From: Opitutaceae bacterium
GTDB taxonomy: Bacteria; Verrucomicrobiota; Verrucomicrobiia; Opitutales; Opitutaceae
Length of the DNA stretch: 64,000 nucleotides
Reading direction: 5' to 3'
Assembly: GCA_036502225.1 (NCBI GenBank)
Contig: DASXYY010000029.1
Location: 14,151-78,150, forward strand
In this document: positions 1 through 64,000 of the stretch, piece after piece
How the letters are laid out: the number at the start of each line of letters is the position of its first letter
Position numbering within the stretch: the stretch's first letter is position 1
The notes under the pieces: model-generated
The model's database searches: none
Seen by the model: only the letters and a program-made list of their open reading frames with translations
Told to the model about the DNA's origin: nothing
Program-made: the position numbers and the translations under genes

Positions 1-264
1 CAGCCCACCATCCAGGGGCCGCCGCAATATCCGTTTGAAATGCGCCGCGCCGGCATTTCCGGCACGGTGACGGTGGACTTCATTGTCGATGCCCAGGGCA
101 ACGTGCGCAACGCGTACGCGGTCAACTCGACCCAGCGTGAATTCGAAAACAACGCCGTTGTCGCGGTTTCCAAGTGGCATTTCCGTCCCGGTCAAAAAGG
201 CGGCCACGCCGTCGCCACGCACATGCAGGTGCCGGTCGTCTTCTCGCTGAATAATTCCGACTAA
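1..264 (+). CDS. TonB-family energy transducer, C-terminal domain (5' end outside window)
   Basis: Frame 1 is open from base 1 to TAA 262-264. YPFEMRRAGISGTVTVDFIVDAQGNV...AVSKWHFRPG is a typical TonB C-terminal domain signature. Confidence 0.8.
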   Translation, partial: QPTIQGPPQYPFEMRRAGISGTVTVDFIVDAQGNVRNAYAVNSTQREFENNAVVAVSKWHFRPGQKGGHAVATHMQVPVVFSLNNSD

Positions 265-270
265 CGTCCA

Positions 271-1755
271 ATGGTTTTTTCGCGTCACGTCCTTTCGCGT
301 CCGATTCGTATTTGTCTGGCACTCGTTTCGCTCGCTTCATTGAGCGCCCTGCGGTGCGCCGCCGACTCAGGCGGCGGCAACGCCAGCACCCCGATGCCGG
401 ACCTCGAGGAAGATACGAGCAACCAGCTCAAGGCGCTGCAGCCGGTGGTCGATGCCGCCGAAGCCGCGACCACGAATCACGACAATCAGCTGGCCGCCGA
501 AAAATGGGGGCAGGCGGTCGACCTTTTGCAGGCGCTGCTGCCCAAGACCAAGGACGGCAGTTACGACCGGTTTGTCGTCTCCGATACGCTCGGCAAGATT
601 CTCTGGCAGGGCAAGAACGACCCCGGTTCGGCTGCCGATCTGTTTGAGTCGGTCATGCAGATGCTGGACCAGCATCCCAACTTCCTGCCGCCCAAGGACC
701 GTCTGGAACACCTTAAATGGGTGGGGCAGGCTTATTACCAGAAGGCCACCGGGCTCAAGCACGACCCGGCCGGGGTCAAGGCCGCCAACGAAAAGGCGCT
801 CTACTTTCTCCGCGAGTACCTGCAGCAGGCCAAGCCGCCGGAGGCGAACGACGAGATGCTGTATTCCATGATCGAATACAGCATGGGCACGATCGACCAG
901 AAGAATCCCGACAAGGCCCTGGTCGCCGATGCGGAAAAGCACACCCGCTATGCGCTGACCCTGGCCACCCATCCGAAGGCCGACCTTTACACCCTCCTGG
1001 TCGCCGAGCTGCTGGCCGAAAACAATTATCGGGACGCCGCCGATTACATCGAACTCCTGGTCAGCCTGAAACCCATGCAGCGCGACCTGTGGGATCAGCT
1101 GTGGTCCGTCTACAACCAGCTCGCCATCGCGGCGCTCAACAATGACGACGAGGCGCTCCAGCGCGAATACCTGGCCAAGGCGATCCTGGCGATCGAGCGC
1201 GCCCAGAAAATGGGCTACCTGAACAAGCCGGCCGACAACTACAACCTCGTCACTCTCTACAGCGCCGCGGGCCAGACCCAGACGGCGACAAAGATCATGG
1301 ATGCCGATCTGCACAACGGCACGATCGTTTCCAATCCCATGAACTGGGAATATCTCTCCAGCTTTTACCTGCAGATCGACAAGCCGAACGAGGCGATCAA
1401 TTCGCTCAAGGATGCGCTCGATCGTTTCCCGGACAATAGCGATCTGGCCCTGGAATTGGCGCAGTACTACACTCAGCAGCTCAATACCGCAATGACCTTC
1501 AAATATGCCAACTTGGCGATCGAGAAGGACCATTTCTCGCGGATGAAGGCGTGGCAGGCTGAGCAGATGAAGGCCTACGCCGCGTACGAATTGCAGAAGT
1601 ACGACGACGCCCTGGATGCCGTGAACAAGGCGTTGGACGAGCAGCCCTCGGAACCCAATCCCTCCGACGTCAAGGGTCTGCACCAATTCAGGGGAGCCAT
1701 CGAAGCCGCCATCAAGCAGCGCGATACGCTCAAGAAGACCAATACGGTCCAATAA
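271..1755 (+). CDS. secreted TPR-like helical-repeat protein, function unknown
   Basis: ATG at 271, 7 nt after the TonB stop. Signal-like N-terminus ICLALVSLASLSALRCAA. Repeated A/L/Y-rich helical units, e.g. AEQMKAYAAYELQKYDDALDAVNKALD. Confidence 0.6.
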   Translation: MVFSRHVLSRPIRICLALVSLASLSALRCAADSGGGNASTPMPDLEEDTSNQLKALQPVVDAAEAATTNHDNQLAAEKWGQAVDLLQALLPKTKDGSYDRFVVSDTLGKILWQGKNDPGSAADLFESVMQMLDQHPNFLPPKDRLEHLKWVGQAYYQKATGLKHDPAGVKAANEKALYFLREYLQQAKPPEANDEMLYSMIEYSMGTIDQKNPDKALVADAEKHTRYALTLATHPKADLYTLLVAELLAENNYRDAADYIELLVSLKPMQRDLWDQLWSVYNQLAIAALNNDDEALQREYLAKAILAIERAQKMGYLNKPADNYNLVTLYSAAGQTQTATKIMDADLHNGTIVSNPMNWEYLSSFYLQIDKPNEAINSLKDALDRFPDNSDLALELAQYYTQQLNTAMTFKYANLAIEKDHFSRMKAWQAEQMKAYAAYELQKYDDALDAVNKALDEQPSEPNPSDVKGLHQFRGAIEAAIKQRDTLKKTNTVQ

Positions 1756-1776
1756 ATTTCTTCGATTTCCACCTCC

Positions 1777-2331
1777 ATGACGAAAAGCAAGCAATCGAGC
1801 CTCGCGTACTTTCTGGTGCCTGGGGTTTTTCTGATCATCTTCATCTTTATCTACGTTCGCTTCGACCAGGGCTACCAAGCCCGCGAGGCGGCTGCGAAGG
1901 CCGCGGAGAAGGCCGAGATCCAACAGAAGATTGCGGCTGAAAACGCCAGTCGCGAAGAGGCGGTCAAGCTGGCCGTCGCCGAAGGCGCTCGCCGCAAGGC
2001 CGAGCACGAGGCGAAGGAAAAGGCCGACCAGAAGCGCCGCGACGACATGCAGGCGGCCTTCCAGGCCCGCGACAAGGCCCAGATCGACGATGCCAATCAA
2101 AAGGACCGGGTGGAACAGCTGAAGCGAGGCGTTGCCACGGCGACGACCGAGGTCAATCACCTCAAGACCGACATTGCCCAGCTCGATCAGCAGATGTCCG
2201 CGGTGGAATCGGTTCAAAAGGCGGCTGAGACGAACGCCCAGCAGATGAGCCAGGTGCTCGATCAGATCGATGCGGCCGACAAGGCCAATGCTCTGGCTGC
2301 CGCCGAAGCCGCCAAGAAGAAGTCCACCTAA
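1777..2331 (+). CDS. single-pass membrane-anchored coiled-coil protein
   Basis: ATG at 1777. N-terminal TM segment LAYFLVPGVFLIIFIFIYV, then about 150 aa of K/E/A/Q-rich coiled-coil-like sequence. Confidence 0.5.
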   Translation: MTKSKQSSLAYFLVPGVFLIIFIFIYVRFDQGYQAREAAAKAAEKAEIQQKIAAENASREEAVKLAVAEGARRKAEHEAKEKADQKRRDDMQAAFQARDKAQIDDANQKDRVEQLKRGVATATTEVNHLKTDIAQLDQQMSAVESVQKAAETNAQQMSQVLDQIDAADKANALAAAEAAKKKST

Positions 2332-2369
2332 CCCGGTCCCTGTCCGACTCAACACTCTCCCCACTTCCG

Positions 2370-2903
2370 ATGAGAAAATGGATGTTTTTGATCTGCCCCG
2401 TCGTCATGCTGGCTGTTTTTCTGGTATTTTACATCCAGAGCCAGAATCGCCTGGAGGCAGCCGAACACGCCCGTAACGAGGCCAAAGCCAGGCAAGACGC
2501 GGCCGACGATGCGAGGAAGAGCGAAGCCGAAGCCAACGCGCGAAAGGCCGCCGCTGAGCGCCGCATACAAACTCAAAAGGAAGACGCCGACAAGGAGGCC
2601 GCCCGGCTCGCCAAGTACCAGGCGCAGCTCGACGAAGTGCTGAACAAGGAAAAGACCTATCGCGACGAAGCCAATGCCCGGTCCAACGAGGCCTCAGATC
2701 TTGAGGTGAAGCTGGACAGCCTTCACCACGAGCGCGACGAACTGAACCAGCACTACTTTGACACTCTGAAGTCGCTGGAACTGACGCGCATCAAGGAGCG
2801 CGATGCGGAGCTCGACATCCAACGGATGGTCACCCGCATCACGCAGAGGGCAGAGAACAGCCAGATGATTCAGATGCCGGCCCTGCCCCCGACCGAGCGT
2901 TAG
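2370..2903 (+). CDS. single-pass membrane-anchored coiled-coil protein (same architecture as 1777-2331)
   Basis: ATG at 2370. TM segment FLICPVVMLAVFLVFYI, then a charged coiled-coil-like region. Confidence 0.5.
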   Translation: MRKWMFLICPVVMLAVFLVFYIQSQNRLEAAEHARNEAKARQDAADDARKSEAEANARKAAAERRIQTQKEDADKEAARLAKYQAQLDEVLNKEKTYRDEANARSNEASDLEVKLDSLHHERDELNQHYFDTLKSLELTRIKERDAELDIQRMVTRITQRAENSQMIQMPALPPTER

Positions 2904-3397
2904 CTCGCGGTCTCGCGGCGGGTGCCGCTGAATTCAACCATGTGGCCGACATCGGCGTAGCCCATCGCCTTCAGCTGCTCTTCGACCTTGGAGAGGGCGA
3001 GGGCGAGCTCGGCGGCGGGTTCGCCGGCGATTTCGTCCATGCGGCGGGTCTGCTTGCACACCACATGATAGCGGGTCGGACGGCCCAGATTCAAGGCATA
3101 CAGGCAGGTGCCGTCGACCACCAGGGCGCGACGGACCAGACGGATGTCCTCGAATGCCGAAATGCAGCGATATACTGTAACCAAATCGCATTTATCGGCG
3201 CCCACGGTTTCGTGGATCTGTTCGATACTGGCGGGTTCGGACCGGGCAATCAGGGCCTCCAGAATGGCCAAACGGGGGCGCGTAATGCGCAAACCGGCGG
3301 ACTTCAGGTGGGAGCACGCGGCCTCCATCGGACTTTGGGTCGGGGCCGTGGCTTTGACGTTTGCCAGGGCCTCGTTAGGCTGGTGGGATGCAATCAT
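2900..3397 (-). CDS. Fur-family transcriptional regulator (atypical, lacks CxxC pairs)
   Basis: Winged-helix segment LKSAGLRITRPRLAILEALI...IEQIHETV is typical of Fur/Zur/PerR. ATG at 3397 is preferred; the track ORF begins at a TTG at 3433. Confidence 0.7.
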   Translation of the reverse strand: MIASHQPNEALANVKATAPTQSPMEAACSHLKSAGLRITRPRLAILEALIARSEPASIEQIHETVGADKCDLVTVYRCISAFEDIRLVRRALVVDGTCLYALNLGRPTRYHVVCKQTRRMDEIAGEPAAELALALSKVEEQLKAMGYADVGHMVEFSGTRRETAS

Positions 3398-3461
3398 GTT
3401 GAAGCAATGAGTCGTTGACAGAAACGTTACCAAGCTGCGGATGCGAGTTTATATTTGATCG

Positions 3462-3902
3462 ATGCAAGACTCTGAATTTGCCGACGTGGTCGTCCTAATT
3501 TGCAAGGACGACCCGCGCTTTAACCGCAAGGCTTACGAGTTCGTGCGCTTGGGCTTAGATCACACTGTCAAAGACTTAAAGAAGCGGGCGGGCGATCGAA
3601 CCGAGAAATCCCGACACGTGAGCGGCAAGGAGCTGCTCGACGGCTTGCGGGGGTTTGCCTTGGAGCAATTTGGCCCGATGGCCAAGACCGTTCTCAACTC
3701 CTGGGGGGTCACCCGTTGCCGGGATTTTGGCGATATCGTCTTTAATTTGATCGAATACAAAGTGTTCAGTAAAACCGACACCGACCGGCAGGAAGATTTC
3801 GATACCCTCTATGACTTCGACGAAGCATTCGTGAAGCCATTTTTGCCGTCCAGCCGGCCCCGGGGCAGCGGTCCTCAAACCGAAACCTTGGAGACCGCTT
3901 GA
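3462..3902 (+). CDS. conserved hypothetical protein, resembles the Planctomycetes/Verrucomicrobia-restricted Minf_1886 family (recollection of TIGR04138)
   Basis: ATG at 3462, 146 aa. Contains KAYEFVRLGLDHTV...HVSGKELLDGLRGFALEQFGPMAKTVLNSWGV. Its stop overlaps the TTG start of the M16 peptidase (TTGA). Confidence 0.5.
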   Translation: MQDSEFADVVVLICKDDPRFNRKAYEFVRLGLDHTVKDLKKRAGDRTEKSRHVSGKELLDGLRGFALEQFGPMAKTVLNSWGVTRCRDFGDIVFNLIEYKVFSKTDTDRQEDFDTLYDFDEAFVKPFLPSSRPRGSGPQTETLETA

Positions 3903-6514
3903 GCCTCCTCGAACGTTTTTGGCGCGAGCCGGTGCTCCGCACGGTGCTGCCGAATGGGCTGACCGTCATCATCAAAAGGGACGCGTCGGCGGCGCTGGCC
4001 TCCGTGCAAGTCTGGGTCAAGACCGGCAGCATTCACGAGGGCGACCAACTTGGCGCCGGGTTGTCACATTACCTGGAGCATATGCTGTTCAAGGGAACCG
4101 AACGGCGAGCTGGCCGGGAAATCTCTGCGACAGTGCAAGCTCATGGCGGTTACATCAACGCGTACACCACCTTTGACCGCACGGTCTATTATATCGATTT
4201 GCCGAGCGAACACACGGCGATGGCGGTCGATTTGCTGGCGGACGCGGTGCTGAGTTCCACCCTGCCGGAGGGCGAAGTGGCGAAGGAAAAGGAAGTGATC
4301 ATGCGCGAAATCGCCATGACGCGCGACGATCCCGACGATCGCCTGTGGCAGGCGATGTTCGCCACGGCGTTTCGCGAGCATCCGTATCGCTTTCCCGTCA
4401 TCGGCCATCGCGAATTGTTTGCCGGCAACGAGCGGGGTGAGCTCGAGGGTTACTACCGCTCGCGCTATGTGCCGAACAATCTGGTGGTGGTGATCGTGGG
4501 GGGGATCGATCCGGATGAGACTCTCAAGGTGGTCGAGGAGAAATTTGGCGGACGTTCGCGCGGGCGCCTTCGTCCCGTGCTGGTGACCGAAGAACCCCTG
4601 CAGCTGGGGCCGCGTGAATTGCATGTGACGGAGGACGTCGAAATCGTCCGCGCGGCCATCGCGTGGCAGGTGCCGGGCCTCACGCATGCGGATGCGCCGG
4701 TGCTCGATCTGCTGGCGATGGTGCTCGGGCACGGCGACAGCTCGATCCTGTGGCAGGAGCTGCGGGAAAAAGCCAAAGTGGTGCACACGATCGATGCGTC
4801 GTGCTGGAACCCGGGCACGAGCGGGCTGTTCTGCGTTTCCTTCACCTCGGAGTCGGGCAACCGGGAAAAGGCGGAGGCGGTGCTGGACAAGGTCCTCAAG
4901 CGCTGCGCGGTCAAGGGATTCAAGGCGCAGGACATCAAACAGGCGGTGCGCCAATTGATCGCCAACGAAGTGGCCTCCCGGCAAACGATGAGCGGACAGG
5001 CCAGCCGGCTCGGCGCGGCCGAAGTGGTCGCGGGGGATCTGCATTTCAGCCAGCAGTACTTCGAGCGGCTCGAACGCGTGACCGCGGCGCAGCTCAAGCA
5101 GGCGCTGAAGAAGTACCTGGTGCGGCAGACGCGGACGGCCGTGTCGTCGAATCCGATGGAGGCCAAAGCGGCCATCGCCACGGCGCCAAAGGCGACGGGC
5201 AAGGCCTCTCGAAAAAAAGCGGAATCCGTCGGGGAATTCGAACTGGTCACTTTGAAGAACGGCGCCCGCCTGCTGCTGCAGCAGGAAAAACGCCTTCCTC
5301 AAGTCCACCTTCGCATGGTCTGGCAGGGCGGCCCGGGTTTTGAAGATCCCGCGAAACGGGGCACTTCCGGGCTGGTCTCCACGCTGCTGAGCAAGGACAC
5401 GAAGCGGCGGTCGGCGGCCGAGGTGGCGCGTTACATCGAGTCGGTGGGCGGCTCCTTTTATCCTTTCAGCGGCAACAACAGCCTGGGTCTCGCGGTGGAA
5501 GTTCTGCCACCGGATTGGCTGCGGGCAGTCAGTGTGCTGAGTGACGCCGCGCTCGCGCCGGCTTTCCGGGCCGACACGTTCGCGGTGGAAAAGGAAGCGC
5601 AGCTTGCCGGTTTGCGCCAGGATCTGGACGACGTGGTCACCGAGGGGAGGAAGCTGCTGCGGAGGAAATTCTTCGGCGATCATCCCATGGGCATCGACGC
5701 AAACGGGACGGTGGAAGGCGTGGAGAAGCTGGCCGCCGGCGACATCGCGGCCCAGTACGGACGCCTGAATTTCGGATCGAACGTGGTGATTGCGGTCGCC
5801 GGGGATTTTGAGCCCAAGGCGGTGAAGCCGAAGCTGACGGCGCTTTTGGAGAAGGTGACAGTTGGCGCTGTAGCCGGGGGCGGGGACCCCGGCAAGAGCG
5901 CCATCAAACGCGGAAAAGCGCGTGGGGACCACGCGCTCCACCTTCGGCGACTGGGCCAACCCGGCGACTTCGTGGAAATTCGCGACAAGGAGCAGGCCGT
6001 CGTCCTGCGCGGCTACCCCGGCCCGGCGCTTCACACTCCCGACTACTACGTCAGCGAAGTCGCCGATGAACTGTTCAGCGGCATGGCCTCGCAACTGTTC
6101 GAGCGGGTGCGCGAAGAGAAGAGCCTGGCGTACTTTGTCCGCTCCTCCCGGGTCACCAGTTTGGATACGGCCATGTTCTCGTTCCTCGCCGGAACCAAGC
6201 CGGGGCGCGAAGACGAGGTGCTCGCCGAAATCGATATCGAGATCGAACGCGTCCAGACCGGGAAGGTCGAGGAAGCGGAGCTGCGCCGCTGCCAGGCCCG
6301 GCTCAAGGCGGGCCGCCGTCAAAGCCTTCAGACTAACGCGGCGCGGGCGCTGCACGCTTCGCTGAATGCGCTGCAGGGGCTGCCGATTGACGATTGGAAG
6401 AACTACGACGCGCGCATCGAGGCGGTGACGATCGCGGACTTGGCCGCGTTCGCGATGAAGTACCTCGTTCGCGCGCAAGCGACGCAGCTGGTGGTGCGCC
6501 CCAAGCCAGCCTGA
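3899..6514 (+). CDS. M16-family zinc peptidase, two tandem insulinase-like units fused (871 aa)
   Basis: HxxEH zinc motif in GLSHYLEHMLFKGT near the N-terminus. A second M16-like unit starts near EFELVTLKNGARLL. TTG start at 3899. Carries an in-frame repeat at 5870-5942. Confidence 0.85.
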   Translation: MSLLERFWREPVLRTVLPNGLTVIIKRDASAALASVQVWVKTGSIHEGDQLGAGLSHYLEHMLFKGTERRAGREISATVQAHGGYINAYTTFDRTVYYIDLPSEHTAMAVDLLADAVLSSTLPEGEVAKEKEVIMREIAMTRDDPDDRLWQAMFATAFREHPYRFPVIGHRELFAGNERGELEGYYRSRYVPNNLVVVIVGGIDPDETLKVVEEKFGGRSRGRLRPVLVTEEPLQLGPRELHVTEDVEIVRAAIAWQVPGLTHADAPVLDLLAMVLGHGDSSILWQELREKAKVVHTIDASCWNPGTSGLFCVSFTSESGNREKAEAVLDKVLKRCAVKGFKAQDIKQAVRQLIANEVASRQTMSGQASRLGAAEVVAGDLHFSQQYFERLERVTAAQLKQALKKYLVRQTRTAVSSNPMEAKAAIATAPKATGKASRKKAESVGEFELVTLKNGARLLLQQEKRLPQVHLRMVWQGGPGFEDPAKRGTSGLVSTLLSKDTKRRSAAEVARYIESVGGSFYPFSGNNSLGLAVEVLPPDWLRAVSVLSDAALAPAFRADTFAVEKEAQLAGLRQDLDDVVTEGRKLLRRKFFGDHPMGIDANGTVEGVEKLAAGDIAAQYGRLNFGSNVVIAVAGDFEPKAVKPKLTALLEKVTVGAVAGGGDPGKSAIKRGKARGDHALHLRRLGQPGDFVEIRDKEQAVVLRGYPGPALHTPDYYVSEVADELFSGMASQLFERVREEKSLAYFVRSSRVTSLDTAMFSFLAGTKPGREDEVLAEIDIEIERVQTGKVEEAELRRCQARLKAGRRQSLQTNAARALHASLNALQGLPIDDWKNYDARIEAVTIADLAAFAMKYLVRAQATQLVVRPKPA
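5870..5942. repeat. mixed REP doublet (type B unit + type A unit) inside the M16 CDS
   Basis: GTAGCCGGGGGCGGGGACCCCGGC...ATCAAACGCGGAAAAGCGCGTGGGGACCACGCGCTCCACC, translated in the host frame as [25 protein letters not shown]. Confidence 0.85.
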
Positions 6515-6556
6515 CCGCCTCGGCGCATGGCGTGCGGCGCAGGAGCGAAATTGGCG

Positions 6557-6634
6557 GGTGGAGCGCATGGTCCCCATGCGCTTAAACCTCCGCCCGCATT
6601 TGGCGGCGAAGCGAGTGGGGGCTGCGCGCTTCAC
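6557..6634. repeat. type A REP doublet (long-spacer form), right arm degenerate
   Basis: GGTGGAGCGCATGGTCCCCATGCGCTTAAACCTCCGCCCGCATTTGGCGGCGAAGCGAGTGGGGGCTGCGCGCTTCAC. Confidence 0.8.
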
Positions 6635-6641
6635 TTTGCTT

Positions 6642-6712
6642 TAGCCGGGGGCGGTGACCCCGGCCGTTCCGCTTTTGACGTCGAACAGCGCGTGGGGACC
6701 ACGCGCTCCACC
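6642..6712. repeat. mixed REP doublet (type B-like unit + type A unit)
   Basis: TAGCCGGGGGCGGTGACCCCGGCC...TTTTGACGTCGAACAGCGCGTGGGGACCACGCGCTCCACC. It ends 2 nt before the GTG start of the DUF1573 gene. Confidence 0.8.
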
Positions 6713-6714
6713 TC

Positions 6715-7395
6715 GTGACGGGCCCCCGGCGGCAGCGAAACGCCGCCCGACTTTGGTTCGGGTTGATCATGGCGTGGGTTTGTGTGGGCGCCCGCGCTTC
6801 CACCCTCGACTGGCCGTCGACCGTCAGGGAAGTCCACGCTCTCGCCGGTGGTCCGGGCCCGGTGATCGAGTTTCCTTTCGTGAATGGCGGCGACAAGCCC
6901 GTCCATCTTGTCCGCGCGACAGTCAGCTGCAGCTGCGTAGCGGTGGAGTTGCCTGCGTCGCCAATTGCCCCCGGCCAGCGTTCCCGCGTCATCTTGCGCG
7001 TCCAATCGGTGCGCAACGTCGGCCAGCGTCACCTGGGCGCCGCGCTCTACCTCGACGGTGAACCGCAGCCCGTGATGCTTTCCGCGATCGTTGATGTGGA
7101 CCAAGGGGTGCGCTTCGAGCCGGCCTCGCTTTATTGGCCAGTGGACGGGTCGCCCGCCGCCACGCAGGTAGCCGAATTGGTCGCAGCGGAAGGAAAGAAG
7201 ATCGACTCCGTCGAAGCGGCGCCGAATGCCGCGTATTCAGTTCGGATGATTCGTTCGACTGATGATTCTTCCGTGCGTTTGGAAATCAGGCCGGCCGCTG
7301 CGCGGCCGCCCGCCGCATCGTCCGTGAAGGTCAAAGTCCAGCTGCGCGGCGGGAGCCGGGTCGAGGCGGAGCTTTGGTTGATTGTGAAATCGTAG
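6715..7395 (+). CDS. DUF1573 domain-containing secreted protein
   Basis: IEFPFVNGGDKPVHLVRATVSCSCVAVE matches the DUF1573 pattern (F.F.N.G..P..I......SC.C). A GTG start at 6715 gives a proper signal peptide (RRQRNAARLWFGLIMAWVCVGARA-S). An alternative ATG lies at 6769. Confidence 0.7.
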   Translation: MTGPRRQRNAARLWFGLIMAWVCVGARASTLDWPSTVREVHALAGGPGPVIEFPFVNGGDKPVHLVRATVSCSCVAVELPASPIAPGQRSRVILRVQSVRNVGQRHLGAALYLDGEPQPVMLSAIVDVDQGVRFEPASLYWPVDGSPAATQVAELVAAEGKKIDSVEAAPNAAYSVRMIRSTDDSSVRLEIRPAAARPPAASSVKVKVQLRGGSRVEAELWLIVKS

Positions 7396-7468
7396 GGTGG
7401 AGCGCGCGGTCCCTACGCGCTGCTCGATATCGAAAGCGGAAAAGCGCGTGGGGACCACGCGCTCCACC
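7396..7468. repeat. type A REP doublet (73-bp form)
   Basis: GGTGGAGCGCGCGGTCCCTACGCGC-TGCTCGATATCGAAAGCGGAAAA-GCGCGTGGGGACCACGCGCTCCACC. It fills the gap between two convergent stop codons exactly. Confidence 0.9.
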
Positions 7469-8307
7469 TACGGCGTCAGCCCGCCCGTCCACTTCAACTT
7501 GGCGCGCACCACGGCGAAATGCTCATAACTGGCCTTCTGAGCGAGCGATAGGCGCGTGCGGGCCATCTTGATTTTGATCGGCTTTTCGCTCTTCGCGATC
7601 GCGTCGCGCCGTCCGTCCCAGGAAACGAACAGGGCCTCCTCGGGCGACCGGTTGCGGACTTCGATTTTGACGTCGCCTCGAAAGATGATGGCGCGGTTGC
7701 TCAGCGTGTGCGGACAGATGGGCGTCATGGCGATCACGTCGGCGCACGGATGGATGATCGGCCCGCCCGCGGACAGGTTGTAGGCGGTTGAACCGGTGGC
7801 GGTGCTGAAAATCAGGCCGTCGCAAAGGTACTCCGTGACCAATTCACCATCGGCCCACACTTCCAGGCGAACGAGCCGGCTGTTCTCCTCAGCCTTGATC
7901 AGCACGTCGTTCAGCGCGAGGTCCTTGCCCTGGGAATTCCCGGGCACGTGGCAGTCCAGCATGGCGCGGCGGTCGACGCTGAATTCGCCCGCCAGCACCT
8001 TGGCAAACCCGGCGCGCGCCTCGTCCGCGGAAAACGTGGTCAAGAACCCGAGCGAACCGCGGTTGACGCCAATGATCGGAATACCCGCGAGCGCCGCCTC
8101 GCGCGCGGCTCCGAGCAGGGTGCCATCGCCGCCAATCACGCAGCAGGCATCCGCGCCCTTCAGGAATTTGGGCGCGAACGGGAAATGGCTCGTAAGGCGA
8201 ACGCGCGCGCCGCCGGCGCGCGAGATCGCCATGAGTTCGCGGGCGAGCGCCGGCGCGCCGGCCTTGCCGTCATTGACGACGAACGCGATGGACCGGAGGG
8301 ACTTCAT
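7468..8307 (-). CDS. nadK: NAD kinase
   Basis: GGDGTLL motif (VIGGDGTLLGAAREA) and NRGSLGFLT motif. ATG confirmed at 8307. Confidence 0.9.
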   Translation of the reverse strand: MKSLRSIAFVVNDGKAGAPALARELMAISRAGGARVRLTSHFPFAPKFLKGADACCVIGGDGTLLGAAREAALAGIPIIGVNRGSLGFLTTFSADEARAGFAKVLAGEFSVDRRAMLDCHVPGNSQGKDLALNDVLIKAEENSRLVRLEVWADGELVTEYLCDGLIFSTATGSTAYNLSAGGPIIHPCADVIAMTPICPHTLSNRAIIFRGDVKIEVRNRSPEEALFVSWDGRRDAIAKSEKPIKIKMARTRLSLAQKASYEHFAVVRAKLKWTGGLTP

Positions 8308-8333
8308 GGGGCGGGCGTACGTGAGATAACCCC

Positions 8334-9080
8334 TCAGGCCGGTTTGCTCAAGCCCAGGAGGAACTCTCTGTTCCCGTCCGCCCCGGTGATCGGCGAGTCC
8401 ATTTCGCCGATCAGTTGCGCGCCGGGCAATTCCTGCAGCGCCAGGCCGCGAACGGCGGCCAGCGCTGCGGCCTGCACCTGGGGATCGCGTATGACCCCGC
8501 GGCCCTTGTCGGCCTCGGCCTTTCCCGCTTCGAACTGCGGCTTGACGAGGGCGATCAAGGTGCCGCCCGCGGCGAGCTTCGGCCAGACCGCCGGCAGGAC
8601 GGAACGCAGGGATATGAAGGAAAGGTCCATCACCGCCAGATCATAAGTCGTGCGCGGCAGTTCGAATTGGTCGAGATGCCGGGCATTCACCTTTTCGAGG
8701 TTGGTTACGCGGGGATCGCGCCGGAGCTTGTCGTGCAGTTGCGCGCGGCCCACGTCCACGCAGGTGACCGACGCGGCGCCCGCCTGAAGCACGCAGTCGG
8801 TGAAGCCGCCGGTCGAGGCGCCCACGTCGAGCACGTGCCAGCCGGTGACATCGATTTGAAAACGCTCCAGCGCTCCCGCCAATTTTTCGCCGCCTCGGCT
8901 GACGAAGCGCGGCGGAGCCACGACCGTGAGATCCGCGTCGACGGGAAGCTCCTTGCCGGGTTTGTCCAGCCGCTCCGTGCCGGTGCGCACACGACCGGCC
9001 AGGATGAGCGCCTTGGCCTGGGCTCGGCTGGCGGCGAGTCCGCGCGCCACGAGCAATTCATCGATCCGCTGCTTGCTCAT
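8334..9080 (-). CDS. tlyA: TlyA-family 16S/23S rRNA (cytidine-2'-O)-methyltransferase
   Basis: ATG at 9080 ([16 protein letters not shown]4-like N-terminus). FtsJ-type SAM site [13 protein letters not shown]. The longer track ORF reaching 9599 is an Arg/Pro-rich artefact. Confidence 0.85.
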
Positions 9081-9904
9081 CGGTGAAGTTTCTGGCGGCC
9101 CGGCGACCAGCAGGTTGTGCGTCCGCCGATGGTTTCGCGCCGCAGCGGAACGCCGGTGCGCGGGCAACGGCCGCCATCCTCCCAGCGGTGGGGCAACAGC
9201 CAATTGCGGGGCAGGGTGGCGTCCCGGTGGGCGGGGGTGAAATCGGCGGCGCCCCCGATCACTTCCATGGCCAATTCGCACACCCGGCGGCATTCGGTCC
9301 ACAGTCGCTTGGTTTCCGCCGGCGTGAGCGAGCCGCTCGGCTGACGCGGGTGGACGCCCGCGCGCCAGAGAATCTCGTCGGCCATCCAGTTGCCGACGCC
9401 GGGGAACCGCTCCTGCATCAGCAGGACGGCTTTGATGGGCGAGCGTTGGCGACGGGCGAGAAAGTCGCGCACCGCTCGGAGGGTGAAAGCCGGGGAGAGG
9501 ATGGCGGGGGCGATGTCGGTCCACCACCGGGGGGCCGCGGGGCCGGCGGAGAACTGCACCCGTCCGAATCGGCGTGGGTCGTTGAACACCAGGGCGCATT
9601 TCGCCGTTCGCAGGATCAAATGGTCATGCTTTCCGGCGACGTGACTCGCGGGAGCGACTGAGAGATCGCCCGTCATGCCGAGATGAATACCCAGCCAGCC
9701 GGCCTTGAACCGAAACATCATCTGTTTGGCGGCCGTTTCGGATGTTTGCAGGACGGCGCCGGTCAGCGCGCGGCGGATGGCGGACGGATCCGCGCCCCGG
9801 AAAACCTGCGCCCGGTCGTGGGTCTCGATTTGGAGAATCCGGGATTTTCCCAGCGCGTTGGCCCAGCGGCGGCGGAAGAAATCGACTTCGGCCAGTTCAG
9901 GCAT
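9077..9904 (-). CDS. Fpg/Nei-family DNA glycosylase / AP lyase
   Basis: ATG at 9904 gives [13 protein letters not shown] (catalytic Pro2/Glu3). It has an H2TH-like core. The C-terminal finger is degenerate: [25 protein letters not shown] keeps only 2 of the 4 canonical Cys. 4-nt overlap with tlyA. Confidence 0.8.
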
Positions 9905-9987
9905 GGTGGAGGGGTATTGCACGGACTCTTGCGAATCGCCGCAAGCGCGGAGCCGGATTCCCAATTGAGTCCCAGCGGCCGCCGGGC

Positions 9988-10100
9988 TGTAGATCCGGGG
10001 GCTTATCCCGAGGTGGAGCGCGTTGTCCCTAACGCGCTGTTCGATGTCGAAAGCGGAAAAGCGCGTGGGGACCACGCGCTCCACCTCGCGATAGCGGGTC
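9988..10100. repeat. nested REP element: type B-like outer arms around a 73-bp type A doublet
   Basis: GTAGATCCGGGGGCTTATCCCGAG-GTGGAGCGCGTTGTCCCTAACGCGC-TGTTCGATGTCGAAAGCGGAAAA-GCGCGTGGGGACCACGCGCTCCAC-CTCGCGATAGCGGGTC. Lies between gmhB and the fpg-like gene. Confidence 0.85.
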
Positions 10101-10112
10101 AACGGCAGTTCG

Positions 10113-10676
10113 CTAGCGAAGCGTTTCGGCGAACTCGCCGAAATCGTCGTAAACGGGCACCTTGCCGGCGGCGACTTCCCGAATCGTTTTGGGATCGACC
10201 TTGCCGGTGCGCACGGCGGCGGCTCGGATGCCGGCGGCGAGAGCCGCGCCGAGGTCGGCCGCCGAATCGCCGACCATCCAGCAGGCCGACGGATCCAGGC
10301 CGTATTTGGCGATCGTTTCCGTGATGAAGCGCGGCGAGGGCTTTCGATACAACGATGGTTGGTGGGGCGCCTCGGGTGCGATGCAGATTTCAGCGAACAG
10401 GTCGGTCCCCAGACCCATCAGCTCCACCATGCGCGCGTTGACGCGATGGGTGTCGTCGTGCGTGTGATACCCCCGTCCGATGCCGGACTGATTCGTAAAC
10501 AAAAACAGCCGGTAGCCGAGTTCGCGCGCCCGCCGCAGGCCGGCGATCACCCCGGGAATGACTTCCACGCCGGCCGGATCGGACAGATAAACCTTGTCGA
10601 TGATCAGCGTGCCGTCGCGGTCGAGAAACAGCGCCCGGCCGCCGGCATCAATCGGAGGCAAGGGCGCGGAGCTCAT
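10113..10676 (-). CDS. gmhB: D-glycero-D-manno-heptose 1,7-bisphosphate phosphatase (HAD-IIIA)
   Basis: HAD motifs FLDRDGTLI and FTNQSGIGRG, plus MVGDSAADL. ATG at 10676. Confidence 0.8.
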   Translation of the reverse strand: MSSAPLPPIDAGGRALFLDRDGTLIIDKVYLSDPAGVEVIPGVIAGLRRARELGYRLFLFTNQSGIGRGYHTHDDTHRVNARMVELMGLGTDLFAEICIAPEAPHQPSLYRKPSPRFITETIAKYGLDPSACWMVGDSAADLGAALAAGIRAAAVRTGKVDPKTIREVAAGKVPVYDDFGEFAETLR

Positions 10677-11643
10677 CGGGCGTCACCGTCGCGGTGCCGA
10701 GCTTGCCGACGACGACGCCGGCGGCGGCGTTGGCGAAGTTCGCCGCCGACTCCAGATCGGCCCCGGCGGTCATTGCCAGCGTGAGCGCGGCAATCGCGGT
10801 GTCGCCCGCTCCGGAGACATCGTACACCTTTCGCGCCGCCGTCGGAATGATGCGGACGCGCTTTTCCCCTTCCGGGAGAATCGCCATGCCGTGGGGCCCC
10901 AGTGTCACCACCAGGTGCCGCGGGTGATACCGCTCCCGGATCGCCGCGCAGACGGCCGTGACTTCGTCCGGATCTTCGCTCGCCGCCAGGCGGAGGGCCA
11001 TCTCCTGGGCTTCCTTCCAATTCGGGGTCAGCAGGTCGACGTCGTGATATTCGTTGCCGCTGGACGGCTTGGGATCGGCCGCCACAAATTTTCCGGCGGC
11101 CCGGGCCGCTCCAATCAGCGCTGGGATCGCCGCCGCATTGAGCACGCCCTTGCCGTAGTCGGACAGCACGACGCCATCGCTGGATGTCATCTTGGCGGCG
11201 ATCGCGTTTTGGCGATCGCCGGCGGTCACCTGAGCATACACGCCGCGCCCTTGCTCAAAATCCAGCCGGCAAAGCTGCTGGCTGCGAACAATGATCCGGG
11301 TCTTGGTGATCGTCTGCCCGCCGGTCAGCCGGAAGCTCGGGTCGAATCGAATGCCTTGCTTCTCGAGGCGCTCCTCCAGCTTGCGGCCATTCGCGTCGTC
11401 GGCGATGGCGCCGATGAGCTCCACGATCCCGCCGAGCGACGCGATATTGTTGGCGACGTTCGCCGCTCCGCCCACCGTGTCGGTCTCGCGGCCGGCCAGC
11501 ACCACCGGCACCGGCGCCTCCGGCGAAATCCGCGTGGCGTCTCCAAAGATGTAGTGGTCCAGCATGACGTCGCCGACCACGAGAATGCGGCGGCCGCGCA
11601 CCGCCGAAAGCAGGGCGTCGATGCCTTTCACCGCAGTTCCCAA
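10648..11643 (-). CDS. hldA: D-glycero-beta-D-manno-heptose-7-phosphate kinase (RfaE domain I type, kinase only)
   Basis: ILVVGDVMLDHYIFGDATRISPEAPVPVV is typical of RfaE/HldA. PfkB motif DVSGAGDT. Start is TTG 11643 or GTG 11631. Confidence 0.8.
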   Translation of the reverse strand: MGTAVKGIDALLSAVRGRRILVVGDVMLDHYIFGDATRISPEAPVPVVLAGRETDTVGGAANVANNIASLGGIVELIGAIADDANGRKLEERLEKQGIRFDPSFRLTGGQTITKTRIIVRSQQLCRLDFEQGRGVYAQVTAGDRQNAIAAKMTSSDGVVLSDYGKGVLNAAAIPALIGAARAAGKFVAADPKPSSGNEYHDVDLLTPNWKEAQEMALRLAASEDPDEVTAVCAAIRERYHPRHLVVTLGPHGMAILPEGEKRVRIIPTAARKVYDVSGAGDTAIAALTLAMTAGADLESAANFANAAAGVVVGKLGTATVTPDELRALASD

Positions 11644-12767
11644 TCGTAGTGGTAGCTGGACAAGAAGCGCGGGGCCTTGGCGGTCACCTGGACGACATCC
11701 TCGATGCGGCAGCCGCCAATGCCGGGGTAGTAGAGGCCCGGCTCGACGGTGACCACCGTCCCGGCCTTGAGCTTGATGTCGGCGGAAGGGCTCATGCGGG
11801 GCGGTTCGTGGATTTCCAATCCCAGGCCATGGCCCGTGCCGTGGAAGAATCCCACCGAGCCTTGGGCGGTCGTTTTGGTTTCAAAACCGCGGTCGACAAA
11901 TACCTGGGCGGCGGCGGCGTGGACTTCCCGGCCGTTGACGCCGGCGCGGATGTGTTTGAGCGCGGCCAATTGCGCGGCGCGCACGGCGGCGACGATCGCC
12001 TTTTGGACGTCGCTGGCCCGTCCACGCAGGAAAGTCCGCGTCATGTCGCCATAGTAGCCGGTCGCGGTCACCCGCGGGAAGATGTCGAGGATGATCAGCT
12101 CGTTCGCCCGGAGGGGGCCGCTGCCGCGTTCATGGGGATCGCACGCCTGATCGCCGCCGGCGCAAATCGTGCCGGACGAAACGGCGCCGGCTTCGAGGCA
12201 TGCCGATTCGATCGCGAACTTGAGCCGCTCGCTCGTCAGCACGTTGCCGCGGTGATACAGGCGGCCGTTGCGGGCCTTCGACTCGCGGAGCACCTTTTCC
12301 GCCGCGGCGAATCCCGCCGAACTGGCGCGGTTGCCTTCGCGGATGCCCGCGGCCTCGGCCGCCGTCTTGATTTCGCGCTCGGGAAAAAACAGCGATCCGC
12401 TCTCCGGTTCGACCTTCACGCCGAGCTTGCGCAGGCGCTGGTAAAGTCCGGCCGGGAAGTCGTTCGGGACCCGGAAACTCCGGATCTGGTAGGTGCGGGC
12501 CAGCTGCGCGATGATGTCGGCGACTCCGGCCGATTGGCGCGGCCGAGCCTCCTTGGTCCGCTTCACCCAGTCCTCGAGCGGCAGCACCACGTCGAATTCG
12601 GAGGTGCGCTTGACGCGCCCGAATTCGAGGGCGCTCACCACCGCATACTTCTTGCCGCGGCGCCCGAATGCGATGAACGGATCCGGAATGTCCACCTGGC
12701 CGAAATAAAGGACATCGGCGCTTCGCTCCGAGTCCGCGTACAGCAGGGGCGAGGAAAGTTCAGCCAT
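11628..12767 (-). CDS. M24-family Xaa-Pro aminopeptidase
   Basis: Metal-site motifs DIFPRVTATGYYGDMTRTF and HGTGHGLGLEIHEPP. ATG at 12767. Confidence 0.85.
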   Translation of the reverse strand: MAELSSPLLYADSERSADVLYFGQVDIPDPFIAFGRRGKKYAVVSALEFGRVKRTSEFDVVLPLEDWVKRTKEARPRQSAGVADIIAQLARTYQIRSFRVPNDFPAGLYQRLRKLGVKVEPESGSLFFPEREIKTAAEAAGIREGNRASSAGFAAAEKVLRESKARNGRLYHRGNVLTSERLKFAIESACLEAGAVSSGTICAGGDQACDPHERGSGPLRANELIILDIFPRVTATGYYGDMTRTFLRGRASDVQKAIVAAVRAAQLAALKHIRAGVNGREVHAAAAQVFVDRGFETKTTAQGSVGFFHGTGHGLGLEIHEPPRMSPSADIKLKAGTVVTVEPGLYYPGIGGCRIEDVVQVTAKAPRFLSSYHYDWELR

Positions 12768-12806
12768 GCGACGGCAAGGTTAACCCCGCCGTCGCCGTCC
12801 GCTCAA

Positions 12807-13265
12807 CTATTCTTTCGGTATCTCGTTGTCGGTCTTCAGGACGAGCACGGGGGTCTTGGTCTTCACCCAGACCTCGGTCTCCTTGAAGAATTTCCCGGGG
12901 ACGTTCTCGATCGCCTCGCCGACGGTGCGCGCCGGATGCAGGTGGCCCTTCTTCGTCGAATTGTAGTCGTAGGCGGAGCGGAAGATTCGCTCCGGCGTCG
13001 TGGCCGGGCTTTCGTTGTCGGGTATTTGCAGAATCCAGCCCACGAAGTCGTGCTTCGGCAGGCGGCCGTTCGGATCGCTGACGAGGATCACGAACTGCTT
13101 CTTCACCGCCGGCGGCTTCTCATCCTCGCCGGGATCGGGCTGCACGGCCAGGTTCATCTCCTCGATCACCCGGCGCAGCATGGCTGGTTCCAGTTGGTTC
13201 TTTTTCAGGATCTCGGCCACCTTCGAGACATCGATCTTCGGCATAAGCGGCACAGCCTTGCCCAC
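12807..13265 (-). CDS. hypothetical protein
   Basis: ORF of 145-152 aa (GTG 13265 or ATG 13244) with coding-like composition. I recognise no motif. Confidence 0.45.
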   Translation of the reverse strand: MGKAVPLMPKIDVSKVAEILKKNQLEPAMLRRVIEEMNLAVQPDPGEDEKPPAVKKQFVILVSDPNGRLPKHDFVGWILQIPDNESPATTPERIFRSAYDYNSTKKGHLHPARTVGEAIENVPGKFFKETEVWVKTKTPVLVLKTDNEIPKE

Positions 13266-13294
13266 CGCTTCGGGAAATCGATAAAAAAGGCGCG

Positions 13295-13795
13295 ATGCAG
13301 ATCGACGAGTGGTTCGACGTGGTGGACGAGGAGGATCGGCCGGTGCGCCGCGAAATCCGGCGGGTGGTGCATGCCCAAGGACTTAGGCACCGGGCCATCC
13401 ACGTGCTGATCTTCAACCGCCGCGGCGAAGTCTTTTTGCAAAAGCGGTCGGCGCTCAAGGACATGTCGCCCCTGACGTGGGACTCCTCATGTTCCGGCCA
13501 TGTGGACGCTGGGGAGGACTACGATCACGCGTGCATCCGGGAATTGGGCGAAGAATTGGGTTTGGCTTTGAGCACGGTACCGGTCCGATGGCTGCGCCTG
13601 GCGGCGTGCCCGGAAACGGGCAACGAGTTCGTCTGGGTTTACCGGTTGAGCCACGAAGGTCCCTTTCGGCTGAGTCCGGCCGAAATCGAGCGCGGAGAAT
13701 GGATCAGCCCTCGGGAGCTGGTCCGACGGATTGCTGCCCAGCCGAACGAATTCGCGCCGGCTTTCCGGTTTATTTGGAGCCGCCTGCCGGAATGA
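13295..13795 (+). CDS. NUDIX hydrolase
   Basis: Nudix box GHVDAGEDYDHACIRELGEELGL (GX5EX7REUXEEXGU). ATG at 13295. Confidence 0.8.
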   Translation: MQIDEWFDVVDEEDRPVRREIRRVVHAQGLRHRAIHVLIFNRRGEVFLQKRSALKDMSPLTWDSSCSGHVDAGEDYDHACIRELGEELGLALSTVPVRWLRLAACPETGNEFVWVYRLSHEGPFRLSPAEIERGEWISPRELVRRIAAQPNEFAPAFRFIWSRLPE

Positions 13796-14165
13796 CCAGG
13801 TCGAACGGCGGAAGCAGGACGTGCAGCATGGTGCCGAATTCGTCCACGCCGTGAAAGCTGCCGTGCGCGCGCGCGTTGCACCCCGTGACATGGTAGCTGT
13901 TGTACGAGAACTGCTCTCCCGGGCTTAGCCGCGGAGTCTCGCCGACGATTTTGTCACCCTCGATCACCAGTCGGGTGCCATCGGAATGCAAAACCACCCA
14001 TTTGCGTCCGAGGAGCGTGATCGTCCGGTCCGTTCCGTTCCGAATCGTGATGTAGTAGACGAACGCGTGCGGCTTGTCGGGCGGCAGGCTGACGCCCCCA
14101 TGATGGTAGTAGAGTTTGTCCAGACGGGCAGTCAGCCCCGGCAGTTCCTGCGACTCACACGGCAC
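13770..14165 (-). CDS. apaG: ApaG (DUF525) protein
   Basis: FVYYITIRNGTDRTITLLGRKWVVLHSDG...GEQFSYNS...GSFHG matches the ApaG fold signature. GTG start at 14165. Confidence 0.8.
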   Translation of the reverse strand: MPCESQELPGLTARLDKLYYHHGGVSLPPDKPHAFVYYITIRNGTDRTITLLGRKWVVLHSDGTRLVIEGDKIVGETPRLSPGEQFSYNSYHVTGCNARAHGSFHGVDEFGTMLHVLLPPFDLVIPAGGSK

Positions 14166-14240
14166 GATTTAAGGGAAAGAGAATTTGGCTTTAGGCAAAG
14201 CGGGAATTGACCCTTTTCCAGGTTCAGACTGTCTGGGGTA

Positions 14241-15785
14241 ATGGCGCGTTTTGCCCTTCTTTCCGTTAGCGATAAACGCGGCTTGGCGGAGTTCGCCGCG
14301 GTTCTGAGTCGTGAACTCGGTTTCACGCTCCTTTCCACGGGCGGCACGGCCAAGCTGCTGAGCCAGGCGGGGCTGCCGGTGACCGAGGTGAGCCAGCATA
14401 CCGGCTTTCCCGAAATCATGGACGGCCGAGTGAAGACCCTGCACCCGAAGGTGCACGGTGGACTGCTTTGCCGACGCGATCTGGGGGCGCACCTCGATCA
14501 GGCCCGGGCCAATGGCATCGACCTGATCGATCTGGTGGTGGTGAATCTTTACCCGTTCGAAGAGACGGTCGCGAAACCGGACGTCACGCGCGAGGACGCG
14601 ATCGAGAACATCGACATTGGCGGACCCTCGATGCTGCGAAGCGCGGCGAAGAACCACGAAAGCGTGATGGTGGTATGCGATCCCGATGACTATGCCCGAG
14701 TACTTGAGGCTTTAAAGGACGAATCCAAGGGGCATGCCCTGCGCCGGGAATTGGCGGCCAAGGTGTTCGCGCGCACCGCCCGCTATGACGCGGCGATCGC
14801 GTCGTATCTGACGAGCTCGGAAGGGCCCGACCTCGGTGCGCTGGCCGGATTTCCTGCCGATTTCACGCGGAAGTGGGGCAAGGCACAGGACTTGCGTTAC
14901 GGCGAGAACCCCCACCAGAAGGCGGCGCTCTACGGCACCTTTCGCGAGCATTACGAGCAGCTTCAGGGCAAGGAGCTCAGCTATAACAATATTTTGGATA
15001 TCACTGCGGCGACCTATCTGATCGGCGAATTCGAAAAACCGACGGTTGCCATCCTCAAGCACACCAATCCCTGCGGCGTCGCGAGCGCCGATTCGCTGGT
15101 GGCGGCGTGGGAATTGGCGTATGCGACCGACCGCCAGGCGCCTTTCGGCGGGGTCATCGTCGTCAACCGGACGCTCGACGCGGACCTGGCCAAGGTGATC
15201 GCGGAAATCTTCACCGAAGTGATCATCGCGCCGCGCTTCAGCGACGAAGCCCGGGAGACCTTCGGCAAAAAGAAGAATCTGCGGCTCATGATCGCGAAGG
15301 AAGGCCTGGGCTCCGATGCCCTGCAGGAAATCCGTTCGGTTGTCGGAGGCGTGCTCGTGCAGGATCGCGACCGCACGCTGGGGGACGTGGCCGCGTTCAA
15401 GGTCGTGACAAAGCGCGCGCCAACCCGGCAGGAGTGGGACTCGATGCTGTTCGGCTGGAAGATCTGCAAGCACGTCAAATCGAACGCGATCGTCTACTCG
15501 CGCGGCGAACAGACGCTGGGAGTGGGCGCCGGACAGATGGCCCGGGTCGACAGTTCGCGCATCGCAGTCTGGAAGGCGGGCGAGGCCGGACTCGATTTGA
15601 AGGGCTCCACGGTGGCCAGCGAGGCCTTGTTTCCGTTTGCCGACGGTCTTTTGGCGGCCGCCGACGCCGGGGCCACGGCGGCGATTCAGCCGGGCGGGGC
15701 AATTCGCGATGCGGAAGTGATCGCCGCGGCGGATGCGCGGGGGATGGCGATGGTGTTTACGGGGATTCGGCATTTTAAGCATTAA
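14241..15785 (+). CDS. purH: bifunctional AICAR transformylase / IMP cyclohydrolase
   Basis: N-terminal MGS-like [11 protein letters not shown]...[11 protein letters not shown], length 514 aa, C-terminal AICARFT region. ATG at 14241. Confidence 0.95.
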
Positions 15786-15858
15786 GGTGGAGCGCGTGGT
15801 CCCCACGCGCTTGTCCGCTTTCGACGTCAAACAGCGCGTGGGGACCACGCGCTCCACC
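15786..15858. repeat. type A REP doublet (73-bp form, spacer inverted relative to 7396)
   Basis: GGTGGAGCGCGTGGTCCCCACGCGC-TTGTCCGCTTTCGACGTCAAACA-GCGCGTGGGGACCACGCGCTCCACC. Starts immediately after the purH stop. Confidence 0.9.
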
Positions 15859-15910
15859 TTCATCTCCAATCTTCGGTGGCTTTCGGGCGCAAAACCAGGC
15901 AACGTAGGGC

Positions 15911-17290
15911 ATGTTCGATCCGGTCGAAAAGCTGAAGGAATTCATTCGCTTTCAGAGCGTATCCACCGACTCGCGGTTCAAGGAGGGGATGCAGGGCGCG
16001 CGGGAATTTGTTGCCGCCCTCCTGGCCGGCATGGGGTTCAAGGTCGAGGTGGTGCCGCTCAAGATTCATCCGCTGATCTTTGCCCAGCGCGGAGGCGATC
16101 CATCCTGGCCGCACGTGGTGATTTACGGCCACTACGATGTTCAACCGGCCGATCCCGTGGAGCTATGGAAGACGCCGCCGTTCGAGGCGACGCAGGTTGG
16201 AAACCGCGTGTACGGCCGCGGCGCGGCGGATAACAAGGGGCCGCTTCTGACCAACATCGCCGCCGTCGCGCGGCTGCTGGAAGAGAATCCCCAGGCGCCG
16301 ATCCGCATCACGTTTCTGATCGAGGGCGAGGAGGAAATGGGAAGTCCGAGTTTTCCGAGTTTTCTCACACAATACCAGGATCGTCTCAAGGAGGCGGATT
16401 TCGTCTATTTGTCGGATACCGCTCTGCCGCGGCCCGAGCAGGTCGTGGTCACCTGCGGACTGCGCGGGCTCGCGCTTTTCGACGTGATTGTAACCGGCGC
16501 CAAGATGGATCTGCACTCCGGGCTGCACGGAGGCGTGCTCCGCAGTCCCATTCAGGCGCTGGTGGAGATTCTCTCCACCCTCCACGATGAGAACGGCCGC
16601 ATCAACGTGCCCGGGTTTTACGACGACGTGCTCGACGTGCAGCCCTGGGAGCGCGAACAGCTCACGGCCCTGCGGGTGGACGAGAAGGCATACGCGGAAT
16701 TCCTGGGGATCGATACTTTTTACACGACGAAGGGATTTTCGCCGGCGGAAGCGATCCGCTTCATGCCCACGCTCGAATTCAACGGCATCGGCGGAGGATA
16801 TCAGGGCGAGGGAACGAAGACGGTCATTCCCAGCAGGGCGTTCGTGAAAATCAGCTGCCGGCTGGTGCCGAACCAGAGTCCGGACCGAATCAAGCAATTG
16901 GTCATCGCGGCAATTCGCGAACGCGCCCCCAAGGGCGTGAAGCTGGATTTTGTGGACCAGCACCAGGGCGAGCCTTACGTCGTGGTGCCTCCAGGCCGGC
17001 CCAACACGCCCAAGGATCAATCGCCGGTGCTGGCGCGCGCGTTTGCGGCGACGGAGCGGGCGGTGACGGACGTGTTTGGAAAACCGCCGGTCTATCTGCG
17101 CGAGGGCGGCAGCGTGCCGATCATCGCCGAGATCAAGAAGGTCACGGGCCTCGACTCGATCATGGTCGGGCTATTCCTGCCCGAGGACAATCTGCACGCG
17201 CCGAACGAAGGCTTCAGTCTCGACGTGATGAAGAAGGGCACCGAGGCGGCGTATCGGATGCTTAAGGACGTAGCCGGGGCGGGGGGGTAG
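15911..17290 (+). CDS. M20-family dipeptidase
   Basis: VVIYGHYDVQPADPVELWKTPPFE, GRGAADNKGP and EGEEEMGS are metal/catalytic motifs of M20 peptidases. Confidence 0.85.
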   Translation: MFDPVEKLKEFIRFQSVSTDSRFKEGMQGAREFVAALLAGMGFKVEVVPLKIHPLIFAQRGGDPSWPHVVIYGHYDVQPADPVELWKTPPFEATQVGNRVYGRGAADNKGPLLTNIAAVARLLEENPQAPIRITFLIEGEEEMGSPSFPSFLTQYQDRLKEADFVYLSDTALPRPEQVVVTCGLRGLALFDVIVTGAKMDLHSGLHGGVLRSPIQALVEILSTLHDENGRINVPGFYDDVLDVQPWEREQLTALRVDEKAYAEFLGIDTFYTTKGFSPAEAIRFMPTLEFNGIGGGYQGEGTKTVIPSRAFVKISCRLVPNQSPDRIKQLVIAAIRERAPKGVKLDFVDQHQGEPYVVVPPGRPNTPKDQSPVLARAFAATERAVTDVFGKPPVYLREGGSVPIIAEIKKVTGLDSIMVGLFLPEDNLHAPNEGFSLDVMKKGTEAAYRMLKDVAGAGG

Positions 17291-17311
17291 AAGACAACAA
17301 GACTTCAGGAG

Positions 17312-17390
17312 GGTGGAGCGCATGGTCCCCATGCGCTTAGGCCTCCATCCGCGTTTGACACCAAAGCGCGTGGGACAATGGACACACGCT
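17312..17390. repeat. type A REP doublet (long-spacer form), right arm decayed
   Basis: GGTGGAGCGCATGGTCCCCATGCGCTTAGGCCTCCATCCGCGTTTGACACCAAAGCGCGTGGGACAATGGACACACGCT. Confidence 0.75.
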
Positions 17391-17445
17391 GATCTGCTCG
17401 GCCTCGGGGTTCCGGAACCGCGATAACAGGCTTGCGACGTCGCTC

Positions 17446-17471
17446 AGCGCGTGGGGACCACGCGCTCCACC
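17446..17471. repeat. solo type A REP unit
   Basis: CAGCGCGTGGGGACCACGCGCTCCACC, 12 nt from the stop of the Pal-like gene. Confidence 0.8.
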
Positions 17472-17482
17472 TTCATGAATGC

Positions 17483-18133
17483 TTACGAGGTCGCAGGCGT
17501 CGGTGCCGCGGCGGCCGGAGCCGGAGCCGCACCACCCCCCGGGGCCGGCGCCACGGGCGCGGCGCCGGGCACGAGGAGAATGAACTCGTCGCGGCGGTCG
17601 TGCTTGCGGCCCGCATCGTCGGCGTTCTTTACCGCCTCTTCACTGCCCTTGGAAACCGTGTCGATTTTGTCGGCGCTGACGCCGAGACCGACCAGGAATT
17701 TCTTTGCTTCGTTCGCGCGGCGGTCGCCGAGCGCCAGATTGTATTCCGCCGTGCCGTGCCAGTCGCAGTGACCCTCGACGAGCAGGCGATACTGCGTGTT
17801 CTTGTCGAGGTAGTCCTTGACCGCGCTCAACTTCGGGCGTTCCGCGGATGAAATGCTTGAGCGGTCAAACGCGAAGAAAACGGGTTCGAGCTTGCCGCGG
17901 ATCTGGCCATTGGCATCCGCGTCGGGATCACGCTGGGTCAACCCACCGTTGTCGGGACCGATGTTCGTGGGCGAAAGGCTGCCGGTGCTGTTCGCCGGAT
18001 TCAGATTGCCGCCACCCTGGCCGATCGCCGTCGCGTCGGGGGAAGGACGCACCGGCTTCTTCGGACAGCCGGCCAGAAGCACGGCGACACCGGTCAAGAG
18101 CACAAGGGAGAGCTTGGACGAAGCGAATTTCAT
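17483..18133 (-). CDS. OmpA-family peptidoglycan-associated lipoprotein (Pal-like)
   Basis: Lipobox LLAGC. OmpA_C motifs VFFAFDRSSI and NLALGDRRANEAKKFL. Confidence 0.8.
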   Translation of the reverse strand: MKFASSKLSLVLLTGVAVLLAGCPKKPVRPSPDATAIGQGGGNLNPANSTGSLSPTNIGPDNGGLTQRDPDADANGQIRGKLEPVFFAFDRSSISSAERPKLSAVKDYLDKNTQYRLLVEGHCDWHGTAEYNLALGDRRANEAKKFLVGLGVSADKIDTVSKGSEEAVKNADDAGRKHDRRDEFILLVPGAAPVAPAPGGGAAPAPAAAAPTPATS

Positions 18134-18153
18134 CGGAAAATAAAGGGTAAAGA

Positions 18154-18801
18154 TTAAGAGGCGGACCTGGGCTGAATCAACCCAATATCCACAGCATAGC
18201 GCGTGAGGCTTGCAACATCGTGCAAGTTCAACTTGCGCATGAGATTGGTGCGGTGGTTGTCGACCGTTTTCATGCTGATGCCCAGCTTGGCCGCGATATC
18301 CTTGGTGCTGTGGCTTTCGGCCACCAATTGCAGGATCTCCCGCTCACGATCGGTCAGGAAGTCGGGGGTGCTGCTGGAGCCCGGGTTGGCCACCACGTTT
18401 CGCAGCAGGCCTGCGACCGCGGGGCCGAAATACGTGCCGCCGTTGGCCACGGTTTCCAGGCCCTTTTTGAATTCAAATAGGCCGGCCGTCTTCTCCACGA
18501 AGCCGTGCGCGCCCGCTTCGATCATTTCCCGAACCAGGACCGGGTTTTCGTAGCCCGAAAACACCAATACCCGCATGTTCGGCAGACGTTTGTTCAACCG
18601 GCGGAGGATATCCACTCCATTGAGCCCCGGCAGCTTGGCGTCGAGGACGATGACGTCCGGACGCTTGTCCAGGCAGATCTGCTGCGCCACCTGTCCGTCG
18701 CCGGCCTCGCCCACCAATTCAAACTGCTTATCCAGTCGGAGGATCTCGACGAGCATCTCCCGAATCGCGGTTTGATCTTCGATGATGACGAGGCGTTTCA
18801 T
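18154..18801 (-). CDS. NarL/FixJ-family response regulator (REC + LuxR HTH)
   Basis: ATG at 18801 ([10 protein letters not shown]). Receiver Asp in [14 protein letters not shown]. Lux[47 protein letters not shown]. Confidence 0.85.
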
Positions 18802-18839
18802 TAAGTGCGGACAACAAGCCAAGGCGCCGGGAGGCGGGG

Positions 18840-18911
18840 TGGGTTGGCTGGGATTCGAACCCAGAACCAACGACTTAAAAGGACGCTGCTCTACCATTGA
18901 GCTACCAACCC
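18840..18911 (-). tRNA. tRNA-Lys (anticodon UUU)
   Basis: Reverse complement folds as a cloverleaf: GGGTTGG-TA-GCTC-AATGGTA-GAGC-A-GCGTC-CTTTTAA-GTCGT-TGGTT-CTGGG-TTCGAAT-CCCAG-CCAACCC-A. One T-T mismatch in the anticodon stem. CCA is not encoded. Confidence 0.85.
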
Positions 18912-18985
18912 AAACCTACCAGCCTAAAGGAGGTTAAGTTTCCGGTGGCCTCTGGCGCTCGCAAGCAAAATGAGTAGCCTCCCGC

Positions 18986-20635
18986 ATGGCGAAGTCCAAC
19001 GGCCCGAAACCCGGCAAGGAGAACTGGGATGAGCTTTCGGCCCTTCAATTGTGCGATTTGATCGCGCTGCGGATGGAGCAAAGGGGGGCGCCGGCCCCGG
19101 AAATGGGACTGCTCCGAGCCCGGGTCGAGGAGATGGAGGAACTGCAGGATGAAGCTCGGGGAGCGGTCGAACAGCTGACGGAGGCGGTCGAAAAGCTGCG
19201 GGCCCCGGCTCTTCGGATCGGGACGCTTATTCATGCCATCGGCGAAGACCGGGCTCTGGTTTGCGTCGGCGGCACGGATTACGTCTGCAACGTGGACCCG
19301 GCTCTGGACGAGGATTCCCGGGAGGGCGGCACCCGGGTGCTCCTCAACGAGGCCTTTGCAGTGGCGGATGGCTTCGGTCTGGATCGCAGCGGACCCGTGA
19401 TGAAGGTATCCGAAATCCTGGCGGATGGCCGCCTGCGCGTGGGTTCGGAGTCGGGCATCGGCGATGCGATCGTGGTGCGCTCCGTTCGCATCTCCAAGGA
19501 GAAGCTCAAGGCCGGCCAGGAGGTCCGCCTGGACGCGAATCAGCGGGTGGCGGTGGAAATCATCGGCGCGGGCCGCCGGCTGGATCGCACGTTCACCGCC
19601 GTGGATCCGTTGCCGTGGTCGGCCATCGGAGGCCAGGACGAGGCCGTGCGGGCGATCCGCGATTCGATCGAACTTCCGCTTCTGCACGCCGACTTGTTCA
19701 AGCGATTCCGCCATGCCGTGCCGAAGGGCTTTCTGCTCTATGGGCCGCCGGGCTGCGGCAAGACTCTGCTGGGCCGGGCGGCGGCGCATAATCTGCGGGT
19801 TCAGCTGCGCGAAGCGACGGGCGTCGATCGGCCGGAATTTTTCCTGAGCGTGAAGGGGCCGGAAATCCTGAACATGTGGCTCGGCGAATCCGAGCGGCAG
19901 GTGCGGGACCTGTTCGCGCAATGCCGCGAAAAGGCGGCCGAGGGCAGCCTGGCGTTCCTGTTCATCGACGAGGCGGAATCCATTCTCGGCACGCGCCACG
20001 CGCCGCGCGGCGGAGCGAACATCCTTTCCACCCTTGTGCCGATGTTCTGCACTGAGATGGACGGGCTGCAGCCGCTGCAGAACGTCGTGGTGATTTTGGC
20101 GTCGAACCGCGCGGATCTGATCGATCCGGCGATCCTGAGGCCGGGACGCATTGACCGGAAGATTCGCGTTCGGCGGCCGGACGAGGCGGCGGCCCGCACG
20201 ATTTACGGCATTTATCTGACCGACGAATTGCCGCTGGCGGAGCCGCGGGCCGGCCTGATCGACGCGGCGGTCACCGCCCATTATGCGCGCACCGAGGAGA
20301 ATCGCTTTCTCGACGTCACCTACCGCAGCGGCCGGCGCGAGCATTTGCATCGGGGAGATCTGGCGAGCGGGGCGATCATCGCGGCGATCGTGGAGCGGGC
20401 CAAATCCTTCGCGATCGCGCGTTCGATCGAGGAAAAGCGCGAGTCGCCGATCACGCGGAAGGATCTGACCGAGGCGGTCGCCAAGGAATATGGCGAGAAC
20501 GATCTTTTCCCGCCGAATGACATCACAGAGGACTGGCTCAAGCTGACGGATTTTGAGCCGGAGAATGTGGTGCGGCTGTCGCCGTATCGGGCGAAGGCGG
20601 ATGGCAATGCGAATGATCGACGTTCGGCGGTTTGA
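18986..20635 (+). CDS. mpa: proteasome-associated AAA+ ATPase (Mpa/ARC-like)
   Basis: N-terminal coiled coil, OB-like region, Walker A GPPGCGKT, Walker B LFIDEAES. Lies next to Dop/PafA and 20S subunit genes. The C-terminus is ...NDRRSAV, with no GQYL/HbYX motif. Confidence 0.85.
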   Translation: MAKSNGPKPGKENWDELSALQLCDLIALRMEQRGAPAPEMGLLRARVEEMEELQDEARGAVEQLTEAVEKLRAPALRIGTLIHAIGEDRALVCVGGTDYVCNVDPALDEDSREGGTRVLLNEAFAVADGFGLDRSGPVMKVSEILADGRLRVGSESGIGDAIVVRSVRISKEKLKAGQEVRLDANQRVAVEIIGAGRRLDRTFTAVDPLPWSAIGGQDEAVRAIRDSIELPLLHADLFKRFRHAVPKGFLLYGPPGCGKTLLGRAAAHNLRVQLREATGVDRPEFFLSVKGPEILNMWLGESERQVRDLFAQCREKAAEGSLAFLFIDEAESILGTRHAPRGGANILSTLVPMFCTEMDGLQPLQNVVVILASNRADLIDPAILRPGRIDRKIRVRRPDEAAARTIYGIYLTDELPLAEPRAGLIDAAVTAHYARTEENRFLDVTYRSGRREHLHRGDLASGAIIAAIVERAKSFAIARSIEEKRESPITRKDLTEAVAKEYGENDLFPPNDITEDWLKLTDFEPENVVRLSPYRAKADGNANDRRSAV

Positions 20636-20642
20636 GCGGAAA

Positions 20643-20721
20643 GGTGGAGCGCATGGTCCCCATGCGCTTCTCCGCCAAATGCGGGCCGACGTTTAAGCGC
20701 GTGGGGACCACGCGCTCCACC
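20643..20721. repeat. type A REP doublet (long-spacer form)
   Basis: GGTGGAGCGCATGGTCCCCATGCGC-TTCTCCGCCAAATGCGGGCCGACGTTTAA-GCGCGTGGGGACCACGCGCTCCACC. Occupies 79 of the 99 nt between mpa and dop. Confidence 0.9.
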
Positions 20722-20734
20722 CGCTCGATCTGAC

Positions 20735-22279
20735 ATGCAAATCCAATTTGGCCTGGAAACCGAGATCGGCATCTCGCGGGAGCGCCCGGAGGGCATCGAC
20801 GTCGTGGCCGAATCCATCGCGATGGTGCGCAGCGCCACCGTGCCCGGCGTGCGCGCCAAATGGAACTATGCGCAGGAGGATCCGCACCAGGATGCCCGGG
20901 GGTTTCGGGTGAAGGAGCTCCGGCAGGACACCGACGAAGCGAACTACTTTGCGCAGGACGCCAGCCGTCCGCTCAGCTTTGCGGAAATCAAGAGCGACCT
21001 CGTGCTGAAAAACGGGGCGCGCTTCTACAACGACCACGCCCACCCCGAATATTGCACGCCGGAATGTTCGACGCTGGCCGAACTGCTGGCCCAGGATCAG
21101 GCGGGCGACCGCCTCCTGATGGATTGCGCCGCCGCCGTCAGTGCGAACTCGGACAACCCGGTCCGGCTCTACAAGAACAACACCGATTTCCGCGGCCACA
21201 GCTACGGCTGCCATGAGAATTACCTGCTGCCGCGATCGCTCGAATGGGAAACGCTGGCGGCGGGCGTGCAGGCCTTCCTCGTGACGCGGCAGGTCTTCGG
21301 CGGGGCGGGCAAATACGGCTGGGAGGACGAGGATCGCTTCCTGCAGCCCGGATTCCAGATCGCGCAACGCAGCGATTTCTTCACGGAGCTGCAGAGCGTG
21401 GACACCATGCAGCGTCGTCCCTTGGTGAATACGCGGGACGAGCCGCACGCCGACCCGGCGCGCTTTCGCCGTTTCCATGTGATCATCGGCGACGCGAATC
21501 TTTCCCCGTATGCGACGTACCTGAAAGTGGGGTCGACGGCCCTGGTGCTGGAAGCCCTGGCGGCCGGCGCCCCGCTCGAACGGTTTCCCCGCCTCGCCGA
21601 TCCCGTCGGTGCGCTGCGCAGCATCTCGCGCGATCGCGGCTGGAAATGGGAAGTGACGCTCGCCGGCGGGCGGCGGGCGACGGCGCTGAGCGTCCAACAT
21701 CAATACCTGGAGATCGTTCGCGACTACGTGCCGGGCGCGGGCAACCTGGATTCGGCCCTTCCCTGGCCCGCGCTCTTCGCGCGCTGGAATGGAATTCTTC
21801 ACGACCTGGAGCGCGATCCGCTCTCGACCGCGGACCGGCTCGACTGGTCGGCCAAGCACCAGCTCATCGAGGGTTTTCGGGCAACGGAAGGCCTCGGTGA
21901 GGATGATCCCTGGCTGCGGAGCCTGGATCTTTCGTATCACGAGCTGAACGAAGCAGAGGGGCTGTACTTTGGCCTGCGCGATGCCGGAAGCTTCGTGCAT
22001 CCCTGTCCGGAGATTTTGGATGGGCCGGAAGGGCTGCGAGCCCCCGCCACCACGCGGGCGGCGCTCCGCGGCGGATGCATCGAGAAGTTTGGCCCAATGG
22101 TCCTGGCGGCACAGTGGGACGGAGTGGTGATGAGGACCCAGGCCAAAGGCCACCGCCGCGTGGAGTTGGATCTGCGGGGCGTATTCGCCCCCGAACAGGT
22201 GAGCGCCGGTCTCGCCGCCCTGGGGATTGCCCAGGCGCCGGAAGATCTGCTGACTTTGCCGTTTGCCCGACTCGTCTGA
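20735..22279 (+). CDS. dop: Pup/UBact deamidase-depupylase homologue (Dop-like, Pup-ligase superfamily)
   Basis: N-terminus FGLETEIG; NDHAHPEYCTPEC and YGCHENYLL are carboxylate-amine ligase motifs shared by Dop and PafA. It is 514 aa versus 443 aa for the second copy, consistent with a Dop-loop insertion, and sits after mpa as in actinobacterial loci. Confidence 0.75.
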   Translation: MQIQFGLETEIGISRERPEGIDVVAESIAMVRSATVPGVRAKWNYAQEDPHQDARGFRVKELRQDTDEANYFAQDASRPLSFAEIKSDLVLKNGARFYNDHAHPEYCTPECSTLAELLAQDQAGDRLLMDCAAAVSANSDNPVRLYKNNTDFRGHSYGCHENYLLPRSLEWETLAAGVQAFLVTRQVFGGAGKYGWEDEDRFLQPGFQIAQRSDFFTELQSVDTMQRRPLVNTRDEPHADPARFRRFHVIIGDANLSPYATYLKVGSTALVLEALAAGAPLERFPRLADPVGALRSISRDRGWKWEVTLAGGRRATALSVQHQYLEIVRDYVPGAGNLDSALPWPALFARWNGILHDLERDPLSTADRLDWSAKHQLIEGFRATEGLGEDDPWLRSLDLSYHELNEAEGLYFGLRDAGSFVHPCPEILDGPEGLRAPATTRAALRGGCIEKFGPMVLAAQWDGVVMRTQAKGHRRVELDLRGVFAPEQVSAGLAALGIAQAPEDLLTLPFARLV

Positions 22280-24224
22280 ACTGACTTCGTCTCGGATTTC
22301 CCGCTGGCTGGCGCCGCTGTCGATCGTGGCGGCGGGAGCGATCGCCTATGGCGACAGTCTGCGGGACGCCTTCGTCTACGACGATCGCCTCAGCCTGGTG
22401 GACAACCCGGCGATTCGGCATTTGGGGTCCATTGGGCAGGTTCTCAGTCCGGCCCACGAGGCGGCGACCTTGCAGGGGCGGCCGTTCCTGAGTCTGACGT
22501 TTGCGATCAACTACGCGTTGGGCGGGCTTGATCCGCTGGGATACCATCTGGTCAACCTGGCGATTCATGTGCTGGCGGGCGTGTGCCTGTATTCGCTGGG
22601 GCGGCGCTTTACCGGGATGGGCGCGGCGTGGGCGGTCGCCCTGCTTTGGACGGTGCATCCGCTGCAAACGGAGTCGGTCACGTATATCGTTCAGCGGGCC
22701 GAGTCATTGATGGGCCTCTGTTATTTGGCGACGATCCTGTGCTATTGCCGGTTCGCGGAAACCGGACGGCGTCGCTGGGCGGCGGGCGCAGTGGCCTGTT
22801 GTCTGGCCGGCGTCGGCACCAAGGAGGTGATGGTTTCGGCGCCGGTGATGCTGTGGCTGTTTGATCGAGCGTTCCTGGCGGGAAGCTTTCGGGCGGCGTG
22901 GAAGGCGAGGAAAGGACTGCTGATTGCGCTGGCCGCGACCTGGCTGCCGCTGATCGCGCTGGTGGCCGCGACGGGCGGCAACCGCAGCGGCGCGGTGGGA
23001 TTTGGGCTCAACATCCGGCCGATCGATTATTGGCTCACCCAGGGCGAGGCGGTGCTCCATTACCTGCGACTGGCGGTCTGGCCGTCGCCTCTGGTGCTGG
23101 ACTATGGGAGGTTTGTTTACGCGAATCCGGCGACAGGGATAGTGCGGGTGGCGGCGGTGGCGGGGTTGATTGCGGCGACGATTTGGGCGTGGCGGAAGAA
23201 TGCGAAGGTCGGATTTCTGGGGTGGTTCTTTTTCGCGATTCTCGCGCCGACGAGCCTCTTGCCGGGGACCACGCAGATGATGGCGGAACACCGGATGTAT
23301 TTGGCGTTGGCGCCGGTGCTGGTGCTGCTCGTCGTAGGTGCGGCGTTCTGCCTGGCAAGGTGGAGCGCGTGGTCCCCACGCGCTTGCGGCGTCGAAAACA
23401 GAATAGCCGGGGTCAGCGCCCCCGGCTACAGATGGATAGACCCCCGGCTACAGCCAGGCGCCGTTCTATGCGTTGCGGGTGTATTCATGTGGCTCACCTG
23501 GCGGCGCAACGTCGACTACCGCTCGGACACTGCGATTTGGGCCGATACCGCCGCAAAGCGCCCCGGAAGCGCGATCGCGCATTACAACTTTGGCTACGCG
23601 CTGGGCCCATCGTCCAAGGCCGAGGAAGAGCTCCGCACGTCGATTCGGCTAAATCCCCGTTATATCCAGGCCTATGACGTGCTGGGCTATGATTTGTCGC
23701 TGGAGCCCTCCGCTCGGGCTGAGGCGATCGCGGTTTACCGCCAGGCGCTCGCCATCGATCCGAACGACCTTTCCGCCGAAAACAACCTGGGACAGTTGTA
23801 TTTGAAGTTACCAGCTAATTTCGATGTGGGCGTGGAGTTGCTGACCCGGGCCGCCGAGCAAACGCACGATCCGCAGAACCATTTCGCGCTGGGTGTCATT
23901 CTTTCGAGGCATCCCGGGCACGAGCGTGCGGCGCTGGGGCAATTTGAGGAAGCGGTGCGGCTCGATCCCCGCAACGCCCGGGCGCATTCGAATCTGGCGG
24001 CGAGCCTGGCGGCGGTGGGGGCACCGGATTCCGCCGTCGTTGCGGAATTGCGCGAAGCGGTCCGCCTCGACCCGAAGTTCGTGGAGGCGCGGTTCAATTT
24101 GGCGGTGATGCTGGCGCGGGATCCGGCGCGAAACGCGGAGGCGATCGCGGAGGCGACGGCGGTGCTGGCGATCAAACCGGATTTTGAGCCGGCGCGGGAG
24201 TTGCTGAGTCAGTTGGGACGTTAG
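22263..24224 (+). CDS. polytopic membrane protein with C-terminal TPR repeats (TMTC/PMT_2-like)
   Basis: N-terminus AYGDSLRDAFVYDDRLSLVDNPAIRHLGS followed by about 9 TM segments. C-terminal TPR units (AIAHYNFGYAL..., ARAHSNLAASLA...). TTG start at 22263 overlaps the dop end by 17 nt. Carries an in-frame repeat at 23359-23451. Confidence 0.7.
   Translation: MPDSSELTSSRISRWLAPLSIVAAGAIAYGDSLRDAFVYDDRLSLVDNPAIRHLGSIGQVLSPAHEAATLQGRPFLSLTFAINYALGGLDPLGYHLVNLAIHVLAGVCLYSLGRRFTGMGAAWAVALLWTVHPLQTESVTYIVQRAESLMGLCYLATILCYCRFAETGRRRWAAGAVACCLAGVGTKEVMVSAPVMLWLFDRAFLAGSFRAAWKARKGLLIALAATWLPLIALVAATGGNRSGAVGFGLNIRPIDYWLTQGEAVLHYLRLAVWPSPLVLDYGRFVYANPATGIVRVAAVAGLIAATIWAWRKNAKVGFLGWFFFAILAPTSLLPGTTQMMAEHRMYLALAPVLVLLVVGAAFCLARWSAWSPRACGVENRIAGVSAPGYRWIDPRLQPGAVLCVAGVFMWLTWRRNVDYRSDTAIWADTAAKRPGSAIAHYNFGYALGPSSKAEEELRTSIRLNPRYIQAYDVLGYDLSLEPSARAEAIAVYRQALAIDPNDLSAENNLGQLYLKLPANFDVGVELLTRAAEQTHDPQNHFALGVILSRHPGHERAALGQFEEAVRLDPRNARAHSNLAASLAAVGAPDSAVVAELREAVRLDPKFVEARFNLAVMLARDPARNAEAIAEATAVLAIKPDFEPARELLSQLGR
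23359..23451. repeat. mixed REP element (type A unit + type B unit + extra B tail) inside a CDS
   Basis: GGTGGAGCGCGTGGTCCCCACGCGCTTGCGGCGTCGAAAACAGAATAGCCGGGGTCAGCGCCCCCGGCTAC-AGATGGATAGACCCCCGGCTAC. 93 bp = 31 codons, read as WSAWSPRACGVENRIAGVSAPGYRWIDPRL. Confidence 0.85.
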
Positions 24225-24236
24225 GCATTTTTAAAA

Positions 24237-24315
24237 GGTGGAGCGCGTGGTCCCCACGCGCTTTGACCTCGATCCGCGTTTGGCGCCGAAGCGCATGGGG
24301 ACCATGCGCTCCACC
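24237..24315. repeat. type A REP doublet (long-spacer form)
   Basis: GGTGGAGCGCGTGGTCCCCACGCGC-TTTGACCTCGATCCGCGTTTGGCGCCGAA-GCGCATGGGGACCATGCGCTCCACC. Lies between the TPR-membrane gene and the UBact-like gene. Confidence 0.9.
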
Positions 24316-24396
24316 CAATTCGGCCTTGGCAACATTTTCTGTTCTCGCTCCATTTGCAAAATCGCCGGGGCGCGGCGACACTCGCCACTATCCGCC

Positions 24397-24570
24397 ATGC
24401 CTGACCCTATTCAAAAGCCGCGGCCGGCGGCGCCCGCCCCTGGAGGAGGCGGAGGCGACGGGCCCAAGGAACCCCAGGTCGAAAAGCCGAACACCGAGGA
24501 CTTGCTCAAACGGATGCGCAAGGTCGATCCGGACCAGGCTCGCCGCTATCGGCAGCGCACGGGCGAATGA
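24397..24570 (+). CDS. Pup-like ubiquitin-like modifier, UBact type (57 aa)
   Basis: ATG at 24397 gives MPDPIQKPRPAAPAPGGGGGDGPKEPQVEKPNTEDLLKRMRKVDPDQARRYRQRTGE. It has a disordered Pro/Gly-rich N-terminus, a basic helical C-terminus and a terminal Gly-Glu. Its stop overlaps the prcB start (ATGA). Confidence 0.7.
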   Translation: MPDPIQKPRPAAPAPGGGGGDGPKEPQVEKPNTEDLLKRMRKVDPDQARRYRQRTGE

Positions 24571-25319
24571 ACGGCGATTTCCTGCGGCTGTTGCCCAAGA
24601 ATGCATTCGCGGCCGGGGCGGCCGCTGGGACTGGCGCGGTGCCGCTGGATGCGACGACGGTCTTCGCCTTCCATTGCGCGGACGGCGTGATTGTCGCGGG
24701 CGACCACCGCGCCACGGCGGGAAACGTCGTTTTTTCCGACCGAACCGAAAAGATCATCGAACTCGATCGGCATTCGCTGCTCGCGATCGCCGGCAGTCCG
24801 GCCGTGGCGATCGAGATGGCGCGCACACTGCAGACCACCTTCGAATTCTACCGCCGCAGCCAATTTCAACCGATGAGCCTGCCGGCCAAGATGCGCGCTC
24901 TCTCCCGCCTGTTGCAGGAGAACGTCCCGGCGGCCTTGCAGGGCTTCGGCTTGGTGTCTCCGATCTTTGCCGGCCACGACCTCGCGGCCGGCCGGTCCGC
25001 GATCTACTTTTACGACCCGTTGGGAGCGCAATTCGAAGCGGCGGCGTATGCGGGCTCCGGTTCCGGCTCCGGCAGCATCAAGAGCGTGCTTCACTACCTC
25101 GAGCAGTGGGGAGCGCCGAAGCCGGCCCAGATGACGCTTGCGCAGGCGGTGAATCTGGCGAATCGCCTGCTCATGACCGCGGCCGAATTCGACACGGCCA
25201 CGGGAGGCGTCGATCCGGCCGGAGGCGATTTCGCCACGGTCAAGCTGCTCGACGCCCACGGCGTCCGATCCTTCGGGGCCGATGAGCAGCAAAAATTCTG
25301 GATGGAGGCGAGCCGATGA
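24567..25319 (+). CDS. prcB: 20S proteasome beta subunit
   Basis: Propeptide followed by catalytic Thr in DATTVFAFHCADGVIVAGDHRATAG. Ntn-hydrolase pattern. ATGA coupling on both sides. Confidence 0.85.
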   Translation: MNGDFLRLLPKNAFAAGAAAGTGAVPLDATTVFAFHCADGVIVAGDHRATAGNVVFSDRTEKIIELDRHSLLAIAGSPAVAIEMARTLQTTFEFYRRSQFQPMSLPAKMRALSRLLQENVPAALQGFGLVSPIFAGHDLAAGRSAIYFYDPLGAQFEAAAYAGSGSGSGSIKSVLHYLEQWGAPKPAQMTLAQAVNLANRLLMTAAEFDTATGGVDPAGGDFATVKLLDAHGVRSFGADEQQKFWMEASR

Positions 25320-26050
25320 CGGACGAACCCTACCGCTGGCTCGAGGCCATTGCGAACCGCCGCGAGTACATTCGCGACCAGCTCAAGGGGGCTTCGCCCG
25401 TGTTCGCCTTTTCCCGTCGCGAGGGCGTCGTGGTCGTGGGAGTGGGCACCGGCCAGTCCAAAGTCTTTGAAATCTACGACCGCCACGCCTTGGGGGCGCT
25501 GGGGCACCCGGTGGACATCGAAAAGATCCGGCAATCGCTGATCGAGGCGGCTCACCTGGAGGGATTCACTCGCGCGCCCGAGGATGTGACCGTGCGCCGG
25601 ATGCTGAATTTTGCGTTGGGGCCTGCGCTCAAGAACGCTTTCGAGCAGGTCCTCGCGGCCCCGCTGATTGTGGAAGGATTGTTGGTCGAAGCGGGGCCGG
25701 AACCATCCTCGGATGTGCTGGCCGCTTTTCGCCACGACGGCACCCACGCGTTTGCCACCGGCGTGGCGGTTTCCTTTCCGAACGCGGATCGGGCGGCGGC
25801 GGCGGCCGCCTGGCTCAAATCGCAGCTTTCGGAGACCACCGCGCTGCGCGAGGTGGTGCGGGCGGCGGTGACGGCGAGCCGGACCTTGGCCGCCGACGGA
25901 GCCGGCCGGGCCGACGCGCCCTTTCCGGAGCGCCCGGACGCCGCGATCGAGCGGCCCGACGGGCGCGTAGTGGAGGCCGCGGTGCTTGAACGCGCGGGCG
26001 TGGGACGGGCCCGCTATCGCGCGCTCGACGGCGGCGACTATGCGGGCTAA
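25316..26050 (+). CDS. prcA: 20S proteasome alpha subunit
   Basis: 244 aa directly after prcB with no catalytic N-terminal Thr. Core VFAFSRREGVVVVGV...IYDRHALGALGHPVDIEKIR resembles a proteasome alpha fold. Confidence 0.8.
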   Translation: MTDEPYRWLEAIANRREYIRDQLKGASPVFAFSRREGVVVVGVGTGQSKVFEIYDRHALGALGHPVDIEKIRQSLIEAAHLEGFTRAPEDVTVRRMLNFALGPALKNAFEQVLAAPLIVEGLLVEAGPEPSSDVLAAFRHDGTHAFATGVAVSFPNADRAAAAAAWLKSQLSETTALREVVRAAVTASRTLAADGAGRADAPFPERPDAAIERPDGRVVEAAVLERAGVGRARYRALDGGDYAG

Positions 26051-27371
26051 AGGGCGCGGCGCGGCCCGACCGCGTATCACCGGATTGGAGACGGAGTATG
26101 GCTGCCTGACGGCCACCCCGGGCCTGGCGGCCAAGGTGGTGCCGCGGATCCGCGATTGGGTGTTTGCGAACGACCGCTTCGGCCTGCTCGACCGCCACGA
26201 CCGCGGCTGGGACGAGCCCGCCGGCAATGGCGGATTCCTGTTCAATGGCGGTCGGCTCTACGTGGACATGGGTCATGTCGAGTACTGCACCGCGGAGTGC
26301 GCCACGCTGCATGACCTCCTGGTGCGCGATCGCGCCGGGGACCGCCTGCTCCTGACCGGACTGCGGGAACTGGGGCTTGCCGAAAACGTTCAGTTCATCC
26401 GCAACAACATCGACCACCGTTCCGGCGCCACCTTCGGCTGCCACGAGAACTACGCCCTGCTGCGCAACGCACCCTTTACCGATGAGAATCTGCTCAGCCT
26501 GCTGGCGTTCATGACGCTGCGGGTGCTGTTCACGGGCAGCGGCCGGGTGGGGGGAGGCGTGCCCTTCCAGATCAGCCAACGCGCCGACTACATCGAAAAC
26601 GACTTCTTTGAGTGGGTGCAGCAGAGCCGGGCCATCATCAACACCCGCGATGAGCCGCTGGCGGACCCCCGACGCTACCGGCGGTTGCACCTGCTGCACG
26701 GAGACACCCACGTGCTGCCGTCGGCCCTTTTTCTCAAGGTCGGTGCGACGCGGCTGGTGCTCGACTTGCTCGAGGCCGACGGAATGCCGCCGGTGGCCCT
26801 CCAGGAAGCCGTCGTCAGCCTTCGTGAGCTTTCGCATCAGCCGGAGCCGCCTTGGCGCGTCACGTTGGCGTCCGGGAACGAGGGGGATGCGGTGGAACTC
26901 TTGAGCCAGTTCCGTGAGGCCTGCGCCCAGCGCTTTGTCGGTCGCGATCCGGAAACGGACGCCGTGTTGGACCTATGGCGCCGCGTGGAGGCAGGATTGG
27001 CCGCCAAGCTCGATTCGCTGGTCGGCTTGGTCGACTGGGTGACGAAGCTGCACGCACTGAACACGTTCCGCGAAAGCGAGAAACTGGCCTGGGATGACCC
27101 CTGGCTGGAGGCCCAGGACCTCGAATTCCATCAGGTCGACCCGGAACGCAGTCTCGGTTTGGCGTTGGCCGATCTGAACGGTCCTTGGGGCGCCCAACTG
27201 GAAGCGCCGGAGGCACTCACGGAACCGCCCGCTGACACCCGGGCGGCCCGCCGGTCGGCCCTGATGCGACGTTTGGTTGCATCCGGGGGCCGCGGCGTGG
27301 TCGACTGGCATTATGTTGTAGAGGAAGGGAAGGAGCCAACCCCCCTTTTAGACCCCTATCAGAGTTCATAA
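26040..27371 (+). CDS. pafA: Pup/UBact ligase homologue (PafA-like)
   Basis: ATG at 26040 overlaps the prcA stop. RITGLETEYGCL N-terminus, MGHVEYCTAEC and FGCHENYAL motifs. 443 aa, the shorter paralogue. Confidence 0.75.
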   Translation: MRAKGRGAARPRITGLETEYGCLTATPGLAAKVVPRIRDWVFANDRFGLLDRHDRGWDEPAGNGGFLFNGGRLYVDMGHVEYCTAECATLHDLLVRDRAGDRLLLTGLRELGLAENVQFIRNNIDHRSGATFGCHENYALLRNAPFTDENLLSLLAFMTLRVLFTGSGRVGGGVPFQISQRADYIENDFFEWVQQSRAIINTRDEPLADPRRYRRLHLLHGDTHVLPSALFLKVGATRLVLDLLEADGMPPVALQEAVVSLRELSHQPEPPWRVTLASGNEGDAVELLSQFREACAQRFVGRDPETDAVLDLWRRVEAGLAAKLDSLVGLVDWVTKLHALNTFRESEKLAWDDPWLEAQDLEFHQVDPERSLGLALADLNGPWGAQLEAPEALTEPPADTRAARRSALMRRLVASGGRGVVDWHYVVEEGKEPTPLLDPYQSS

Positions 27372-27487
27372 TCGACTTGGGTATCAATTAGATGAAACTT
27401 ACTGATTCGTTGGGCGTCAGTGCCTCCTCAGCCGTCCACTTCGTGGGAACAATTCAAAAATACGCCCATCAGACCGAGGTAGATCGT

Positions 27488-28090
27488 ATGTCTACAAAGG
27501 CTCAGGAAGTTGCGTTTGACCGGGTCCTAGTCGACCGCTTCAAGAGCGGCGATGCGGCCGCGTTCGACGAGATGGTCAGCCGCTATTGGAACCGGATATA
27601 CTCCATGGTTCACCAGCTGCTCCGCAACCCCCAGGATGCCGAAGAAGTGACCCAGGATGCGTTTATTCGTGCCCACCGGGGTTTGGTGAACTTCCGGGGT
27701 GAGTCCGCCTTTTCGACCTGGCTGTACCAAATCGCGACCAATCTGGCCCGCAATCGGTATTGGTACTGGTGGCGGCGCCGCCGGGACAAGTCGGTATCGA
27801 TCGACGCGCCGGTCGGACCGGACAACGATTTGACCCTGGCCGAAATCATTCCAGCGGAGGTCGAGACTCCGGATGACATCACCGTCACCCAGGAGTTCAT
27901 CAATCGGATTGGAAGCGGTATGGAACGTCTGGGCGCGAAGCACCGCGAAATCCTGATCCTGCGCAATGTTAAAAACCTTACCTATGAGGAGATCGCCGGC
28001 ATCCTCGGCATCTCCATTGGCACCGTAAAAAGCCGGATCGCTCGCGCCCGTGAGGCACTGCGGGCGAAGCTCGGCGAAGACTTCAAATGA
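27488..28090 (+). CDS. ECF-type RNA polymerase sigma-70 factor
   Basis: Region 2 DAEEVTQDAFIRAHRGL, region 4 LTYEEIAGILGISIGTVKSRIARAREAL. ATG at 27488 is preferred over the ORF-track start at 27392. Confidence 0.85.
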   Translation: MSTKAQEVAFDRVLVDRFKSGDAAAFDEMVSRYWNRIYSMVHQLLRNPQDAEEVTQDAFIRAHRGLVNFRGESAFSTWLYQIATNLARNRYWYWWRRRRDKSVSIDAPVGPDNDLTLAEIIPAEVETPDDITVTQEFINRIGSGMERLGAKHREILILRNVKNLTYEEIAGILGISIGTVKSRIARAREALRAKLGEDFK

Positions 28091-28785
28091 AAGACTCGGA
28101 ATTCCTCGAACTTCTGAACCTCTACGTCGATCACGAGATTTCGACGGAACAGGCCGCACGGCTGGAGGCGGAAGTCACCAGCAACGCGGATCGTCGGAAG
28201 GTATATCGTCAATACTGCATGATCCAGAAGGGCTGCTCGCTCCTGACGGGCAGCTTGGTGGAGAGCGCTCCCGTCCCGCAGCGGCAGCGCGAGACGACCC
28301 TGTCCGACGCGCAGCGGTTTTGGAAATGGAGCGGCGTGTTCGCAACCAGCGGTCTGGCCGCCGCGGCCTGCCTGGTCGCTTTGTTCGCCCTGCATTCGCA
28401 CACGCAGATGGTGTCTCCGGCCGCCACGGCCCCGGTGGCGTCGATCAGCAAGGCGCCGGCCAGCGACGTTCGGGTCGCCCTCGCGCCCGCTCGCCAGGTG
28501 AATTTCCCCGCGCAGTTTGGCGGCGAGCTTCCCCTTCAGACGGTGCTCAATTTTCACACCTGGAACAATGCCGGGGTCGAGACGGTGGGGTTGAACCAGG
28601 GCGATCCGCTCGCGTGGACCGACCAGGTGCAGTTCTCTCCGCTGTCGCGCGACGTGCTGGATACCTCGGCCATTTTCAAGTCCATGCCTTTGCTGGTGCC
28701 GACCAATCCGGAGGTCGCTCCGGTGCCGCCGGGCGGCCAGCGCCAGGACATCGAGGACGCGGCGTTTCAGTTTAAGCAGCGCTGA
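28087..28785 (+). CDS. putative anti-sigma factor (single-pass membrane protein)
   Basis: ATGA overlap with the sigma gene. N-terminal helical domain LNLYVDHEISTEQAARLE...YCMIQKGC. TM segment WSGVFATSGLAAAACLVALFAL. Confidence 0.55.
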   Translation: MKDSEFLELLNLYVDHEISTEQAARLEAEVTSNADRRKVYRQYCMIQKGCSLLTGSLVESAPVPQRQRETTLSDAQRFWKWSGVFATSGLAAAACLVALFALHSHTQMVSPAATAPVASISKAPASDVRVALAPARQVNFPAQFGGELPLQTVLNFHTWNNAGVETVGLNQGDPLAWTDQVQFSPLSRDVLDTSAIFKSMPLLVPTNPEVAPVPPGGQRQDIEDAAFQFKQR

Positions 28786-28798
28786 GCGCCGATTCCGA

Positions 28799-28877
28799 GG
28801 TGGAGCGCATGGTCCCCATGCGCTTTGACGTTCGCCCGCGTTTGACGCCGAAGCGCGTGGGGACCACGCGCTCCACC
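28799..28877. repeat. type A REP doublet (long-spacer form)
   Basis: GGTGGAGCGCATGGTCCCCATGCGC-TTTGACGTTCGCCCGCGTTTGACGCCGAA-GCGCGTGGGGACCACGCGCTCCACC. Lies between the convergent anti-sigma and ruvA genes. Confidence 0.9.
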
Positions 28878-28879
28878 CG

Positions 28880-29464
28880 CTAAAACGAACCGCGAACCAA
28901 CTGCTCGGTGGTGGCGTCGACGCCCAGTTTGGCGGCCGCGCGTCGCACGGCGACGTCGGCGTCAGGTGTCTTGAATCCCAATGCCACCAACGCCGCCACC
29001 GCGTCTCGGTAGATGCTGGGCTCGACGACTGGAGCCGCCAGCGGCGATTCCATGGAGGCGACCCCGAGCTTCGATTTGAGCTCGATCACCAGGCGCTCGG
29101 CGGTCTTTTTGCCGATGCCCGGAATTTTGGAAAGCGTGGTGACGTCGCCCGCGCGGATCGCCCCCTCCAGCAGCGGCAGCGAAAGCCGGCTCATGATCGT
29201 GAGCGCGAGTTTCGGCCCCACGCCGTTGACGTGATCGATCATCAACCGGAAAAAATCGCGGTCGGCCACGGTCGCGAAGCCATAGAGCGCTTGCGAGTCC
29301 TCGCGGTAGATCGCAACGGTGTGCAGCTTCACCGCCGCGCCGACGGCCGGAAGCTTTTCCGCCGTCGTCACCGGAATGTTCACTTCGTAGCCGAGACCGC
29401 CCAGTTCCAGGACCGCCTTCAGCGGGGTGGCGGCGGCGAGTTTGCCTTCGATGGAGGTGATCAA
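28880..29464 (-). CDS. ruvA: Holliday junction DNA helicase subunit RuvA
   Basis: (M)ITSIEGKL...GLGYEVNIP OB domain. HhH motif LSKIPGIGKKTAERLVIELK. TTG start at 29464. Confidence 0.9.
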   Translation of the reverse strand: MITSIEGKLAAATPLKAVLELGGLGYEVNIPVTTAEKLPAVGAAVKLHTVAIYREDSQALYGFATVADRDFFRLMIDHVNGVGPKLALTIMSRLSLPLLEGAIRAGDVTTLSKIPGIGKKTAERLVIELKSKLGVASMESPLAAPVVEPSIYRDAVAALVALGFKTPDADVAVRRAAAKLGVDATTEQLVRGSF

Positions 29465-29467
29465 GGG

Positions 29468-30217
29468 TTACTTGAGGCCGAGGACGTCCTGCATGTCGTA
29501 AATGCCGGCCGGCTTCTTGCGCAGCCAGTGGGCCGCGCGCAGGGCGCCCCGGGCAAAGATCGCCCGATCCGAGGCCTTGTGCGTGAGCTCCAGGCGTTCG
29601 CCCAGCGCCGCGAAAATCAGCGTGTGGTCGCCGACCACGTCGCCGCCGCGGAGCGAATGCACGCCGATCTCGCCGCGGGGGCGGGCGCCGGTGATCCCTT
29701 CGCGCCCGTGCTTGAACTGGCCCAATCCGACAAAGTGCGGACCGGCTTCTTTGCCGCCGCCCTCGGCGTCGAGCCACGCCTCCTGGACGATGTCGAGCAG
29801 GCGCACGGCCGTGCCGCTGGGGGCATCCTGCTTGAACCGGTGGTGCATCTCGATCAATTCCGCATCGTAGTCGGGTCCGAGCACGCGCGCCGCCTGCTTC
29901 GCCAGGGCGAACAGCAGATTGACGCCGACGCTGAAATTGCCGGCCCACACGCAAGGGACTTTGCCGGCGGCGGCGAGCAGCTTGGGCTTTTCGCTCTTGG
30001 CATGGCCCGTCGTGCCGATGACGAGGGCCTTGTTGTTCTGCACGGCCAGCTCCACGACATGCGAGGTCACCTTGGGCGAACTGAAATCGATGATGACGTC
30101 GCAGGTTTCGACATCCATCGCGATGCGGGCATCGCTGCCCGGCTCGGCAATGGCGGCCGCGACGGCGCGCCCCATGCGCCCGCCCGCTCCCTTGATCAGA
30201 ACGGCCAGGCTGCTCAT
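29468..30217 (-). CDS. dapB: 4-hydroxy-tetrahydrodipicolinate reductase
   Basis: ATG at 30217 (MSSLAVLIKGAGGRMGR). EMHHRFKQDAPSGTA signature. Confidence 0.9.
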   Translation of the reverse strand: MSSLAVLIKGAGGRMGRAVAAAIAEPGSDARIAMDVETCDVIIDFSSPKVTSHVVELAVQNNKALVIGTTGHAKSEKPKLLAAAGKVPCVWAGNFSVGVNLLFALAKQAARVLGPDYDAELIEMHHRFKQDAPSGTAVRLLDIVQEAWLDAEGGGKEAGPHFVGLGQFKHGREGITGARPRGEIGVHSLRGGDVVGDHTLIFAALGERLELTHKASDRAIFARGALRAAHWLRKKPAGIYDMQDVLGLK

Positions 30218-31089
30218 GGCGTGGCTGCGAACAGGGTCTTGCGCGTGGCTGCGGATATTTCCACGAGCGGCAGCCGCACTTCCTCCGAACTGATGACGCC
30301 CTCTTGGGCGAGCACGGCCTTGATGCCCGCCGGGTTCGGTTCGATGAAGAGCGACTTGAAGAACGGGTAAAGCTGGCGGTGCAGCTTGCGAGCGCCGTCG
30401 AAGTCGTTCTTGAGCGCCAGTTCGACCATGCGGCACACCGGCTTCACCGCGTAGTTGGAGGCGACGCTGATCACGCCCTCCGCTCCGGCGGAGATGAAGG
30501 GGAGGGTCAGGCTGTCGTCTCCGCTTAGCACCGTTAGGTCGTCGCCGAGGGCCTGCTTGAGCTGGTCCACACGATCGACGCTGCCGCCGGACTCCTTGAT
30601 CCAGCGCACGTGGGAATACTTGGCGCGCAGCCGCTCGACCACCGGCACCGAAATTTCGATGCCGCAGCGACCCGGAATCGAATACAGCACGATCGGCTTG
30701 TCCGTCGACTCCGCGACCTGGCTGAAATGCCGGAAGAGCCCCTCGGCGTTGGGCTTGTTGTAGTAGGGCGCCACCACGAGCATGCCGTCGGCGCCGGCCG
30801 AATGGGCCCGTTCCGTCAAATCCACAGCCTCGGCCGTCGAATTGGACCCGGTGCCGGCGATCACCGGAACCCGGCCTCGCGCCAGTTCAACGACCGCGCG
30901 CACGACTTCCATGTGCTCCTCGTGGGACAGGGTGGGCGATTCGCCCGTCGTCCCCACCGGCACCAGTCCATCGATCCCGCCTTCGATTTGGTGCTCCACC
31001 AACTTGCGCAAATCCTTATGCGCGACCGCACCCTTGTGGAAGGGAGTGATCAAGGCGGTGAACGTACCAGTGAGGCGACGAGACTTCAT
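30214..31089 (-). CDS. dapA: 4-hydroxy-tetrahydrodipicolinate synthase
   Basis: ATG at 31089 (MKSRRLTGTFTALITPF). Motifs VGTTGESPTLS and VVAPYYNKP. The ORF-track extension to 31728 is antisense to fabD. Confidence 0.9.
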   Translation of the reverse strand: MKSRRLTGTFTALITPFHKGAVAHKDLRKLVEHQIEGGIDGLVPVGTTGESPTLSHEEHMEVVRAVVELARGRVPVIAGTGSNSTAEAVDLTERAHSAGADGMLVVAPYYNKPNAEGLFRHFSQVAESTDKPIVLYSIPGRCGIEISVPVVERLRAKYSHVRWIKESGGSVDRVDQLKQALGDDLTVLSGDDSLTLPFISAGAEGVISVASNYAVKPVCRMVELALKNDFDGARKLHRQLYPFFKSLFIEPNPAGIKAVLAQEGVISSEEVRLPLVEISAATRKTLFAATP

Positions 31090-31156
31090 CGTAACAGACG
31101 GTGCTATTTTCTGGCCGGTTTCCAAGTTTTCTTGTCTGCTTGTCCCTTCCATCCGC

Positions 31157-32062
31157 ATGTCCCTTGCACTTTTATTTGCCGGCCAGGGTGCGCAGAAGGT
31201 CGGCATGGGCCGATCCCTGCACGAGTCCTCCGCGGCGGCCCGCCAGCTGTACGAGCAGGCCAACTCGCTGCTGGGTTGGGATTTGGGAAAAATCAGCTTT
31301 GAGGGGCCAGCGGCCGAACTGACCCAGACCAAGGTGTGCCAGCCAGCCCTGTTTGTGCAGGGTTTGGCGCTGGTTGAAGCGCTGAAAGAACGCGGCAAAC
31401 TGCCCGTCGTGCAGTTCGGGCTCGGCTTGTCGTTGGGTGAGCTGACGGCTTGCGCGGCCGCCGGCGTCTTCGATTTTGCGACGGGCCTTCGCATCGTGGC
31501 CGAACGCGGACGATTGATGCAGGAAGCCTGCGAACGAACCTCCGGCGGCATGGCGGCGGTGATGGGCGAAGAGCGGGCCAAGGTGACCGAGCTGTGCGCC
31601 GAATTCGGGATCGAGGCGGCGAACTTCAATGCCCCCGGCCAAATCATCATTTCCGGAGAAAAATCCAAGGTGGATGCCGCCGTTGCGGCCGCCCGGGAGC
31701 GGGGGATCCGCAAGGTGATCGCCCTCAACGTCGCCGGCGCCTACCACAGCCGGCTGATGGAGCCGGCCCGCGCCGCGTTCGCAGCCTATCTGGAGCCCAT
31801 TGTCTTCGCGGAGCCGAAGTTCACGATCTTCAGCAACACCACCGGCCAGGCGGTGCCCAACGCCGTTGCCATCAAGGCCGCGCTCGTCAGGCAAGTGGTC
31901 TCCCCCGTCCTTTGGGAGGACTGCATGCGGGCCGCCGCCGCGGCCGGCGCCACGGAATTCTGGGAATTGGGACCCGGGGGCGCTCTCGCCGGCATGGCCC
32001 GCCGCACGGACAAGGCCTGGAACGTAAAATCCTTCAGCGAAATTGCCGATCTGCCGGCCTGA
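31157..32062 (+). CDS. fabD: malonyl-CoA:ACP transacylase
   Basis: ATG at 31157 (MSLALLFAGQGAQKVGMG). Active-site GLSLGE. NVAGAYHSRLM. Confidence 0.9.
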   Translation: MSLALLFAGQGAQKVGMGRSLHESSAAARQLYEQANSLLGWDLGKISFEGPAAELTQTKVCQPALFVQGLALVEALKERGKLPVVQFGLGLSLGELTACAAAGVFDFATGLRIVAERGRLMQEACERTSGGMAAVMGEERAKVTELCAEFGIEAANFNAPGQIIISGEKSKVDAAVAAARERGIRKVIALNVAGAYHSRLMEPARAAFAAYLEPIVFAEPKFTIFSNTTGQAVPNAVAIKAALVRQVVSPVLWEDCMRAAAAAGATEFWELGPGGALAGMARRTDKAWNVKSFSEIADLPA

Positions 32063-32078
32063 GGACCCCCACTTGCCC

Positions 32079-33875
32079 ATGGAGCCTCTGCCCACCCGTA
32101 ATTTTTGCATCATCGCGCACGTCGACCACGGCAAGACGACCTTGTCGGACCGGCTGCTCGAATACACCAACACGGTGGAAGAGCGGGTGCTGACCGATCA
32201 GCACTTGGACTCAATGGATTTGGAGAAGGAGCGCGGGATCACGATCAAGTCGCACCCCGTGACGATGACGTACCACGCGAAGGACGGGCAGGCGTACAAG
32301 CTCAACCTGATGGACACACCCGGCCACGTGGATTTCTCGTACGAAGTGTCGCGAAGCCTGGCCGCCTGCGAAGGCGCCGTGCTGCTCGTCGACGCCGCCC
32401 AGGGCGTCGAGGCCCAAACCGTCGCGAACGCGCACCTGGCCTTCGGACAGCACCTCAAGGTGATCCCGGTCATCAACAAGATCGATCTGCCGAGCGCGAA
32501 TCTGGAGCTTTGCATGCGCCAGCTCGAAGACATCCTGACCATCCCGGCGGAGGAGGCGATCCTGGCGAGCGGCAAGTCGGGCATCGGCATCCAGGACATT
32601 CTCGAGGCGGTGGTGAAGCGGGTGCCCTCGCCGCGGTGGACGGACTACGGGCAAACGCGCGCGCTCGTATTCGACTCCCTTTACGACTCCTACCGGGGAG
32701 TGATCGCTTATATCCGCGTGTTCTCGGGCACGATCAAGGCGGGCGACGTCATGATGCTGATGAGCACCGGCGTGAAGTCCGAAGTGAAGGAAGTCGGCGT
32801 TTTCCGTCCGAAGATGGAAAAGATCGGCGTGCTGGGGCCGGGGGACGTGGGCTACATCGTTTCAAACATCAAGGACACCTCGGAAATCAAGACCGGCGAC
32901 ACCATCACGCTGGGACAACGGCCCGCCGCGGAAATGCTGCCCGGCTACAAGGAAGTCCGGCCGATGGTGTTCTGCGGCCTGTATCCGGTCGAAAGTTCCG
33001 ACTACGAAAAGCTCAAGGCCGCGCTCGGCCGGCTGCGGCTCAACGACGCCGCGTTCGTTTACCAGCAGGAAAGTTCGGTGGCGCTCGGCTTCGGCTACCG
33101 CTGCGGTTTCCTGGGGCTCTTGCACATGGAGATCATCCAGGAGCGGATCCGCCGCGAGCATGACGTCGATATCATCTCCACCTACCCGAGCGTCGTGTAT
33201 CGGGTCCGCAAGCACGGCGGCACGGTGATCGAGGTCGACAATCCGGTCAATCTGCCGGATCCCGGCACGATCGAGGAGATTGCCGAGCCCACCATCAAGG
33301 CCTCGGTCCACATCCCCAATGACTCGATGGGCGATATTCTCGCGTTGGTCATGGAAAAGCGCGGCACCGTCGACCACACGGAAACCTTGGATTCCACGCG
33401 GGTCATGCTCGTGTGCCTCCTGCCGCTGAACGAGATTCTCGTTGATTTCAACGACCGGCTCAAGAGCATCACCCATGGCTATGGCTCGATGGACTATGAG
33501 CTCGGGGAATACCGCGCCGCTGACCTGGTGAAAATGGAGATCCTGGTCAACGCCGACCCGGTCGACGCCTTCGCCACCATCGTTCACCGCGACAAGGCCG
33601 AAGGCCGCGGCCGCGAGCTCTGCGAGAAGCTGGCCGAAATCATTCCGCCCCAGATGTTCCGCATCGCTATCCAGGCCGCCATCGGCGGCAAGGTCATCGC
33701 CCGGGACAACGTGCGTGAAATGCGCAAGGACGTGACTTCCAAATGCTATGGCGGCGACATCTCGCGCAAGCGGAAGCTCCTCGACAAGCAGAAGGAAGGT
33801 AAGAAAAAGATGAAGCAGTTCGGCAAGGTCTCGATCCCGTCGGACGCCTTCATTCAAGTGCTCAAGAACAACTGA
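32079..33875 (+). CDS. lepA: translation elongation factor 4
   Basis: ATG at 32079. NFCIIAHVDHGKTTLSDRLL G-domain. LepA-specific C-terminus (KKKMKQFGKVSIPSDAFIQVLK). Confidence 0.95.
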   Translation: MEPLPTRNFCIIAHVDHGKTTLSDRLLEYTNTVEERVLTDQHLDSMDLEKERGITIKSHPVTMTYHAKDGQAYKLNLMDTPGHVDFSYEVSRSLAACEGAVLLVDAAQGVEAQTVANAHLAFGQHLKVIPVINKIDLPSANLELCMRQLEDILTIPAEEAILASGKSGIGIQDILEAVVKRVPSPRWTDYGQTRALVFDSLYDSYRGVIAYIRVFSGTIKAGDVMMLMSTGVKSEVKEVGVFRPKMEKIGVLGPGDVGYIVSNIKDTSEIKTGDTITLGQRPAAEMLPGYKEVRPMVFCGLYPVESSDYEKLKAALGRLRLNDAAFVYQQESSVALGFGYRCGFLGLLHMEIIQERIRREHDVDIISTYPSVVYRVRKHGGTVIEVDNPVNLPDPGTIEEIAEPTIKASVHIPNDSMGDILALVMEKRGTVDHTETLDSTRVMLVCLLPLNEILVDFNDRLKSITHGYGSMDYELGEYRAADLVKMEILVNADPVDAFATIVHRDKAEGRGRELCEKLAEIIPPQMFRIAIQAAIGGKVIARDNVREMRKDVTSKCYGGDISRKRKLLDKQKEGKKKMKQFGKVSIPSDAFIQVLKNN

Positions 33876-33876
33876 C

Positions 33877-35238
33877 ATGCTCGGCTTTTTCACCTCGCAG
33901 GAATCGAAGATGCGGCGCAACGCCGGGAATTGGCTCGAGGTGGCCGACAAGGTTTGGGCGACGCGGCGCGACGTGCTGCCGGCTCCGGAGGCGCGCGATC
34001 TCGTCCGGCTGCGCGACGAATTGCGCAAGGGCCTGAAGACGCGCGCGGACGCGGGCAAGCTCAAGCTGCAGATCGAGTCGCTCGAGGAGGCCCTGAAACG
34101 CTCCGGCGGGACCGTTTATCCCAAGACCACCCTGGTCGACTACGTCGAATTCCTGGTGGTGGCGGCCATCGTCATCCTGGGCATACGCACTTATTTCGTG
34201 CAGCCGTTCAAGATCCCGACCAATTCGATGTGGCCGAGCTACTACGGGATGACGGATGTCAATTATCTGCCGAACAAGCCCGTCCCGGGCCCGGCGGAAT
34301 CGGCGTTTCGATTTCTGACGCTGGGAGCGCAGCGGTACCAAATGGTGGCGCCGGCGGATGGCGAATTATCCGTTCTGGTGATCGTTCGGGACCACTACGT
34401 CCAGGGGCGCCCCGCCGGCAAGGGCGCGGACTTCCTGGCTTCCACGCGCAAGAGCGGCCGGTCGTGGCTCGTGCTTCCCGCCGATCTTCGCGAGTACACG
34501 TTTTTCGTCGATGGCGTGCCTGCGACCGTCGACGTCCCCGCCGACTTCGGCTCGGGGCCCGACGAACGAGCCGGCGGGTTTGACGACCTCTTTGTCCAAT
34601 CGTGGTTCGGCTCCTGGGAGAACTATCGCGAGTATTGCGCCAAGGCGCTGCCCGGCTCCCAGGCCGAGACGTTCACTTACGATGCGGCGACGGGGATGCA
34701 AGGTGTCGCCTATCGTTTGCACACGGGCCGATACGTGCATAAGGGCGATCCCCTGATCCGTTTCGATATCCTGACGGGCGACCAGCTCTTCGTCGACCGC
34801 TTCTCCTATCACTTTTTCCCGCCGAAGCCGGGCGACGGTTTTGTGTTTCGCACCGACAATATCCCCCAGCTCCAAAAGGCGGATTATTTTATCAAGCGAC
34901 TGGTGGGGGTGCCTGGAGACACGATCTCGATCGATCCACCCTACGTCATTCGCAATGGCGCCCATATCACCGGAGCGCGTGCGTTCGAGCTGAACCAGAA
35001 CCGCGTTCCTCCCTATACCGGCTACACGCGGGAATATCCCACCCCGGATTGGTGGAATCTATTCCTCCCGGATGACAAGCAGATCACGGTGCCGTACCGG
35101 CATTATTTCGCGATGGGAGACAATTCCTCGAACAGCGAAGACAGCCGCTACTGGGGGCTGGTGAACGGCGACGACGTCATCGGCCGGCCGCTGTTTGTCT
35201 ATTTTCCGTTCACGCGGCGCTGGGGCCCCGCGCATTGA
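33877..35238 (+). CDS. lepB: signal peptidase I (S26), long form
   Basis: S26 boxes IPTNSMWPSY, GDQLFVDRFSY, IKRLVGVPGDTISI and FAMGDNSSNSEDSRYWG. Sits directly after lepA, as is typical. Confidence 0.85.
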   Translation: MLGFFTSQESKMRRNAGNWLEVADKVWATRRDVLPAPEARDLVRLRDELRKGLKTRADAGKLKLQIESLEEALKRSGGTVYPKTTLVDYVEFLVVAAIVILGIRTYFVQPFKIPTNSMWPSYYGMTDVNYLPNKPVPGPAESAFRFLTLGAQRYQMVAPADGELSVLVIVRDHYVQGRPAGKGADFLASTRKSGRSWLVLPADLREYTFFVDGVPATVDVPADFGSGPDERAGGFDDLFVQSWFGSWENYREYCAKALPGSQAETFTYDAATGMQGVAYRLHTGRYVHKGDPLIRFDILTGDQLFVDRFSYHFFPPKPGDGFVFRTDNIPQLQKADYFIKRLVGVPGDTISIDPPYVIRNGAHITGARAFELNQNRVPPYTGYTREYPTPDWWNLFLPDDKQITVPYRHYFAMGDNSSNSEDSRYWGLVNGDDVIGRPLFVYFPFTRRWGPAH

Positions 35239-36497
35239 GGACGCCCGTGACGCCGGTCGTCACGTACCTCTTCACGACGTTTCCCAAGGACACGGAAACG
35301 TTCCTGCAGCGCGAAATCATCGCGATGCGCGCGGCCGGAGTGGAGGTCGAGCTTCACTCGCTGTGGGGTGGCAAGGACCGTTTTCGCGGCCAGCCGGTGC
35401 GGCGCTTTTCCAAGTGGAGGCTCCTGACGCTCTTTTGGAAAATCCCGATTGAAGCGCGTCGGCGCCCCGAGGTCCTGAAGGAATTGCTGGGCGGACTGGC
35501 GCGCCGTCGTCCGCCGTCCTGGATCAATTTATGGGAAAACCTGCTCGGAGCAGGGTTCGCCTGTGTTCAGGCCGCGGAATTTCGCGCGCGCCGTCCGCAG
35601 TGGATCCACGCAACCTGGGCGGGTGGTCCAGCCACCGCGGCCTGGCTCCTGGGGCGCATCGATGGCCACCGCTATAGCGCGGCGGCCCATGCCTATGACA
35701 TTTTTGAGCACGGCGGGGACTGGTGGCTGCGCGAGAAGCTGCTGCCGGCGGCGTTTGTGCACACCTCGACGGAAATGGGGCGCCGGACGCTGATCGAGCG
35801 CGGCGTTCCCTCGGAAAAAGTGGTCTGCATCCGCCGGGGGCTGGACCGGTTGGGGGCCGTCAAACGATTGCGGTCCACGCGGCTGCCCCTTCGTCTGCTG
35901 TGCATCGCGCGCCTCGTGGCCAAGAAGGGACTGGACCACCAGCTCCGAATCTACGCGGCCCTTCGGGATGCGGGCGTACCCTTCACCGCCAAGATTGTGG
36001 GGGAAGGGCCGCTCCGCGGAGACTTGGAACGTATGGCCGGACGTCTCGGCATCGCCGCGCGGGTCACGTTTACCGGCGCGCTTCCGCATCACGAAGTGCT
36101 GGGTGAATTGGCCGAGGCTGACGTCCTCTTGCATACCGGCGTGGTCGCCCCCAGCGGCGACCGCGACGGATTGCCCAACGTGATTCCCGAAGCGATGTCG
36201 GCCGGCGTCGTGGTGCTGACATCCCCCACGGCGGCGACGACCGAGGCCGTCACGGACGGCGTCAGCGGGCTGGTCTGTCCGGTGGAGGAACCCGCCGCTT
36301 GGGTGCGGGCGTTGGAGCGCATTGCCAAGGACGATGCGCTGGCCGAGGCGTTGCGCGCCGCCGCCCGGCGATGGGTGGAGGAAAACTTTGACGCGCACCG
36401 CAACGCCGCGAAGCTGCGGAGAGAGTTCGAGCAAGCGTGCGCCTTGACGTCGAAAGCGGAAAAGCGCGTGGGGACCACGCGCTCCACCTCGAAATAG
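35235..36497 (+). CDS. GT4-family (GT-B) glycosyltransferase, WcaL-like N-terminus
   Basis: VTYLFTTFPKDTETFLQREI N-terminus. C-half DRDGLPNVIPEAMSAGVVVL (EX7E-type). The last ~17 codons and the TAG stop lie in repeat 36444-36508. Start is TTG 35235 or GTG 35247. Confidence 0.75.
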   Translation: MRTPVTPVVTYLFTTFPKDTETFLQREIIAMRAAGVEVELHSLWGGKDRFRGQPVRRFSKWRLLTLFWKIPIEARRRPEVLKELLGGLARRRPPSWINLWENLLGAGFACVQAAEFRARRPQWIHATWAGGPATAAWLLGRIDGHRYSAAAHAYDIFEHGGDWWLREKLLPAAFVHTSTEMGRRTLIERGVPSEKVVCIRRGLDRLGAVKRLRSTRLPLRLLCIARLVAKKGLDHQLRIYAALRDAGVPFTAKIVGEGPLRGDLERMAGRLGIAARVTFTGALPHHEVLGELAEADVLLHTGVVAPSGDRDGLPNVIPEAMSAGVVVLTSPTAATTEAVTDGVSGLVCPVEEPAAWVRALERIAKDDALAEALRAAARRWVEENFDAHRNAAKLRREFEQACALTSKAEKRVGTTRSTSK

Positions 36498-36508
36498 CCC
36501 CCGGCTAC
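36444..36508. repeat. half REP element (core + type A unit + type B tail)
   Basis: TTGACGTCGAAAGCGGAAAAGCGCGTGGGGACCACGCGCTCCACCTCGAAATAGCCCCCGGCTAC. It contains the stop codon of the upstream GT4 and ends 3 nt before the next ATG. Confidence 0.85.
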
Positions 36509-36511
36509 AAC

Positions 36512-37573
36512 ATGATCTGGCTCGATGTGACCAAGACGGCCGATGCTCGGCACAAGTCGGGACTCACGCGGGTGACGACGAAGGTGCGCGCGGCGCTGGG
36601 CGAGGCGGCAAACGAACATCGGTGGCTCCCGCGGCAGGGTTGGAATGTGCCGGCTTCGCCCGACGATTGGTATCTGACGGCCGAGGTGTTTGCGCCGCAC
36701 GAACGACCCGGCTTCGGGGAATTTGTGCGGCAGCGTCCCGTGAAGCTGGCCGCGATCTTTCACGATGCGATTCCGCTGGAGTTGCCGCACATCACCTGGC
36801 CGAAATCGGTCGGACGCCATCCGCTGTATCTGTCCATGCTGGCGGAGTTCGATCGGGTGTTGGCGGTGTCGAATTACAGCCGTGAACGGCTGCTCGGGTT
36901 CTGGAAGTGGCAAGGGAGGGCGGTCCGGGCGCAGGTGGACGTGATTCCGTCGGGGGCGGATTTTTTGGTTCCTGTAGCCGGGGGCCTATCCCGAGGTGGA
37001 GCGCGTGGTCCCCACGCGCTCCACCTCGGGATAGCCCCCGGCTACAGCAAACGGCCGCTGGTGCTCTGTGTAGGGATACTTGAGCCCCGGAAGAACCAGA
37101 CTTTTCTACTGAAGGTGGCAGAAACGCTCTGGGCGGAGGGTCTCGACTTCGACCTCACCTTCGTCGGCCGCATCAATCCGCACTTTGGCCGGCCGATCGC
37201 TCGCGCCCTGCGCCAATCGCGCGCTCGCTACCTCGGCGCGGTGAGTGACGAGAAGCTCGTCCAGCTCTACCGCGAAGCCACCGTCTGCGCGTTGCCGACT
37301 CTCGCCGAAGGCAATGGATTGCCTCTCCTGGAAGCTTTGTGGTGCGGGACGCCCTGCATCGCTTCCGAGCTTCCTCCGCTCCAGGAAAATGGCGGAGAAG
37401 GCTGTCTGCTGGCACCGACCGGCGGTGAAACGGCCTGGGCCATTGCTTTGCGGGGTGTGATCGCGCGTCCCGATTTCGCGGCGCAATTTCGATCTCAGGC
37501 CGCCACGCGCCGCGCCACGCTCCCTCGCTGGGCGGACACCGCCCGCGCGCTTCAAAGCTTCTTGAGCGCGTAG
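36512..37573 (+). CDS. GT4-family (GT-B) glycosyltransferase carrying a 24-codon palindromic insert
   Basis: ATG at 36512 (MIWLDVTKTADARHKSGLTRV, similar to the N-terminus of the 38781-39965 GT4). C-half LCVGILEPRKN...AEGNGLPLLEALWCGTPCI. Insert at 36974-37045. Confidence 0.7.
   Translation: MIWLDVTKTADARHKSGLTRVTTKVRAALGEAANEHRWLPRQGWNVPASPDDWYLTAEVFAPHERPGFGEFVRQRPVKLAAIFHDAIPLELPHITWPKSVGRHPLYLSMLAEFDRVLAVSNYSRERLLGFWKWQGRAVRAQVDVIPSGADFLVPVAGGLSRGGARGPHALHLGIAPGYSKRPLVLCVGILEPRKNQTFLLKVAETLWAEGLDFDLTFVGRINPHFGRPIARALRQSRARYLGAVSDEKLVQLYREATVCALPTLAEGNGLPLLEALWCGTPCIASELPPLQENGGEGCLLAPTGGETAWAIALRGVIARPDFAAQFRSQAATRRATLPRWADTARALQSFLSA
36974..37045. repeat. nested 72-bp palindrome (type A hairpin inside type B arms) within a CDS
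   Basis: GTAGCCGGGGGCCTATCCCGAG-GTGGAGCGCGTGG-TCC-CCACGCGCTCCAC-CTCGGGATAGCCCCCGGCTAC. Only one unpaired base. Confidence 0.95.
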
Positions 37574-38748
37574 GCCATCGCCTCGCCGACCCGTTCGATC
37601 TGCTCGTCGGTGTGCATGGCGGAGATGGCCGTGCGGATCAGGTCCTTGCCGGCCGGCACGGCCGGAGCGATCGACATGACGGTGAACACGCCCTTTTCGT
37701 TGAGCGCGCGCCAGAACTGATACACGCGCTCCTTGGAACCGAGCACGATCGGCACCGCGGGCGTTTCGCTGTCCCAGATGTCGAGGCCGAGTTCGCGGAG
37801 CATGCCGCGGTATTTCTTGGTGTTGGCCCAAAGTCGCTGCAGATGCTCGGGCTCGGTCTGCATGACCTCGAGCGAAGCCTCGGCGGCCGCGGCTTGGCTC
37901 GGGCTGACGGCGGCGCTGAAGATGGTCTGCTTGGAGTGCGTCCGCAGGTATTCGACGATGTCCTTGGAGCCGGCGATGAATCCGCCCGTGCTGGCCAGCG
38001 ACTTCGAAAGGCTTCCACACACCACGTCGACCTTGTCGTTCAATCCGAAATGGTCGACGGTGCCGCGCCCCTGGCGGCCCAGGACACCGAATCCATGGGC
38101 GTCGTCGAGCACGATGAAGCAGCCCTCATCCTCGGCAATTTCCGTCAGTTCCGGAAGGCGGGCAATATGTCCTTCCATCGAATAGACGCCCTCGATCACG
38201 AGCAGCTTCGGCGCTTCGCGGTTCGAGGCGTTGACCACGTCGCGCAGGTCATCGGGGCTATTGTGGGAAAAACGCTCGACGGTCGCGCGGGTGAGCTGAA
38301 TGCCGTCCCACAGGCAGGAGTGAATGTTCTTGTCGGCGAAAACGACGTCGCCCTTTTGCGCAAAGGTGGCGACCGCCGACATGCAAGAAAGATAACCGGC
38401 GGCGTGGACGTGGCAGGCTTCGCGTCCCAGGAAGGTCGCGAGCTTCTCTTCCAGGCGAATGTGATAGGCCCGGGAGCCGTTCGACGGCCGGGCGCCGTTG
38501 GTGCTGGTGCCCCACTGCCGAATCGCCGCCGCCGACGCTTCCATCACCTTGGGATGGAACGCCAAACCCAGATAGTCGTTGCTCGACAGCATGATCATGT
38601 CCTTGCCGTCGAGGCGGACCGTGGTTCCGCGTTGAGCCTCCATGGGATGATACCAGGGGGCGTACTTTTGGCGCATCTTCGTGGCGTAATCATCGCCGCA
38701 GCGGGAGAGAACGGCCTTCTTGTGCTTCGAGAAAAGAGATAACGCCAT
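37552..38748 (-). CDS. PLP-dependent alpha-oxoamine synthase family enzyme, serine palmitoyltransferase-like
   Basis: SSNDYLGL, WGTSTNGARPSNGS, VIEGVYSMEGHIARL, DDAHGFG and PLP-Lys motif GSLSKSLASTGGFIAG. ATG at 38748. Confidence 0.8.
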   Translation of the reverse strand: MALSLFSKHKKAVLSRCGDDYATKMRQKYAPWYHPMEAQRGTTVRLDGKDMIMLSSNDYLGLAFHPKVMEASAAAIRQWGTSTNGARPSNGSRAYHIRLEEKLATFLGREACHVHAAGYLSCMSAVATFAQKGDVVFADKNIHSCLWDGIQLTRATVERFSHNSPDDLRDVVNASNREAPKLLVIEGVYSMEGHIARLPELTEIAEDEGCFIVLDDAHGFGVLGRQGRGTVDHFGLNDKVDVVCGSLSKSLASTGGFIAGSKDIVEYLRTHSKQTIFSAAVSPSQAAAAEASLEVMQTEPEHLQRLWANTKKYRGMLRELGLDIWDSETPAVPIVLGSKERVYQFWRALNEKGVFTVMSIAPAVPAGKDLIRTAISAMHTDEQIERVGEAMAYALKKL

Positions 38749-38780
38749 GAAGTTAGGTGGCGCGGACCATAGAGCGGCGG

Positions 38781-39965
38781 TCAGCTATTGGCAACCTTGC
38801 CTTTGGGCCCGAGGGCTCCCATCCAGTCCAATAGCTCCCGCGCATGGTCGGCGGTGGTTTTAAATCGGCGTCGGCATGCGACCTCGGCCAGGGCGGAAAG
38901 TTCGGCCGGATGGTGCAAAAGGCGCGAGATTGCCTCCCGCAGGGATGGCACATCGGGTTGATCGACGGTCAGGCACCCTCCGCCGGCGGCCGTTTCCCCC
39001 ACGGCGCCCTGGCGGCAGCAAATGCAGGGTTTTCCCCGGGCGAGGCTTTCCGCGATGGGCAGGCCGAACCCCTCGGCGACCGAGGCGTAAACGGTGAAGC
39101 TGGCCGAAGCGTAGGCCCGCTCGACCGTGGCGTCATCGACCGCACCCTCATGCACCAGAGGCCGGCCCGCGGCTTGAAGCTCGGCGATTCGTTTCAAGGC
39201 CCGCCTCCCGGTTTGCATCTGTCGCAATCCGATCAGGCGGACTCTGAACTGGTCGCCCTGAGCCCAAAGGCTTTCGCAGGCATCGAGCAGGGCGACGTGG
39301 TTCTTTCGCCCTTCGATCGTGCTGACGTAAAGGATCTCGGGGCGGCCATCGCCCGCTTCGGAGGCCGGCAGCGTCGCCGGCACATCGATTCCCAGGGGAA
39401 TCGATTCCACCGGAGGCGCTCGGCGAATTCCGAGCCAGTCCCAATAGGAAAGCAGTTCGGACTTGGACGTCTCCGAGACGGCGGCGATGCCGTCGAACAT
39501 CCGCAGCTCCTGCAAGTAGGGGGGCAGGCGCGCCACCGTGTTGGGCGCGGCAAACTCCGGGAGCCGGACAGCGGTCGCGTCATGAAAAAGGGCAATGCGG
39601 GCTCCTCCCACGTGAGGCAGGAACTGCGGCAGTGCCAGTCCGACGTCCCTCGAGAACAATTCCGGCACAATCAGGCCGGCCGAGCCAGCCGCCCAATCGA
39701 AGCCGTTTTGCCGTCGGGACAGCCACCCTCGCAAGCGCGACGGCCAAGGCCAGTGCGCGCCTCGTTTGGCGGCGGGCTTCTCCACGGCGAGTTTTCGATG
39801 TTCCCAGGCCCGCAGGGGACGCCACGCACGCTGAAATCGGTCGTAAGTAATGGGCCGGCCCTGAGTTCCCAGGCCTCGCCACAACCCGCGGGCGACGCGC
39901 TGGACACCGGTGCGGGCCGCGGTGTGGCTCGTATGGGTCAAGTCAACGAATACCGGCTGCGACAT
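38781..39965 (-). CDS. GT4-family (GT-B) glycosyltransferase
   Basis: ATG at 39965. N-terminus VFVDLTHTSHTAARTGVQRVARGL. C-half VSTIEGRKN...AEGFGLPIAESLARGKPCI (EX7E). Confidence 0.75.
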   Translation of the reverse strand: MSQPVFVDLTHTSHTAARTGVQRVARGLWRGLGTQGRPITYDRFQRAWRPLRAWEHRKLAVEKPAAKRGAHWPWPSRLRGWLSRRQNGFDWAAGSAGLIVPELFSRDVGLALPQFLPHVGGARIALFHDATAVRLPEFAAPNTVARLPPYLQELRMFDGIAAVSETSKSELLSYWDWLGIRRAPPVESIPLGIDVPATLPASEAGDGRPEILYVSTIEGRKNHVALLDACESLWAQGDQFRVRLIGLRQMQTGRRALKRIAELQAAGRPLVHEGAVDDATVERAYASASFTVYASVAEGFGLPIAESLARGKPCICCRQGAVGETAAGGGCLTVDQPDVPSLREAISRLLHHPAELSALAEVACRRRFKTTADHARELLDWMGALGPKGKVANS

Positions 39966-41493
39966 CGGGAATGGATACTTTCAAGTCGTACAGCGCGAAA
40001 GCGAGCCGCCGTGCGTCGGCTCCGGGCCCTTCGAGAATCGTTGGTGCATCGGTGGTAAAGACAATCTGGCCCTGGCCTTCCCGCACCTCGACCGAAAACT
40101 TAATCGGCGACCTCCTTGCGCCGACCGGGCCGCTCCAAAGCAGTCGGGCGCCTTCGTGGATTGAAATACTGCCGGGTGCGAGGCTGCGGACTTCCGCGGT
40201 GCAACTTATTGACGAGGAATGGGCTGGCCAGGATTGGAAATCCAGCACGGACGGGGCCCCGCTGGTCCAGGTCCACTGGTGCCGCGAAGTACGTTCGGTT
40301 CCATACCAGCCGGCGCCGGTCCGCGCCACCACGGCTTGGCCATGGGCGTGCGCGGCTCCGATTTCGTTCGGGTCCGTAGGGACGTCGCGCAGCGTGAGAA
40401 GCCCCGAAAGCACCGTGAGGTTGCCGATGAGCAGCCAGATCCAGGGCGACCGCTTGCGAACGGCCAGCAAGTTGAAAGCGAGTGTGAGGGGAAGGAGGGT
40501 GCGAAAGGCCGCTCCCGGGAAACCTTCCCAAACCGCTTTGCCCAGCAGGACGAGGACCAGCGCAAAGGGCGCTCCCATGCGCCACCAGCGGTTCGAGGGT
40601 TCCCAATTCCAAATCAGCCAGATCCATTGCGTGGTCAGCCCCACGACCGCGAGCAGGGTGGTGACCGCCAGCAGGACATCGCCCTGAGCGGACAGGGCTC
40701 GAATGCTTTCGGCCCATTTGCCCGCCAGGCCGGCGACCGGCCAGGTGAAGTTGGCCCAACCCGCGTCGCCCTTGGCGGCCAGGTGGCGCAAATAAAGCAT
40801 CCACAGCGCGAGCGGAAGCGCCGCCAGGACCGCGCGAAGGAGATTCTTCGCCGTGGGTTTGAAATTGTCCCAAAGCCCGCCCACGCCCAGCAGCAGGGTT
40901 TCGCGCGTCAGTCCGCTGAGGGCGGCCAGGGCCACCGCCGAACGGCCACGCTTGCGTTCGGCGCTCAACACGGCGGCGAAAAGCAAAGTGGCGCCGATCA
41001 GATCGGTCAGCGCGAGCCGGACGCACCCGATCGCTCCCGCGGAAAACAGGACGCCGGCCCAGCCCACGAACCCCCGGGCGTCGTTCACGGGCAGCCCTCT
41101 CCAGAAAAGTGCGCCGAGGGCCAGCCAGGCGATGACATTGACCAGGGGGTAGATTTGGGTGACGACCCCCGGGCGCCCTCCGGCGAGCACCCACGCGATG
41201 GCCGGAGCGAGAATGCGTCTTCCCCGATAGGCCAGGTTGTCGATCGCGCGGCTCAGCTGCGGGTCGCGCAACGTGGGGTCCTCCGCGATCTGCGCGTAGA
41301 TCATTCCGTCGTACGGGCCGGTATTGCGGTAGACGTAAACCGGATACGTCCGAAACGCGTCGACCGCGATGGAGGCGTTGGGCGCATCCAACTGCAGGAA
41401 CTTGGTGAATCCGAAAACCGGATGCCAGAACCGCGCGACCAGGCCCAGAAATACCGCCGCCGCGAGCCAGCCGGCGCAGCGAAGGAAGTTCAT
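39943..41493 (-). CDS. polytopic membrane protein with C-terminal soluble domain (paralogue of 42979-44625)
   Basis: ATG at 41493 (MNFLRCAGWLAAAVFLGL), ATGA overlap with the upstream gene. Shares YDGMIYAQIAEDP...LAYRGRRIL and a C-terminal GWY...W.W...DLKVSI domain with its paralogue. Confidence 0.6.
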   Translation of the reverse strand: MNFLRCAGWLAAAVFLGLVARFWHPVFGFTKFLQLDAPNASIAVDAFRTYPVYVYRNTGPYDGMIYAQIAEDPTLRDPQLSRAIDNLAYRGRRILAPAIAWVLAGGRPGVVTQIYPLVNVIAWLALGALFWRGLPVNDARGFVGWAGVLFSAGAIGCVRLALTDLIGATLLFAAVLSAERKRGRSAVALAALSGLTRETLLLGVGGLWDNFKPTAKNLLRAVLAALPLALWMLYLRHLAAKGDAGWANFTWPVAGLAGKWAESIRALSAQGDVLLAVTTLLAVVGLTTQWIWLIWNWEPSNRWWRMGAPFALVLVLLGKAVWEGFPGAAFRTLLPLTLAFNLLAVRKRSPWIWLLIGNLTVLSGLLTLRDVPTDPNEIGAAHAHGQAVVARTGAGWYGTERTSRHQWTWTSGAPSVLDFQSWPAHSSSISCTAEVRSLAPGSISIHEGARLLWSGPVGARRSPIKFSVEVREGQGQIVFTTDAPTILEGPGADARRLAFALYDLKVSIPDVAAGIR

Positions 41494-43007
41494 GGCGGCG
41501 GGACCGGTCCGGCCCATTGCCAGACGGCGATGCCGCGCAAATTCGCGAGGGGTTTCCAATTGCCCGGTGTCCGGCCCCTTAGGGCGGGAGCGGTTTCGAA
41601 GGGGAAAAGCACGGCGTACAGCGGCCGGTGGTCCTGCGCCGCGGCTTGCGCGATCCGGTCCCACTGGGGGCGTTCGATCTGGTCCCACCTCACGACCGCG
41701 CAGGGCGTGTAGTAGAAGGCGGCCCCGCTGGCCTGCATGCAGACCAGGACCGACTCCTCGGAAAGATGCTGGTCCACCCAGGACATGGTTTCGAAATAGG
41801 CGCGTTCGTTTTGGTCGGAGCTCAGCACCGGCAGGTGGAAGGCGTAGGCCACGGAAATGTCTGTGATGAGTATGGCGGCGAGAGCCGCCACCAGCGCCCG
41901 GTCGCGCGCTCGAATTGCCGCCGTGATCGGCCGCAGCACCCAGATCGCACCCAGGATCAGCGCCGGCGCCGCGGGCAGCACAAAGCGCAGGTACCACCAG
42001 GCCTCATGCGTGTGGAAGTACCAGAGATAGAAGAAAAGAAACGCCGTTCCCCACGCGGCGAGGAAAGCGGCCTTCCAGGTGGGGCGCCGAAAGAGGATGA
42101 GAAAAAGGACGACGCCGGGAGTGAACAGCAGCGGCAGCCATTTGACATAGTTGAGCGCGCTGGGACCGACGTTGGCCCAGCGGAAGAGGCTCGCCGCGTC
42201 GCCGTATCCCGTTGACCAGGGCGAGCCGTAGGCGTGCCAGCTGTAAAGCGCCAGGCCGACCGCGAGCGGCAATCCCCCCAGGATGCCATACAGCGTTCGC
42301 GGCCGAAGCAGCGGCCACCAAGCGATCGCCAGGGCCGGCGCCAGCAGGATATCCGTGGGGCGAATGAGAATCGCGATGGAGAAAGCCGCGCCCGCCAGGG
42401 CGGCCCACATCGGCTTTTGGCGCGCCCGCAACGCGGCCCACGCGGTCGCGCACGTCCACGTGAGCGCCGGCACGTCGCTCATGTTTTGCACGGAATAGTA
42501 GAGAAAAAGCGGGCTGGCGGCCAGGCAGACGCAGGCTGCGAACGCACCGCGCCAGCCGAGCGAAAGCTCGCGGGCGATGGCGCAAACCAGCAGGACGGCG
42601 GCCAGCGCGTGAAGCACGATCACGACGTTCGCGGCCTGCTGCCAGCCGAAGAGGACGGCGGAGCCGGCGATCATGACCGGCAGGCCGACGGGATAGGTCG
42701 GCGTCAACGTCATGCCATGGGGGTGAAAGCCCAAGGGGGTGTAGAGATAGTCCGGAAAATCCTTGCCGTTCAGTCCGGTCAACGTGCGCGCCGCGACGCG
42801 AATATGGCCGTGCGCGAGGAGCCGCGCCAGATTCATGTAGCCGGACGAATCGGAACCGCCCGCGGCGGCATACACATGGCCGACCAGAATGACGGCCAGC
42901 ACCGCGCCAAGCGCCCCCAACCAGAGAGTGGGACGACGGGTGATTCCAATCTTGCTTAGAATCGGCAACGGGAAAGAAATGGTTTTTCTTTTGGCGCCCG
43001 ACCACAA
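41490..43007 (-). CDS. GT-C fold glycosyltransferase, ArnT/PMT_2 (GT39/GT83)-like
   Basis: SDSSGYMNLARLLAHG...YPVGLPVMIAGSAVLFG...LFLYYSVQNMSDVP and about 11 TM segments. No in-frame ATG near the 5' end; TTG 43007 (track) or TTG 42968 is possible. Confidence 0.65.
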   Translation of the reverse strand: MWSGAKRKTISFPLPILSKIGITRRPTLWLGALGAVLAVILVGHVYAAAGGSDSSGYMNLARLLAHGHIRVAARTLTGLNGKDFPDYLYTPLGFHPHGMTLTPTYPVGLPVMIAGSAVLFGWQQAANVVIVLHALAAVLLVCAIARELSLGWRGAFAACVCLAASPLFLYYSVQNMSDVPALTWTCATAWAALRARQKPMWAALAGAAFSIAILIRPTDILLAPALAIAWWPLLRPRTLYGILGGLPLAVGLALYSWHAYGSPWSTGYGDAASLFRWANVGPSALNYVKWLPLLFTPGVVLFLILFRRPTWKAAFLAAWGTAFLFFYLWYFHTHEAWWYLRFVLPAAPALILGAIWVLRPITAAIRARDRALVAALAAILITDISVAYAFHLPVLSSDQNERAYFETMSWVDQHLSEESVLVCMQASGAAFYYTPCAVVRWDQIERPQWDRIAQAAAQDHRPLYAVLFPFETAPALRGRTPGNWKPLANLRGIAVWQWAGPVPPP

Positions 43008-44625
43008 ACGTTTTTTCGCCCCGGCGGTGGTTTGCCTCGGATTGTGCGCCCTCGTTGCGTGGGCCTGCGCGCAATTTTACCTGCCGGGCAAGGGCTTCAC
43101 GTACCTGATCGAATTCGGGGAATTGCAGCACGAGCGTTTTCTGCCGGCGCTCAAGGCGGTCCATCCCTACGAGGTCAAGGACAAGATGGGCTACGACGCG
43201 CAGTACTACGCCCAAATGGCGATGGAGCCCAATCTGGGCAGCCCGGATTTGCGCCGCGCCGTCGACAGTCTGCCGTACCGAGCAAGGCGCATCCTGCTGT
43301 CGTGGATCGCCTATGCCTTGGGTGGCGGCGATCCGGTTCGAGCCCTGAACATCTTCGCCTTCGAGAATATCTTCAGTTGGTTTGCGTTGGCGGCGCTGTT
43401 CTGCCGCTGGGCGCCGCCCTGGAAATGGACCGGCCTGGCACGCTGGGTCGGGCTGTTGTTGGGCTTTGGCTTGTGCTGCAGCCTGCGGGGAGCGCTGGTG
43501 GATGGGCCGAGCCTGCTGATGATCGCCGGAGCGGTGGCTCTGGCGGAGGAGGAGTGGTGGTGGAGCGCGGCGGTGGTGCTGGGGCTGGCGGGATTGATGA
43601 GGGAGACGAACCTGCTGGCGGTGGTGATCTTGATTCCGAAGGGACAGTGGAAGCGGCGTCCCGCCGCTTTGGGGACAGAAGAAAAGCGGCGGGACGCCGC
43701 TTCCACCTTCGGCCAGATCGCCATGGCCGTTGCGCCGCTGATCATCTGGCTCCTCGTCCTCCGCCACTGGCTGGGCAGCGCCGAGGACTTGGGCGCACGC
43801 AACTTCGCGGCTCCGACGGCCGGCTATTTCGGAAAATGGAGCGAAATCATCGGACATCTGAGGACGCACCGGTTCGACTATGTCGGACGGGGAAACCTGC
43901 TGATGCTCGTCGGCCTGACGGCCCAGATGCTCGGGATCCTTTACGCGCCGAATGAACATCCGCAGTGGCGGAGCGTGGGCGCGGTTTTCGCTGGTTTGGG
44001 CCTCTGCCTGGGTCCGGCCGTTTGGGAAGGGTATCCGGGCGCGGCGGCGCGGGTGCTCCTTCCAATGACGGCGGCTTTTTTCGTGCTGGTGCCGCTCGAA
44101 CGCCGGCGGGCCTTGCCGTGGCTGCTCTACGCCCTGGGCGCGATGTCGGTGGTGGTCGCACCGGAAATCCTCAGTCCGCCGGGCCGCGAAAGTGTCGAGG
44201 TGCGGGGGCCGCGCGAGCTGCGCATCATGGACCGGACGGGGCAGATCGTGGACGCGGTATTCGGTCCGGAATGGTACGACCCGGAAAAGTCGTGGCTCGA
44301 ATATTGGCGATGGTGCAAATCTTCCGGAACCGTCACGTTCGTTAATCCGCATCCGTTTCCGGTGAAAGCCGACATCTCGTTCGGCCTGCGTGCCAGCGAT
44401 GCCCGGACCGTGGCGGTGCGGGCCGTCGACCGGACCTGGTGGTTCGGCCGATTGACGCCGTCGAGTATGCGGGACGTGAAACTGACGGACGTGACCCTGC
44501 CTCCGGGCGATACCACCTGGAAGTTCGAGTCGCTCGAGCCGCCCCTGCGCGCGAATGCTCCGGACGCGCGCGACTCGACGTTCAGCCTGCGGGATCTGCG
44601 GATCGATTTGCACGGGACGCCGTAG
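42979..44625 (+). CDS. polytopic membrane protein with C-terminal soluble domain (paralogue of 39943-41493), carrying a 20-codon palindromic insert
   Basis: ATG at 42979 (MVFLLAPDHKRFFAPAVVCLGL). GYDAQYYAQMAMEP...LPYRARRIL. C-terminus EWYDPEKSWLEYWRW...FSLRDLRIDL. Insert at 43647-43706. Confidence 0.6.
   Translation: MVFLLAPDHKRFFAPAVVCLGLCALVAWACAQFYLPGKGFTYLIEFGELQHERFLPALKAVHPYEVKDKMGYDAQYYAQMAMEPNLGSPDLRRAVDSLPYRARRILLSWIAYALGGGDPVRALNIFAFENIFSWFALAALFCRWAPPWKWTGLARWVGLLLGFGLCCSLRGALVDGPSLLMIAGAVALAEEEWWWSAAVVLGLAGLMRETNLLAVVILIPKGQWKRRPAALGTEEKRRDAASTFGQIAMAVAPLIIWLLVLRHWLGSAEDLGARNFAAPTAGYFGKWSEIIGHLRTHRFDYVGRGNLLMLVGLTAQMLGILYAPNEHPQWRSVGAVFAGLGLCLGPAVWEGYPGAAARVLLPMTAAFFVLVPLERRRALPWLLYALGAMSVVVAPEILSPPGRESVEVRGPRELRIMDRTGQIVDAVFGPEWYDPEKSWLEYWRWCKSSGTVTFVNPHPFPVKADISFGLRASDARTVAVRAVDRTWWFGRLTPSSMRDVKLTDVTLPPGDTTWKFESLEPPLRANAPDARDSTFSLRDLRIDLHGTP
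43647..43706. repeat. type C REP doublet (60 bp) within a CDS
   Basis: GTGGAAGCGGCGTCCCGCCGCTTT-GGGGACAGAAGA-AAAGCGGCGGGACGCCGCTTCCAC. Perfect 24-nt inverted arms. Confidence 0.9.
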
Positions 44626-44638
44626 CGAACGATATCTT

Positions 44639-44725
44639 GGGTGGAGCGCGTGGTCCCCACGCGCTTAAACCTCCGCCCGCGTTTTGTATCAATCGCCGAA
44701 GCGCGTTGGGACCACGCGCACCACC
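44639..44725. repeat. type A REP doublet (long-spacer form)
   Basis: GGTGGAGCGCGTGGTCCCCACGCGC-TTAAACCTCCGCCCGCGTTTTGTATCAATCGCCGAA-GCGCGTTGGGACCACGCGCACCACC. Lies between convergent stops at 44625 and 44727. Confidence 0.9.
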
Positions 44726-44726
44726 T

Positions 44727-46376
44727 TTAAAAGGTCGCGATCGATTCCAGACGTTTGCGATACAGAGCGCCGATCCTCGCCGGCGAAAATCTCTCTTCGA
44801 TTGTCGTTCGGGCGGCGGCCCCCAGCCGCGCGCGCAGGGCCGGTTCCAGCGCCAGCCGGCACATCTGCTGGGCGGCATGGCGGATGTCCGGCTCCGCCCA
44901 CACATTGCCCCGGGCGTACGGACCGTGGTTGCGCTCGAGCGTGACTTCCGCGCAACGGACCGGGCAGCCGTTCTCGGCATTCACGTATTCCGCCGTGGCC
45001 GACCAGTCGGTGGTCACCACCGGCAAGCCCAGGTACATGCACTCGGCGACGACCAGGCCAAAGCCTTCCGACCGGTGCAGCGAAACGAGCGCGTTGCAGG
45101 CCGCCTGAAGTTCGTAGGTTTGAGCCCGCGTGATCGTCTCGGTCAGCAGCCGGATGCCCGGCTGGGCGGCCGCGGCGGCCTTGAGGCGCTCCCAGTCGGC
45201 CGAATTCATCCCGGCATTGTGAACTTTGACCACGAGCGTCGCGCCCTGCGCCGCCAGGCCCGATTCCGCGAACGCCGCCAGCGCGCCTTCCGGGTTCTTG
45301 CGGGCCGAGTAGGAGTTCAGGTCAAACAGGCTGAGAAAGTAAAAGCCCTCGGCCGGCAGGCCGAATTTGGCGCGCAGCACTTCCCGCGATTCGGCCGGCC
45401 GATCGAAGGCGACGGCATGGGGCAGCGTGAGGACCGGCCACGGGGATTTGGCCGCGACCGCCCGCCGGGTGAAGTCACTGGGGCACCACACCTCGTCGAA
45501 ATAGTCCAGGCTCTCGACCCAGGCGTCGGGAAACTCCGGCAGCTCCCACGCAAAATAGGCGACGTTGTATTTGCCGTTCCGGAAATTCGGCCCGTGGTGG
45601 TGATCGATGTCGCGGGCCGCCGGCGGGTCGACGTGAAAGACATTCACCCCCAGGGGATTTTCCTCGCGCCAGCGTTCCGCGTAGGTCCGGTCTCCCTTCG
45701 GGTTCAGGCAATTGAGCTTCAGGGGAACGAGGGAGCACGGCAGCCCGGCGGCGTCCGCGGCGCGCACCATGCAGCGGGCGGATTCGCCCAGCCCCAGGTC
45801 GGCGGCCAGGTGGCCCACGACATTCAGCCCCAGGTGCGCGTGCCGCCGGACAAAGGAGCGGCTCAGGGGGCTGTGCCGCTGGCTGAAATCGTAGATGAAT
45901 TCGCCGGCCGTCGTCGTCAGCGATTGGATACGAATCTGCCGGTTGCGGTTTTGCTTCCGGTAGCGCGCCAGCGCCGGCAGCGCGCTGACGCGCGCCACCC
46001 AGGCGAGCGCGTTGGTGTGGGCGACGCCTTCCAGAGTCAGGGTAAGGATGGGGTGTTCCGTCCGCGCCGCGGCCGAGAGGGGAAGGCGCACTTCCCAGGC
46101 GCCCGGTTCGGAAGCCGCCACGCCGCCGACCGGAACCCCGTTGATCGCGATGCTCAGTCCCGGGAAGCCGGCTTCGACGCCGCGAACCTCGGGATGAATG
46201 ATGCATTCGCCGCGGAGCACGAGGGCGTCGATGCCGTCGAGCGGCGGCAGCCGCAGCCGGGCCGCTTCGCGAATCCAGGCCGAGTTCTGGGCGAACTCGT
46301 CGTAGAACAGGCCGCTATAATCCGTGAAGCGGCGGTGAAAGGAGCCTCCGGAGGGGGCCGCGCGGTTCAGGGGCAT
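44727..46376 (-). CDS. GT4-family glycosyltransferase with ~190-aa N-terminal extra domain
   Basis: ATG at 46376 (MPLNRAAPSG). C-region VSLHRSEGFGLVVAECMYLGLPVVTTDWSATAEYV (EX7E). Confidence 0.7.
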   Translation of the reverse strand: MPLNRAAPSGGSFHRRFTDYSGLFYDEFAQNSAWIREAARLRLPPLDGIDALVLRGECIIHPEVRGVEAGFPGLSIAINGVPVGGVAASEPGAWEVRLPLSAAARTEHPILTLTLEGVAHTNALAWVARVSALPALARYRKQNRNRQIRIQSLTTTAGEFIYDFSQRHSPLSRSFVRRHAHLGLNVVGHLAADLGLGESARCMVRAADAAGLPCSLVPLKLNCLNPKGDRTYAERWREENPLGVNVFHVDPPAARDIDHHHGPNFRNGKYNVAYFAWELPEFPDAWVESLDYFDEVWCPSDFTRRAVAAKSPWPVLTLPHAVAFDRPAESREVLRAKFGLPAEGFYFLSLFDLNSYSARKNPEGALAAFAESGLAAQGATLVVKVHNAGMNSADWERLKAAAAAQPGIRLLTETITRAQTYELQAACNALVSLHRSEGFGLVVAECMYLGLPVVTTDWSATAEYVNAENGCPVRCAEVTLERNHGPYARGNVWAEPDIRHAAQQMCRLALEPALRARLGAAARTTIEERFSPARIGALYRKRLESIATF

Positions 46377-47362
46377 GGGGCGGATGCGGCAGCGTGTTCC
46401 AACGAGCGCCAGCGTGCAAATTCGATTGCGAGGGCCGCGCGCGCCCCCTCGGCGGCGCGGGCGGGCGGGCGGCGGCGCAGGCCGTAGCGACACAGGGCGG
46501 CCTGACCGGCCAGCCGGCGGTCGGGGTAGTCGCGGGGTTCAGGCAGGTAGCGCTCGAAGTAGGCTTGGGTCCAGGCCATTTCCGCCAATCGGGACAGCCG
46601 TTCGGCCCAGCTCCGGGCCAGGCGGTGCGCGTTGGCTTCATTCCGCGCGTTGCGATTGGGGCTGGCGCTGACGTGGTGATCGACGGCGCTGCGCAGGGCG
46701 ACGGCGTTGGTGCGGCCCAGTTCAGCGGCCCGGAAACAAAGGTCCACGTCTTCGCAGCCATTGAAATAACCTTCGTCGAACCCCCCGAGCGTGCGCCACA
46801 ATTCGGCCGAGATCAGCAGGCACGCGCCGGTGACCGCCGGAACCAAGGAGAAACCGCGCAGGCGTTCGGTGACGGGCGCCCGTTTCCGATGCTCCGGCTT
46901 GGCTTTGGCGTTGATTACGATGCCGGTGTGGTCGATCGCGCCGTCGCTGACGCGGTATTGCACGTTGCCGATGGCGCCGGCTTGGCCGCGCCGGGCGAGC
47001 CCGCCGTGCAGGGCAAGCATGGGTTCAAGCCAGCCGGGGCGAAGGACCAGGTCGTTGTTGAGGAGGACGAACAGATCGCCTTTGGCTGAAGCGGCGGCCC
47101 GGTTGTTGGATTTGGCGTAGCCCGAGTTTTGCGAGTTAAGCAGAACTTGCAGCCGGGAGCCTATCCCGAGGTGGAGCGCGTGGTCCCCACGCGCTCCACC
47201 CTTCAGCCATTCCCTGGTTCCGTCGGTGCTCCCATCGTCGACCAGGATGATCTCATGCGCCAAACCCGCGGGCATCGTCGCCTGCAGACTGGCCAGCATT
47301 GCCTGCGAGTACGGCAGGCAGTTGTAAAGCGGAACAATGAAACTGACCGCCGGGGCGCCCAA
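46367..47362 (-). CDS. GT2-family glycosyltransferase carrying an in-frame repeat insert
   Basis: VSFIVPLYNCLPY, ILVDDGSTDGT, VLLNNDLVL (DXD-type). TTG start directly after the rmlA stop. Insert at 47149-47210 is read as [19 protein letters not shown]. Confidence 0.75.
   Translation of the reverse strand: MGAPAVSFIVPLYNCLPYSQAMLASLQATMPAGLAHEIILVDDGSTDGTREWLKGGARGDHALHLGIGSRLQVLLNSQNSGYAKSNNRAAASAKGDLFVLLNNDLVLRPGWLEPMLALHGGLARRGQAGAIGNVQYRVSDGAIDHTGIVINAKAKPEHRKRAPVTERLRGFSLVPAVTGACLLISAELWRTLGGFDEGYFNGCEDVDLCFRAAELGRTNAVALRSAVDHHVSASPNRNARNEANAHRLARSWAERLSRLAEMAWTQAYFERYLPEPRDYPDRRLAGQAALCRYGLRRRPPARAAEGARAALAIEFARWRSLEHAAASAPCP
47149..47210. repeat. partial nested REP element (B-like arm + minimal type A hairpin) within a CDS
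   Basis: GCAGCCGGGAGCCTATCCCGAG-GTGGAGCGCGTGGTCCCCACGCGCTCCAC-CCTTCAGCC. The right outer arm is decayed. Confidence 0.8.
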
Positions 47363-48241
47363 TTATTGGAGTCCGTCGGCCAGGCGGCGCAGGTATTGGC
47401 CGTAGCTCGACTTGCCCAGCTTGACGATATTGGCCTCGAGCTGGGTCCGATCGATCCAGCCCTGACGCCAGGCGATCTCCTCGAGACAGGCGATCTTGAG
47501 GCCCTGGCGGTGCTCGATGACGTGCACGAAATGCGCCGCATCGAGCAGGGAATCATGGGTGCCGGTGTCCAGCCAGGCGGTGCCGCGTCCCAGCAATTCG
47601 ACGCGCAGCTTGCCGGCCTCGAGATAGCGGCGGTTCAAGTCGGTGATTTCCAACTCACCGCGCGGCGACGGTTTGAGCGCGCGGGCGTGGGCCACCACGT
47701 CTCCGTCATAGAAATACAATCCCGGGATGGCGTAGTTCGACTTGGGAGCCTGGGGTTTTTCCTCGAGCGAGAGCACGCGCCCGTCGGGGGCGAACTCCAC
47801 GACGCCATAGGCGCTCGGTTCGGCGACGTGGTAGCCGAAGATGGTCGCCCCGTCCGTCGGCTCGGCCGCCCGGCTGAGCGCGCCGGTGAGGTCGTGACCG
47901 TAGAACAGGTTGTCGCCAAGGATGAGCGCGGAAGGCGACGTGCCGACGAAATCGGCGCCGATCAGAAAAGCCTGCGCGAGACCATCCGGGCTCGGTTGGG
48001 CCGCATAGGAAATCGACAGCCCCAGGTTCTGGCCGTCGCCCAGAAGCTGCCGAAACAGCGGCAGGTCATGGGGCGTGGAGATCACGAGCACCTCGCGAAT
48101 GCCGGCCCGCATCAGCACCGAGAGCGGATAATAGATCATCGGCTTGTCGTAGACCGGCATGAGCTGCTTGCTCACGGCGATCGTCAGCGGGTAAAGCCGG
48201 GTGCCGGATCCACCGGCGAGAATGATGCCCTTGCGGTTCAT
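47363..48241 (-). CDS. rmlA: glucose-1-phosphate thymidylyltransferase
   Basis: ATG at 48241 ([20 protein letters not shown]). Typical RmlA length of 292 aa. Confidence 0.95.
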
Positions 48242-49308
48242 GAGTGCTTTCCCGTGCCGAGGCGCTCGCGCGCGTAGCGCCGCGAAGTGATGTCGGCGCA
48301 CCAGGCGCGATGGCCCAAGTACCAGTCGACCGTCTTGGCGAGCCCGGTTTCGAATGTTTCCGCCGGCTTCCAGCCGAGTTCGCGGGCGATCTTGCCGCAG
48401 TCAATCGCGTAGCGGCGATCATGGCCGGGGCGATCCGCGACGAACTTGATCTGCTCGGCGTACTTCTTTCCGCCTTCCCGCGGCGACTGGGCGTCGAGCA
48501 ACTGGCAAATGGTCCGGACCACGTCGAGGTTGGCCCGTTCATTCACGCCGCCAATGTTGTACGTTTCGCCGACGTGGCCGCGCTGCAGCACCTGCCAGAT
48601 GGCCCGGGCATGATCCTCCACGTAGAGCCAATCGCGAATCTGCTGACCATCGCCGTAAACCGGGAGGTCCTTTCCCTCCAAGGCGTTCAATATCACCAGC
48701 GGGATCAGCTTTTCCGGAAAATGGAACGGTCCGTAATTGTTGGAACAGTTCGTGGTCAGTGTCGGCATCCCGTAGGTGTGCTGGTACGCGCGCACCAGAT
48801 GATCGCTGGCCGCCTTGGATGCGGCGTAAGGGCTGTTCGGCGCGAACGGGGTTTCCTCGGTGAACGCCGGATCGGTGGGCGAGAGGGTGCCGTAGACCTC
48901 ATCGGTCGAGACGTGCAGGAAGCGGAACCGGCTCTTGCGCTCGTCCGGCAGCGATCGCCAATGGCGCAGCGCCGATTGCAGCAGCCGGAGCGTGCCGACC
49001 ACGTTGGTCTGAATGAACGGCTCCGGGGTGTCGATTGAGCGGTCGACGTGCGATTCCGCCGCGAAGTTCACGACCACGTCGATCGACTCCGAGCGCAGCA
49101 GGTCCGCCACGGCCGTTTCGTCGCCAATGTCCGCGTGCACGAAGCGGTACCGCGGCGAAGACGCCACATCCGCCAGGTTGGCCGGATTGCCCGCGTACGT
49201 GAGCTTGTCCAGATTGACCACCCGCCCGGCGTGCGCCCCATCCGCCAGCCGCTGCCGAACGAAATTGCTGCCGATGAAGCCGCAGCCGCCGGTGACCAGA
49301 AGATTCAT
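48238..49308 (-). CDS. rmlB: dTDP-glucose 4,6-dehydratase
   Basis: ATG at 49308 ([16 protein letters not shown]). [18 protein letters not shown] (YxxxK). Confidence 0.95.
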
Positions 49309-49310
49309 GG

Positions 49311-50180
49311 TCAGCTCGCGCGCCACGTCGCCAGGGCCCGGTCGACCGCTTCGTGCACTTCCACGAGCCGGATGCCGGCCTGGTCCAGTTTGCTGTGGTC
49401 CATGACGCAATTGGAACGGGGCGTCAGGGCGGCCTTGGCCATGAATTCCGTCTCGTCCTTGAAGAAGTCGAACTGCTTCGGCCCGATCCCGCGCTTCTGC
49501 ATCATCACGGTGATTTCGCGCGCGGTAATATGGCCCGGATTGGTCACATTGTACGTGCCGAAGGGAATGCGCTTTTCCCAGCAGGCGAAGGTGGCGGCGA
49601 CGAACTCGTCGAGCTGCGAAATCGAATTGGTGGCGTCGAGCAGCCGCTGGTAGCGGATCAGCTTGGTCAGGTAGTTGCGCGGATTGTCGACGTTGTCGAA
49701 CGGGATGCGCAGGCGCCAAATGTAGACATCGGGCTTGCCCGCCAGCACTTCTTCACCCAGCGCCTTGGTGCCGCTGTAAAATGAGCAGGGCGGCGAACGG
49801 AAGCTGAAATTCGGCGGATCATCCTCCCGGAAGCCGCCACCGTCGGAGCGGCTGCCGTTGTAGATGCAACCGGACGACACATGGCCCCAAGGAACTCCGG
49901 CTTCGGCGCAGGCCCGGGCGACCCTGCCCGGAAGGACGGCATTGCCAAACAGGCATTCGTCCTTGTGCACCTCGCAGGCGTCGACGTTCGGCTTGCCGGT
50001 GTAGCCGGCGGCATTGATCAGAAACTCGGGCTTGTCCCGCCGCAGCGCTTCCGCGAGCACCGCCGGATCGGTATAGTCGAGTTCCGCCCGGCGCAAATTG
50101 CGATAGGGGAGGTTCTTTTGCGCCAGCAGCCTTTGGTAGGCCTGTCCGACATATCCCGAGCCGCCAAGGAGATAGATCAT
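49311..50180 (-). CDS. RmlD-fold sugar-nucleotide reductase, NRS/ER-like (candidate bifunctional 3,5-epimerase/4-reductase)
   Basis: [72 protein letters not shown] and [13 protein letters not shown] resemble plant NRS/ER as I recall it, more than classical RmlD. Confidence 0.65.
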
Positions 50181-50194
50181 AAAAGCCGGCCAGC

Positions 50195-50968
50195 TTAGAC
50201 GCGCCGATAATCACCGCGACTAAAATATTTCTCCAGCCATACGTACATGCAGATGAAGAAATAACGGCTGCCCATCTCCTTGATTTTCAGCTTGGCCACG
50301 CCGTGCTTGCGGTTGCGCCAGCTGATGGGGACGACGCTCCAACTGTAGCCGCGCACAATGGCCTTGAGCGGGATTTCGATGGTCAGGTTGAAATGCGGCG
50401 CGAGGAGCGGCCGGCATCCCTCGATCACCGTCCGCCGATACGCCTTGAAGGCATTCGTCGTGTCGTTCAGGGGGATCGCAAACAGCGCCTTGATGAACAG
50501 ATTCGCCAGCCGGTTCACCATCAACTTCACGCGAGGGTAGTCGAACACCTGGCCGCCGCGGATGAAGCGGCTGCCGAACACGCATTCGTATCCCGATTGC
50601 AGCAAGGCCCAGTAAGCCGCGGCATCGGCCGGCGAATCCGAGGCGTCCGCCATCATGACCACGATCGCGTCCCCTTGGCAGTGATCGAAGCCGCAGACGA
50701 CCGCGCGGCCAAAGCCGTGGTCGCCCTCGTTTCGGACCGGGCGCACCTCGGGAATATCCACGGCCAGCGCCGTGACCACGTCGAACGTGCCGTCGGAGCT
50801 GCCGTCGTCCACGATCACGATTTCGTGTGGGATTTTGCGCGCACGAAATTCCTGCGAAATCGCGCGCACCGTCGGCGGCAGCGACTCCCGCTCATCGCGC
50901 GCAGGGATGACGACTGAATATAGCCGCAACGGCGGCGCCTCTCTCAGCGGGGGAGGGGAACCAGCCAT
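50195..50968 (-). CDS. GT2-family polyprenol-phosphate glycosyltransferase-like enzyme (Dpm1/ArnC-like)
   Basis: YSVVIPARDERESL, IVIVDDGSSDGT, VVMMADASDSP. Confidence 0.7.
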   Translation of the reverse strand: MAGSPPPLREAPPLRLYSVVIPARDERESLPPTVRAISQEFRARKIPHEIVIVDDGSSDGTFDVVTALAVDIPEVRPVRNEGDHGFGRAVVCGFDHCQGDAIVVMMADASDSPADAAAYWALLQSGYECVFGSRFIRGGQVFDYPRVKLMVNRLANLFIKALFAIPLNDTTNAFKAYRRTVIEGCRPLLAPHFNLTIEIPLKAIVRGYSWSVVPISWRNRKHGVAKLKIKEMGSRYFFICMYVWLEKYFSRGDYRRV

Positions 50969-50971
50969 GCC

Positions 50972-51565
50972 TCAGGGTGCGGTGGGATTTCCGTTCGGCC
51001 GGGCGGAGTTCGCCCTCTTCTGCGCTTCCTCGTAAGCTTTGCGCTGGCGGATGGAAATTTCCAGCAGGTCGCTGACCAGCATGCGGGCGTCGCGCTCCTG
51101 CTTGATCTGCTCGGCCGTCTTGCCGGCGGTCGACGGATCGAACAGCGGCTGATTCGCCGCCAGGCTGGAACCGGCGGGGACTGCCGCCAGCGTGGACGGC
51201 GAGAAGGTCGGACCGGCCGACGCCGTCCGGGTCGCCCGGAGGCTCATTTGATGGATGCGCCCGTCGAAACGGACAACGGCCTGTTCCGAATTGGGGTCGT
51301 AGCTCAGCACTTGGAGATCGCCGTCCGTCTCCCCCACGCTCAACCAGCGGCTGTGCTTGGTGGTCGTGTTGTAGAGACAAATGGCCGAACCGCTGTCCGT
51401 GGCGCTGGCGCCGGCGAGTTCGTAGGTCTCGGCCGGCCCTCGGCTGCCGCGGCCCGCCGGTGTCCCGTTCGGCGGCAGAAACGGCGAACGATCGGCGTTC
51501 GACTGCGCGGCAGCGGAAGCGGACAGACCGGCCGAAATGAATACGATGATGAGAAGGCGATTCAC
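50972..51565 (-). CDS. secreted hypothetical protein
   Basis: Signal peptide MNRLLIIVFISAGLSASAAAQ. A beta-rich middle region and a charged C-terminal helix. Confidence 0.5.
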   Translation of the reverse strand: MNRLLIIVFISAGLSASAAAQSNADRSPFLPPNGTPAGRGSRGPAETYELAGASATDSGSAICLYNTTTKHSRWLSVGETDGDLQVLSYDPNSEQAVVRFDGRIHQMSLRATRTASAGPTFSPSTLAAVPAGSSLAANQPLFDPSTAGKTAEQIKQERDARMLVSDLLEISIRQRKAYEEAQKRANSARPNGNPTAP

Positions 51566-51579
51566 AGTCTCAACGAAGC

Positions 51580-52632
51580 CTAGACCCGCTTCTTCCAGGC
51601 TGCAACGATTTGAGCGATGGTGTCATCCAGGGTTTGGGTGATGTCCCAACCTGGGAAATGGGCCTTCATTTTCCGCAGGTCGGAATAGTAGCAGATATGA
51701 TCCCCGACGCGATTTTCTTCGAGATAGGTGTAGACCTGTTGGCGTCCCGAATAGCGCTCGGCGACGGCAAAAGCCTCGAGGATGGAGGCGCTGTTGGCCT
51801 TGCCTCCTCCCAGATTGTAGACCTCCCCGGGCCGCGGGGCCGCGACGAACGCCGCGATGAACCGGGCGACGTCCAAGGAATGGATGTTGTCCCGCACCTG
51901 CTTCCCCTTGTACCCGAAAATCTTGTACTCCCGGCCTTCCAGGTTGCATTTGACCAGATACGAGAGGAATCCGTGCAGCTCCACTCCCGTGTGGTTCGGT
52001 CCGGTCAGGCATCCACCCCGCAGGCAGCAGGTCGGCAGGCCGAAATACCGGCCATATTCCTGGACCATGACGTCCGCCGCCACCTTGGACGCGCCAAAGA
52101 GCGAGTGCTTGGACTGGTCGATCGTGAAGGTTTCGGCAATGCCTTCGGCGTACGCCGGATCCGAGTAGTCCCAGCGGGTGGCCTGTTCCACCAAGGCGAT
52201 GCGGTTGGGGGCGTCGCCGTAGACCTTGTTCGTGCTCATGTGAGCGAAAGGCGACTGCGGACAGGCTTGGCGGGCAGCTTCGAGCAAATTCAGCGTGCCG
52301 ACGGCGTTGGTGTCGAAATCGTCGAAGGGAATGGAGGCCGCCCGATCGTGGCTGGGTTGCGCCGCCGTGTGAACGATGGCGTCCGGCTTCACTGCGTTGA
52401 CCAGCGCCAGCACGCCGGCCCGGTCGCGAATATCCAGCTCGTGATGGCGAAATCCCGGCAGTTCGCGCGCCAGCCGAGCCTGGTTCCACCGTGTGTCTCC
52501 CGCCGGTCCGAAAAATACCGCGCGCTGGTTGTTGTCCACCCCGTGAATGGTCCAGCCTTCGCGGGCGAAATGGGCGCAGACTTCGGAACCGATCAGGCCG
52601 GAAGACCCGGTGACGAGCAGGTTTTTGGGCAT
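51580..52632 (-). CDS. NAD-dependent epimerase/dehydratase (extended SDR, CDP-paratose-2-epimerase-like)
   Basis: ATG at 52632 ([17 protein letters not shown]). [10 protein letters not shown]. The expected YxxxK position reads FGASK (codon TTT). Confidence 0.8.
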
Positions 52633-52649
52633 GGAAAGCGGACGTTGAA

Positions 52650-54785
52650 TCAAACCGCCGCTAAAGGCAGCGCGAAAAATGCCGCCGCGCCAAGAAGTAA
52701 TGCGAGGTCGATTTTGGACAGATGATCCCACGAAAAACCGGACGCACCGATCATGCCCGCCCAATGGGCCGCCAGGGTTTCGAGCAAGACAATTGCAAGC
52801 GCCAGGCGGGACGCCGGCCGGCTGAGAGGCCAGCGCGTCGCGGTCCACAGCACGATGCCGATCGTAATCGGTTCCAGACAGTTTCGGCCGAGGCCGTCGG
52901 TGCTGTAGCCCCAAAAAACCACGGCAAGCGCAAGCCCGGCGAGGATGAACCACCGGCCGAATTCCCGACCGTTTCGATCCGGGGAGTGGGAACGCTTGAA
53001 CGCAGCCAGGAGCGGGATCCACGCGCCGGCAAAGCCCAGCTGGGAGGGAAGCGTCTTCGAATATTGCATCGACCAGATGAGCCAATCGTTCAGTTGACGG
53101 GTGCGCCAGACATGGGCCGCCTTATCCGCCAGCCAGGCTCCCGGCACGACCGTGTCGAGCAGGCTTTTACCGCGGGAAAGCGCCCAGCTTCCCGCCGAAA
53201 CCGCCGGTAGCGCGCCGCGCCCATCGCCGATGAAGTAGGAGAGGAATGGGTCGGGTTCGTGCGCGTGGTGCTTTAACCACAGCCAAGGAAGGCAGGCCGC
53301 GGCTGCCGTTGCCGCGGAGCGCAGGGTCCATCCCAGACCATTGAGGCGCAGAAAAAAGACCAGCAGCGGCACCGCGAACAATGCGCCGAGCGGATGGGCG
53401 TAGTAGGCCGCGGCGAGCCACAGGCCCGTCCAAATAAAGTGGAAGCGGCGGCCCGACTCGGGAATCGCAGCGGCCGCTGCCAGCAACAGGAATGAGGTCG
53501 CCAGCAGCTTCGGCCATACGAACGTCGTATTGATCCACGTCACCGGCGCGAACGTCAGCCAGACCAGCGCCCATCGCGCTTTCTTCGGTTCCACGCCCAG
53601 ACTGAGGAGCAGCTCCGCGGCGGCCAAAATGAGGCCCGCATTGGTGAAGATGCCGATGAACCGGGCGATAAAGAAACTTTCTTCGGCCGCGGGCCAGGGA
53701 CCCAGGGAGGCATCGCCGCCCGATTGGACCTGAGGCGGGGCGAGACCGAATTCCCCCAGAATGGCCAGCGGAATCAAAGGTCCTCGCGAAGTGGCCGACC
53801 ACCCGTGCCAGAAGAAACGTTCCGAGACCGCGGGCGTCCGCACCGGCAGCGTCAAATACGCCGCCGTTTTGTAGGGAATGGCGCTGTCCGGCGGCGAAGC
53901 CGCGAGCCGGGCTTGGAGCGGCGACTGCCTCCAGAAATCCTCGCCCAAAGGCGTGCGCACGGCCGAATCGAGGATCGCGGCGCCCGCGAGCGCGATGAAG
54001 CACAACCAGGCCGTTCGCTCCACTTCACCATTGCAAGCAAGCGGCGAGACGCCGCTTCCACGGAACACCACCGATATCACCAATAGACTCTCGATCACGA
54101 CCAGCCCCTTCCCAGCCAGCGAACCGTGGGCGGGCCCCCATAGGCAAGCCACGACTCCCGCCGCCATCATCAGTCCAAGTCCCGGCAAGGGAACGTAGGC
54201 GGCTTTCCGAATCCCGAATGCCCAGCCGGGAACGAGCAACAGCGCGGCGACGGAAAAAGCGCAGGCGAAATAATAGACGTAATCGGTTTGCAGATACGCC
54301 GGAACCGGATGCGGCGGCAACGCATCCACCGATCTCGACGACCGGATGGGAGAACCGCACCACACCGAGCCCGGCGACGCCTGGATCTGCGCGCGGAGGC
54401 CCCGCCAGCCGCGGACGTCGATCTTCCAAAAGTTGAGCCCCGGGTAGGCGTCGGGGCGGCGGCGCAGGGTCGCGACCGGGAATCCGGAAGTGTCGATCAC
54501 GTCAAGTTTGAGTTCCGCGTCCTGGCCTTGGAAGGGGACGTAAAGAAACGAACCGGTCAGCGCGAACCGGCGGGACTCCCGCTGCGGCCGCTGAATGGCA
54601 TAGGTGACGTCCCCGAGCGGAACGCCGTCGAAATCCTTCCCGGAAAGCACGTCCGCCCGCCATTCCGAATCCGCTCCCGAATTCGGCCGAAACCACCAGG
54701 GCAGGTTCAGGATCAGCAGGACGACCATCGCCGCGATCCGCGAATTGGATTGAAAACCGGCGCCTCGACTCACTGTGATGCGCAA
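52650..54785 (-). CDS. large polytopic membrane protein (up to 711 aa) with N-terminal extracytoplasmic domain
   Basis: About 14 hydrophobic segments after a ~170-aa soluble region. Start uncertain: TTG 54785, GTG 54773 or ATG 54728. Confidence 0.55.
54039..54061. repeat. solo type C REP unit within a CDS
   Basis: Minus-strand GTGGAAGCGGCGTCTCGCCGCTT differs at one loop base from the arms at 43647-43706. Confidence 0.7.
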
Positions 54786-54788
54786 CTC

Positions 54789-55550
54789 TTGACCCGCCTT
54801 TCTCCACTTTCAAGGCCGACCCGGCTTTCCGTGATCGTGCCGGTCTACAACGAACGTCCCACCGTGACGGAGGCGTTGCAGGCGCTGCTGGCCAAGGAAA
54901 TCTCCGGCGTCGAAATCGAAATTGTCATCGTCGAGAGCAACTCCACCGACGGCACCCGCGAAATCGTCCAGGGTTTGGCCGCGCATCCCCGGGTGGTCCT
55001 GGTCCTCGAGGACCGGCCCCAGGGCAAAGGGCACGCGGTGCGCGAAGCCTTCAAGCACATCACTGGAAATGTCGTCCTGATTCAAGACGCCGACCTGGAA
55101 TACGATTTGGCCGACTATGAGCCGCTGCTGGCGCCGATTATCGCCGGCCGGCAGACCTTCGTGCTGGGATCTCGCCATGGCGAAGGCGGCTGGGTCATCC
55201 GCAAATTCGACGACCAGCCGTTCCGGGGCTTCATCCTCAATCTGGCCCATTGGACGTTCACCCTGATGCTCAATGTGGCGCTCGGCACCTGGCTGCGCGA
55301 CCCGTTCACGATGTACAAGGTCTTCCGCCGCGAATGCCTCGACGGACTGACCTTCGAGTGCAACCGCTTCGATTTCGACTGGGAGCTCCTGATCAAGCTG
55401 GTCCGCCGGGGCCATCGCCCGATCGAAATCCCAGTTGCCTACCGCTCGCGCTCCTTCAGCGAGGGAAAGAAGGTCCGCATGTTCGCGGACCCGATCACTT
55501 GGATCTGGGCGCTCGCGAAATACCGGTATTGCAATTTGCGACCGAAGTGA
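54789..55550 (+). CDS. GT2-family glycosyltransferase
   Basis: LSVIVPVYNERPTV, VIVESNSTDGT, LIQDADLEYD. There is no ATG, so TTG 54789 is proposed; the track ORF from 54288 is antisense to the neighbouring gene. Confidence 0.7.
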   Translation: MTRLSPLSRPTRLSVIVPVYNERPTVTEALQALLAKEISGVEIEIVIVESNSTDGTREIVQGLAAHPRVVLVLEDRPQGKGHAVREAFKHITGNVVLIQDADLEYDLADYEPLLAPIIAGRQTFVLGSRHGEGGWVIRKFDDQPFRGFILNLAHWTFTLMLNVALGTWLRDPFTMYKVFRRECLDGLTFECNRFDFDWELLIKLVRRGHRPIEIPVAYRSRSFSEGKKVRMFADPITWIWALAKYRYCNLRPK

Positions 55551-57522
55551 TTGTTCGGGGCAGGTCTTCGGAACTGCTCCAAGCTTCCGCCATCAGTGCG
55601 ACCAAGAAGATGAGTCCGGCGGCCAGCGTAATCGTGCCCGCCCAGCGCGTGGCCCTCCACGCGGCGTGGGACCACCGGCCCATTTCGACAGGGTCGGCGA
55701 ACGCGAACCACGCGTTGGGACGATCGACGCGGGCTTCGACGACAAAGGGCCCGGAGGGCGCGCGGACGAACGCGTTGTGCCAGCCCTCTCCCGGGACGTG
55801 ATCGGGTTTGACCGTGGCCAGGACCCGGCCGGTCGTCGGATCACTCAGTGTCAGGGAAAGTCCGGTGCGGCCCAGATCGCCGGCCACGAGAAATTGGAGC
55901 CAGCCGCGAACGGGGGACGATACGGGCTGACTGCGCCAGACCGCCGGTTCGGCGCCGTAGGAACCATGGAAGCGGGCTTCGTCCAAGGGCGCGGTGTTCG
56001 GAGAAAGTCCGTCATTCTCCTTGGGATACGGAGGCTGGTTCTGAGGACCGCGGGTATCGGCATCGGCGAAGCCGGTGGTCGCGGCGGTGGTCAGAGCAAG
56101 CGGCAGCCGCACCGAGGCCGGCAGCAGGCGGCGGATGGGCGGCATCCGCAGGACCTCGGCCAGCGAGGCCGCGTCCGGGTAGGGGATCTCGGGATGCCGC
56201 AAAAAGGCCTCATCGCCGGAGGCGAGAAAAAACCGGGTGTTGGATTCAGCGTAGCCGTAGAATCGCGGAAGATCCTTCAGTTGCCCGGGCACCACGTCAC
56301 GCAACTGGTAGCAGAGGCCGATCACGAGAAGCAACGTCCAGGCCCCGGCCAGAAGCAGCCACAGCCGTCGCTTTCCGACTGTGCCGTGGTCGCCGGCAGG
56401 ATCGCTGTAGCCGGGGGCGTTGACACCGGCACCTGCGGTGTCGAAAGCGGGACTGCCGGGGTCACCGCCCCCGGCTACAGAATGCAGCCCGCCGTCGACG
56501 AGGACCGCCAGGCAGAGCGCATTGGTGATGAGGCCCAGGAAGAAGGTGTCGATGTAGCGGGGCGCTGGCGGCGGCGCGCTCCCGCCTCGCGCATAAGCCA
56601 TCGCGGCAACCTGCATCAGAACCCACAAGCCAAGCACAAATAGCAGCAGGTTGAATTGCGTCGCGGGACGCCGGCGGAGAATCCGAACCGCAACCACGGC
56701 CCACGGGACCCAAAACAGCAGCGCGGTGTAACCCCATCCGGCTTCGAAAACGGGCCAGCCCAACCCCCGCATCGCCGCCCACCAGAAGGTGGCGAACGAA
56801 TGAGCCTGCAGGAAATAGTGTCCCGCGACGACGACCCGGATATGCACACCGAGGGCGAATAGGGCGGCGCACAACAGGACCGTCACTGCGGCGACCCACG
56901 AAATCGAGCGTTCGCGCCAGGCTTGAACGAGGACGACGGCGGCGCACGCGAACGCCGCCATGGGGCCGCTGCCCATCGCAACGAGCGACAGGGCCGCCGC
57001 CGCCAATCCCAGCCACCATGTTGCCTGTTTGGGCCGGCGGAAGGGAAGCCAGCACAGCGCCCCGAGCGCGAATAGGATCAGGTACCATTGCTGCGAATGA
57101 AACCCGTGGATGGCGTTTTCCCATGAGAATAATCCGGAGAATGCCATCGCTAGCAGGAGGCCGTTGACCGCAGTGCTTCGGCGCGAAAGATTCCGGCTGG
57201 CCAGGAGCAGAAAACAGACCGCGATCGCCGCGGGAATGCATGCGTTGACGACGGCCTCCAGCCGTTGATCCCACTGGCGATTCGCGATGGTCAGCCCGAG
57301 CGCGACCAATCGGGTCGGAACAATGCGGTGCTCGTTGTGCGCGTGAAAGAGATTGGAAAGGCTGTGATCGCCGGAGTACCACGGCTCCAGGATTTGCCGG
57401 GCTTCCGCATCCCATTGATCGAGCTCCGGGAGCGACCTGCCGAACCGATCGACAAGCGCCCAACGGAACCCCATGACGAAGAGAAACAAGGCCACGGCGG
57501 CCAACGTCAGAGAACGCCTCAT
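55495..57522 (-). CDS. polytopic membrane protein, candidate GT-C glycosyltransferase (paralogue of 57519-58913), with a 24-codon palindromic insert
   Basis: ATG at 57522. TM1 then the acidic loop PELDQWDAE. About 11 TM segments, then a ~200-aa C-terminal soluble domain. Insert at 56407-56478. Confidence 0.6.
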   Translation of the reverse strand: MRRSLTLAAVALFLFVMGFRWALVDRFGRSLPELDQWDAEARQILEPWYSGDHSLSNLFHAHNEHRIVPTRLVALGLTIANRQWDQRLEAVVNACIPAAIAVCFLLLASRNLSRRSTAVNGLLLAMAFSGLFSWENAIHGFHSQQWYLILFALGALCWLPFRRPKQATWWLGLAAAALSLVAMGSGPMAAFACAAVVLVQAWRERSISWVAAVTVLLCAALFALGVHIRVVVAGHYFLQAHSFATFWWAAMRGLGWPVFEAGWGYTALLFWVPWAVVAVRILRRRPATQFNLLLFVLGLWVLMQVAAMAYARGGSAPPPAPRYIDTFFLGLITNALCLAVLVDGGLHSVAGGGDPGSPAFDTAGAGVNAPGYSDPAGDHGTVGKRRLWLLLAGAWTLLLVIGLCYQLRDVVPGQLKDLPRFYGYAESNTRFFLASGDEAFLRHPEIPYPDAASLAEVLRMPPIRRLLPASVRLPLALTTAATTGFADADTRGPQNQPPYPKENDGLSPNTAPLDEARFHGSYGAEPAVWRSQPVSSPVRGWLQFLVAGDLGRTGLSLTLSDPTTGRVLATVKPDHVPGEGWHNAFVRAPSGPFVVEARVDRPNAWFAFADPVEMGRWSHAAWRATRWAGTITLAAGLIFLVALMAEAWSSSEDLPRTITSVANCNTGISRAPRSK
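56407..56478. repeat. type B REP doublet (72 bp) within a CDS
   Basis: GTAGCCGGGGGCGTTGACACCGGC-ACCTGCGGTGTCGAAAGCGGGACT-GCCGGGGTCACCGCCCCCGGCTAC. Confidence 0.9.
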
Positions 57523-58913
57523 AGGAGTAGGAGGACCACGAAGCTCACGCCTGCCAAGGTCGCCAAGACGAACCCCGCGGAGTCAAGAAACCTGGCCATT
57601 CGCGAACCGAAGGGCTCGCGAGCCGGCGGGGTGTGGATGCTCGGAGGATAGAGCGGCCGAAGTTCGGTCAGATTCAAGCGGAGCTGGGAACCATCGACAG
57701 TGGGATAGGGCAGAGCGTCCTCCTTCAACTGGCTCCGGTCGCCCGTGGCGAGGTAGGCGCGCACGTCCGTCCCCATTTCCGAATGGATTCGTCCGGTCTT
57801 TTCCATGGCCGCCCAGGTCCCAGGCCAAGTGGAAATCAGGCCCACTACGACAATCGTCGTCCATAGCCCCGCCGCGCCGCGTATCGTCGGCCGCTGTTCG
57901 GCCGATGTCCGATCGGCCTTCAGCAGCACCCGCAGGCTCAGCGCGTTCGCCAGCAATCCGACGAGGACATTGTCCAAATAGCGGGTCGGCGGGGGCAGCC
58001 CGCCCCAGCCGCGGGCGTAAGCCGCTGCCAGCGATTGCGCGAGCGACCACGCTCCGAGGAGCACAATGAATGTCACCTCGCGCGAGTTGATCTCGTCCCG
58101 ACGCCGAAGAGTGCGGAGTGTCAGCCAGATCCAAGGAAGATAGAGGAGCAGAGCTCCGTAACCGAACGGCGCGGAGAACGCGGGCCAGCCGACGGACTGG
58201 AGCAGCGTTTGGAAAAACTCCGCAACCGATCGGGCCTTGAGCGCCTGAGTGGCCGGCATGGACGTTTGAATCGCCAACGCCACACCGATGATGGCCAGAT
58301 AGATCAATAGGCTTGGCCAAAGGCGCCGCCGTCGCACGACCAGCCAGCCGGCGGCGAATACCGCCGCAAAGAATCCGCTCGCCATGGAACCCAGCGCCAG
58401 ACCCGCCGCCACCCATCCGGGCCAGGAATCCGGCCACGCGAACGTGACCAACGCCAAGCCGACCAGGAAAAGCTGCTGCGAATGGAATCCGCGCAGCACA
58501 TTGTCGGTCGCCCAGGGCACGGCGTAGGCGGCCGCAAGGGCGAGAAACCAGAGACATTGGCCGGTTCGGGACAATCCCGAGGCGAAGCCAAGGAAAAATC
58601 CCGCTGCCAGAACGGCGGCCAGGCCCGCATTGACGGCCGTTTCCAGCCGCTGGTCCCACCAGCCGTTGGCCGTCGTCTCCACGTAGGCCAGCACCCGGGT
58701 GAGCAGGACGTGATGGTCAACGTGCATTTCCAAAAAATTCGAGAGATGCAGGTTATGGTGGGCCCGCGCGACAAACAGATTGAACCCTTCGGCATCCCAC
58801 TCGTCCTCCTCGGGAATGTCGGTGCCGAACCGTCCCTCCACGCCCCACCGGCATCCAAGCACGAGCACCACCAAGCAGGCCGTCAGGGCGATGATGCGGG
58901 TACGCGAGGACAA
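57519..58913 (-). CDS. polytopic membrane protein, candidate GT-C glycosyltransferase (paralogue of 55495-57522)
   Basis: Acidic loop PEEDEWDAE after TM1. Aligns with its paralogue from (L)SSRTRIIALTACLVV. Start inferred as TTG 58913 (alternative TTG 58949). The track ORF to 59339 runs through a repeat. Confidence 0.55.
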   Translation of the reverse strand: MSSRTRIIALTACLVVLVLGCRWGVEGRFGTDIPEEDEWDAEGFNLFVARAHHNLHLSNFLEMHVDHHVLLTRVLAYVETTANGWWDQRLETAVNAGLAAVLAAGFFLGFASGLSRTGQCLWFLALAAAYAVPWATDNVLRGFHSQQLFLVGLALVTFAWPDSWPGWVAAGLALGSMASGFFAAVFAAGWLVVRRRRLWPSLLIYLAIIGVALAIQTSMPATQALKARSVAEFFQTLLQSVGWPAFSAPFGYGALLLYLPWIWLTLRTLRRRDEINSREVTFIVLLGAWSLAQSLAAAYARGWGGLPPPTRYLDNVLVGLLANALSLRVLLKADRTSAEQRPTIRGAAGLWTTIVVVGLISTWPGTWAAMEKTGRIHSEMGTDVRAYLATGDRSQLKEDALPYPTVDGSQLRLNLTELRPLYPPSIHTPPAREPFGSRMARFLDSAGFVLATLAGVSFVVLLLL

Positions 58914-58959
58914 GCGGATGAGCGTGTAAGACGCGTGGGCAATTTGCAACGGCGGGTGA

Positions 58960-59038
58960 GGTGGAGCGCATGGTCCCCATGCGCTTCGGCGCCAAACGCG
59001 GATGGACGTTAAAGCGCAGAGGGACCATGCGCTCCACC
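58960..59038. repeat. type A REP doublet (long-spacer form)
   Basis: GGTGGAGCGCATGGTCCCCATGCGC-TTCGGCGCCAAACGCGGATGGACGTTAAA-GCGCAGAGGGACCATGCGCTCCACC. Confidence 0.9.
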
Positions 59039-59040
59039 CG

Positions 59041-62000
59041 CTATAGCGGCGGCACTCGCGGGGGATAGGCCAGGGCGAAGTCTTCGGAGTCCAGCGAGAG
59101 ATTGGGATTGTAGGCGGGATCGTTGAGCAGCCGCGCGCCCCAGCGCGCCTGGATCGCCTCGATTTCGGATTGGAAGCGGGCGACCTTTTCGGGCGTATCC
59201 TCGGGACCGCGGCTGGCGGATTCGTGATGCACCAGTTCGGCCAGGGGGGTGTAGACGTTGCGCAGGCCGAGGCCCTCGACGCGCAGGCAGAAATCCACGT
59301 CGTTGAAGGCGACTGGCAGCCCCTTTTCTTCGAGGCCACCGACCGCCAGAAACGTGTCCTTGCGAATCACCAAGCAGGCGGCGGTGACCGCGGAAAGGTT
59401 TTGCGTCAGGTGGGGACGGAATTGGGGCGTTCCCGGATCGTTCTTCTCAAACAGCTTGAAGGGATGCCCCGCCACGCCGCCCAAACCGGTGATCACGCCG
59501 GCGTGCTGCACCCGCAAATCCGGATAGAGCAGGCGCGCCCCCACGGCGCCGATTCCCGGGCGCATGGCGTGCCCCACCATCTCGTCGAGCCACCGCGGGT
59601 CAAGCGCCTCGATGTCGTTGTTGAGCAGGCACAGCACTTCGCCGCGGGCTTCCTTGGCCGCGAAATTATTGATGGCGGAGTAATTGAACGGCGCGTCGTA
59701 GCGCACGAAACGCACATCGTCTTCCCGCTGCAGCGCCGCGAAGATCGCGAGGGACTCGGACTCGCCGGAACGGTTGTCCACCAGGATCACTTCGTACGGC
59801 GCGTACCGGGTCCGGGCGAAAATCGAGGCGATGCAAAGGCGGACCAGCTTGCCGGCATTGTGCGTCGGAATGATGATGGAGACCAAGGGATGGGGCCGGT
59901 CCTCCGCAAGACGGTAGGTCGCGTGCCAATGTCCGCCCACGGTCGGCGTCAATTCGACCTTTTGACCGGTCCGCTCAAAATGCTCGGCCAAGGCGCGGCG
60001 GGCCGACTCGGCGACGTAGCCCTTGGTCGAAAGCTGCAGGGCCGTCGATCCTTCGCCGGCGCGCCAATGGTAAAGGATCCGCGGCAAGTGCCGAATTTGA
60101 CTGGGCGCCAGCCGTTCGGTTGCCCGCAGCGCCAAATCCCAGTCCTGGCTGCCTTCGAATCCTTCGCGCATGCCGCCCAGCCCGCGGACGACGTCCGCCC
60201 GGTAGACCGTGAGATGGCAGAGATAGTTCTGGCTGCAAAGCAGGTCGGGATTCCAATCCGGTTTGAAGTGCGGATCGAACCGGGTCCCCTGTTCGTCGAT
60301 TTTGTCCTCGTCCGTGTAGATGAGCGCCGCGTCGGGATGGGCGACGACTTCCTGGGCGATGCAGTGCAGCGCGTGCGGCGCGAGCGTGTCGTCGTGATCG
60401 AAAAGAGCGACCCAGTCGCCGGTGGCGAGCGCCAGCGCGGTGTTGGTGGCGGCCGAGATGTGTCCGTTGCGGGGACGCCGGGTCACTTTGATCCGGCGGT
60501 CCAGGGCGGAATATTCATCGAGCACCTGGCCGACATGGGGCAGTGTCGACGCGTCGTCGGCGATGCAGATTTCCCAGTCGGAATAGGTTTGGGCGAGCAC
60601 CGAATCCAGGGCCGCCCGGAGCCAACGCTCATCAGGATTGAAGACCGGAATGAGGATGGAAAACCGCAAAGGAGGGAGCGCTGCTGCTTGCCGGCGAAGC
60701 CGGTCCAATACGGCCGGCGACGGTTCCGGGTGGGCCTTCAGCCAATGGGCGTACGTTCCGTGGGAATCGGGGTCCCCGGCGTGCAGGTCCCGGTGAAAGA
60801 AGGGATGCCAAACGCCGTCCGTGTCCTGGGCCTCGAGGTCGACCGCCGGGTCGCCCGATTCGAGCATCGCATCGATCTTGAAGCCCGCCGTGGCGCTGTA
60901 CGGCCAGGCCGGGAACACGAGCAGCAGATCCGGTCGCTCGCCGCCATAGGCGCCGCCATAGACGCGAGCGCCGATCCGCGCTCGGATCGCTCCAAATTGG
61001 GTGAGCGATTGCGAAAAACACCAGCCACGGATCGTGACGGGTCCGGAGAGTCCGTTCCAATATCGCGGCGCGTCCAGGTGGCTGGTGATCGGCAGTGTCG
61101 AGTTGGCGGCCGGACCCGGCGCCGCGGCTTCGGGTTTGGGTTTAAATCGGTCGATCAGCAGCCGCCGAAGGGCGCGCAGGGGCGCGGTGATCCGCCAGGA
61201 AAAACTTGCCGCCATTCGGCCCAGGCGTCCGCGCAGAGCGAAGATTTCCCCTTCGGCATCCGTGCGATACCGGCTGGCCGTTTCGGTCTGCGTTGCGATT
61301 TCCCTCCGCGCCTGGCGCAAGGCTTGATTCGCGTCGGCAGCTTGCTCGCGGGTCCGGGCCGAAACCTCCTCGAGCAAGACGACGTGGGCGCGGCGCATCC
61401 GATCGATTATGCGGAACCGATTGGCTTCAATTTTCGCTTCGGCGGCGCGCGCTTCGGCGGCGACGCGCGCGGAGTCGGCGGCGTGGCGTTCGTTTTCGAG
61501 GCGCTCGACGGCGGCCCGGGCCGGCACCAGTTCTGATTCCAACCGGGCGACCCGGTCGTCGCGCAGAGCGCCGGCGATATGCGGCCACAGGCGCCGCCAA
61601 CCCGGTTCCGAAGCCAGGAGTGGATCGATGACCGCCGTCGCGCTGGCGAATTCCGCTTCGTGGCCGGAGCGGCTGGTGGCGCCGACGCGGTAATCGAAGA
61701 GCACGGCCGGCACAGTCTCCATCGTGCGCCCGGCCCGCAGCCAATCGATCAGCAGTCGCCAATCCTCATTGACCAAGCCCGGCTTGAAGCCTCCCAGCTC
61801 AAGGAACGCATCCCGTCGGAAAAGGGTGTTGGTGTCGCCGAGGACATTTTCGACCAGCGCCAGTTCGTGGCAGGGGCCGAGCGGGGCAAAGATGTGGGAG
61901 GGGGCGTCGCGAAAGACCTCGAAAGCGCACGTGACGCAATCGGCGCCCGACGACGACATGGCGCGGGCGAGCGTCGCGATCATTTCCGGGCGGAAGCGAT

Positions 62001-63015
62001 TGTCGCCGTCGCAAAAGAGCACCGCGTCGCCGGTGGCTTCGCGCGCGGCGCGATTGCGCGCCGCCGACGGACCGGCGTTTTCCTGCCGGATGAATTTCCA
62101 ACCGAGGGGCCAATAGCGGTCGTTGGCCTTTTTCCACGCGAGCTCGGCGGTGGGACTCGTCGAGCCGTCGTCGATCACGATGACCTCGTGCGGGCGCAGG
62201 GTTTGGACAGAGAGAGTGTCGAGGGCTTCCTTGAGGTACTCGGCCTTCTCGTAGTAGGTGACGCAGACGCTGATTTTTATTGGTAGGTCGCGGCTGCCGC
62301 TGGACCTGTAGCCGGGGGCGTTGACCCCGGCCCCTTTGACATCAAAAGCGGGATTGCCGGGGTCAACGCCCCCGGCTACATCGACTGCCAACGGCGGGAC
62401 GCTTTTCCCGGGGCTTCCCTCCACTGCCAGCCACGGGCGAATGGGCGCTTTCGTCCAGGCTGATTCCTGGAGCCATTCGACCAGCTCGTTGCGAGCGGCG
62501 TAAATTTCATCCGCCGCTCCGATCGCCCGGCGCTCCAGAAATTCCGTCGCGATTCCGCTGCGGCCTTCGTCGGGAAACCGCCCCGCCCGCGTCCGCTCGA
62601 ACTCCGCCACGGTGGTCACGAAGAGGCGCAGGGCCGGGGGGGCCTTGAGCTTGCGGCCGGCCAGGGTCAGCCAGCCGCAGCGGCGGGCGCCTCCGATGGA
62701 TGCGGCGTGGGCCGGATGGCCGGCGAACCAAATCTCGTCGGCTTGGATGACGGCGCCGACATGCGCCAGGCGCAGGCCGACCGCATGGGCGTCGGCGGCG
62801 GGAAAGATCGGAACCGAAAAGGCCGGGGGCTCCTCGTCGAGATGCTGGTACTCGAGTCCGGCGGCCTCCGCCTTTTGCCGGAGCGAGCGGCTCAGCACCG
62901 CGCCAATGCGCTGGGAATGCAGCAGGATGACCCGGTCCGTCCGCCGTGCCACGGCAGCCAAATCCCAGGCGAACCCATCGCCGGGGTTAAGCTCGTGCGC
63001 GACAATGCAAATCAT
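59041..63015 (-). CDS. 1324-aa multidomain glycosyltransferase (N-terminal GT-B-like half, three GT2 domains, coiled coil)
   Basis: GT2 signatures ISVCVTYYEKAEY...VIVIDDGSTSP, FSILIPVFNPDERW...ICIADDASTLP and VSIIIPTHNAGKL...VILVDNRSGES. Coiled coil ARLESELVPARAAVERLENERHAADSARVAAEARAAEAKIE. Insert at 62308-62379. Confidence 0.8.
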   Translation of the reverse strand: MICIVAHELNPGDGFAWDLAAVARRTDRVILLHSQRIGAVLSRSLRQKAEAAGLEYQHLDEEPPAFSVPIFPAADAHAVGLRLAHVGAVIQADEIWFAGHPAHAASIGGARRCGWLTLAGRKLKAPPALRLFVTTVAEFERTRAGRFPDEGRSGIATEFLERRAIGAADEIYAARNELVEWLQESAWTKAPIRPWLAVEGSPGKSVPPLAVDVAGGVDPGNPAFDVKGAGVNAPGYRSSGSRDLPIKISVCVTYYEKAEYLKEALDTLSVQTLRPHEVIVIDDGSTSPTAELAWKKANDRYWPLGWKFIRQENAGPSAARNRAAREATGDAVLFCDGDNRFRPEMIATLARAMSSSGADCVTCAFEVFRDAPSHIFAPLGPCHELALVENVLGDTNTLFRRDAFLELGGFKPGLVNEDWRLLIDWLRAGRTMETVPAVLFDYRVGATSRSGHEAEFASATAVIDPLLASEPGWRRLWPHIAGALRDDRVARLESELVPARAAVERLENERHAADSARVAAEARAAEAKIEANRFRIIDRMRRAHVVLLEEVSARTREQAADANQALRQARREIATQTETASRYRTDAEGEIFALRGRLGRMAASFSWRITAPLRALRRLLIDRFKPKPEAAAPGPAANSTLPITSHLDAPRYWNGLSGPVTIRGWCFSQSLTQFGAIRARIGARVYGGAYGGERPDLLLVFPAWPYSATAGFKIDAMLESGDPAVDLEAQDTDGVWHPFFHRDLHAGDPDSHGTYAHWLKAHPEPSPAVLDRLRRQAAALPPLRFSILIPVFNPDERWLRAALDSVLAQTYSDWEICIADDASTLPHVGQVLDEYSALDRRIKVTRRPRNGHISAATNTALALATGDWVALFDHDDTLAPHALHCIAQEVVAHPDAALIYTDEDKIDEQGTRFDPHFKPDWNPDLLCSQNYLCHLTVYRADVVRGLGGMREGFEGSQDWDLALRATERLAPSQIRHLPRILYHWRAGEGSTALQLSTKGYVAESARRALAEHFERTGQKVELTPTVGGHWHATYRLAEDRPHPLVSIIIPTHNAGKLVRLCIASIFARTRYAPYEVILVDNRSGESESLAIFAALQREDDVRFVRYDAPFNYSAINNFAAKEARGEVLCLLNNDIEALDPRWLDEMVGHAMRPGIGAVGARLLYPDLRVQHAGVITGLGGVAGHPFKLFEKNDPGTPQFRPHLTQNLSAVTAACLVIRKDTFLAVGGLEEKGLPVAFNDVDFCLRVEGLGLRNVYTPLAELVHHESASRGPEDTPEKVARFQSEIEAIQARWGARLLNDPAYNPNLSLDSEDFALAYPPRVPPL
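62308..62379. repeat. type B REP doublet (72 bp) within a CDS
   Basis: GTAGCCGGGGGCGTTGACCCCGGC-CCCTTTGACATCAAAAGCGGGATT-GCCGGGGTCAACGCCCCCGGCTAC. Confidence 0.9.
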
Positions 63016-63031
63016 GCCAGCGGTTATCTTG

Positions 63032-64000
63032 CTATCTTCGGACGCCCGATTTCAAGAGTTCGAGCAGGCGGTGGCTGTCGCTCTGCGCGGCCATCGTCTT
63101 GCGCCAAAGCGCGTGGGGCGGGGGCATCTCTCCGAGGGCGCGTTCGCGCAGCCGCTCCATTTCGGGGATTCCATTCCGCTCGAGCTGCGCCTGGCTCTTT
63201 TGGGCCAGATGCAGGCGGAATAATCCGAGATACCAGGGCAGCCGGGCGAACCGGGCTCCCGCGGCCTTGAAGCGGAGCAAAAGGTCCCAATCGAGGGCGA
63301 ACTTGAAGTTGGCGTCGATGCCGCCGACCCGATCCCAGATTCGGCGCCGCCAAAACAGGGTTTCCTGAGGTATGAGGTCGTACCAATCCAGGTCGGCAAC
63401 CGCCCGCCGCGGCGTCGCCCAGCGGCCGATCTCGCAGCCCACATCGTCAATCAGGACTCGATGGCCGAAAACGACGTCGACCTCCGGGTGGTCGCGAAAA
63501 TAGCCGGCGACGAACGCGAGGGCGCCGGGCATGAGGGCGTCGTCAGAATTCAGATACGCCATGATGTCCTGGGGGCCCCGCGGCAGGGCGAGGAATCCCC
63601 GGCGGACGGCATCGGCCTGTCCGTCATCAGGTGCGCTGCGCCAGTAGGTGAGTCGGGGCGCCCACTCCGAGAGCACGCCCCGGGTCCCGTCCGTGGAACC
63701 GCCGTCCACGACCGCATAGTTTATCGCGACGTCCGGCTGATCGAGTACGCTGACCATCGCCGCCTCGAGAAACGCCGCCTGTTGAAAGGACGGTGTGACG
63801 ATCGCGAACGCTGGACGAGGGCCGCCCCGGACGGCGGGGAAGGTTTCCTGCCTCAGAGGACGGGGGGGGTATTGCGGAGCCAGGCGCAGCGGCATTTTCC
63901 CCGCCTGTTGCCGTTCGATGGTGATGAACTCGCGATCGGGCCGCCAGGAAAGCGCGTAGCCCGGCCAGCCGACCCGGCAGGTCCCTTCCGCGAATGGCAG
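63032..64000 (-). CDS. GT2-family glycosyltransferase (possibly 5'-partial; first in-window ATG at 63895)
   Basis: FAIVTPSFQQAAFLEAAMVSVLDQ, VVDGGSTDGT, LNSDDAL. The frame stays open from 63895 to the window edge (LPFAEGTCRVGWPGYALSWRPDREFITIE... then a Pro-rich linker), so an upstream domain is possible. Confidence 0.65.
   Translation of the reverse strand: MPFAEGTCRVGWPGYALSWRPDREFITIERQQAGKMPLRLAPQYPPRPLRQETFPAVRGGPRPAFAIVTPSFQQAAFLEAAMVSVLDQPDVAINYAVVDGGSTDGTRGVLSEWAPRLTYWRSAPDDGQADAVRRGFLALPRGPQDIMAYLNSDDALMPGALAFVAGYFRDHPEVDVVFGHRVLIDDVGCEIGRWATPRRAVADLDWYDLIPQETLFWRRRIWDRVGGIDANFKFALDWDLLLRFKAAGARFARLPWYLGLFRLHLAQKSQAQLERNGIPEMERLRERALGEMPPPHALWRKTMAAQSDSHRLLELLKSGVRR

Follow-up and report, generated by a model that had tools for sequence, protein, structure and literature searches.

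The window, i.e. the whole 64-kb stretch of an Opitutaceae MAG analysed here, is densely populated with REP-type hairpin repeats that lie between its genes, at their ends and inside them, and that are built from three unit types: A (GGTGGAGCGCGTGGTCCCCACGCGCT), B ((CT)GTAGCCGGGGGCGnnGACCCCGGC) and C (GTGGAAGCGGCGTCCCGCCGCTT). The units are GC-rich imperfect palindromes of 23-26 nt with stems of 7-9 bp, and a search with the three consensus units, allowing ≤6 mismatches, returned 52 matches in the window against 0-4 in 20 shuffles. Most of them are arranged as inverted dimers, of the kinds A/A, B/B, C/C, A/B and nested, which share the palindromic spacer core CCGCTTTCGACGTCGAA; counted as loci, there are 19 in the 64-kb window, and 23 once the stretch of contig examined was widened to 77 kb.

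Repeat units and copies outside genes

Regarding the unit heads, 13 of the 14 type B units begin with GTAG and the remaining one with TTAG, while types A and C begin with GTGG, the head variant described for GTAG-20 of Opitutus terrae (PMC3733652). The dinucleotide CT precedes the B unit in 13 of 14 cases; therefore, the conserved element is CTGTAG...CTACAG, of 76 nt and not 72, and whether a B copy amounts to whole codons varies with the boundary chosen. Each strand of a B/B dimer has a single open frame, and the A/A doublet at 15786 has five of six, so that translation reproduces both counts of the first-pass annotation; the C/C dimer is open in all six. The folding energy of the hairpins is between -37 and -77 kcal/mol, with z as low as -13.8 against shuffled controls, and their stems in mRNA are perfect over 24-34 bp; stems of this kind might harm expression, a point that counts against harmless insertion.

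The repeats share with the REP superfamily the short GC-rich hairpin, the GTAG head or its variant, the dispersal near gene 3' ends and the inverted pairing; the superfamily is described as extragenic, whereas 8 of the 23 loci are internal to genes. No Rfam family matches them, and no tblastn match of four RAYT queries to the 77 kb of contig improved on E=0.2. As for the traits of MITEs, no direct repeats flank the copies beyond the conserved CT/AG, and no partner IS occurs in the contig. A T-run, as expected of an intrinsic terminator, is absent from the 3' flanks of all eight intragenic copies. Scans of genome collections with one host protein (675 aa) and with the type A DNA pattern produced no usable match; in metagenomes, the A unit matched a single contig of 1.1 kb.

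The terminal and intergenic copies are the following:

6557..6712, intergenic cluster, A/A dimer then B/A dimer, past the M16 stop codon
7396..7468, intergenic A/A dimer, 73 nt
9990..10085, A/A dimer whose outer ends are B-like, lying upstream of where Fpg truly starts
15786..15858, intergenic A/A dimer, 73 nt, directly past the purH stop codon; site empty in the related locus L012
17312..17471, intergenic A ... A pair, 160 nt
20643..20721, intergenic A/A dimer, 79 nt
24237..24315, intergenic A/A dimer, 79 nt, past the TPR gene stop codon
28799..28877, intergenic A/A dimer, 79 nt
36444..36489, A unit, which forms the final ~16 codons of the adjacent GT4 gene (35235-36497)
44640..44725, intergenic A/A dimer, 86 nt, which takes up the gap that separates convergent genes
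58960..59038, intergenic A/A dimer, 79 nt, just past the stop codon of the 1324-aa gene

Across the contig, intergenic copies begin 0-45 nt past stop codons. Two of the copies listed bear on start codons: the JGI call for Fpg has a false N-terminal extension that runs through the REP at 9990-10085, and the true start of the GT4 gene at 36437 is probably the ATG at 36512, downstream of the REP at 36444-36489.

Copies inside genes and their hosts

Eight loci lie inside genes, each with homologous protein on both sides and in a single frame. They are given below with their hosts:

5870..5942, B/A hetero-dimer, 73 nt, encoding VAGGGDPGKSAIKRGKARGDHALH (aa 657-681); host 3899..6514, + strand, pitrilysin/M16 peptidase, 871 aa, Pfam M16/M16_C twice, 120 orthologues
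23359..23451, A/B hetero-dimer plus duplicated B tail, 93 nt, directly after a hydrophobic segment; host 22263..24224, + strand, PMT_2 (GT-C-like) + TPR protein, 653 aa, Pfam PMT_2 aa 74-224 and TPR from aa 486
36974..37045, nested element in which B ends enclose an A palindrome, near-perfect 72-nt palindrome, encoding VAGGLSRGGARGPHALHLGIAPGY (aa 179-203); host 36437..37573, + strand, GT4 glycosyltransferase, Pfam Glyco_transf_4 aa 99-175 and Glycos_transf_1 aa 204-356
43647..43706, C/C dimer, 60 nt, encoding WKRRPAALGTEEKRRDAAS (aa 253-272); host 42889..44625, + strand, polytopic membrane protein, 578 aa, no Pfam match, 830 homologues
47149..47210, truncated nested B/A element, 62 nt, read on the - strand (aa 50-71); host 46367..47362, - strand, GT2 glycosyltransferase, 331 aa, Pfam PF00535 aa 7-148, JGI gene call identical
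54039..54061, single type C unit (half-unit), 22/23 matches to consensus, encoding RGSGVSPLA; host 52650..54785, - strand, 711-aa polytopic protein, whose orthologues in L006 and L007 measure 692 and 710 aa
56407..56478, B/B dimer, encoding VAGGGDPGSPAFDTAGAGVNAPGY (aa 349-372); host 55495..57522, - strand, 675-aa polytopic protein ending in a C-terminal beta-sandwich, with weak fold similarity to ArnT/Pmt
62308..62379, B/B dimer (consensus copy), encoding VAGGVDPGNPAFDVKGAGVNAPGY (aa 213-236); host 59041..63015, - strand, 1324-aa protein in which three GT2 domains follow an N-terminal domain (Pfam; JGI gene call)

The claim that REP-like palindromic elements sit in-frame in eight ORFs, bona fide genes of a non-rickettsial bacterium, thus stands, with one amendment: the GT2 copy is inside a gene, and its host is on the minus strand, the + strand ORF 47129-48277 being Arg-rich antisense noise. 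Each of the eight hosts is an intact ORF of full length in which GC3 periodicity is normal, and the JGI gene caller yields the same ORFs; the M16 protein, in addition, has a 100% match in the NCBI protein of a 'MAG TPA Opitutaceae bacterium'. The 675-aa protein is tentatively assigned as GT-C-like from its predicted fold, for which Foldseek gave a weak match of the model to ArnT/Pmt (E about 0.009, TM about 0.3).

With respect to reading frame, every intragenic B copy does use the only open frame, as first annotated; this follows from survivorship and is not evidence of design. The accompanying claim of whole-codon copies of 60-93 bp holds in part: dimer length is a multiple of three in 5/6 intragenic against 2/14 intergenic cases (p=0.007), and no A/A dimer of 73 or 79 nt lies inside any gene, yet the M16 and GT2 copies measure 73 and 62 nt, and the figure depends on the boundary and again on survivorship. 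The excess of 3n lengths indicates that selection for an open frame has acted, and both frame use and length are accounted for because only open, in-frame insertions survive selection.

The sites fall in parts of the hosts that are predicted to be permissive. In the AF2 model of the M16 protein pLDDT is <50 at aa 660-683, and in that of the 675-aa protein the sole internal segment with pLDDT <50 is aa 348-377, so that a low-confidence coil coincides with the repeat in both. Hydrophobic segments flank the repeat in the polytopic hosts (229-249 and 270-292 in the 578-aa protein); the GT4 repeat, whose RNA hairpin reaches -77 kcal/mol, lies between the two Rossmann-domain Pfam matches and aligns with the inter-domain linker of MshA in a PDB alignment. 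The GT2 repeat aligns with the alpha2 region of GT-A folds, and that of the 1324-aa protein falls in the linker that joins the N-domain to the first GT2. The status of the TPR and GT4 hosts draws on Pfam domains on both sides, PDB alignment and hydropathy, and for the other hosts orthologues are compared as well. From models, hydropathy and alignment, the repeat-coded segments are predicted to be inter-TM loops, domain linkers or variable loops, that is, disordered filler, in agreement with the loop placement expected of them.

Internal copies are concentrated in glycan genes, as had been proposed: they occupy 6/9 of the glycan-cluster loci and 2/14 of those elsewhere in the contig (p=0.02).

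Relatives and independent assemblies

In five hosts, namely the M16, GT2, GT-C-like, 1324-aa GT and polytopic proteins, the residues encoded by the repeat have no counterpart in orthologues or homologues; the finding of the same residues in relatives would have spoken against insertion. The M16 protein has a net +15 aa with respect to a 76%-identical sister, GT2 has +9 aa with respect to its sister orthologue, and homologues of the polytopic protein are 10-11 aa shorter at the repeat, those of full length among the 830 spanning the site (query aa 40-576). The 1324-aa protein has a net +28 aa, its sister orthologues being of 1296 aa, and the 675-aa protein a net +33 aa, with the repeat residues in 0/13 orthologues; syntenic orthologues span the repeat sites of the 711-aa, 675-aa and 1324-aa hosts. 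The clean gap of 20-31 aa anticipated by the first-pass annotation is not what the alignments give, the net difference being +9 to +33 aa across the five hosts. Such unclean gaps fit less well with simple insertion, and would call for extra indels per event or for loops that were already variable.

In repeat-free sister species the orthologues are single ORFs with the same architecture (1296, 625/636, 692/710 and 856 aa). The 1324-aa ORF was also considered as two genes fused via the repeat, and this was discarded: the sister 1296-aa ORFs are single, and the fusion of N-domain and GT2 occurs in distant homologues too.

No A or B units were found in the sister loci L003-L007 and L012 (about 71 kb), and the intergenic sites purH/M20 and M16/NAD-kinase are empty in relatives. 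In L012 the M16 loop has an A remnant; this locus has only two CGCGCTCCACC 11-mers, both at sites orthologous to REP sites of the window. In the 711-aa loop the window carries one lone C unit, where the sister species carries a complete C/C dimer; in the linker of the 1324-aa protein the window has a B/B dimer, where the sister has a C-like unit. Thus, near-consensus copies fill the same loops (M16, 711-aa, 1324-aa) in lineages 30-45% diverged in protein sequence, an occupancy not expected from simple neutral decay.

None of the intragenic copies has a matching empty site at strain level, and in the sister-species DNA alignments the divergence is too high to define insertion boundaries or target-site duplications, so that exact boundaries, target sites and the direction of the events are at most putative. 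Three intragenic copies recur with 100% identity in L010 and L002, which were assembled independently from other samples: the end of L010 falls within the M16 copy, and L002 is identical at the copy in the 675-aa gene. L011 is of the same strain level and otherwise identical over 5.2 kb; all of its 13 differences fall inside the C/C dimer of the polytopic gene, where a 7-nt deletion and 6 substitutions cause a frameshift that splits the gene into two ORFs. A host frameshifted inside its repeat is not what a harmless passenger leads one to expect. As a check on pseudogenes, then, the comparison has the eight hosts of the window intact and three copies exact elsewhere, with the polytopic gene of L011 as the exception.

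Known systems and origin of the copies

In-frame insertion of this type was already published in 2013 for a relative, so the present case is a new example and not a new phenomenon. The first-pass annotation had regarded the Rickettsia palindromic elements (RPE) as the exception to extragenic REPs; this is outdated, and the premise of novelty fails because Di Nocera, De Gregorio and Rocco (2013, BMC Genomics 14:522; PMC3733652) report intragenic GTAG/CGTC REPs across many species and list those of O. terrae, which has the highest intragenic GTAG count, about 70. The description of the GTAG REP family was widened there to intragenic copies, and O. terrae PB90-1 was assigned families GTAG-17 to -20, with ote 2468 as RAYT (PMC3733652). 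O. terrae shares with the MAG its family, Opitutaceae, the short GC-rich hairpins with GTAG head or GTGG variant, the inverted dimers that add 15-30 aa in-frame to unrelated proteins, TPR proteins and glycoside hydrolases included, and the copies at gene N- or C-termini with the resulting mis-called starts (PMC3733652). Its GTAG-17 peptides VAGGGDP, VAGVADPG... and ...DPGY/...EPGY match type B here (VAGGGDPG ... APGY); at the peptide level, at which the comparison was made, VAGGGDP of Oter_4326 equals the M16 and 675-aa copies, and the ...PGY tails match. On the other hand, the species and the loop and spacer sequences are different, the spacers of GTAG-17 HH dimers are of 1-2 bp against about 24 nt with a conserved core, and types A and C are matched by head motif and architecture, not by sequence.

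The resemblance to RPE (Ogata et al. 2000, Science 290:347, as presented in PMC10969869 and PMC3733652) lies in palindromic repeats found in-frame in many unrelated genes, where they encode fold-compatible surface or loop peptides, and in non-coding DNA as well. RPE are about 100-150 bp long, AT-rich and belong to alphaproteobacterial intracellular parasites, whereas the elements here are of 60-93 nt, GC-rich and from Opitutaceae; RPE-4 and RPE-6 are CGTC-tagged (PMC3733652). The elements have no sequence relation to RPE-1 to RPE-10 and are linked to them by analogy only. Intragenic MITEs and ERIC (Delihas 2007, as cited in PMC10969869) are small non-autonomous repeats too, whose in-frame fusions with host ORFs are 'not unusual' according to that 2024 review; MITEs have IS-derived terminal inverted repeats and target-site duplications, neither of which was identified here. 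Much as in REPIN/RAYT systems (PMC5581495, PMC8049555), two inverted units and a short spacer form one long hairpin, and copies are dispersed, numerous, GTAG-headed and mostly just downstream of genes. The differences are that hetero-dimers, which combine two unit types, and nested elements are frequent here, and that the 77 kb examined has no RAYT. REPIN/RAYT systems were reportedly described by Bertels and Rainey in 2011 and Nunvar and colleagues in 2010, and classical REPINs are almost wholly extragenic.

We consider it highly probable that the copies are RAYT-type REP/REPIN elements persisting in coding DNA where a loop tolerates them, as neutral passengers. The genome of this uncultured Opitutaceae would have undergone a large lineage-specific expansion of GTAG/GTGG-tagged REP elements, mobilised in trans by a RAYT (REP-associated tyrosine transposase) that we infer to be encoded elsewhere in the genome; that the 77 kb holds no RAYT gene counts against this reading. 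Elements would insert all over the chromosome, with most surviving copies just past stop codons; those in coding DNA would survive only if they bring no stop in the host frame, change the length by a net multiple of three and fall at a tolerant site, i.e. a loop between TM segments, a linker between domains or a variable loop at the surface, able to accept 8-31 added residues. The eight intragenic copies would be the survivors of presumably neutral insertions, translated as disordered loop filler with no function of their own.

Other readings make more of the hairpins or less of the genes. That the intragenic hairpins of Opitutaceae are more than passengers, being actively maintained or homogenised, or else re-inserted by targeting, seems unlikely; they might in that case be cis-regulatory or mutational switches for cell-surface glycan genes, an idea raised because the same loops stay occupied across the diverged lineages and hinted at by the L011 frameshift. 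It is rather improbable that the intragenic hairpins or peptides are a domesticated module kept by selection for translation pausing, RNase III processing of glycan transcripts or flexible linkers. The shared loops, the very stable stems and the bias towards the glycan cluster are consistent with such a module, as is the replacement by repeat residues of native linker or helix segments of similar length in GT4 and GT2. However, the sample is small, the hosts are unrelated, the elements occur in different frames and both orientations, and the closest sister orthologues function in their absence; the 'same' site carries different unit types in different lineages, for which repeated hits on permissive sites are a better fit than conservation, and the AF2 models have unstructured coil only. 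Neutrality was also argued from two Xanthomonas species with different REPs at about the same recB site (PMC3733652). Nothing in the analysis shows the recruitment of a loop or hairpin module that had first been suggested.

Gene decay, with hosts being inactivated as pseudogenes or contingency on/off loci and their open frames transient, is very improbable: the split gene of L011, the rapid turnover of glycan clusters and mRNA stems of -50 to -77 kcal/mol, which could block ribosomes or attract RNase III, point towards it, but the hosts are intact, with conserved domains on both sides, three copies are exact in other samples, the 3n excess speaks for selection on the frame, and the L011 variant could be an assembly error at the hairpin. 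An artefact, by mis-assembly of repeats into genes or by fusion of ORFs across stop-free intergenic repeats, is barely credible: repeats do break assemblies (L010 ends in one) and gene callers do run through open copies, as in Fpg, but assemblies from other samples agree base for base and the sister orthologues are single ORFs of the same architecture.

No new mechanism is opened, and an uncultured Opitutaceae lineage joins the few bacteria in which REP-type selfish DNA visibly decorates proteins; what it adds is the occupation of the same loops across lineages and an unusually high density. On a rough count of 55-58 genes, about 14% of the genes in the window are affected, and the local density is well above the values tabulated for O. 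terrae or Rickettsia conorii. The intragenic density of 8 per 64 kb, a local figure, is about ten times that of O. terrae, about 70 in a genome of about 6 Mb. In practice, such repeats break assemblies, mislead start-codon calls and add low-complexity loops that confuse homology and structure pipelines; they also provide a natural map of insertion-tolerant sites in GT-A, GT-B, GT-C-like and M16 folds.

Hairpin units and their relation to known REPs

The repeats of the window are ordinary REP/REPIN-type selfish elements, built from three hairpin units: A (GGTGGAGCGCGTGGTCCCCACGCGCT), B (GTAGCCGGGGGCGTTGACCCCGGC) and C (GTGGAAGCGGCGTCCCGCCGCTT). Their reality, as proposed in the first-pass annotation, is confirmed both by the large families recovered in a repeat search and by a Hamming scan with these consensus units (up to six mismatches), which returned 52 unit matches in the window versus 0-4 in 20 shuffles. 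Merging the matches gave 19 element loci; lengthening the contig to 77 kb with the extensions L009 and L001 added four loci, each intergenic or at a gene end.

Regarding their architecture, the units are mainly arranged as inverted pairs (A/A, B/B and C/C dimers); A/B hybrid dimers are also present, as is a nested form with an A palindrome inside and B ends outside. The palindromic spacer core CCGCTTTCGACGTCGAA is common to all dimer types, and as RNA the dimers have folding energies of -37 to -77 kcal/mol, much lower than those of shuffled controls. The head of B units is GTAG, with CT before it in 13 out of 14 cases (CTGTAGCC...; all B units, window 5868-62381), and A and C units start with GTGG. 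The CT-preceded B units and the common spacer core suggest a single modular family of elements whose hairpin ends can be exchanged. An exact A unit also stands at the start (1-30) of the contig L008 (1.1 kb; unrelated metagenome Ga0182022); beyond it and the window's own copies, the metagenome collection gave no A-unit match.

Di Nocera, De Gregorio and Rocco (2013; PMC3733652) divided REPs into two superfamilies, GTAG-tagged and CGTC-tagged, and treated intragenic copies in a section of their own: dimers encoding 20-30 aa account for more than half of the intragenic inserts, and about 70 cases from Opitutus terrae are listed in their Additional file 3. The peptides encoded by the O. terrae family GTAG-17 include VAGGGDP (in a TPR protein), VAGVADPGPGSASPA and ...DPGY/...EPGY, and at the peptide level they match type B coding in the window; the O. 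terrae family GTAG-20 is described as having GTGG heads.(PMC3733652) According to a 2024 review, MITEs lying in-frame inside genes are "not unusual", and the Rickettsia palindromic elements (RPEs) are the extreme case.(PMC10969869) The phenomenon was therefore already published, and in the same bacterial family, so that the premise of an RPE-like exception new outside Rickettsia falls; the mechanism put forward with it stands, and some of its supporting arguments do not. New in the present case are the local density, the lineage and the specific variants (of unit and spacer, hybrid and nested).

Intragenic copies and their host proteins

Eight copies had been placed inside genes, and all eight do lie there, as judged from domains or homologous protein on both sides, orthologues, or matching gene calls:

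3899-6514 (+), M16 peptidase; two M16/M16_C pairs by Pfam; repeat at aa 657-681
22263-24224 (+), PMT_2-TPR protein; Pfam PMT_2 at aa 74-224, TPRs from aa 486
36437-37573 (+), GT4; repeat at aa 179-203, exactly between the Pfam domains Glyco_transf_4 (aa 99-175) and Glycos_transf_1 (aa 204-356)
42889-44625 (+), polytopic protein; 830 homologues, the full-length ones covering both sides of the repeat
46367-47362 (-), GT2; the minus-strand ORF is the host
711-, 675- and 1324-aa proteins; called identically by the JGI gene caller, with syntenic orthologues in the sister-species contigs L005, L006 and L007

In the PMT_2-TPR protein, a hydrophobic segment immediately precedes the repeat; in GT4, the repeat takes the position of the MshA inter-domain linker, with nearly equal length in the phmmer alignment. 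A plus-strand ORF was considered as host of the GT2 copy and rejected as antisense noise, the GT2 ORF being on the minus strand. At the intragenic repeats junction peptides can be predicted, for example KRRPAALGTEEK.

As for the orthologues, the repeat-coded residues are missing in those (or in the homologues) of five hosts, and they are therefore lineage-specific additions; the clean gaps of 20-31 aa that had been predicted were found in none. In M16, the linker is 15 aa shorter in the sister orthologues (76% identical, 856 aa), and 17 further aligned orthologues, among which the loop length is variable, have no repeat-coded residues. In the 675-aa protein, the 24 repeat-coded residues occur in none of 13 orthologues (34-60% identical), with a net gain of 33 aa in a short inter-helix loop. 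In the 1324-aa protein, the segment, placed after the N-terminal domain and before the first GT2, is missing from the 1296-aa orthologues (71% identical); this ORF is one gene, because the fusion recurs in the distant homologues P0123, P0130 and P0134. The polytopic protein has homologues about 40% identical and 10-11 aa shorter at the repeat, and the GT2 of the sister species (66% identical) is only 9 aa shorter, the truncated element having taken the place of part of the ancestral sequence.

AF2 models place two of the repeats in segments of low confidence: in M16 (pLDDT 77), the repeat falls on a coil of this kind at aa 660-683, and in the 675-aa protein (pLDDT 84.8, pTM 0.86) the sole internal segment below 50 pLDDT is aa 348-377, between the long helices 321-342 and 379-416. 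REP insertions may be neutral by virtue of their location in flexible linkers or loops.(PMC3733652)

Regarding the reading frames, the first-pass translations were reproduced: B/B dimers have a single open frame on each strand, the A/A dimer at 15786 has five of six open, and the C/C dimer all six. Five of the six intragenic dimers (73 nt in M16; 60, 72, 72, 72 and 93 nt in the others) are multiples of three; an open frame and such a length are obligatory for a copy in an intact gene, which amounts to survivorship, and the value of 72 nt depends on the boundary drawn, because the conserved B element is CTGTAG...CTACAG. The informative contrast is that with the intergenic dimers (73, 79 or 86 nt), of which 2 out of 14 are multiples of three (Fisher p = 0.007, or p = 0.04 if the TPR copy is taken as 71 nt). 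No 73- or 79-nt A/A dimer occurs inside genes.

Lineage specificity and recurrent sites

A and B units are absent from the sister-species loci L003-L007 and L012 (about 71 kb), which hold only a few C-like units. Between purH and M20, the spacer measures 125 nt in the window, which has an A/A dimer there, versus 10 nt in L012. Similarly, M16 and the NAD kinase lie about 950 bp apart in the window (6515-7467), and this interval is a REP-bracketed, gene-sized indel, because the two genes abut or overlap in L003, L004 and L012. The features at this and other gene ends are:

about 6770-7396 (+), DUF1573 ORF between the M16 stop codon and the NAD kinase; REP clusters 6557-6712 and 7396-7468 bracket the interval
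9077-10102 (-), Fpg, public gene call of 341 aa; a 66-residue false N-terminal extension runs through the REP 9990-10085, and the Pfam Fapy domain starts from aa 67
36444-36497, A unit with B-like tail; supplies the last ~16 codons of the GT4 gene 35235-36497 (stop codon 36495-36497)

The last element also lies upstream of the start that is probable for the GT4 after it. N-terminal REP copies often correspond to mis-annotated starts.(PMC3733652) The 77 kb of contig hold no gene for a REP-associated tyrosine transposase (RAYT); the GTAG head and the literature suggest that a RAYT mobilizes the elements.

Tentatively, the case also goes beyond the published work in that three host loops have occupants in at least two lineages. 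The loop of the 711-aa protein has one C unit in the window versus a full C/C dimer that lies in-frame in the sister species, the proteins being only 55% identical, and the linker of the 1324-aa protein has a B/B dimer in the window versus a C-like unit in the sister orthologue:

L006 3702-3760; L007 11394-11452 and 3309-3332; L005 5379-5402, sister C dimer (711-aa orthologue) and C-like unit (1324-aa orthologue)

L012 has no intact A, B or C unit in its 12.8 kb, just two CGCGCTCCACC 11-mers (A-unit tails) at 2204 and 12275, both at sites orthologous to REP sites of the window (5932 and 17461): the M16 loop (peptide GTTRST) and just past the M20 stop codon. At roughly one and the same site in recB, two Xanthomonas species carry REPs that differ.(PMC3733652) The simplest reading of this shared occupancy is that of repeated hits on few permissive or targeted sites; maintenance by selection or homogenization is a less likely alternative.

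The reported concentration in glycan genes is borne out, since internal copies account for 6 of 9 loci in the glycan cluster versus 2 of 14 elsewhere (p = 0.02); this excess may simply result from dense packing of the genes and from proteins that are tolerant and evolve fast.

Source sequence and other assemblies

The window (GC 64.4%) is included in the 98-kb JGI metagenome contig Ga0376652_0000361 (3300036780). Its M16 peptidase is 100% identical to the NCBI entry "MAG TPA: pitrilysin family protein [Opitutaceae bacterium]", and its closest relatives are Opitutaceae/Opitutus MAG proteins. A tRNA-Lys(UUU) gene (18837-18912, minus strand) overlaps the start of entry 18902-20350 of the mechanical ORF list.

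Among contigs from other samples, L010 (Logan SRR11833492), which breaks off within the repeat of the M16 gene, agrees with window 1-5936 at 100% identity, and L002 (JGI 3300036818) does so with window 53753-58144, including the copies at 54039 and 56407. L011 (JGI 3300037258) is identical to window 41847-47057 (5.2 kb) except for 13 positions, all within 43668-43693 (compared with L011 1801-1890) in the intragenic C/C dimer; among them is a 7-nt deletion (window 43686-43692) that frameshifts and splits the gene of the polytopic host. These differences reflect a mutational hot spot driven by the hairpin, or else an error of assembly.

Follow-up and report, generated by a model that had tools for sequence, protein, structure and literature searches.

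A 64,000-nt stretch of an Opitutaceae (Verrucomicrobiota) genome, hereafter the window, contains real short, mobile-type palindromic repeats (REPs), which probably form a non-autonomous REP/REPIN population moved by a REP-associated tyrosine transposase (RAYT, a Y1 HUH enzyme) encoded elsewhere in the genome. The first-pass annotation had described three types of GT[AG]G-headed unit, A, B and C, at about one locus per 3 kb, and this picture stands. A fuzzy scan recovered 37 units where practically none are expected by chance, with 24 matches to the type A core AGCGCRTGGNNNCCAYGCGCT at ≤2 mismatches (0.04 expected in the 64-kb window), seven to type B and three to type C (0 expected for each). 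The anatomy is that of REPs: a GT[AG]G head, then a GC-rich stem of 7-9 bp. The units group into 19 loci (see the table), or the 21 counted earlier if sub-clusters are taken apart, and all earlier coordinates were found to within 1 bp (44640 instead of 44639; 6641 instead of 6642). The host had been placed among PVC-type bacteria, which is right: its M16 protein matches, at 100% identity, one from an 'Opitutaceae bacterium' MAG at NCBI.

Table. REP loci of the window, with their gene setting, translation where in frame, and DNA fold (kcal/mol; z).
Positions	Strand	Units	Setting	Translation	Fold
5870-5942	.	Mixed doublet, B forward + A reverse	M16 peptidase gene 3899-6514 (+)	VAGGGDPGKSAIKRGKARGDHALH (aa 658-682)	
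6557-6712	.	Four alternating units: A forward, decayed A reverse, B forward, A reverse	Begins 42 bp past M16 stop, upstream of DUF1573 gene		
7396-7468	.	A-A doublet, 73 bp, spacer type 1	Entire convergent gap, DUF1573 stop (7395) to NAD kinase stop (7468)		
9988-10107	.	Degenerate B-like arms enclosing an A-A doublet (10012-10085), nested form	Between HAD gene stop (10113) and true Fpg start (9904)		
15786-15858	.	A-A doublet, 73 bp	First base directly after purH stop; upstream of M20 peptidase gene		-40.3; -10.4
17270-17471	.	Cluster: B-like head, A + decayed A, further A reverse	Occupies convergent gap M20/OmpA		
20643-20721	.	A-A doublet, 79 bp, spacer type 2	7 bp past proteasome ATPase gene stop		
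23359-23451	.	A forward, B reverse + extra B head, 93 bp	PMT_2/TPR gene 22263-24224 (+)	WSAWSPRACGVENRIAGVSAPGYRWIDPRL, loop between hydrophobic segments	
24237-24315	.	A-A doublet, 79 bp, spacer type 2	12 bp past PMT_2/TPR stop, upstream of likely UBact start (24397)		-34.8; -8.1
28799-28877	.	A-A doublet, 79 bp, spacer type 2	Convergent gap; ruvA stop at 2 bp, other stop codon at 13 bp		
36447-36509	.	Half doublet: type-1 spacer, A reverse, B-like arm	Provides final 16 codons + TAG stop of glycosyltransferase gene 35247-36497		
36974-37045	.	72-bp palindrome, near-perfect and nested: single A hairpin enclosed by B-like arms	GT1 gene 36512-37573 (+)	VAGGLSRGGARGPHALHLGIAPGY	-47.7; -15.2
43647-43706	.	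C-C doublet, 60 bp	548-aa membrane protein gene 42979-44625 (+)	WKRRPAALGTEEKRRDAAS, between hydrophobic segments	-35.1; -10.6
44640-44725	.	A-A doublet, 86 bp, type-2 spacer with 7-bp insert	Convergent gap; stop codons at 14 bp and 1 bp		
47149-47200	.	Partial nested form (left B-like arm + A hairpin)	GT2 gene 46367-47362 (-)	17-letter peptide inside GT2 domain	
54039-54061	-	Lone C unit	711-aa gene 52650-54785 (-)		
56407-56478	.	B-B doublet, 72 bp	675-aa membrane protein gene 55495-57522 (-)	VAGGGDPGSPAFDTAGAGVNAPGY	-32.8; -7.1
58960-59038	.	A-A doublet, 79 bp, spacer type 2	2 bp past stop of 3xGT2 gene		
62308-62379	.	B-B doublet, 72 bp	1324-aa 3xGT2 gene 59041-63015 (-)	VAGGVDPGNPAFDVKGAGVNAPGY, immediately ahead of first GT2 domain	

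Alignment of the doublets reveals their modularity. The central core previously noticed in A and B doublets is the spacer core GTCGAAAGCGG, common to A-A, A-B, B-A and B-B forms, around which the unit types are interchangeable. The A-A doublets divide into sub-family 1 (73-74 bp), built on this type-1 spacer, and sub-family 2 (79-86 bp), built on another conserved spacer (type 2); these asymmetric spacers occur in either orientation relative to transcription. Seven A units share a compensated stem variant, in which G:C is changed to A:T on both halves (CATGG...CCATG). The proposed likeness to REPINs is borne out by folding, homodoublets forming one long hairpin (DNA, -33 to -48 kcal/mol, z -7 to -15) and mixed doublets two, and that to BIMEs by the clusters, in which orientation alternates and unit classes are mixed; a mosaic cluster akin to 6557-6712, also of alternating orientation, lies just outside the window at 6176-6293 of L013. 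The nested forms reported at 9988, 36974 and 47149 are likewise real.

Inverted ends and a length of 60-90 bp would also fit IS-derived MITEs, moved by a DDE transposase for which GGTGGAGCGC or GTAGCCGGGGGC would be the terminal inverted repeat. This reading is already disfavoured and is the least probable of those we considered. Each end is a complete GT[AG]G-headed hairpin, and a single unit stands alone at 54039; no direct repeats or target-site duplications are visible by eye at the ends of the printed doublets; and the genes flanked by B units in other contigs (below) are Y1 RayT genes, not DDE genes.

The REP/REPIN population that we propose instead is assembled from three hairpin types around two conserved spacers, giving inverted doublets (A-A, A-B, B-A, B-B, C-C), nested forms and alternating clusters. 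The units would form hairpins in single-stranded DNA; the RAYT would recognise these hairpins, and cut and rejoin the units without target-site duplication, the moving unit being the doublet. Selection would retain copies directly 3' of stop codons where the gap is convergent or same-direction, but none where it is divergent and bears promoters. Within genes, copies would be kept only if their length in bp is divisible by 3, the frame used has no stop and they fall in a tolerant loop, where they would be translated as a Gly/Pro/Ala-rich segment of 20-31 aa.

The first-pass annotation saw no RAYT gene in the window, and a six-frame HMM search of the window and of 83 kb of its source contig (record 4407-87151 of a 98-kb contig) agrees, giving no match below E=1. 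Its further suggestion of a RAYT-driven system is supported indirectly and for type B. Type-B units are physically linked to RayT genes in other Verrucomicrobia. In L090, an ORF that matches NF047646 'REP-associated tyrosine transposase' at 114.8 bits (cut-off 80) has GTAGCCGGGGGCGGTGACCCCGGC upstream and GCCGGGGTCAACGCCCCCGGCTAC downstream, each identical to type-B units of the window, and B-like units also surround RayT genes in the Verrucomicrobia contigs L077, L072, L073, L067 and L110. Called RayT proteins of the clade contain B-type read-through peptides (e.g. VAGGADPG...APPGY), and Oter_2468-type RAYTs are always flanked by GTAG REPs as well. For types A and C, however, no units were found at RAYT loci among about 90 loci. 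A RAYT is probably present in this genome, it (or another) may mobilise types A and C, and the copies are presumably mobile now or were so recently.

Alternatively, the RAYT that spread the elements may since have been lost from the lineage, leaving a relic population that merely decays; RAYTs have been lost in many E. coli strains. The absence of a RAYT from the 83 kb would agree with this, as would the decayed units at 6609, 10012, 17367 and 59012 and the presence of relics only in the relative L107. Against it, 15 of about 25 A units differ from the consensus by at most one mismatch, a further six are exact copies of the compensated variant, and both units of the 62308 B-B doublet are perfect. 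Moreover, 83 kb is a small share of a genome, and RAYTs are usually single-copy. We therefore regard the relic reading as improbable.

Comparison with two syntenic relatives, L106 and L107, bears on the gain of the elements. At orthologous sites these relatives have no elements or decayed relics only, and the alignments break exactly at the REP intervals. The 6557-6712 interval is missing from both; in L107, window positions 9906-10127 and 15782-15901 are reduced to 4 and 5 bp, respectively, and only the relic ACGCGCTCCACC follows the M20 stop, where the window has the 17270-17471 cluster. The decayed A relics kept in L107 indicate that some sites are old. This comparison is one between species, at 66-76% protein identity, and loss in L106 and L107 in place of gain here is a formal possibility. 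Presence/absence differences were seen between species, but no insertion polymorphism at strain level, since everything compared there, four metagenome samples plus three Logan runs, represents one strain (99.97-100% identity).

Between genes, the elements lie 0-42 bp from stop codons and occupy all four convergent gaps, seven of the 15 same-direction gaps and none of the seven divergent ones. All A-A doublets are intergenic, and none of their lengths (73, 74, 79 or 86 bp) is a multiple of 3. Such placement could also be explained if the hairpins were mainly host-serving 3'-end elements kept by selection at gene ends, their mobility being historical or irrelevant; they might act as mRNA stabilisers, as terminators without a U-tract, or as gyrase or nucleoid-protein sites, the last a role proposed for E. 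coli BIMEs. The great stability of the hairpins and the preservation of the stem by two-sided change in seven A units would favour such a function. Nevertheless, eight of the 19 loci are within coding sequence, the asymmetric spacers face either way relative to transcription, the hairpins have no T-tails, and terminator-like sites are not enriched (21 found, 19.2 expected). In addition, orthologous gaps of 4-12 bp in the two relatives manage without REP elements. A mainly host-serving function appears unlikely, if slightly less so than the relic reading. A secondary host role is possible and compatible with the REP/REPIN explanation, and the hairpins may affect mRNA 3' ends.

Eight loci (about 40%) are in frame within protein-coding genes, among them those for the M16 peptidase, glycosyltransferases and membrane proteins. 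This placement had been missed by the earlier annotation; the elements are not simply extragenic. Those with clear ends measure 60, 72, 72, 72 and 93 bp, are stop-free in the frame used and read as Gly/Pro-rich loops; the B-B doublets have only one stop-free frame per strand.

Could the intragenic copies be gene-calling artefacts, stop-free palindromes that fuse neighbours or extend starts, the elements being really extragenic? Such errors do occur: the public Fpg call (341 aa) runs through an A doublet, the true start being MPELAEV at 9904, and the public UBact call (110 aa) crosses another, its Pfam domain covering aa 70-110 with a likely start at 24397. For the eight loci, however, this is very improbable. 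At all eight, GC at the third codon position is 0.71-0.87 in the same frame on either side, and in four genes in-frame residence is established by domains or homologues. First, Pfam M16/M16_C domains flank the 5870-5942 element on both sides, and homologues at 76% identity can be aligned across it, being about 15 aa shorter exactly there. Second, the alignment of the GT2 protein to PDB entry 8uhv spans the 47149-47200 element, as does the GT2 domain. Third, the GT1 alignment also runs through its element, the counterpart of which in MshA (3c4q) is the inter-domain linker. Fourth, both halves of the 675-aa protein are matched by homologues: nine of 11 aligned ones have a gap across the element, and in most of the 150 homologues listed the best-scoring stretch stops at about aa 342, just before it. 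For the 548-aa, 711-aa, PMT_2/TPR and 3xGT2 genes, the in-frame case is one of codon composition and continuity. The net gain in length is smaller than the element in M16 (+15 aa), GT2 (about +9 aa) and GT1 (almost none), and hence simple insertion cannot by itself account for these three cases.

Such a system was already known from this clade. Di Nocera, De Gregorio and Rocco (2013, BMC Genomics 14:522, PMC3733652) describe REP families GTAG-17 to GTAG-20 in Opitutus terrae PB90-1, a member of the same family Opitutaceae, and list Oter_2468 as its RAYT. As here, there are several families of GT[AG]G-headed short hairpins per genome, including a GTGG-head variant, which lie behind ORFs, form inverted (head-to-head and tail-to-tail) dimers and occur within genes; 70 rows list intragenic REPs of O. 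terrae, whose count of intragenic GTAG REPs is the highest those authors found. O. terrae GTAG-17 dimers read VAGVADPG...PGY or VAGGGDP, sharing head and frame with the type-B VAGGGDPG...APGY. The unit sequences differ, though less certainly so for type A. Conserved doublet spacers of 21-27 nt here contrast with 1-2 bp in the GTAG-17 and -19 dimers, and A/B swapping around one spacer is likewise unlike O. terrae; the portion of PMC3733652 available mentions no nested 72-bp forms.

Pseudomonas fluorescens REPINs (Bertels and Rainey 2011, PMC3116915) also pair two REPs in inverted orientation across a short spacer, form one long hairpin and exist in many near-identical copies. Their mobiliser is a RAYT, usually single-copy, flanked by the same units, as parallelled by type B in L090 and L110, although phylum and RAYT clades are others. 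The present system stands apart in its three unit types and hybrid doublets, in the large share of intragenic copies and in that no RAYT was found in 83 kb. Escherichia coli BIMEs resemble the 6557-6712 and L013 6176-6293 clusters in being mosaics of REP classes with alternating orientation and few conserved linkers. What defines BIMEs, however, is a set of enterobacterial units, Y, Z1 and Z2, together with named linkers, of which some carry an IHF site; no such units or linkers are found here. Rickettsia palindromic elements (RPEs) share the in-frame insertion in genes and translation as extra loop segments (PMC3733652), but RPE-1 is longer than the elements here and the host is an obligate intracellular alphaproteobacterium. 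The same paper classes the intragenic RPE-4 and RPE-6 of R. conorii as CGTC-type REPs, repeats without a transposase link, and reports that about 10% of SMAG dimers in Stenotrophomonas maltophilia join different GTAG families, like A-B and B-A here. Sequences and phylum differ from those of SMAG, and the hybrids here are distinct in using one spacer scaffold common to both kinds of homodimer.

The repeat family of the window is real. The type A core (AGCGCRTGGNNNCCAYGCGCT) gives 24 matches at ≤2 mismatches against 0.04 expected, and types B and C give 7 and 3 matches, respectively, against 0 expected for each. A fuzzy census finds 37 units in the 64 kb, which we group into 19 loci; the first-pass annotation had recognized the three unit types correctly and placed its coordinates to within 1 bp, but its count of 21 loci split some clusters. 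All three types have the anatomy of the GTAG superfamily sensu Di Nocera 2013 and Nunvar 2010, namely a GC-rich imperfect palindrome of 20–40 bp with a 5' GT[AG]G head. Seven A units carry a G:C to A:T exchange on both halves of the stem (CATGG...CCATG). More units of all three types lie in the contig flanks outside the window; among them are a triple cluster of the order B-A-B, a B-B doublet of 72 bp situated between genes, and a C-C doublet close to the 5' terminus of an HAD-like gene call.

Repeat units, loci and other features of the window and of compared contigs
Feature	Position	Particulars
Type A unit		head GTGG; stem AGCGCGTGG/CCACGCGCT
Type B unit		head GTAG; stem CCGGGG/CCCCGG
Type C unit		head GTGG; stem AAGCGGCG/CGCCGCTT
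All 19 loci	window 5870-62379	
Nested forms	window 9988, 36974, 47149	
Aligned interval	window 6502-7474 (973 bp)	12 bp in L106 (DNA alignment)
Aligned interval	window 15782-15901	5 bp in L107 (DNA alignment)
Aligned interval	window 9906-10127	4 bp in L107 (DNA alignment)
DUF1573 gene	window 6769-7395	
Fpg gene	window 9077-10102 (-)	canonical MPELAEV start 9904
Proteasome operon	window 18986-27371	
UBact gene	window 24238-24570 (+)	likely start ATG at 24397
Glycosyltransferase/sugar-nucleotide cluster	window 35247-64000	
GT1 gene	window 36512-37573	REP 36974-37045
Same-strain contig ends (L003, L004, L005, L008, L011, L014)	window 15834-15857, 17337/17500, 37016, 47183, 47230, 5936	
Units in contig flank L013	2637-2659, 6176-6293, 7025-7149	
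Units in contig flank L016	588-659, 5193-5252, 5794-5865	
A unit in L012	7105-7131	CATGG variant (ACTGGAGCGCATGGTCCCCATGCGCTT)
RAYT ORF in L090	239-700	flanking units 161-184 (+), 748-771 (-)

The units are combined in a modular way. When doublets are oriented by their spacer (alignment A2), a single spacer, TTCGAYGTCGAAAGCGGAAA, is found to carry A-A, A-B, B-A and B-B pairings, which bears out the earlier proposal of a central core common to A and B doublets; a second A-A sub-family of 79–86 bp has a conserved spacer of its own (alignment A3). The nested forms described previously are also present. Homodoublets fold as DNA into one long hairpin (−33 to −48 kcal/mol, z −7 to −15), and none of the shuffled sequences folds as well; mixed doublets fold as two hairpins. 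The A-A, B-B, C-C and nested elements thus have the structure of a REPIN, i.e. an inverted REP pair with a short spacer that forms one long hairpin, within the REPIN/RAYT system defined by Bertels and Rainey (PMC3116915).

Such hairpins might instead be intrinsic terminators. However, they have no T-tails, no A-A doublet was called as a terminator, and a consensus scan returned 21 terminator-like sites in 20 kb against 19.2 expected, i.e. no enrichment. A MITE reading was rejected because target-site duplications are lacking: by eye, no direct repeats flank the printed doublets, whose ends are autonomous hairpin units. The only Rfam match at gathering score was a tRNA-Lys (18840-18911). The BIMEs of E. 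coli are built from Y and Z1/Z2 REPs with named linkers, and bind IHF or gyrase. Judged by eye from the printed loci, the units and spacers of the window are of types A, B and C and not enterobacterial, so that the two systems would have only the mosaic architecture in common.

Gene context was taken from public gene calls, with two starts corrected (Fpg and UBact). Eleven of the 19 loci lie between genes or at the edge of one, and the intergenic copies start 0–42 bp from a stop codon. REPs are present in all four gaps between convergent genes, in 7 of the 15 between same-direction genes and in none of the seven between divergent genes; this is the placement of REPs generally, mostly extragenic and behind ORFs. 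The other eight loci are intragenic. Three of the genes that contain them encode membrane proteins without Pfam match, and the others encode an M16 peptidase, a GT1, a GT2, a 3xGT2 protein and a PMT_2/TPR protein; in a further GT1 gene, the final 16 codons together with the stop come from a ninth locus. The intragenic 40% of loci, as well as the prior literature, had been overlooked in the first-pass annotation. Six of the eight intragenic loci fall in a glycosyltransferase/sugar-nucleotide cluster whose genes encode GT1, GT2, PMT_2, epimerases and large membrane proteins without Pfam match. The proteasome operon, which comprises an AAA ATPase, a Pup-ligase-like gene, the PMT_2/TPR membrane protein, UBact, two proteasome subunits and a second Pup-ligase-like gene, has two A-A doublets between genes and one A-B element within the PMT_2/TPR gene. 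The first 4000 nt of the window (a TPR protein, small hypothetical genes and Fur) are free of REP units and have a G+C of 0.595, against 0.62–0.68 elsewhere.

The host belongs to the Opitutaceae: a protein named 'MAG TPA: pitrilysin family protein [Opitutaceae bacterium]' matches its M16 peptidase at 100% identity, and the other named matches are Opitutus or Opitutaceae. This places it in the Verrucomicrobiota, and the guess of a PVC-type bacterium was therefore correct. A related system is on record. The study by Di Nocera, De Gregorio and Rocco 2013 (PMC3733652) describes in Opitutus terrae PB90-1 GTAG REP families, one with a mostly GTGG head, that form homo-, hetero- and hybrid dimers and are placed preferentially behind ORFs, and it includes the O. 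terrae RAYT among its aligned RAYTs. As in the window, intragenic copies are reported there, and the GTAG-17 dimers read VAGVADPG...PGY or VAGGGDP, which is the head and frame of type B here. The present bacterium adds a second, uncultured Opitutaceae lineage to O. terrae, the one species for which such intragenic GTAG REPs were catalogued. Particular to this case are the interchangeable A and B units on one spacer, the nested 72-bp forms, and a clean rule of lengths divisible by three. Type A is not restricted to the Opitutaceae, since scanning genome contigs with the A-unit pattern gave at least one locus in another verrucomicrobial order, a CATGG-variant unit at the end of a Chthoniobacter sp. 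MAG contig (DASYAY010000036.1; L012 in the Table).

Two syntenic relatives were compared, at the species level. In the contigs L106 (10.8 kb; M16 76% identical) and L107 (12.8 kb; M16 66% identical), no intact A, B or C unit was found, which speaks against units conserved at orthologous positions only. Exactly at the REP intervals, the DNA alignments are interrupted, and the tabulated stretches correspond to 4–12 bp in the relative. M16 and NAD kinase are adjacent genes in L107 as well. Degenerate remnants of A units do survive in L107, in the loop of M16 (GGAGCGCCGGGGACAACGCGCTCCACC) and behind the M20 stop, and some insertions are therefore old and decaying in the sister lineage; the lineage of the window, by contrast, has many near-identical copies. 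The DUF1573 gene, which has a cluster of four REP units on one side and an A-A doublet on the other, lies in the block that is replaced by 12 bp in L106, and this block may be a REP-flanked gene insertion.

As judged from sequence comparison, the intragenic copies are true coding positions rather than fused gene calls. In the M16 peptidase, the M16 and M16_C domains lie on either side of the element, and homologues of 76% identity align across it, being ~15 aa shorter exactly there. The alignments of GT2 to 8uhv and of GT1 to MshA (3c4q) continue through the element. In a 675-aa protein, the best-scoring stretch ends at ~aa 342, just ahead of the element, in most of the 150 listed homologues, and 9 of 11 aligned homologues have a gap over the 24 REP-encoded residues. 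In addition, third-position GC lies within 0.71–0.87 on either side of the element, in one and the same frame, in all eight cases. The net length gain is ~15 aa in M16 and ~9 aa in GT2, for 17–25 encoded residues, and there is almost none in GT1, where the 24 encoded residues correspond in the alignment to the linker between the domains of MshA (3c4q). It seems that the elements took the place of some of the original loop sequence instead of simply being added to it. The encoded peptides are rich in Gly, Pro and Ala and lie in variable loops or between hydrophobic segments; predicted REP-encoded segments include VAGGGDPGSPAFDTAGAGVNAPGY, VAGGLSRGGARGPHALHLGIAPGY and that of M16. Palindromic elements inserted in frame are a classic feature of Rickettsia, where they are known as RPEs.

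Where their ends are clear, intragenic elements measure 60 bp for the C-C doublet, 72 bp for both B-B doublets and a nested form, and 93 bp, all multiples of three. In contrast, the eight A-A doublets measure 73, 74, 79 or 86 bp; none is divisible by three and none is intragenic. B-B doublets have a single stop-free frame per strand, VAGG...APGY, the others holding TAG or TGA, and all B-headed intragenic copies read VAGG.... Since the other two frames carry stop codons, this bias is forced, and it is no independent evidence of selection for a peptide. Such a pattern of length and frame would be the residue expected from purifying selection on random insertions. The window is a clean example of a selfish element filtered by length and frame. 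In a further reading, the B-headed elements could form a REPIN lineage that selection has adapted to sit harmlessly in genes. Three internal designs, the B-B doublets (two) and the nested form with A inside B arms, have the termini GTAGCCGGGGGC...GCCCCCGGCTAC in common, each is exactly 72 bp (24 codons), and the nested form is read in the same frame as the stop-free B-B frame; the peptide they would encode is flexible and rich in Gly, Pro and Ala. The A-A doublets, of length 3n+1 or 3n+2, are restricted to the ends of genes. We consider this reading improbable; if true, the B-headed and A-A lineages would split the genome into coding and 3'-UTR niches while still exchanging units around the common spacer.

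No Y1/RAYT gene was found in any frame of the window, in agreement with the first-pass annotation, or of record 4407-87151 (83 kb of contig). The further proposal of that annotation, a RAYT-driven REPIN/BIME-type system, is partly supported: it was right in the family of explanation and in the phylum, and linkage to RAYT was seen for type B only, and only in other genomes. The search started from Oter_2468, the O. terrae RAYT listed in PMC3733652, and proceeded through 25 relatives and an alignment-based metagenome scan to 80 RAYT loci, none from the source samples and none with an A or C unit. RAYTs of the Oter_2468 type are always flanked by GTAG REPs of other sequence (GTAGGG... type). In contig L090, however, the ORF scoring 114.8 bits against the RayT model NF047646 (cut-off 80) is flanked by GTAGCCGGGGGCGGTGACCCCGGC and GCCGGGGTCAACGCCCCCGGCTAC, both identical to units of the window. 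Four further RAYTs (L077, L072, L073, L067) are flanked by B-like units with compensated stems, and a Chthoniobacterales MAG contig (L110) has B-like doublets on both sides of its RAYT. The arrangement of a REPtron, with units flanking a RAYT and heads outward, is thus seen for type B in other organisms, and type B is a RAYT-associated REP. The RAYT clade that carries it, a second one beside the Oter_2468 type, has 2,423 members at E≤1e-10, the named ones being Ca. Udaeobacter, Chthoniobacterales or Verrucomicrobia. One unit type of the window is now linked with this very large clade, whose RayTs come from soil Verrucomicrobia.

For types A and C, no REPtron was seen in the RAYT loci among L018-L110, a small sample; next to RAYTs P0129, P0124, P0136 and P0239 there are B-like units or GTAG REPs of other kinds, but in no case type A, and no A-type read-through peptide occurs in 145 RAYT proteins. 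It is a reasonable guess that the B-type enzyme co-mobilizes type A, because the two share a spacer scaffold and the nested forms place A between GTAGCCGGGGGC arms. Overall, a REP/REPIN–RAYT system probably explains the repeats, and the accepted picture of such systems is unchanged. Some called proteins of the type-B clade begin with read-through peptides such as VAGGADPG...APPGY. Likewise, five public-metagenome RAYTs (P0123, P0168, P0172, P0173, P0177) have translated REPs as extensions at the N or C terminus (VGPAL..., VAGGADPG...APPGY, AGVSAPGYN), the same gene-calling artefact as in the window.

The repeats also have practical consequences. The record is JGI contig Ga0376652_0000361 (98,411 bp; window position = record position − 14,136), and three further JGI samples as well as three Logan runs contain the same strain (99.97–100% identity). 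No strain-level insertion polymorphism was seen among these other-sample contigs, which are uninformative on the point because they are the same strain. Six of them end inside or beside REP copies, as expected for a high-copy repeat, and the repeats therefore fragment metagenome assemblies. Because REPs break assemblies, mislead gene callers and add segments of 20–31 residues to enzymes, they should be masked or flagged in Verrucomicrobia MAGs. Two public calls in the window are over-extended through A-A doublets: Fpg is called with 341 aa, against ~275 aa from its canonical start, and UBact with 110 aa, its Pfam domain covering aa 70–110 and its likely start giving 57 aa.

Follow-up and report, generated by a model that had tools for sequence, protein, structure and literature searches.

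Iyer, Burroughs and Aravind were the first to note Pup-like systems outside the actinobacteria, among them verrucomicrobial ones, in 2008 (PMC2588565), and the UBact system is by now covered by curated Pfam and NCBIfam models and recorded in hundreds of species genomes. The UBact paper that a preliminary description of the present DNA had cited exists (Lehmann et al. 2017, BBRC 483:946), and that description's remark that the system has essentially no biochemical characterisation agrees with the literature searched, in which UBact appears in no title or abstract and which yielded no experiments with a UBact system; all biochemistry discussed below is thus by analogy.

The region 18986-27371 of the window, as the whole analysed stretch of 64,000 nucleotides is called here, is very probably an intact UBact-proteasome locus of a member of the Opitutaceae (Verrucomicrobiota), that is, a Gram-negative homologue of the actinobacterial Pup-proteasome system. 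Save for a few details it is ordinary for its phylum, in which the already catalogued system is common. Its features are as follows.

18986..20635, + strand: Mpa/ARC-type proteasomal AAA+ ATPase, 549 aa (Pfam AAA, Prot_ATP_ID_OB_N, Prot_ATP_ID_OB_C)
20642..20722, no strand assigned: REP-like palindromic element, mpa/dop intergenic (arm motif, family D1/I1)
20735..22279, + strand: Dop-type enzyme, 514 aa (PF03136, 456 bits; TIGR03688; Dop-loop)
22263..24224, + strand: protein with PMT_2 (GT39-like) membrane domain and TPR, 653 aa (Pfam PMT_2 and several TPR models)
24236..24316, no strand assigned: REP-like palindromic element, TPR/UBact intergenic (arm motif)
24397..24570, + strand: UBact, 57 aa (PF20513 and NF033388 above cutoff)
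24567..25319, + strand: 20S proteasome beta subunit, 250 aa (PF00227, 96.9 bits)
25316..26050, + strand: 20S proteasome alpha subunit, divergent bacterial type, 244 aa (ortholog profile match)
26040..27371, + strand: PafA-type enzyme, 443 aa (PF03136, 335.6 bits; RITGLETEYG; NJ tree)

Organization and distribution of the locus

Gene identities, gene order, catalytic residues and the conservation of these residues were all observed directly. An ORF check of the window confirmed the seven ORFs named in the preliminary description, each at its place on the + strand. Two of the three ATGA overlaps that it had listed are present, at the UBact/prcB and prcB/prcA junctions, while prcA and pafA overlap instead by 11 nt (ATGCGGGCTAA), as pafA starts with ATG at 26040 and prcA ends with TAA at 26048-26050. 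All six system ORFs are intact and contain every catalytic residue; Thr1/Asp17/Lys33, Walker A and B, the pore loop and the Arg-finger region are conserved without exception across 59-65 orthologues. The HMM searches proposed in the description matched Pup_ligase twice, Proteasome (for the beta subunit), AAA and the UBact models, with scores far above what chance would give. The claim of a complete system is supported, and the word functional continues to be drawn from conservation. The best solved-structure relatives of the five large proteins are Mpa, Dop, PafA, PrcB and PrcA of the Pup system. None of the five reaches the NCBIfam equivalog cutoffs, which were trained on actinobacteria, and this was counted against the UBact-proteasome reading.

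Upwards of 590 species genomes, almost all from Verrucomicrobiota, carry relatives of the locus, in the order mpa-dop-UBact-prcB-prcA-pafA, which is kept in 40 of 80 related loci, the remainder being mostly contig-truncated forms of the same order. The source MAG is already annotated at NCBI, which has the identical PafA-like protein from an Opitutaceae MAG, and the loci nearest to the UBact cluster of the window are verrucomicrobial, so the PVC-type genome guessed from the sequence was correct. The small ORF, whose conservation at this position had been set beforehand as a test, lies directly upstream of prcB in 67 of the 80 related loci.

The UBact tag

The 57-aa protein matched PF20513 with 80.5 bits (cutoff 27.8) and NF033388 with 84.4 bits (cutoff 35), whereas the Pup model PF05639 gave no match to it even at E<=10; a weak hhalign match aligned its last 27 residues to the C-terminus of Pup. 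This small modifier is rich in Pro and Gly; its C-terminal half is basic (charge of the last 30 residues +3), and it ends in RQRTGE. The JGI gene call for UBact is 110 aa long (24238-24570) and reads through the REP-like element. RQRTG[QE] forms the C-terminus of 65 of 66 UBact orthologues (49 with Gln, 16 with Glu), a polymorphism that indicates the terminal gamma-carboxylate as the ligation point and the presence of a deamidase. Most relatives end in Gln; the UBact of the window ends in Glu, as with Pup, and is therefore ligation-ready. The charges of tag and receptor are complementary, the ATPase coiled coil being acidic (charge -5; ortholog mean -2.5).

The ATPase and the 20S core

The ATPase, with the motifs GPPGCGKT and FIDEAES, has an acidic coiled coil in its N-terminal part and a beta-grasp region in its C-terminal part, besides two OB domains and an AAA module. 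It scored 395.8 bits with TIGR03689, under the cutoff of 504.75, and its top PDB matches are M. tuberculosis Mpa structures (7ljf/7px9, 296 bits, residues 42-531 aligned). Walker A and B and the W-[LV]-G pattern of the pore loop are kept in all of its orthologues. The beta subunit carries a propeptide of 29 aa followed by the catalytic Thr1 (Thr30; ...DA/TTVFAF), and none of 65 orthologues departs from T1, T2, D17 and K33. Lack of an aligned catalytic threonine had been named as a possible refutation; mature beta chains of Rhodococcus and M. tuberculosis align starting at query residue 30, so that Thr30 equals their residue 1. The alpha subunit gave no match in a Pfam search and 53.8 bits with TIGR03691, under the cutoff of 139; a profile of 24 alpha sequences matches the alpha subunits of Rhodococcus and M. 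tuberculosis with E=1.4e-14.

The ATPase tail (...RRSAV) contains neither GQYL nor a penultimate tyrosine, which is missing from all 58 orthologues as well, and this was counted against the UBact-proteasome reading; the penultimate-Tyr GQYL motif is described in PMC8755798 as the main determinant of binding to the 20S core. The missing tyrosine would fit a tag that works mainly as a reversible regulatory modification, or an ATPase and 20S core that form no complex, comparable to pupylation in proteasome-free Corynebacterium, and the modules are also separable, mpa-dop occurring without adjoining UBact-prcBA-pafA in about 10 of the 80 related loci. Either possibility is nevertheless unlikely, as ATGA overlaps couple UBact, prcB and prcA in translation here and the three genes lie side by side in nearly all relatives. 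Furthermore, each of the 59 ATPase sequences has Val or Ile as its last residue (tail small-x-[VI]) and Lys49 of the alpha subunit (motif ...SKVFEIYDR) is invariant, which suggests that a docking tail is conserved, though one of another kind.

The two ligase-fold enzymes

Both ligase-fold ORFs pass the Pup_ligase model PF03136 (456 and 336 bits), failure of which had likewise been named as a refutation, and both contain the GhExE motif and the catalytic Asp. By analogy with the Pup system, the 514-aa Dop-type enzyme is the predicted de-UBactylase (isopeptidase), and also the predicted deamidase in relatives with a Gln-ended tag, and the 443-aa PafA-type enzyme is the predicted UBact-protein ligase. 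This assignment, already made in the preliminary description, is backed by the discriminating residues of Table 1 in PMC7947786 and by a bootstrapped tree. The 514-aa enzyme scored 414 bits with TIGR03688 (Dop) versus 314 bits with TIGR03686 (PafA), and 327 bits against Dop 4b0r versus 218 bits against PafA in the PDB; the Dop-specific S27, V31, H95, A96, P103 and F208 are conserved in 79 of 79 members of its clade, and its AF2 model (pLDDT 83.5) has a disordered Dop-loop. Along its whole length the 443-aa enzyme aligns with C. glutamicum PafA, including an N-terminus free of the Dop-loop; its AF2 model has an overall pLDDT of 86.3, falling below 50 in the alpha-loop.

The opposite possibility, that the 514-aa protein acts as the ligase or has both functions and that another activity belongs to the 443-aa protein, draws on several properties of the latter. 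It is slightly nearer to Dop by HMM score (243.9 versus 232.7 bits with NCBIfam; 208 versus 169 bits in a second comparison) and for its model Foldseek does not tell Dop from PafA (TM-score 0.81-0.83 to structures of both). It lacks the PafA Val65 insertion and most of the PafA alpha-helix residues, and 46 of 54 of its orthologues have, at position 15 of the published list, the Pro typical of Dop. Its alpha-loop, reported in PMC7947786 to be the element that discriminates the two enzymes, is unlike both and has lost both conserved threonines; this and the slightly Dop-leaning scores were counted against the best reading. Exchanged roles are still improbable, given that the Dop-loop signature W-x-Y...DARGF (here W-N-Y...DARGF) is present only in the 514-aa protein, that the PafA-specific F54 (54/54), D439 (53/54) and C-terminal L.DP[FY] occur only in the 443-aa clade, that this clade groups with PafA in the NJ tree with 92% bootstrap, and that the gene positions match actinobacterial dop and pafA.

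The inserted gene and the REP-like elements

The gap between dop and UBact measures 2118 nt in the window and 39 nt (median) in the related loci. The TPR gene and the REP-like hairpins sit where the locus divides naturally into two modules, mpa-dop and UBact-prcB-prcA-pafA, and the hairpins are lineage-specific passengers within the operon, not part of the system proper. Their arm motif has 25 copies in the window (0.02 expected); as RNA, the elements at 20642..20722 and 24236..24316 fold with -62.6 kcal/mol (z = -7.0) and -61.8 kcal/mol (z = -6.6), respectively, and the former was not found in the 80 related loci nor in the close relative L088. L088 has deleted the UBact system in both its halves, which shows the system to be dispensable.

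Interruption of the operon by foreign DNA, a gene of 2 kb, and by a stable REP hairpin was counted against the UBact-proteasome reading, as was the loss of the system in L088. A locus decaying and no longer expressed as a unit, its operon broken by the insertion and two hairpins of about -62 kcal/mol, would also agree with the deletion in this sister lineage and with the result of a promoter scan (not calibrated for Verrucomicrobiota) that found no sigma-70-like promoter upstream of UBact, but decay is very improbable with six intact ORFs, all catalytic residues in place and two ATGA couplings kept. REP elements are, moreover, commonly tolerated within operons.

The PMT_2/TPR gene, bracketed in the gene order of the preliminary description, is not part of the system: L088 kept it beside a 53-nt remnant of dop while losing both flanking halves, so that it is a lineage-specific passenger. 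A functional component, such as a membrane anchor or substrate adaptor, is the least probable alternative, even though the gene (1962 nt) shares 17 nt with the end of dop at its TTG start, is part of the operon in each of four independent assemblies (three JGI samples and one Logan run) and recalls Plesiocystis and Rhodopirellula, in which a membrane-protein gene is reported to be linked to those for Pup and Pup ligase (PMC2588565), since no such gene lies between dop and UBact in any of the 80 related loci and its family is very large (more than 7000 full-length homologues), multi-paralog and of housekeeping type.

Proposed pathway

Each biochemical step is proposed by homology to the Pup system. 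UBact would be made with a C-terminal Glu, making deamidation unneeded; in relatives with a Gln-ended tag (three quarters), the Dop-type enzyme would deamidate it first. The PafA-type enzyme would phosphorylate the gamma-carboxylate of this Glu using ATP and then couple it to lysines of target proteins via an isopeptide bond, which the Dop-type enzyme could undo. The acidic coiled coils of the hexameric ATPase may capture the basic C-terminal half of UBact, and its disordered Pro/Gly-rich N-terminus would be threaded through the OB rings and the W-L-G pore loops, unfolding the target, which would enter the 20S core of alpha and beta subunits and be cleaved by the autoprocessed beta Thr1.

Comparison with known systems

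With the Gram-negative UBact loci (Lehmann et al. 2017; PF20513, NF033388) the locus shares the tag family, the RQRTG[EQ] end, the six genes and their order, the latter two as in most Verrucomicrobiota. In contrast, only this lineage has the 1962-nt PMT_2/TPR gene between dop and UBact, and the REP-like hairpins in two intergenic regions are strain-specific.

The actinobacterial Pup-proteasome system (M. tuberculosis and relatives) has the same gene order, the Dop-loop motif, GhExE with the catalytic Asp, Thr1/Asp17/Lys33, an aromatic-hydrophobic-Gly pore loop and a tag whose last residue alternates between Gln and Glu. However, all proteins of the window fall under the actinobacteria-trained equivalog cutoffs, the tag is off the Pup model and ends in TGE, not GGQ/GGE, the ATPase tail is small-x-[VI] in place of GQYL, and the PafA-type enzyme has an unrelated alpha-loop sequence and a catalytic loop one residue shorter than that of PafA (DMGH vs DVGSH). 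The Pup tag is acidic, and compared with Pup and Mpa the charges are reversed here, with a basic tag and an acidic coiled coil in the ATPase.

In proteasome-free pupylation (Corynebacterium; genes of Plesiocystis and Rhodopirellula, PMC2588565) a small Glu-ended tag is ligated directly, with no deamidation, as would likewise be the case here, whereas in the present locus 20S subunits and an ATPase accompany the tag, translationally coupled to its gene.

Organization of the UBact-proteasome locus

The preliminary description had read this stretch as a Pup-like tagging locus joined to a proteasome, and that reading is borne out: the small ORF is recognized by UBact models, Pup_ligase is found twice, the ATPase combines proteasomal OB domains with AAA, and the beta subunit has the catalytic residues. 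The UBact-proteasome locus is real and intact and, judging from its sequences, almost certainly functional. It belongs to a kind already known, for which curated models exist and which is widespread in Verrucomicrobiota; the Pup-like kind has been known since 2008 (PMC2588565), and UBact was described by Lehmann et al. (2017). The genes are arranged as follows.

Genes of the UBact-proteasome locus and the gene inserted in it (positions in the window)
18986–20635, + strand: Mpa-type AAA ATPase (mpa), 549 aa
20735–22279, + strand: ligase-fold protein, Dop-type (dop), 514 aa
22263–24224, + strand: membrane/TPR protein, 653 aa, TTG start, 17-nt overlap with the preceding stop
24397–24570, + strand: UBact ORF, 57 aa, C-terminus RQRTGE
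24567–25319, + strand: beta subunit (prcB), 250 aa
25316–26050, + strand: alpha subunit (prcA), 244 aa
26040–27371, + strand: ligase-fold protein, PafA-type (pafA), 443 aa

ATGA overlaps had been claimed at three junctions; those of UBact with prcB and of prcB with prcA are present, whereas prcA and pafA overlap by 11 nt without such a motif, the ATG of pafA lying at 26040 and the TAA of prcA at 26048–26050. In a sequence search of the PDB, Pup-system proteins were the top matches for the ATPase, both ligase-fold enzymes and the beta subunit. All five large proteins score under their NCBIfam equivalog cutoffs, in keeping with a separate branch of each family, outside the Actinobacteria.

The flanking genes (purH, M20 peptidase, OmpA, response regulator, ECF sigma, RuvA) were considered as members of the system and are placed outside it because they show no synteny with the locus in other genomes. 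Scans for promoter and terminator consensus sequences yielded nothing exceeding the shuffled background, and the sole match of the Rfam scan was a tRNA. This tRNA-Lys (anticodon UUU) occupies 18837–18912 on the - strand, 74 nt ahead of where the ATPase gene begins. A mechanically called ORF of 247 aa (18154–18897) extends into it; for the response regulator a start at 18801 is likelier and agrees with the JGI call.

Source and distribution

A 98-kb contig of a JGI metagenome (sample 3300036780) contains the sequence of the window without a difference, and identical contigs come from two further JGI samples and a run in Logan. A protein identical to the PafA-type enzyme is held by NCBI from an Opitutaceae MAG under the name 'proteasome accessory factor PafA2 family protein'. 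Scanning one genome per species yielded 590 stretches that code for proteins related to the Dop-type one; the best-scoring 80 of these, hereafter the related loci, are almost all from Verrucomicrobiota, the nearest being that of an Opitutaceae MAG at 75% identity.

The order mpa-dop-UBact-prcB-prcA-pafA occurs in 40 of the 80 related loci, and most of the others are versions of it truncated by the contig end. Three loci (L068, L074 and L080) have mpa after pafA, and in about 10 of the 80 mpa-dop stands apart from the other four genes, as in L030, L042, L057, L065, L072 and L078, where none was found within 4–10 kb. The occurrence of mpa-dop on its own and of mpa after pafA shows that the system is made up of two movable, separable modules, with the insertion in the window lying at their joint.

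The UBact tag

The 57-aa protein matches both UBact models well above their cutoffs (PF20513, 80.5 bits against 27.8; NF033388, 84.4 bits against 35). It ends in RQRTGE, of the form R-[TS]-G-[EQ], and adjoins Pup-ligase-family and proteasome genes, sharing its ATGA with prcB. The preliminary description had assigned the tag to this small ORF, and conservation at its position in 67 of the 80 related loci (the best of 590) supports the assignment. The true start is the ATG of the 57-aa form, as judged from the ortholog alignment. JGI calls the same protein at 110 aa, from a GTG start, the added stretch (24238–24396) running through a palindromic element. Among 1.84 billion cluster representatives, 135 UBact clusters were found, many of them over-called at the N-terminus.

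The Pup model PF05639 gave no match to UBact even at E ≤ 10, and hhalign of the last 27 residues with the C-terminus of M. tuberculosis Pup gave a weak alignment with a probability of 42%; homology of UBact to Pup is plausible. Among 65 verrucomicrobial orthologs with a canonical end, RQRTGQ is found in 49 and RQRTGE in 16. The window protein has the terminal Glu (24565–24570), and that of its nearest GTDB relative, L001, the terminal Gln. Pup likewise alternates between terminal Gln and Glu. By this analogy, the terminal gamma-carboxylate of UBact would be the point of ligation and the Dop-type enzyme would deamidate the Gln forms; the alternation thus supports the same gamma-carboxylate chemistry as in Pup, together with a deamidase role of the Dop-type enzyme.

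To our knowledge, no ubiquitin-like degradation tag other than UBact has been put forward for Gram-negative bacteria. Searching the literature for experiments on it returned citations only and no biochemical study, so that any intact locus is a possible starting point for reconstitution.

The ATPase and its predicted docking on the 20S core

Pfam finds both proteasomal OB domains (OB_N and OB_C) and AAA in the ATPase, which has the Mpa/ARC architecture of coiled coil, double OB, AAA and C-terminal beta-grasp, with Walker A and B motifs and an Ar-Hb-Gly pore loop. These Walker and pore-loop motifs are invariant in 59 ATPase sequences. The top PDB match was M. tuberculosis Mpa, residues 65–584 of which align with residues 42–531; the score against TIGR03689 is 395.8, under the cutoff of 504.75.

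Mpa, PAN and the eukaryotic Rpt subunits dock through a penultimate tyrosine. Mpa docks on the 20S core via its C-terminal GQYL, in which the penultimate Tyr is the main determinant (PMC8755798). The window ATPase ends in RRSAV, with no GQYL- or HbYX-like motif. Across the 59 sequences, comprising the window and 58 orthologs nearly all from Verrucomicrobiota, the last residue is always Val or Ile, the penultimate one is I, A, V, S, T or M and never Tyr, and the antepenultimate one is usually Gly, Ser or Ala. The simplest reading of these sequences is a docking tail that is conserved but different. Within the C-terminal region (20581–20635), the segment ...NVVRL.PYR ahead of the tail is also conserved in the orthologs of the related loci. 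On the side of the core, Lys49 of the alpha subunit (in ...SKVFEIYDR) is invariant; we take it to be the equivalent of M. tuberculosis Lys52, which binds the carboxylate of the docking tail.

The beta subunit is an Ntn-hydrolase-fold protein with a propeptide, matching PF00227 with 96.9 bits and TIGR03690 with 137.7, under the cutoff of 191.9. The mature Rhodococcus and M. tuberculosis PrcB chains in the PDB begin at its Thr30, and the residues T1, D17 and K33 do not vary among 65 sequences. For the alpha subunit no Pfam model gave a match, PF00227 included, and the score with TIGR03691 is 53.8 against a cutoff of 139. A profile of 24 alpha orthologs retrieved only actinobacterial alpha subunits from the PDB (E=1.4e-14, over 177–212 residues).

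Assignment of the two ligase-fold enzymes

Both enzymes match Pup_ligase (PF03136) over their full length, with 456.4 bits for the 514-aa and 335.6 bits for the 443-aa protein, and Dop and PafA were their top matches in the PDB sequence search. The GhExE nucleotide motif and the catalytic Asp are present in each (FGLETEIG with D100 in the 514-aa protein, TGLETEYG with D76 in the 443-aa protein) and are invariant or nearly so in the orthologs. Against the Dop model TIGR03688, trained on actinobacteria, the 514-aa protein scores 414 bits, under the equivalog cutoff of 492.3. The 443-aa protein scores 232.7 bits against the PafA model TIGR03686 (cutoff 551.3) and slightly higher, 243.9, against that of Dop.

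The discriminating positions in Table 1 of Hecht et al. (PMC7947786) were examined in 79 Dop-type and 54 PafA-type proteins of Verrucomicrobiota, aligned with PDB references. The Dop-loop signature W-x-Y...DARGF is highly conserved (PMC9556782); the 514-aa protein carries the Dop-loop insertion as RAKWNYAQEDPHQDARGF, with W-N-Y...DARGF for the W-D-Y...DARGF of the Dop motif and predicted by AF2 to be disordered, and its clade keeps W-x-Y...DARGF. The Dop-specific residues S27, V31, H95, A96, P103 and F208 are conserved in all 79 Dop-type orthologs. The 443-aa clade is without the Dop-loop and has the PafA-type residues F54 (54 of 54 orthologs) and D439 (53 of 54), the window protein ending in ...LLDPYQSS with the PafA-type C-terminal L.DP[FY]. 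A bootstrapped tree, built by neighbour joining only and with three actinobacterial references of which one is PafA, separates actinobacterial Dop and the 514-aa clade from PafA and the 443-aa clade at 92%.

Against the 443-aa protein being a PafA stand its marginally closer score to Dop and the features of two loops. Its catalytic loop, D-M-G-H, is one residue shorter than the D-V-G-S-H of PafA, the Val65 insertion being absent, and its alpha-loop, YIENDFFEWVQQS, resembles neither Dop nor PafA: both conserved Thr are gone, and of the PafA alpha-helix residues H188, W190, E191, G192, S194, S195, A196, R199 and S200 only the S200-equivalent is matched. Predicted structures (overall AF2 pLDDT 86.3 for the PafA-type and 83.5 for the Dop-type enzyme) have the alpha-loops at pLDDT <50, as a helix at 187–196 in the PafA-type and as a short helix and coil in the Dop-type enzyme, conformations that are weakly consistent with the ligase/hydrolase split; in Foldseek, Dop and PafA structures score equally with the PafA-type model. 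It is very probable that the 443-aa protein is the ligase and the 514-aa protein the deconjugase.

The NCBI record of the identical PafA-type protein is 428 aa long, with a start 15 codons downstream of the ATG (region 26040–26087) that cuts into the conserved first strand, RITGLETEYG. The 443-aa start agrees better with the PafA alignment.

The inserted gene and loss of the system in a relative

The gap between dop and UBact measures 2118 nt in the window against a median of 39 nt in the related loci, and none of these 80 has the TPR gene in it. The encoded membrane protein, of PMT_2-plus-TPR type, is one of a family with over 7000 full-length members. A Logan contig of a close relative (L088; SRR11836411, 5049 nt), with flanking proteins 85–95% identical to those of the window, corresponds to window positions 16130–18928, 22227–24224 and 27365–27568. 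Along it lie, in this order, the genes for M20 peptidase, OmpA and the response regulator, tRNA-Lys, a 53-nt piece homologous to the dop 3' end, the TPR gene, the last 7 nt of pafA and the ECF sigma gene; window positions 18929–22226 (mpa and most of dop) and about 24225–27364 (UBact-prcB-prcA-pafA) are missing. The 53-nt remnant implies that the common ancestor already had dop beside the TPR gene. From this comparison, the lineage of the relative lost both halves of the system by two deletions and retained the TPR gene.

The TPR gene as a component of the system is rejected on its absence from the 80 related loci and its retention after the loss of the system; it is an independent passenger, and the UBact-proteasome system is dispensable and modular. 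An assembly chimera, joined within the TPR ORF at 23357–23385, was considered because a Logan contig (k=31) breaks off at exactly this point, and is dismissed since three JGI assemblies read through identically and full-length homologs of the same architecture number in the thousands.

REP-like palindromic elements

The window contains REP-like elements, each some 80 nt long and made of two inverted 27-nt arms, GGTGGAGCGCGTGGTCCCCACGCGCTT, with about 25 nt between them; each arm is itself a small hairpin. The folding energy of each element as RNA is about -62 kcal/mol.

REP-like elements and arm copies (positions in the window)
20642–20722: REP-like element between mpa and dop
24236–24316: REP-like element between the TPR gene and UBact
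28798–28878, 15786–15863, 17311–17473: further REP-like elements
5919, 6689, 7445, 10062, 36465, 44643, 47173, 58963: examples of about 15 further arm copies

The 21-nt arm core has 25 matches in the window with at most 3 mismatches, against 0.02 expected. A single arm, the half copy at 23357–23385, lies in frame in the TPR ORF between the membrane and TPR domains. No such element was found in the 80 related loci or in the contig of the close relative, so that they are strain- or species-specific.

Comparison with the Pup-proteasome system

The locus in the window adds little to the hundreds in databases; the usable observations are those across genomes, namely the Gln/Glu alternation of the tag, the tyrosine-less tail of the ATPase and the clean loss of both halves of the system in a relative. 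The docking tail without tyrosine, the inverted charges and the divergent alpha-loop of the ligase are traits of the whole verrucomicrobial family and are not specific to the window.

Pup is strongly acidic and ends in Gly-Gly-Gln/Glu, whereas UBact is basic in its C-terminal half (+3 in the window; ortholog mean +4) and ends in Thr-Gly-Glu, its orthologs in TGQ or TGE. The ATPase has an acidic coiled coil (-5; ortholog mean -2.5), in contrast to about +1 in the aligned segment of Mpa. It is conceivable, at slightly short of an even chance for the three points jointly, that verrucomicrobial UBact systems are a charge-inverted variant of the Pup system, that they are independent of an HbYX-type motif, and that the alpha-loop of their ligase is unrelated in sequence to that of PafA. 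The acidic coiled coil of the ATPase would then read a basic tag, the conserved C-terminal aliphatic residue (small-x-Val/Ile) would dock the ATPase on the 20S alpha ring in place of the penultimate tyrosine, and the ligase would work with an alpha-loop of its own, of a sequence unlike that of PafA. If so, the locus in the window, where the tag is encoded with its terminal Glu, would lend itself as a template for the reconstitution of a second bacterial tag-and-degrade pathway, mechanistically distinct from that of Pup.
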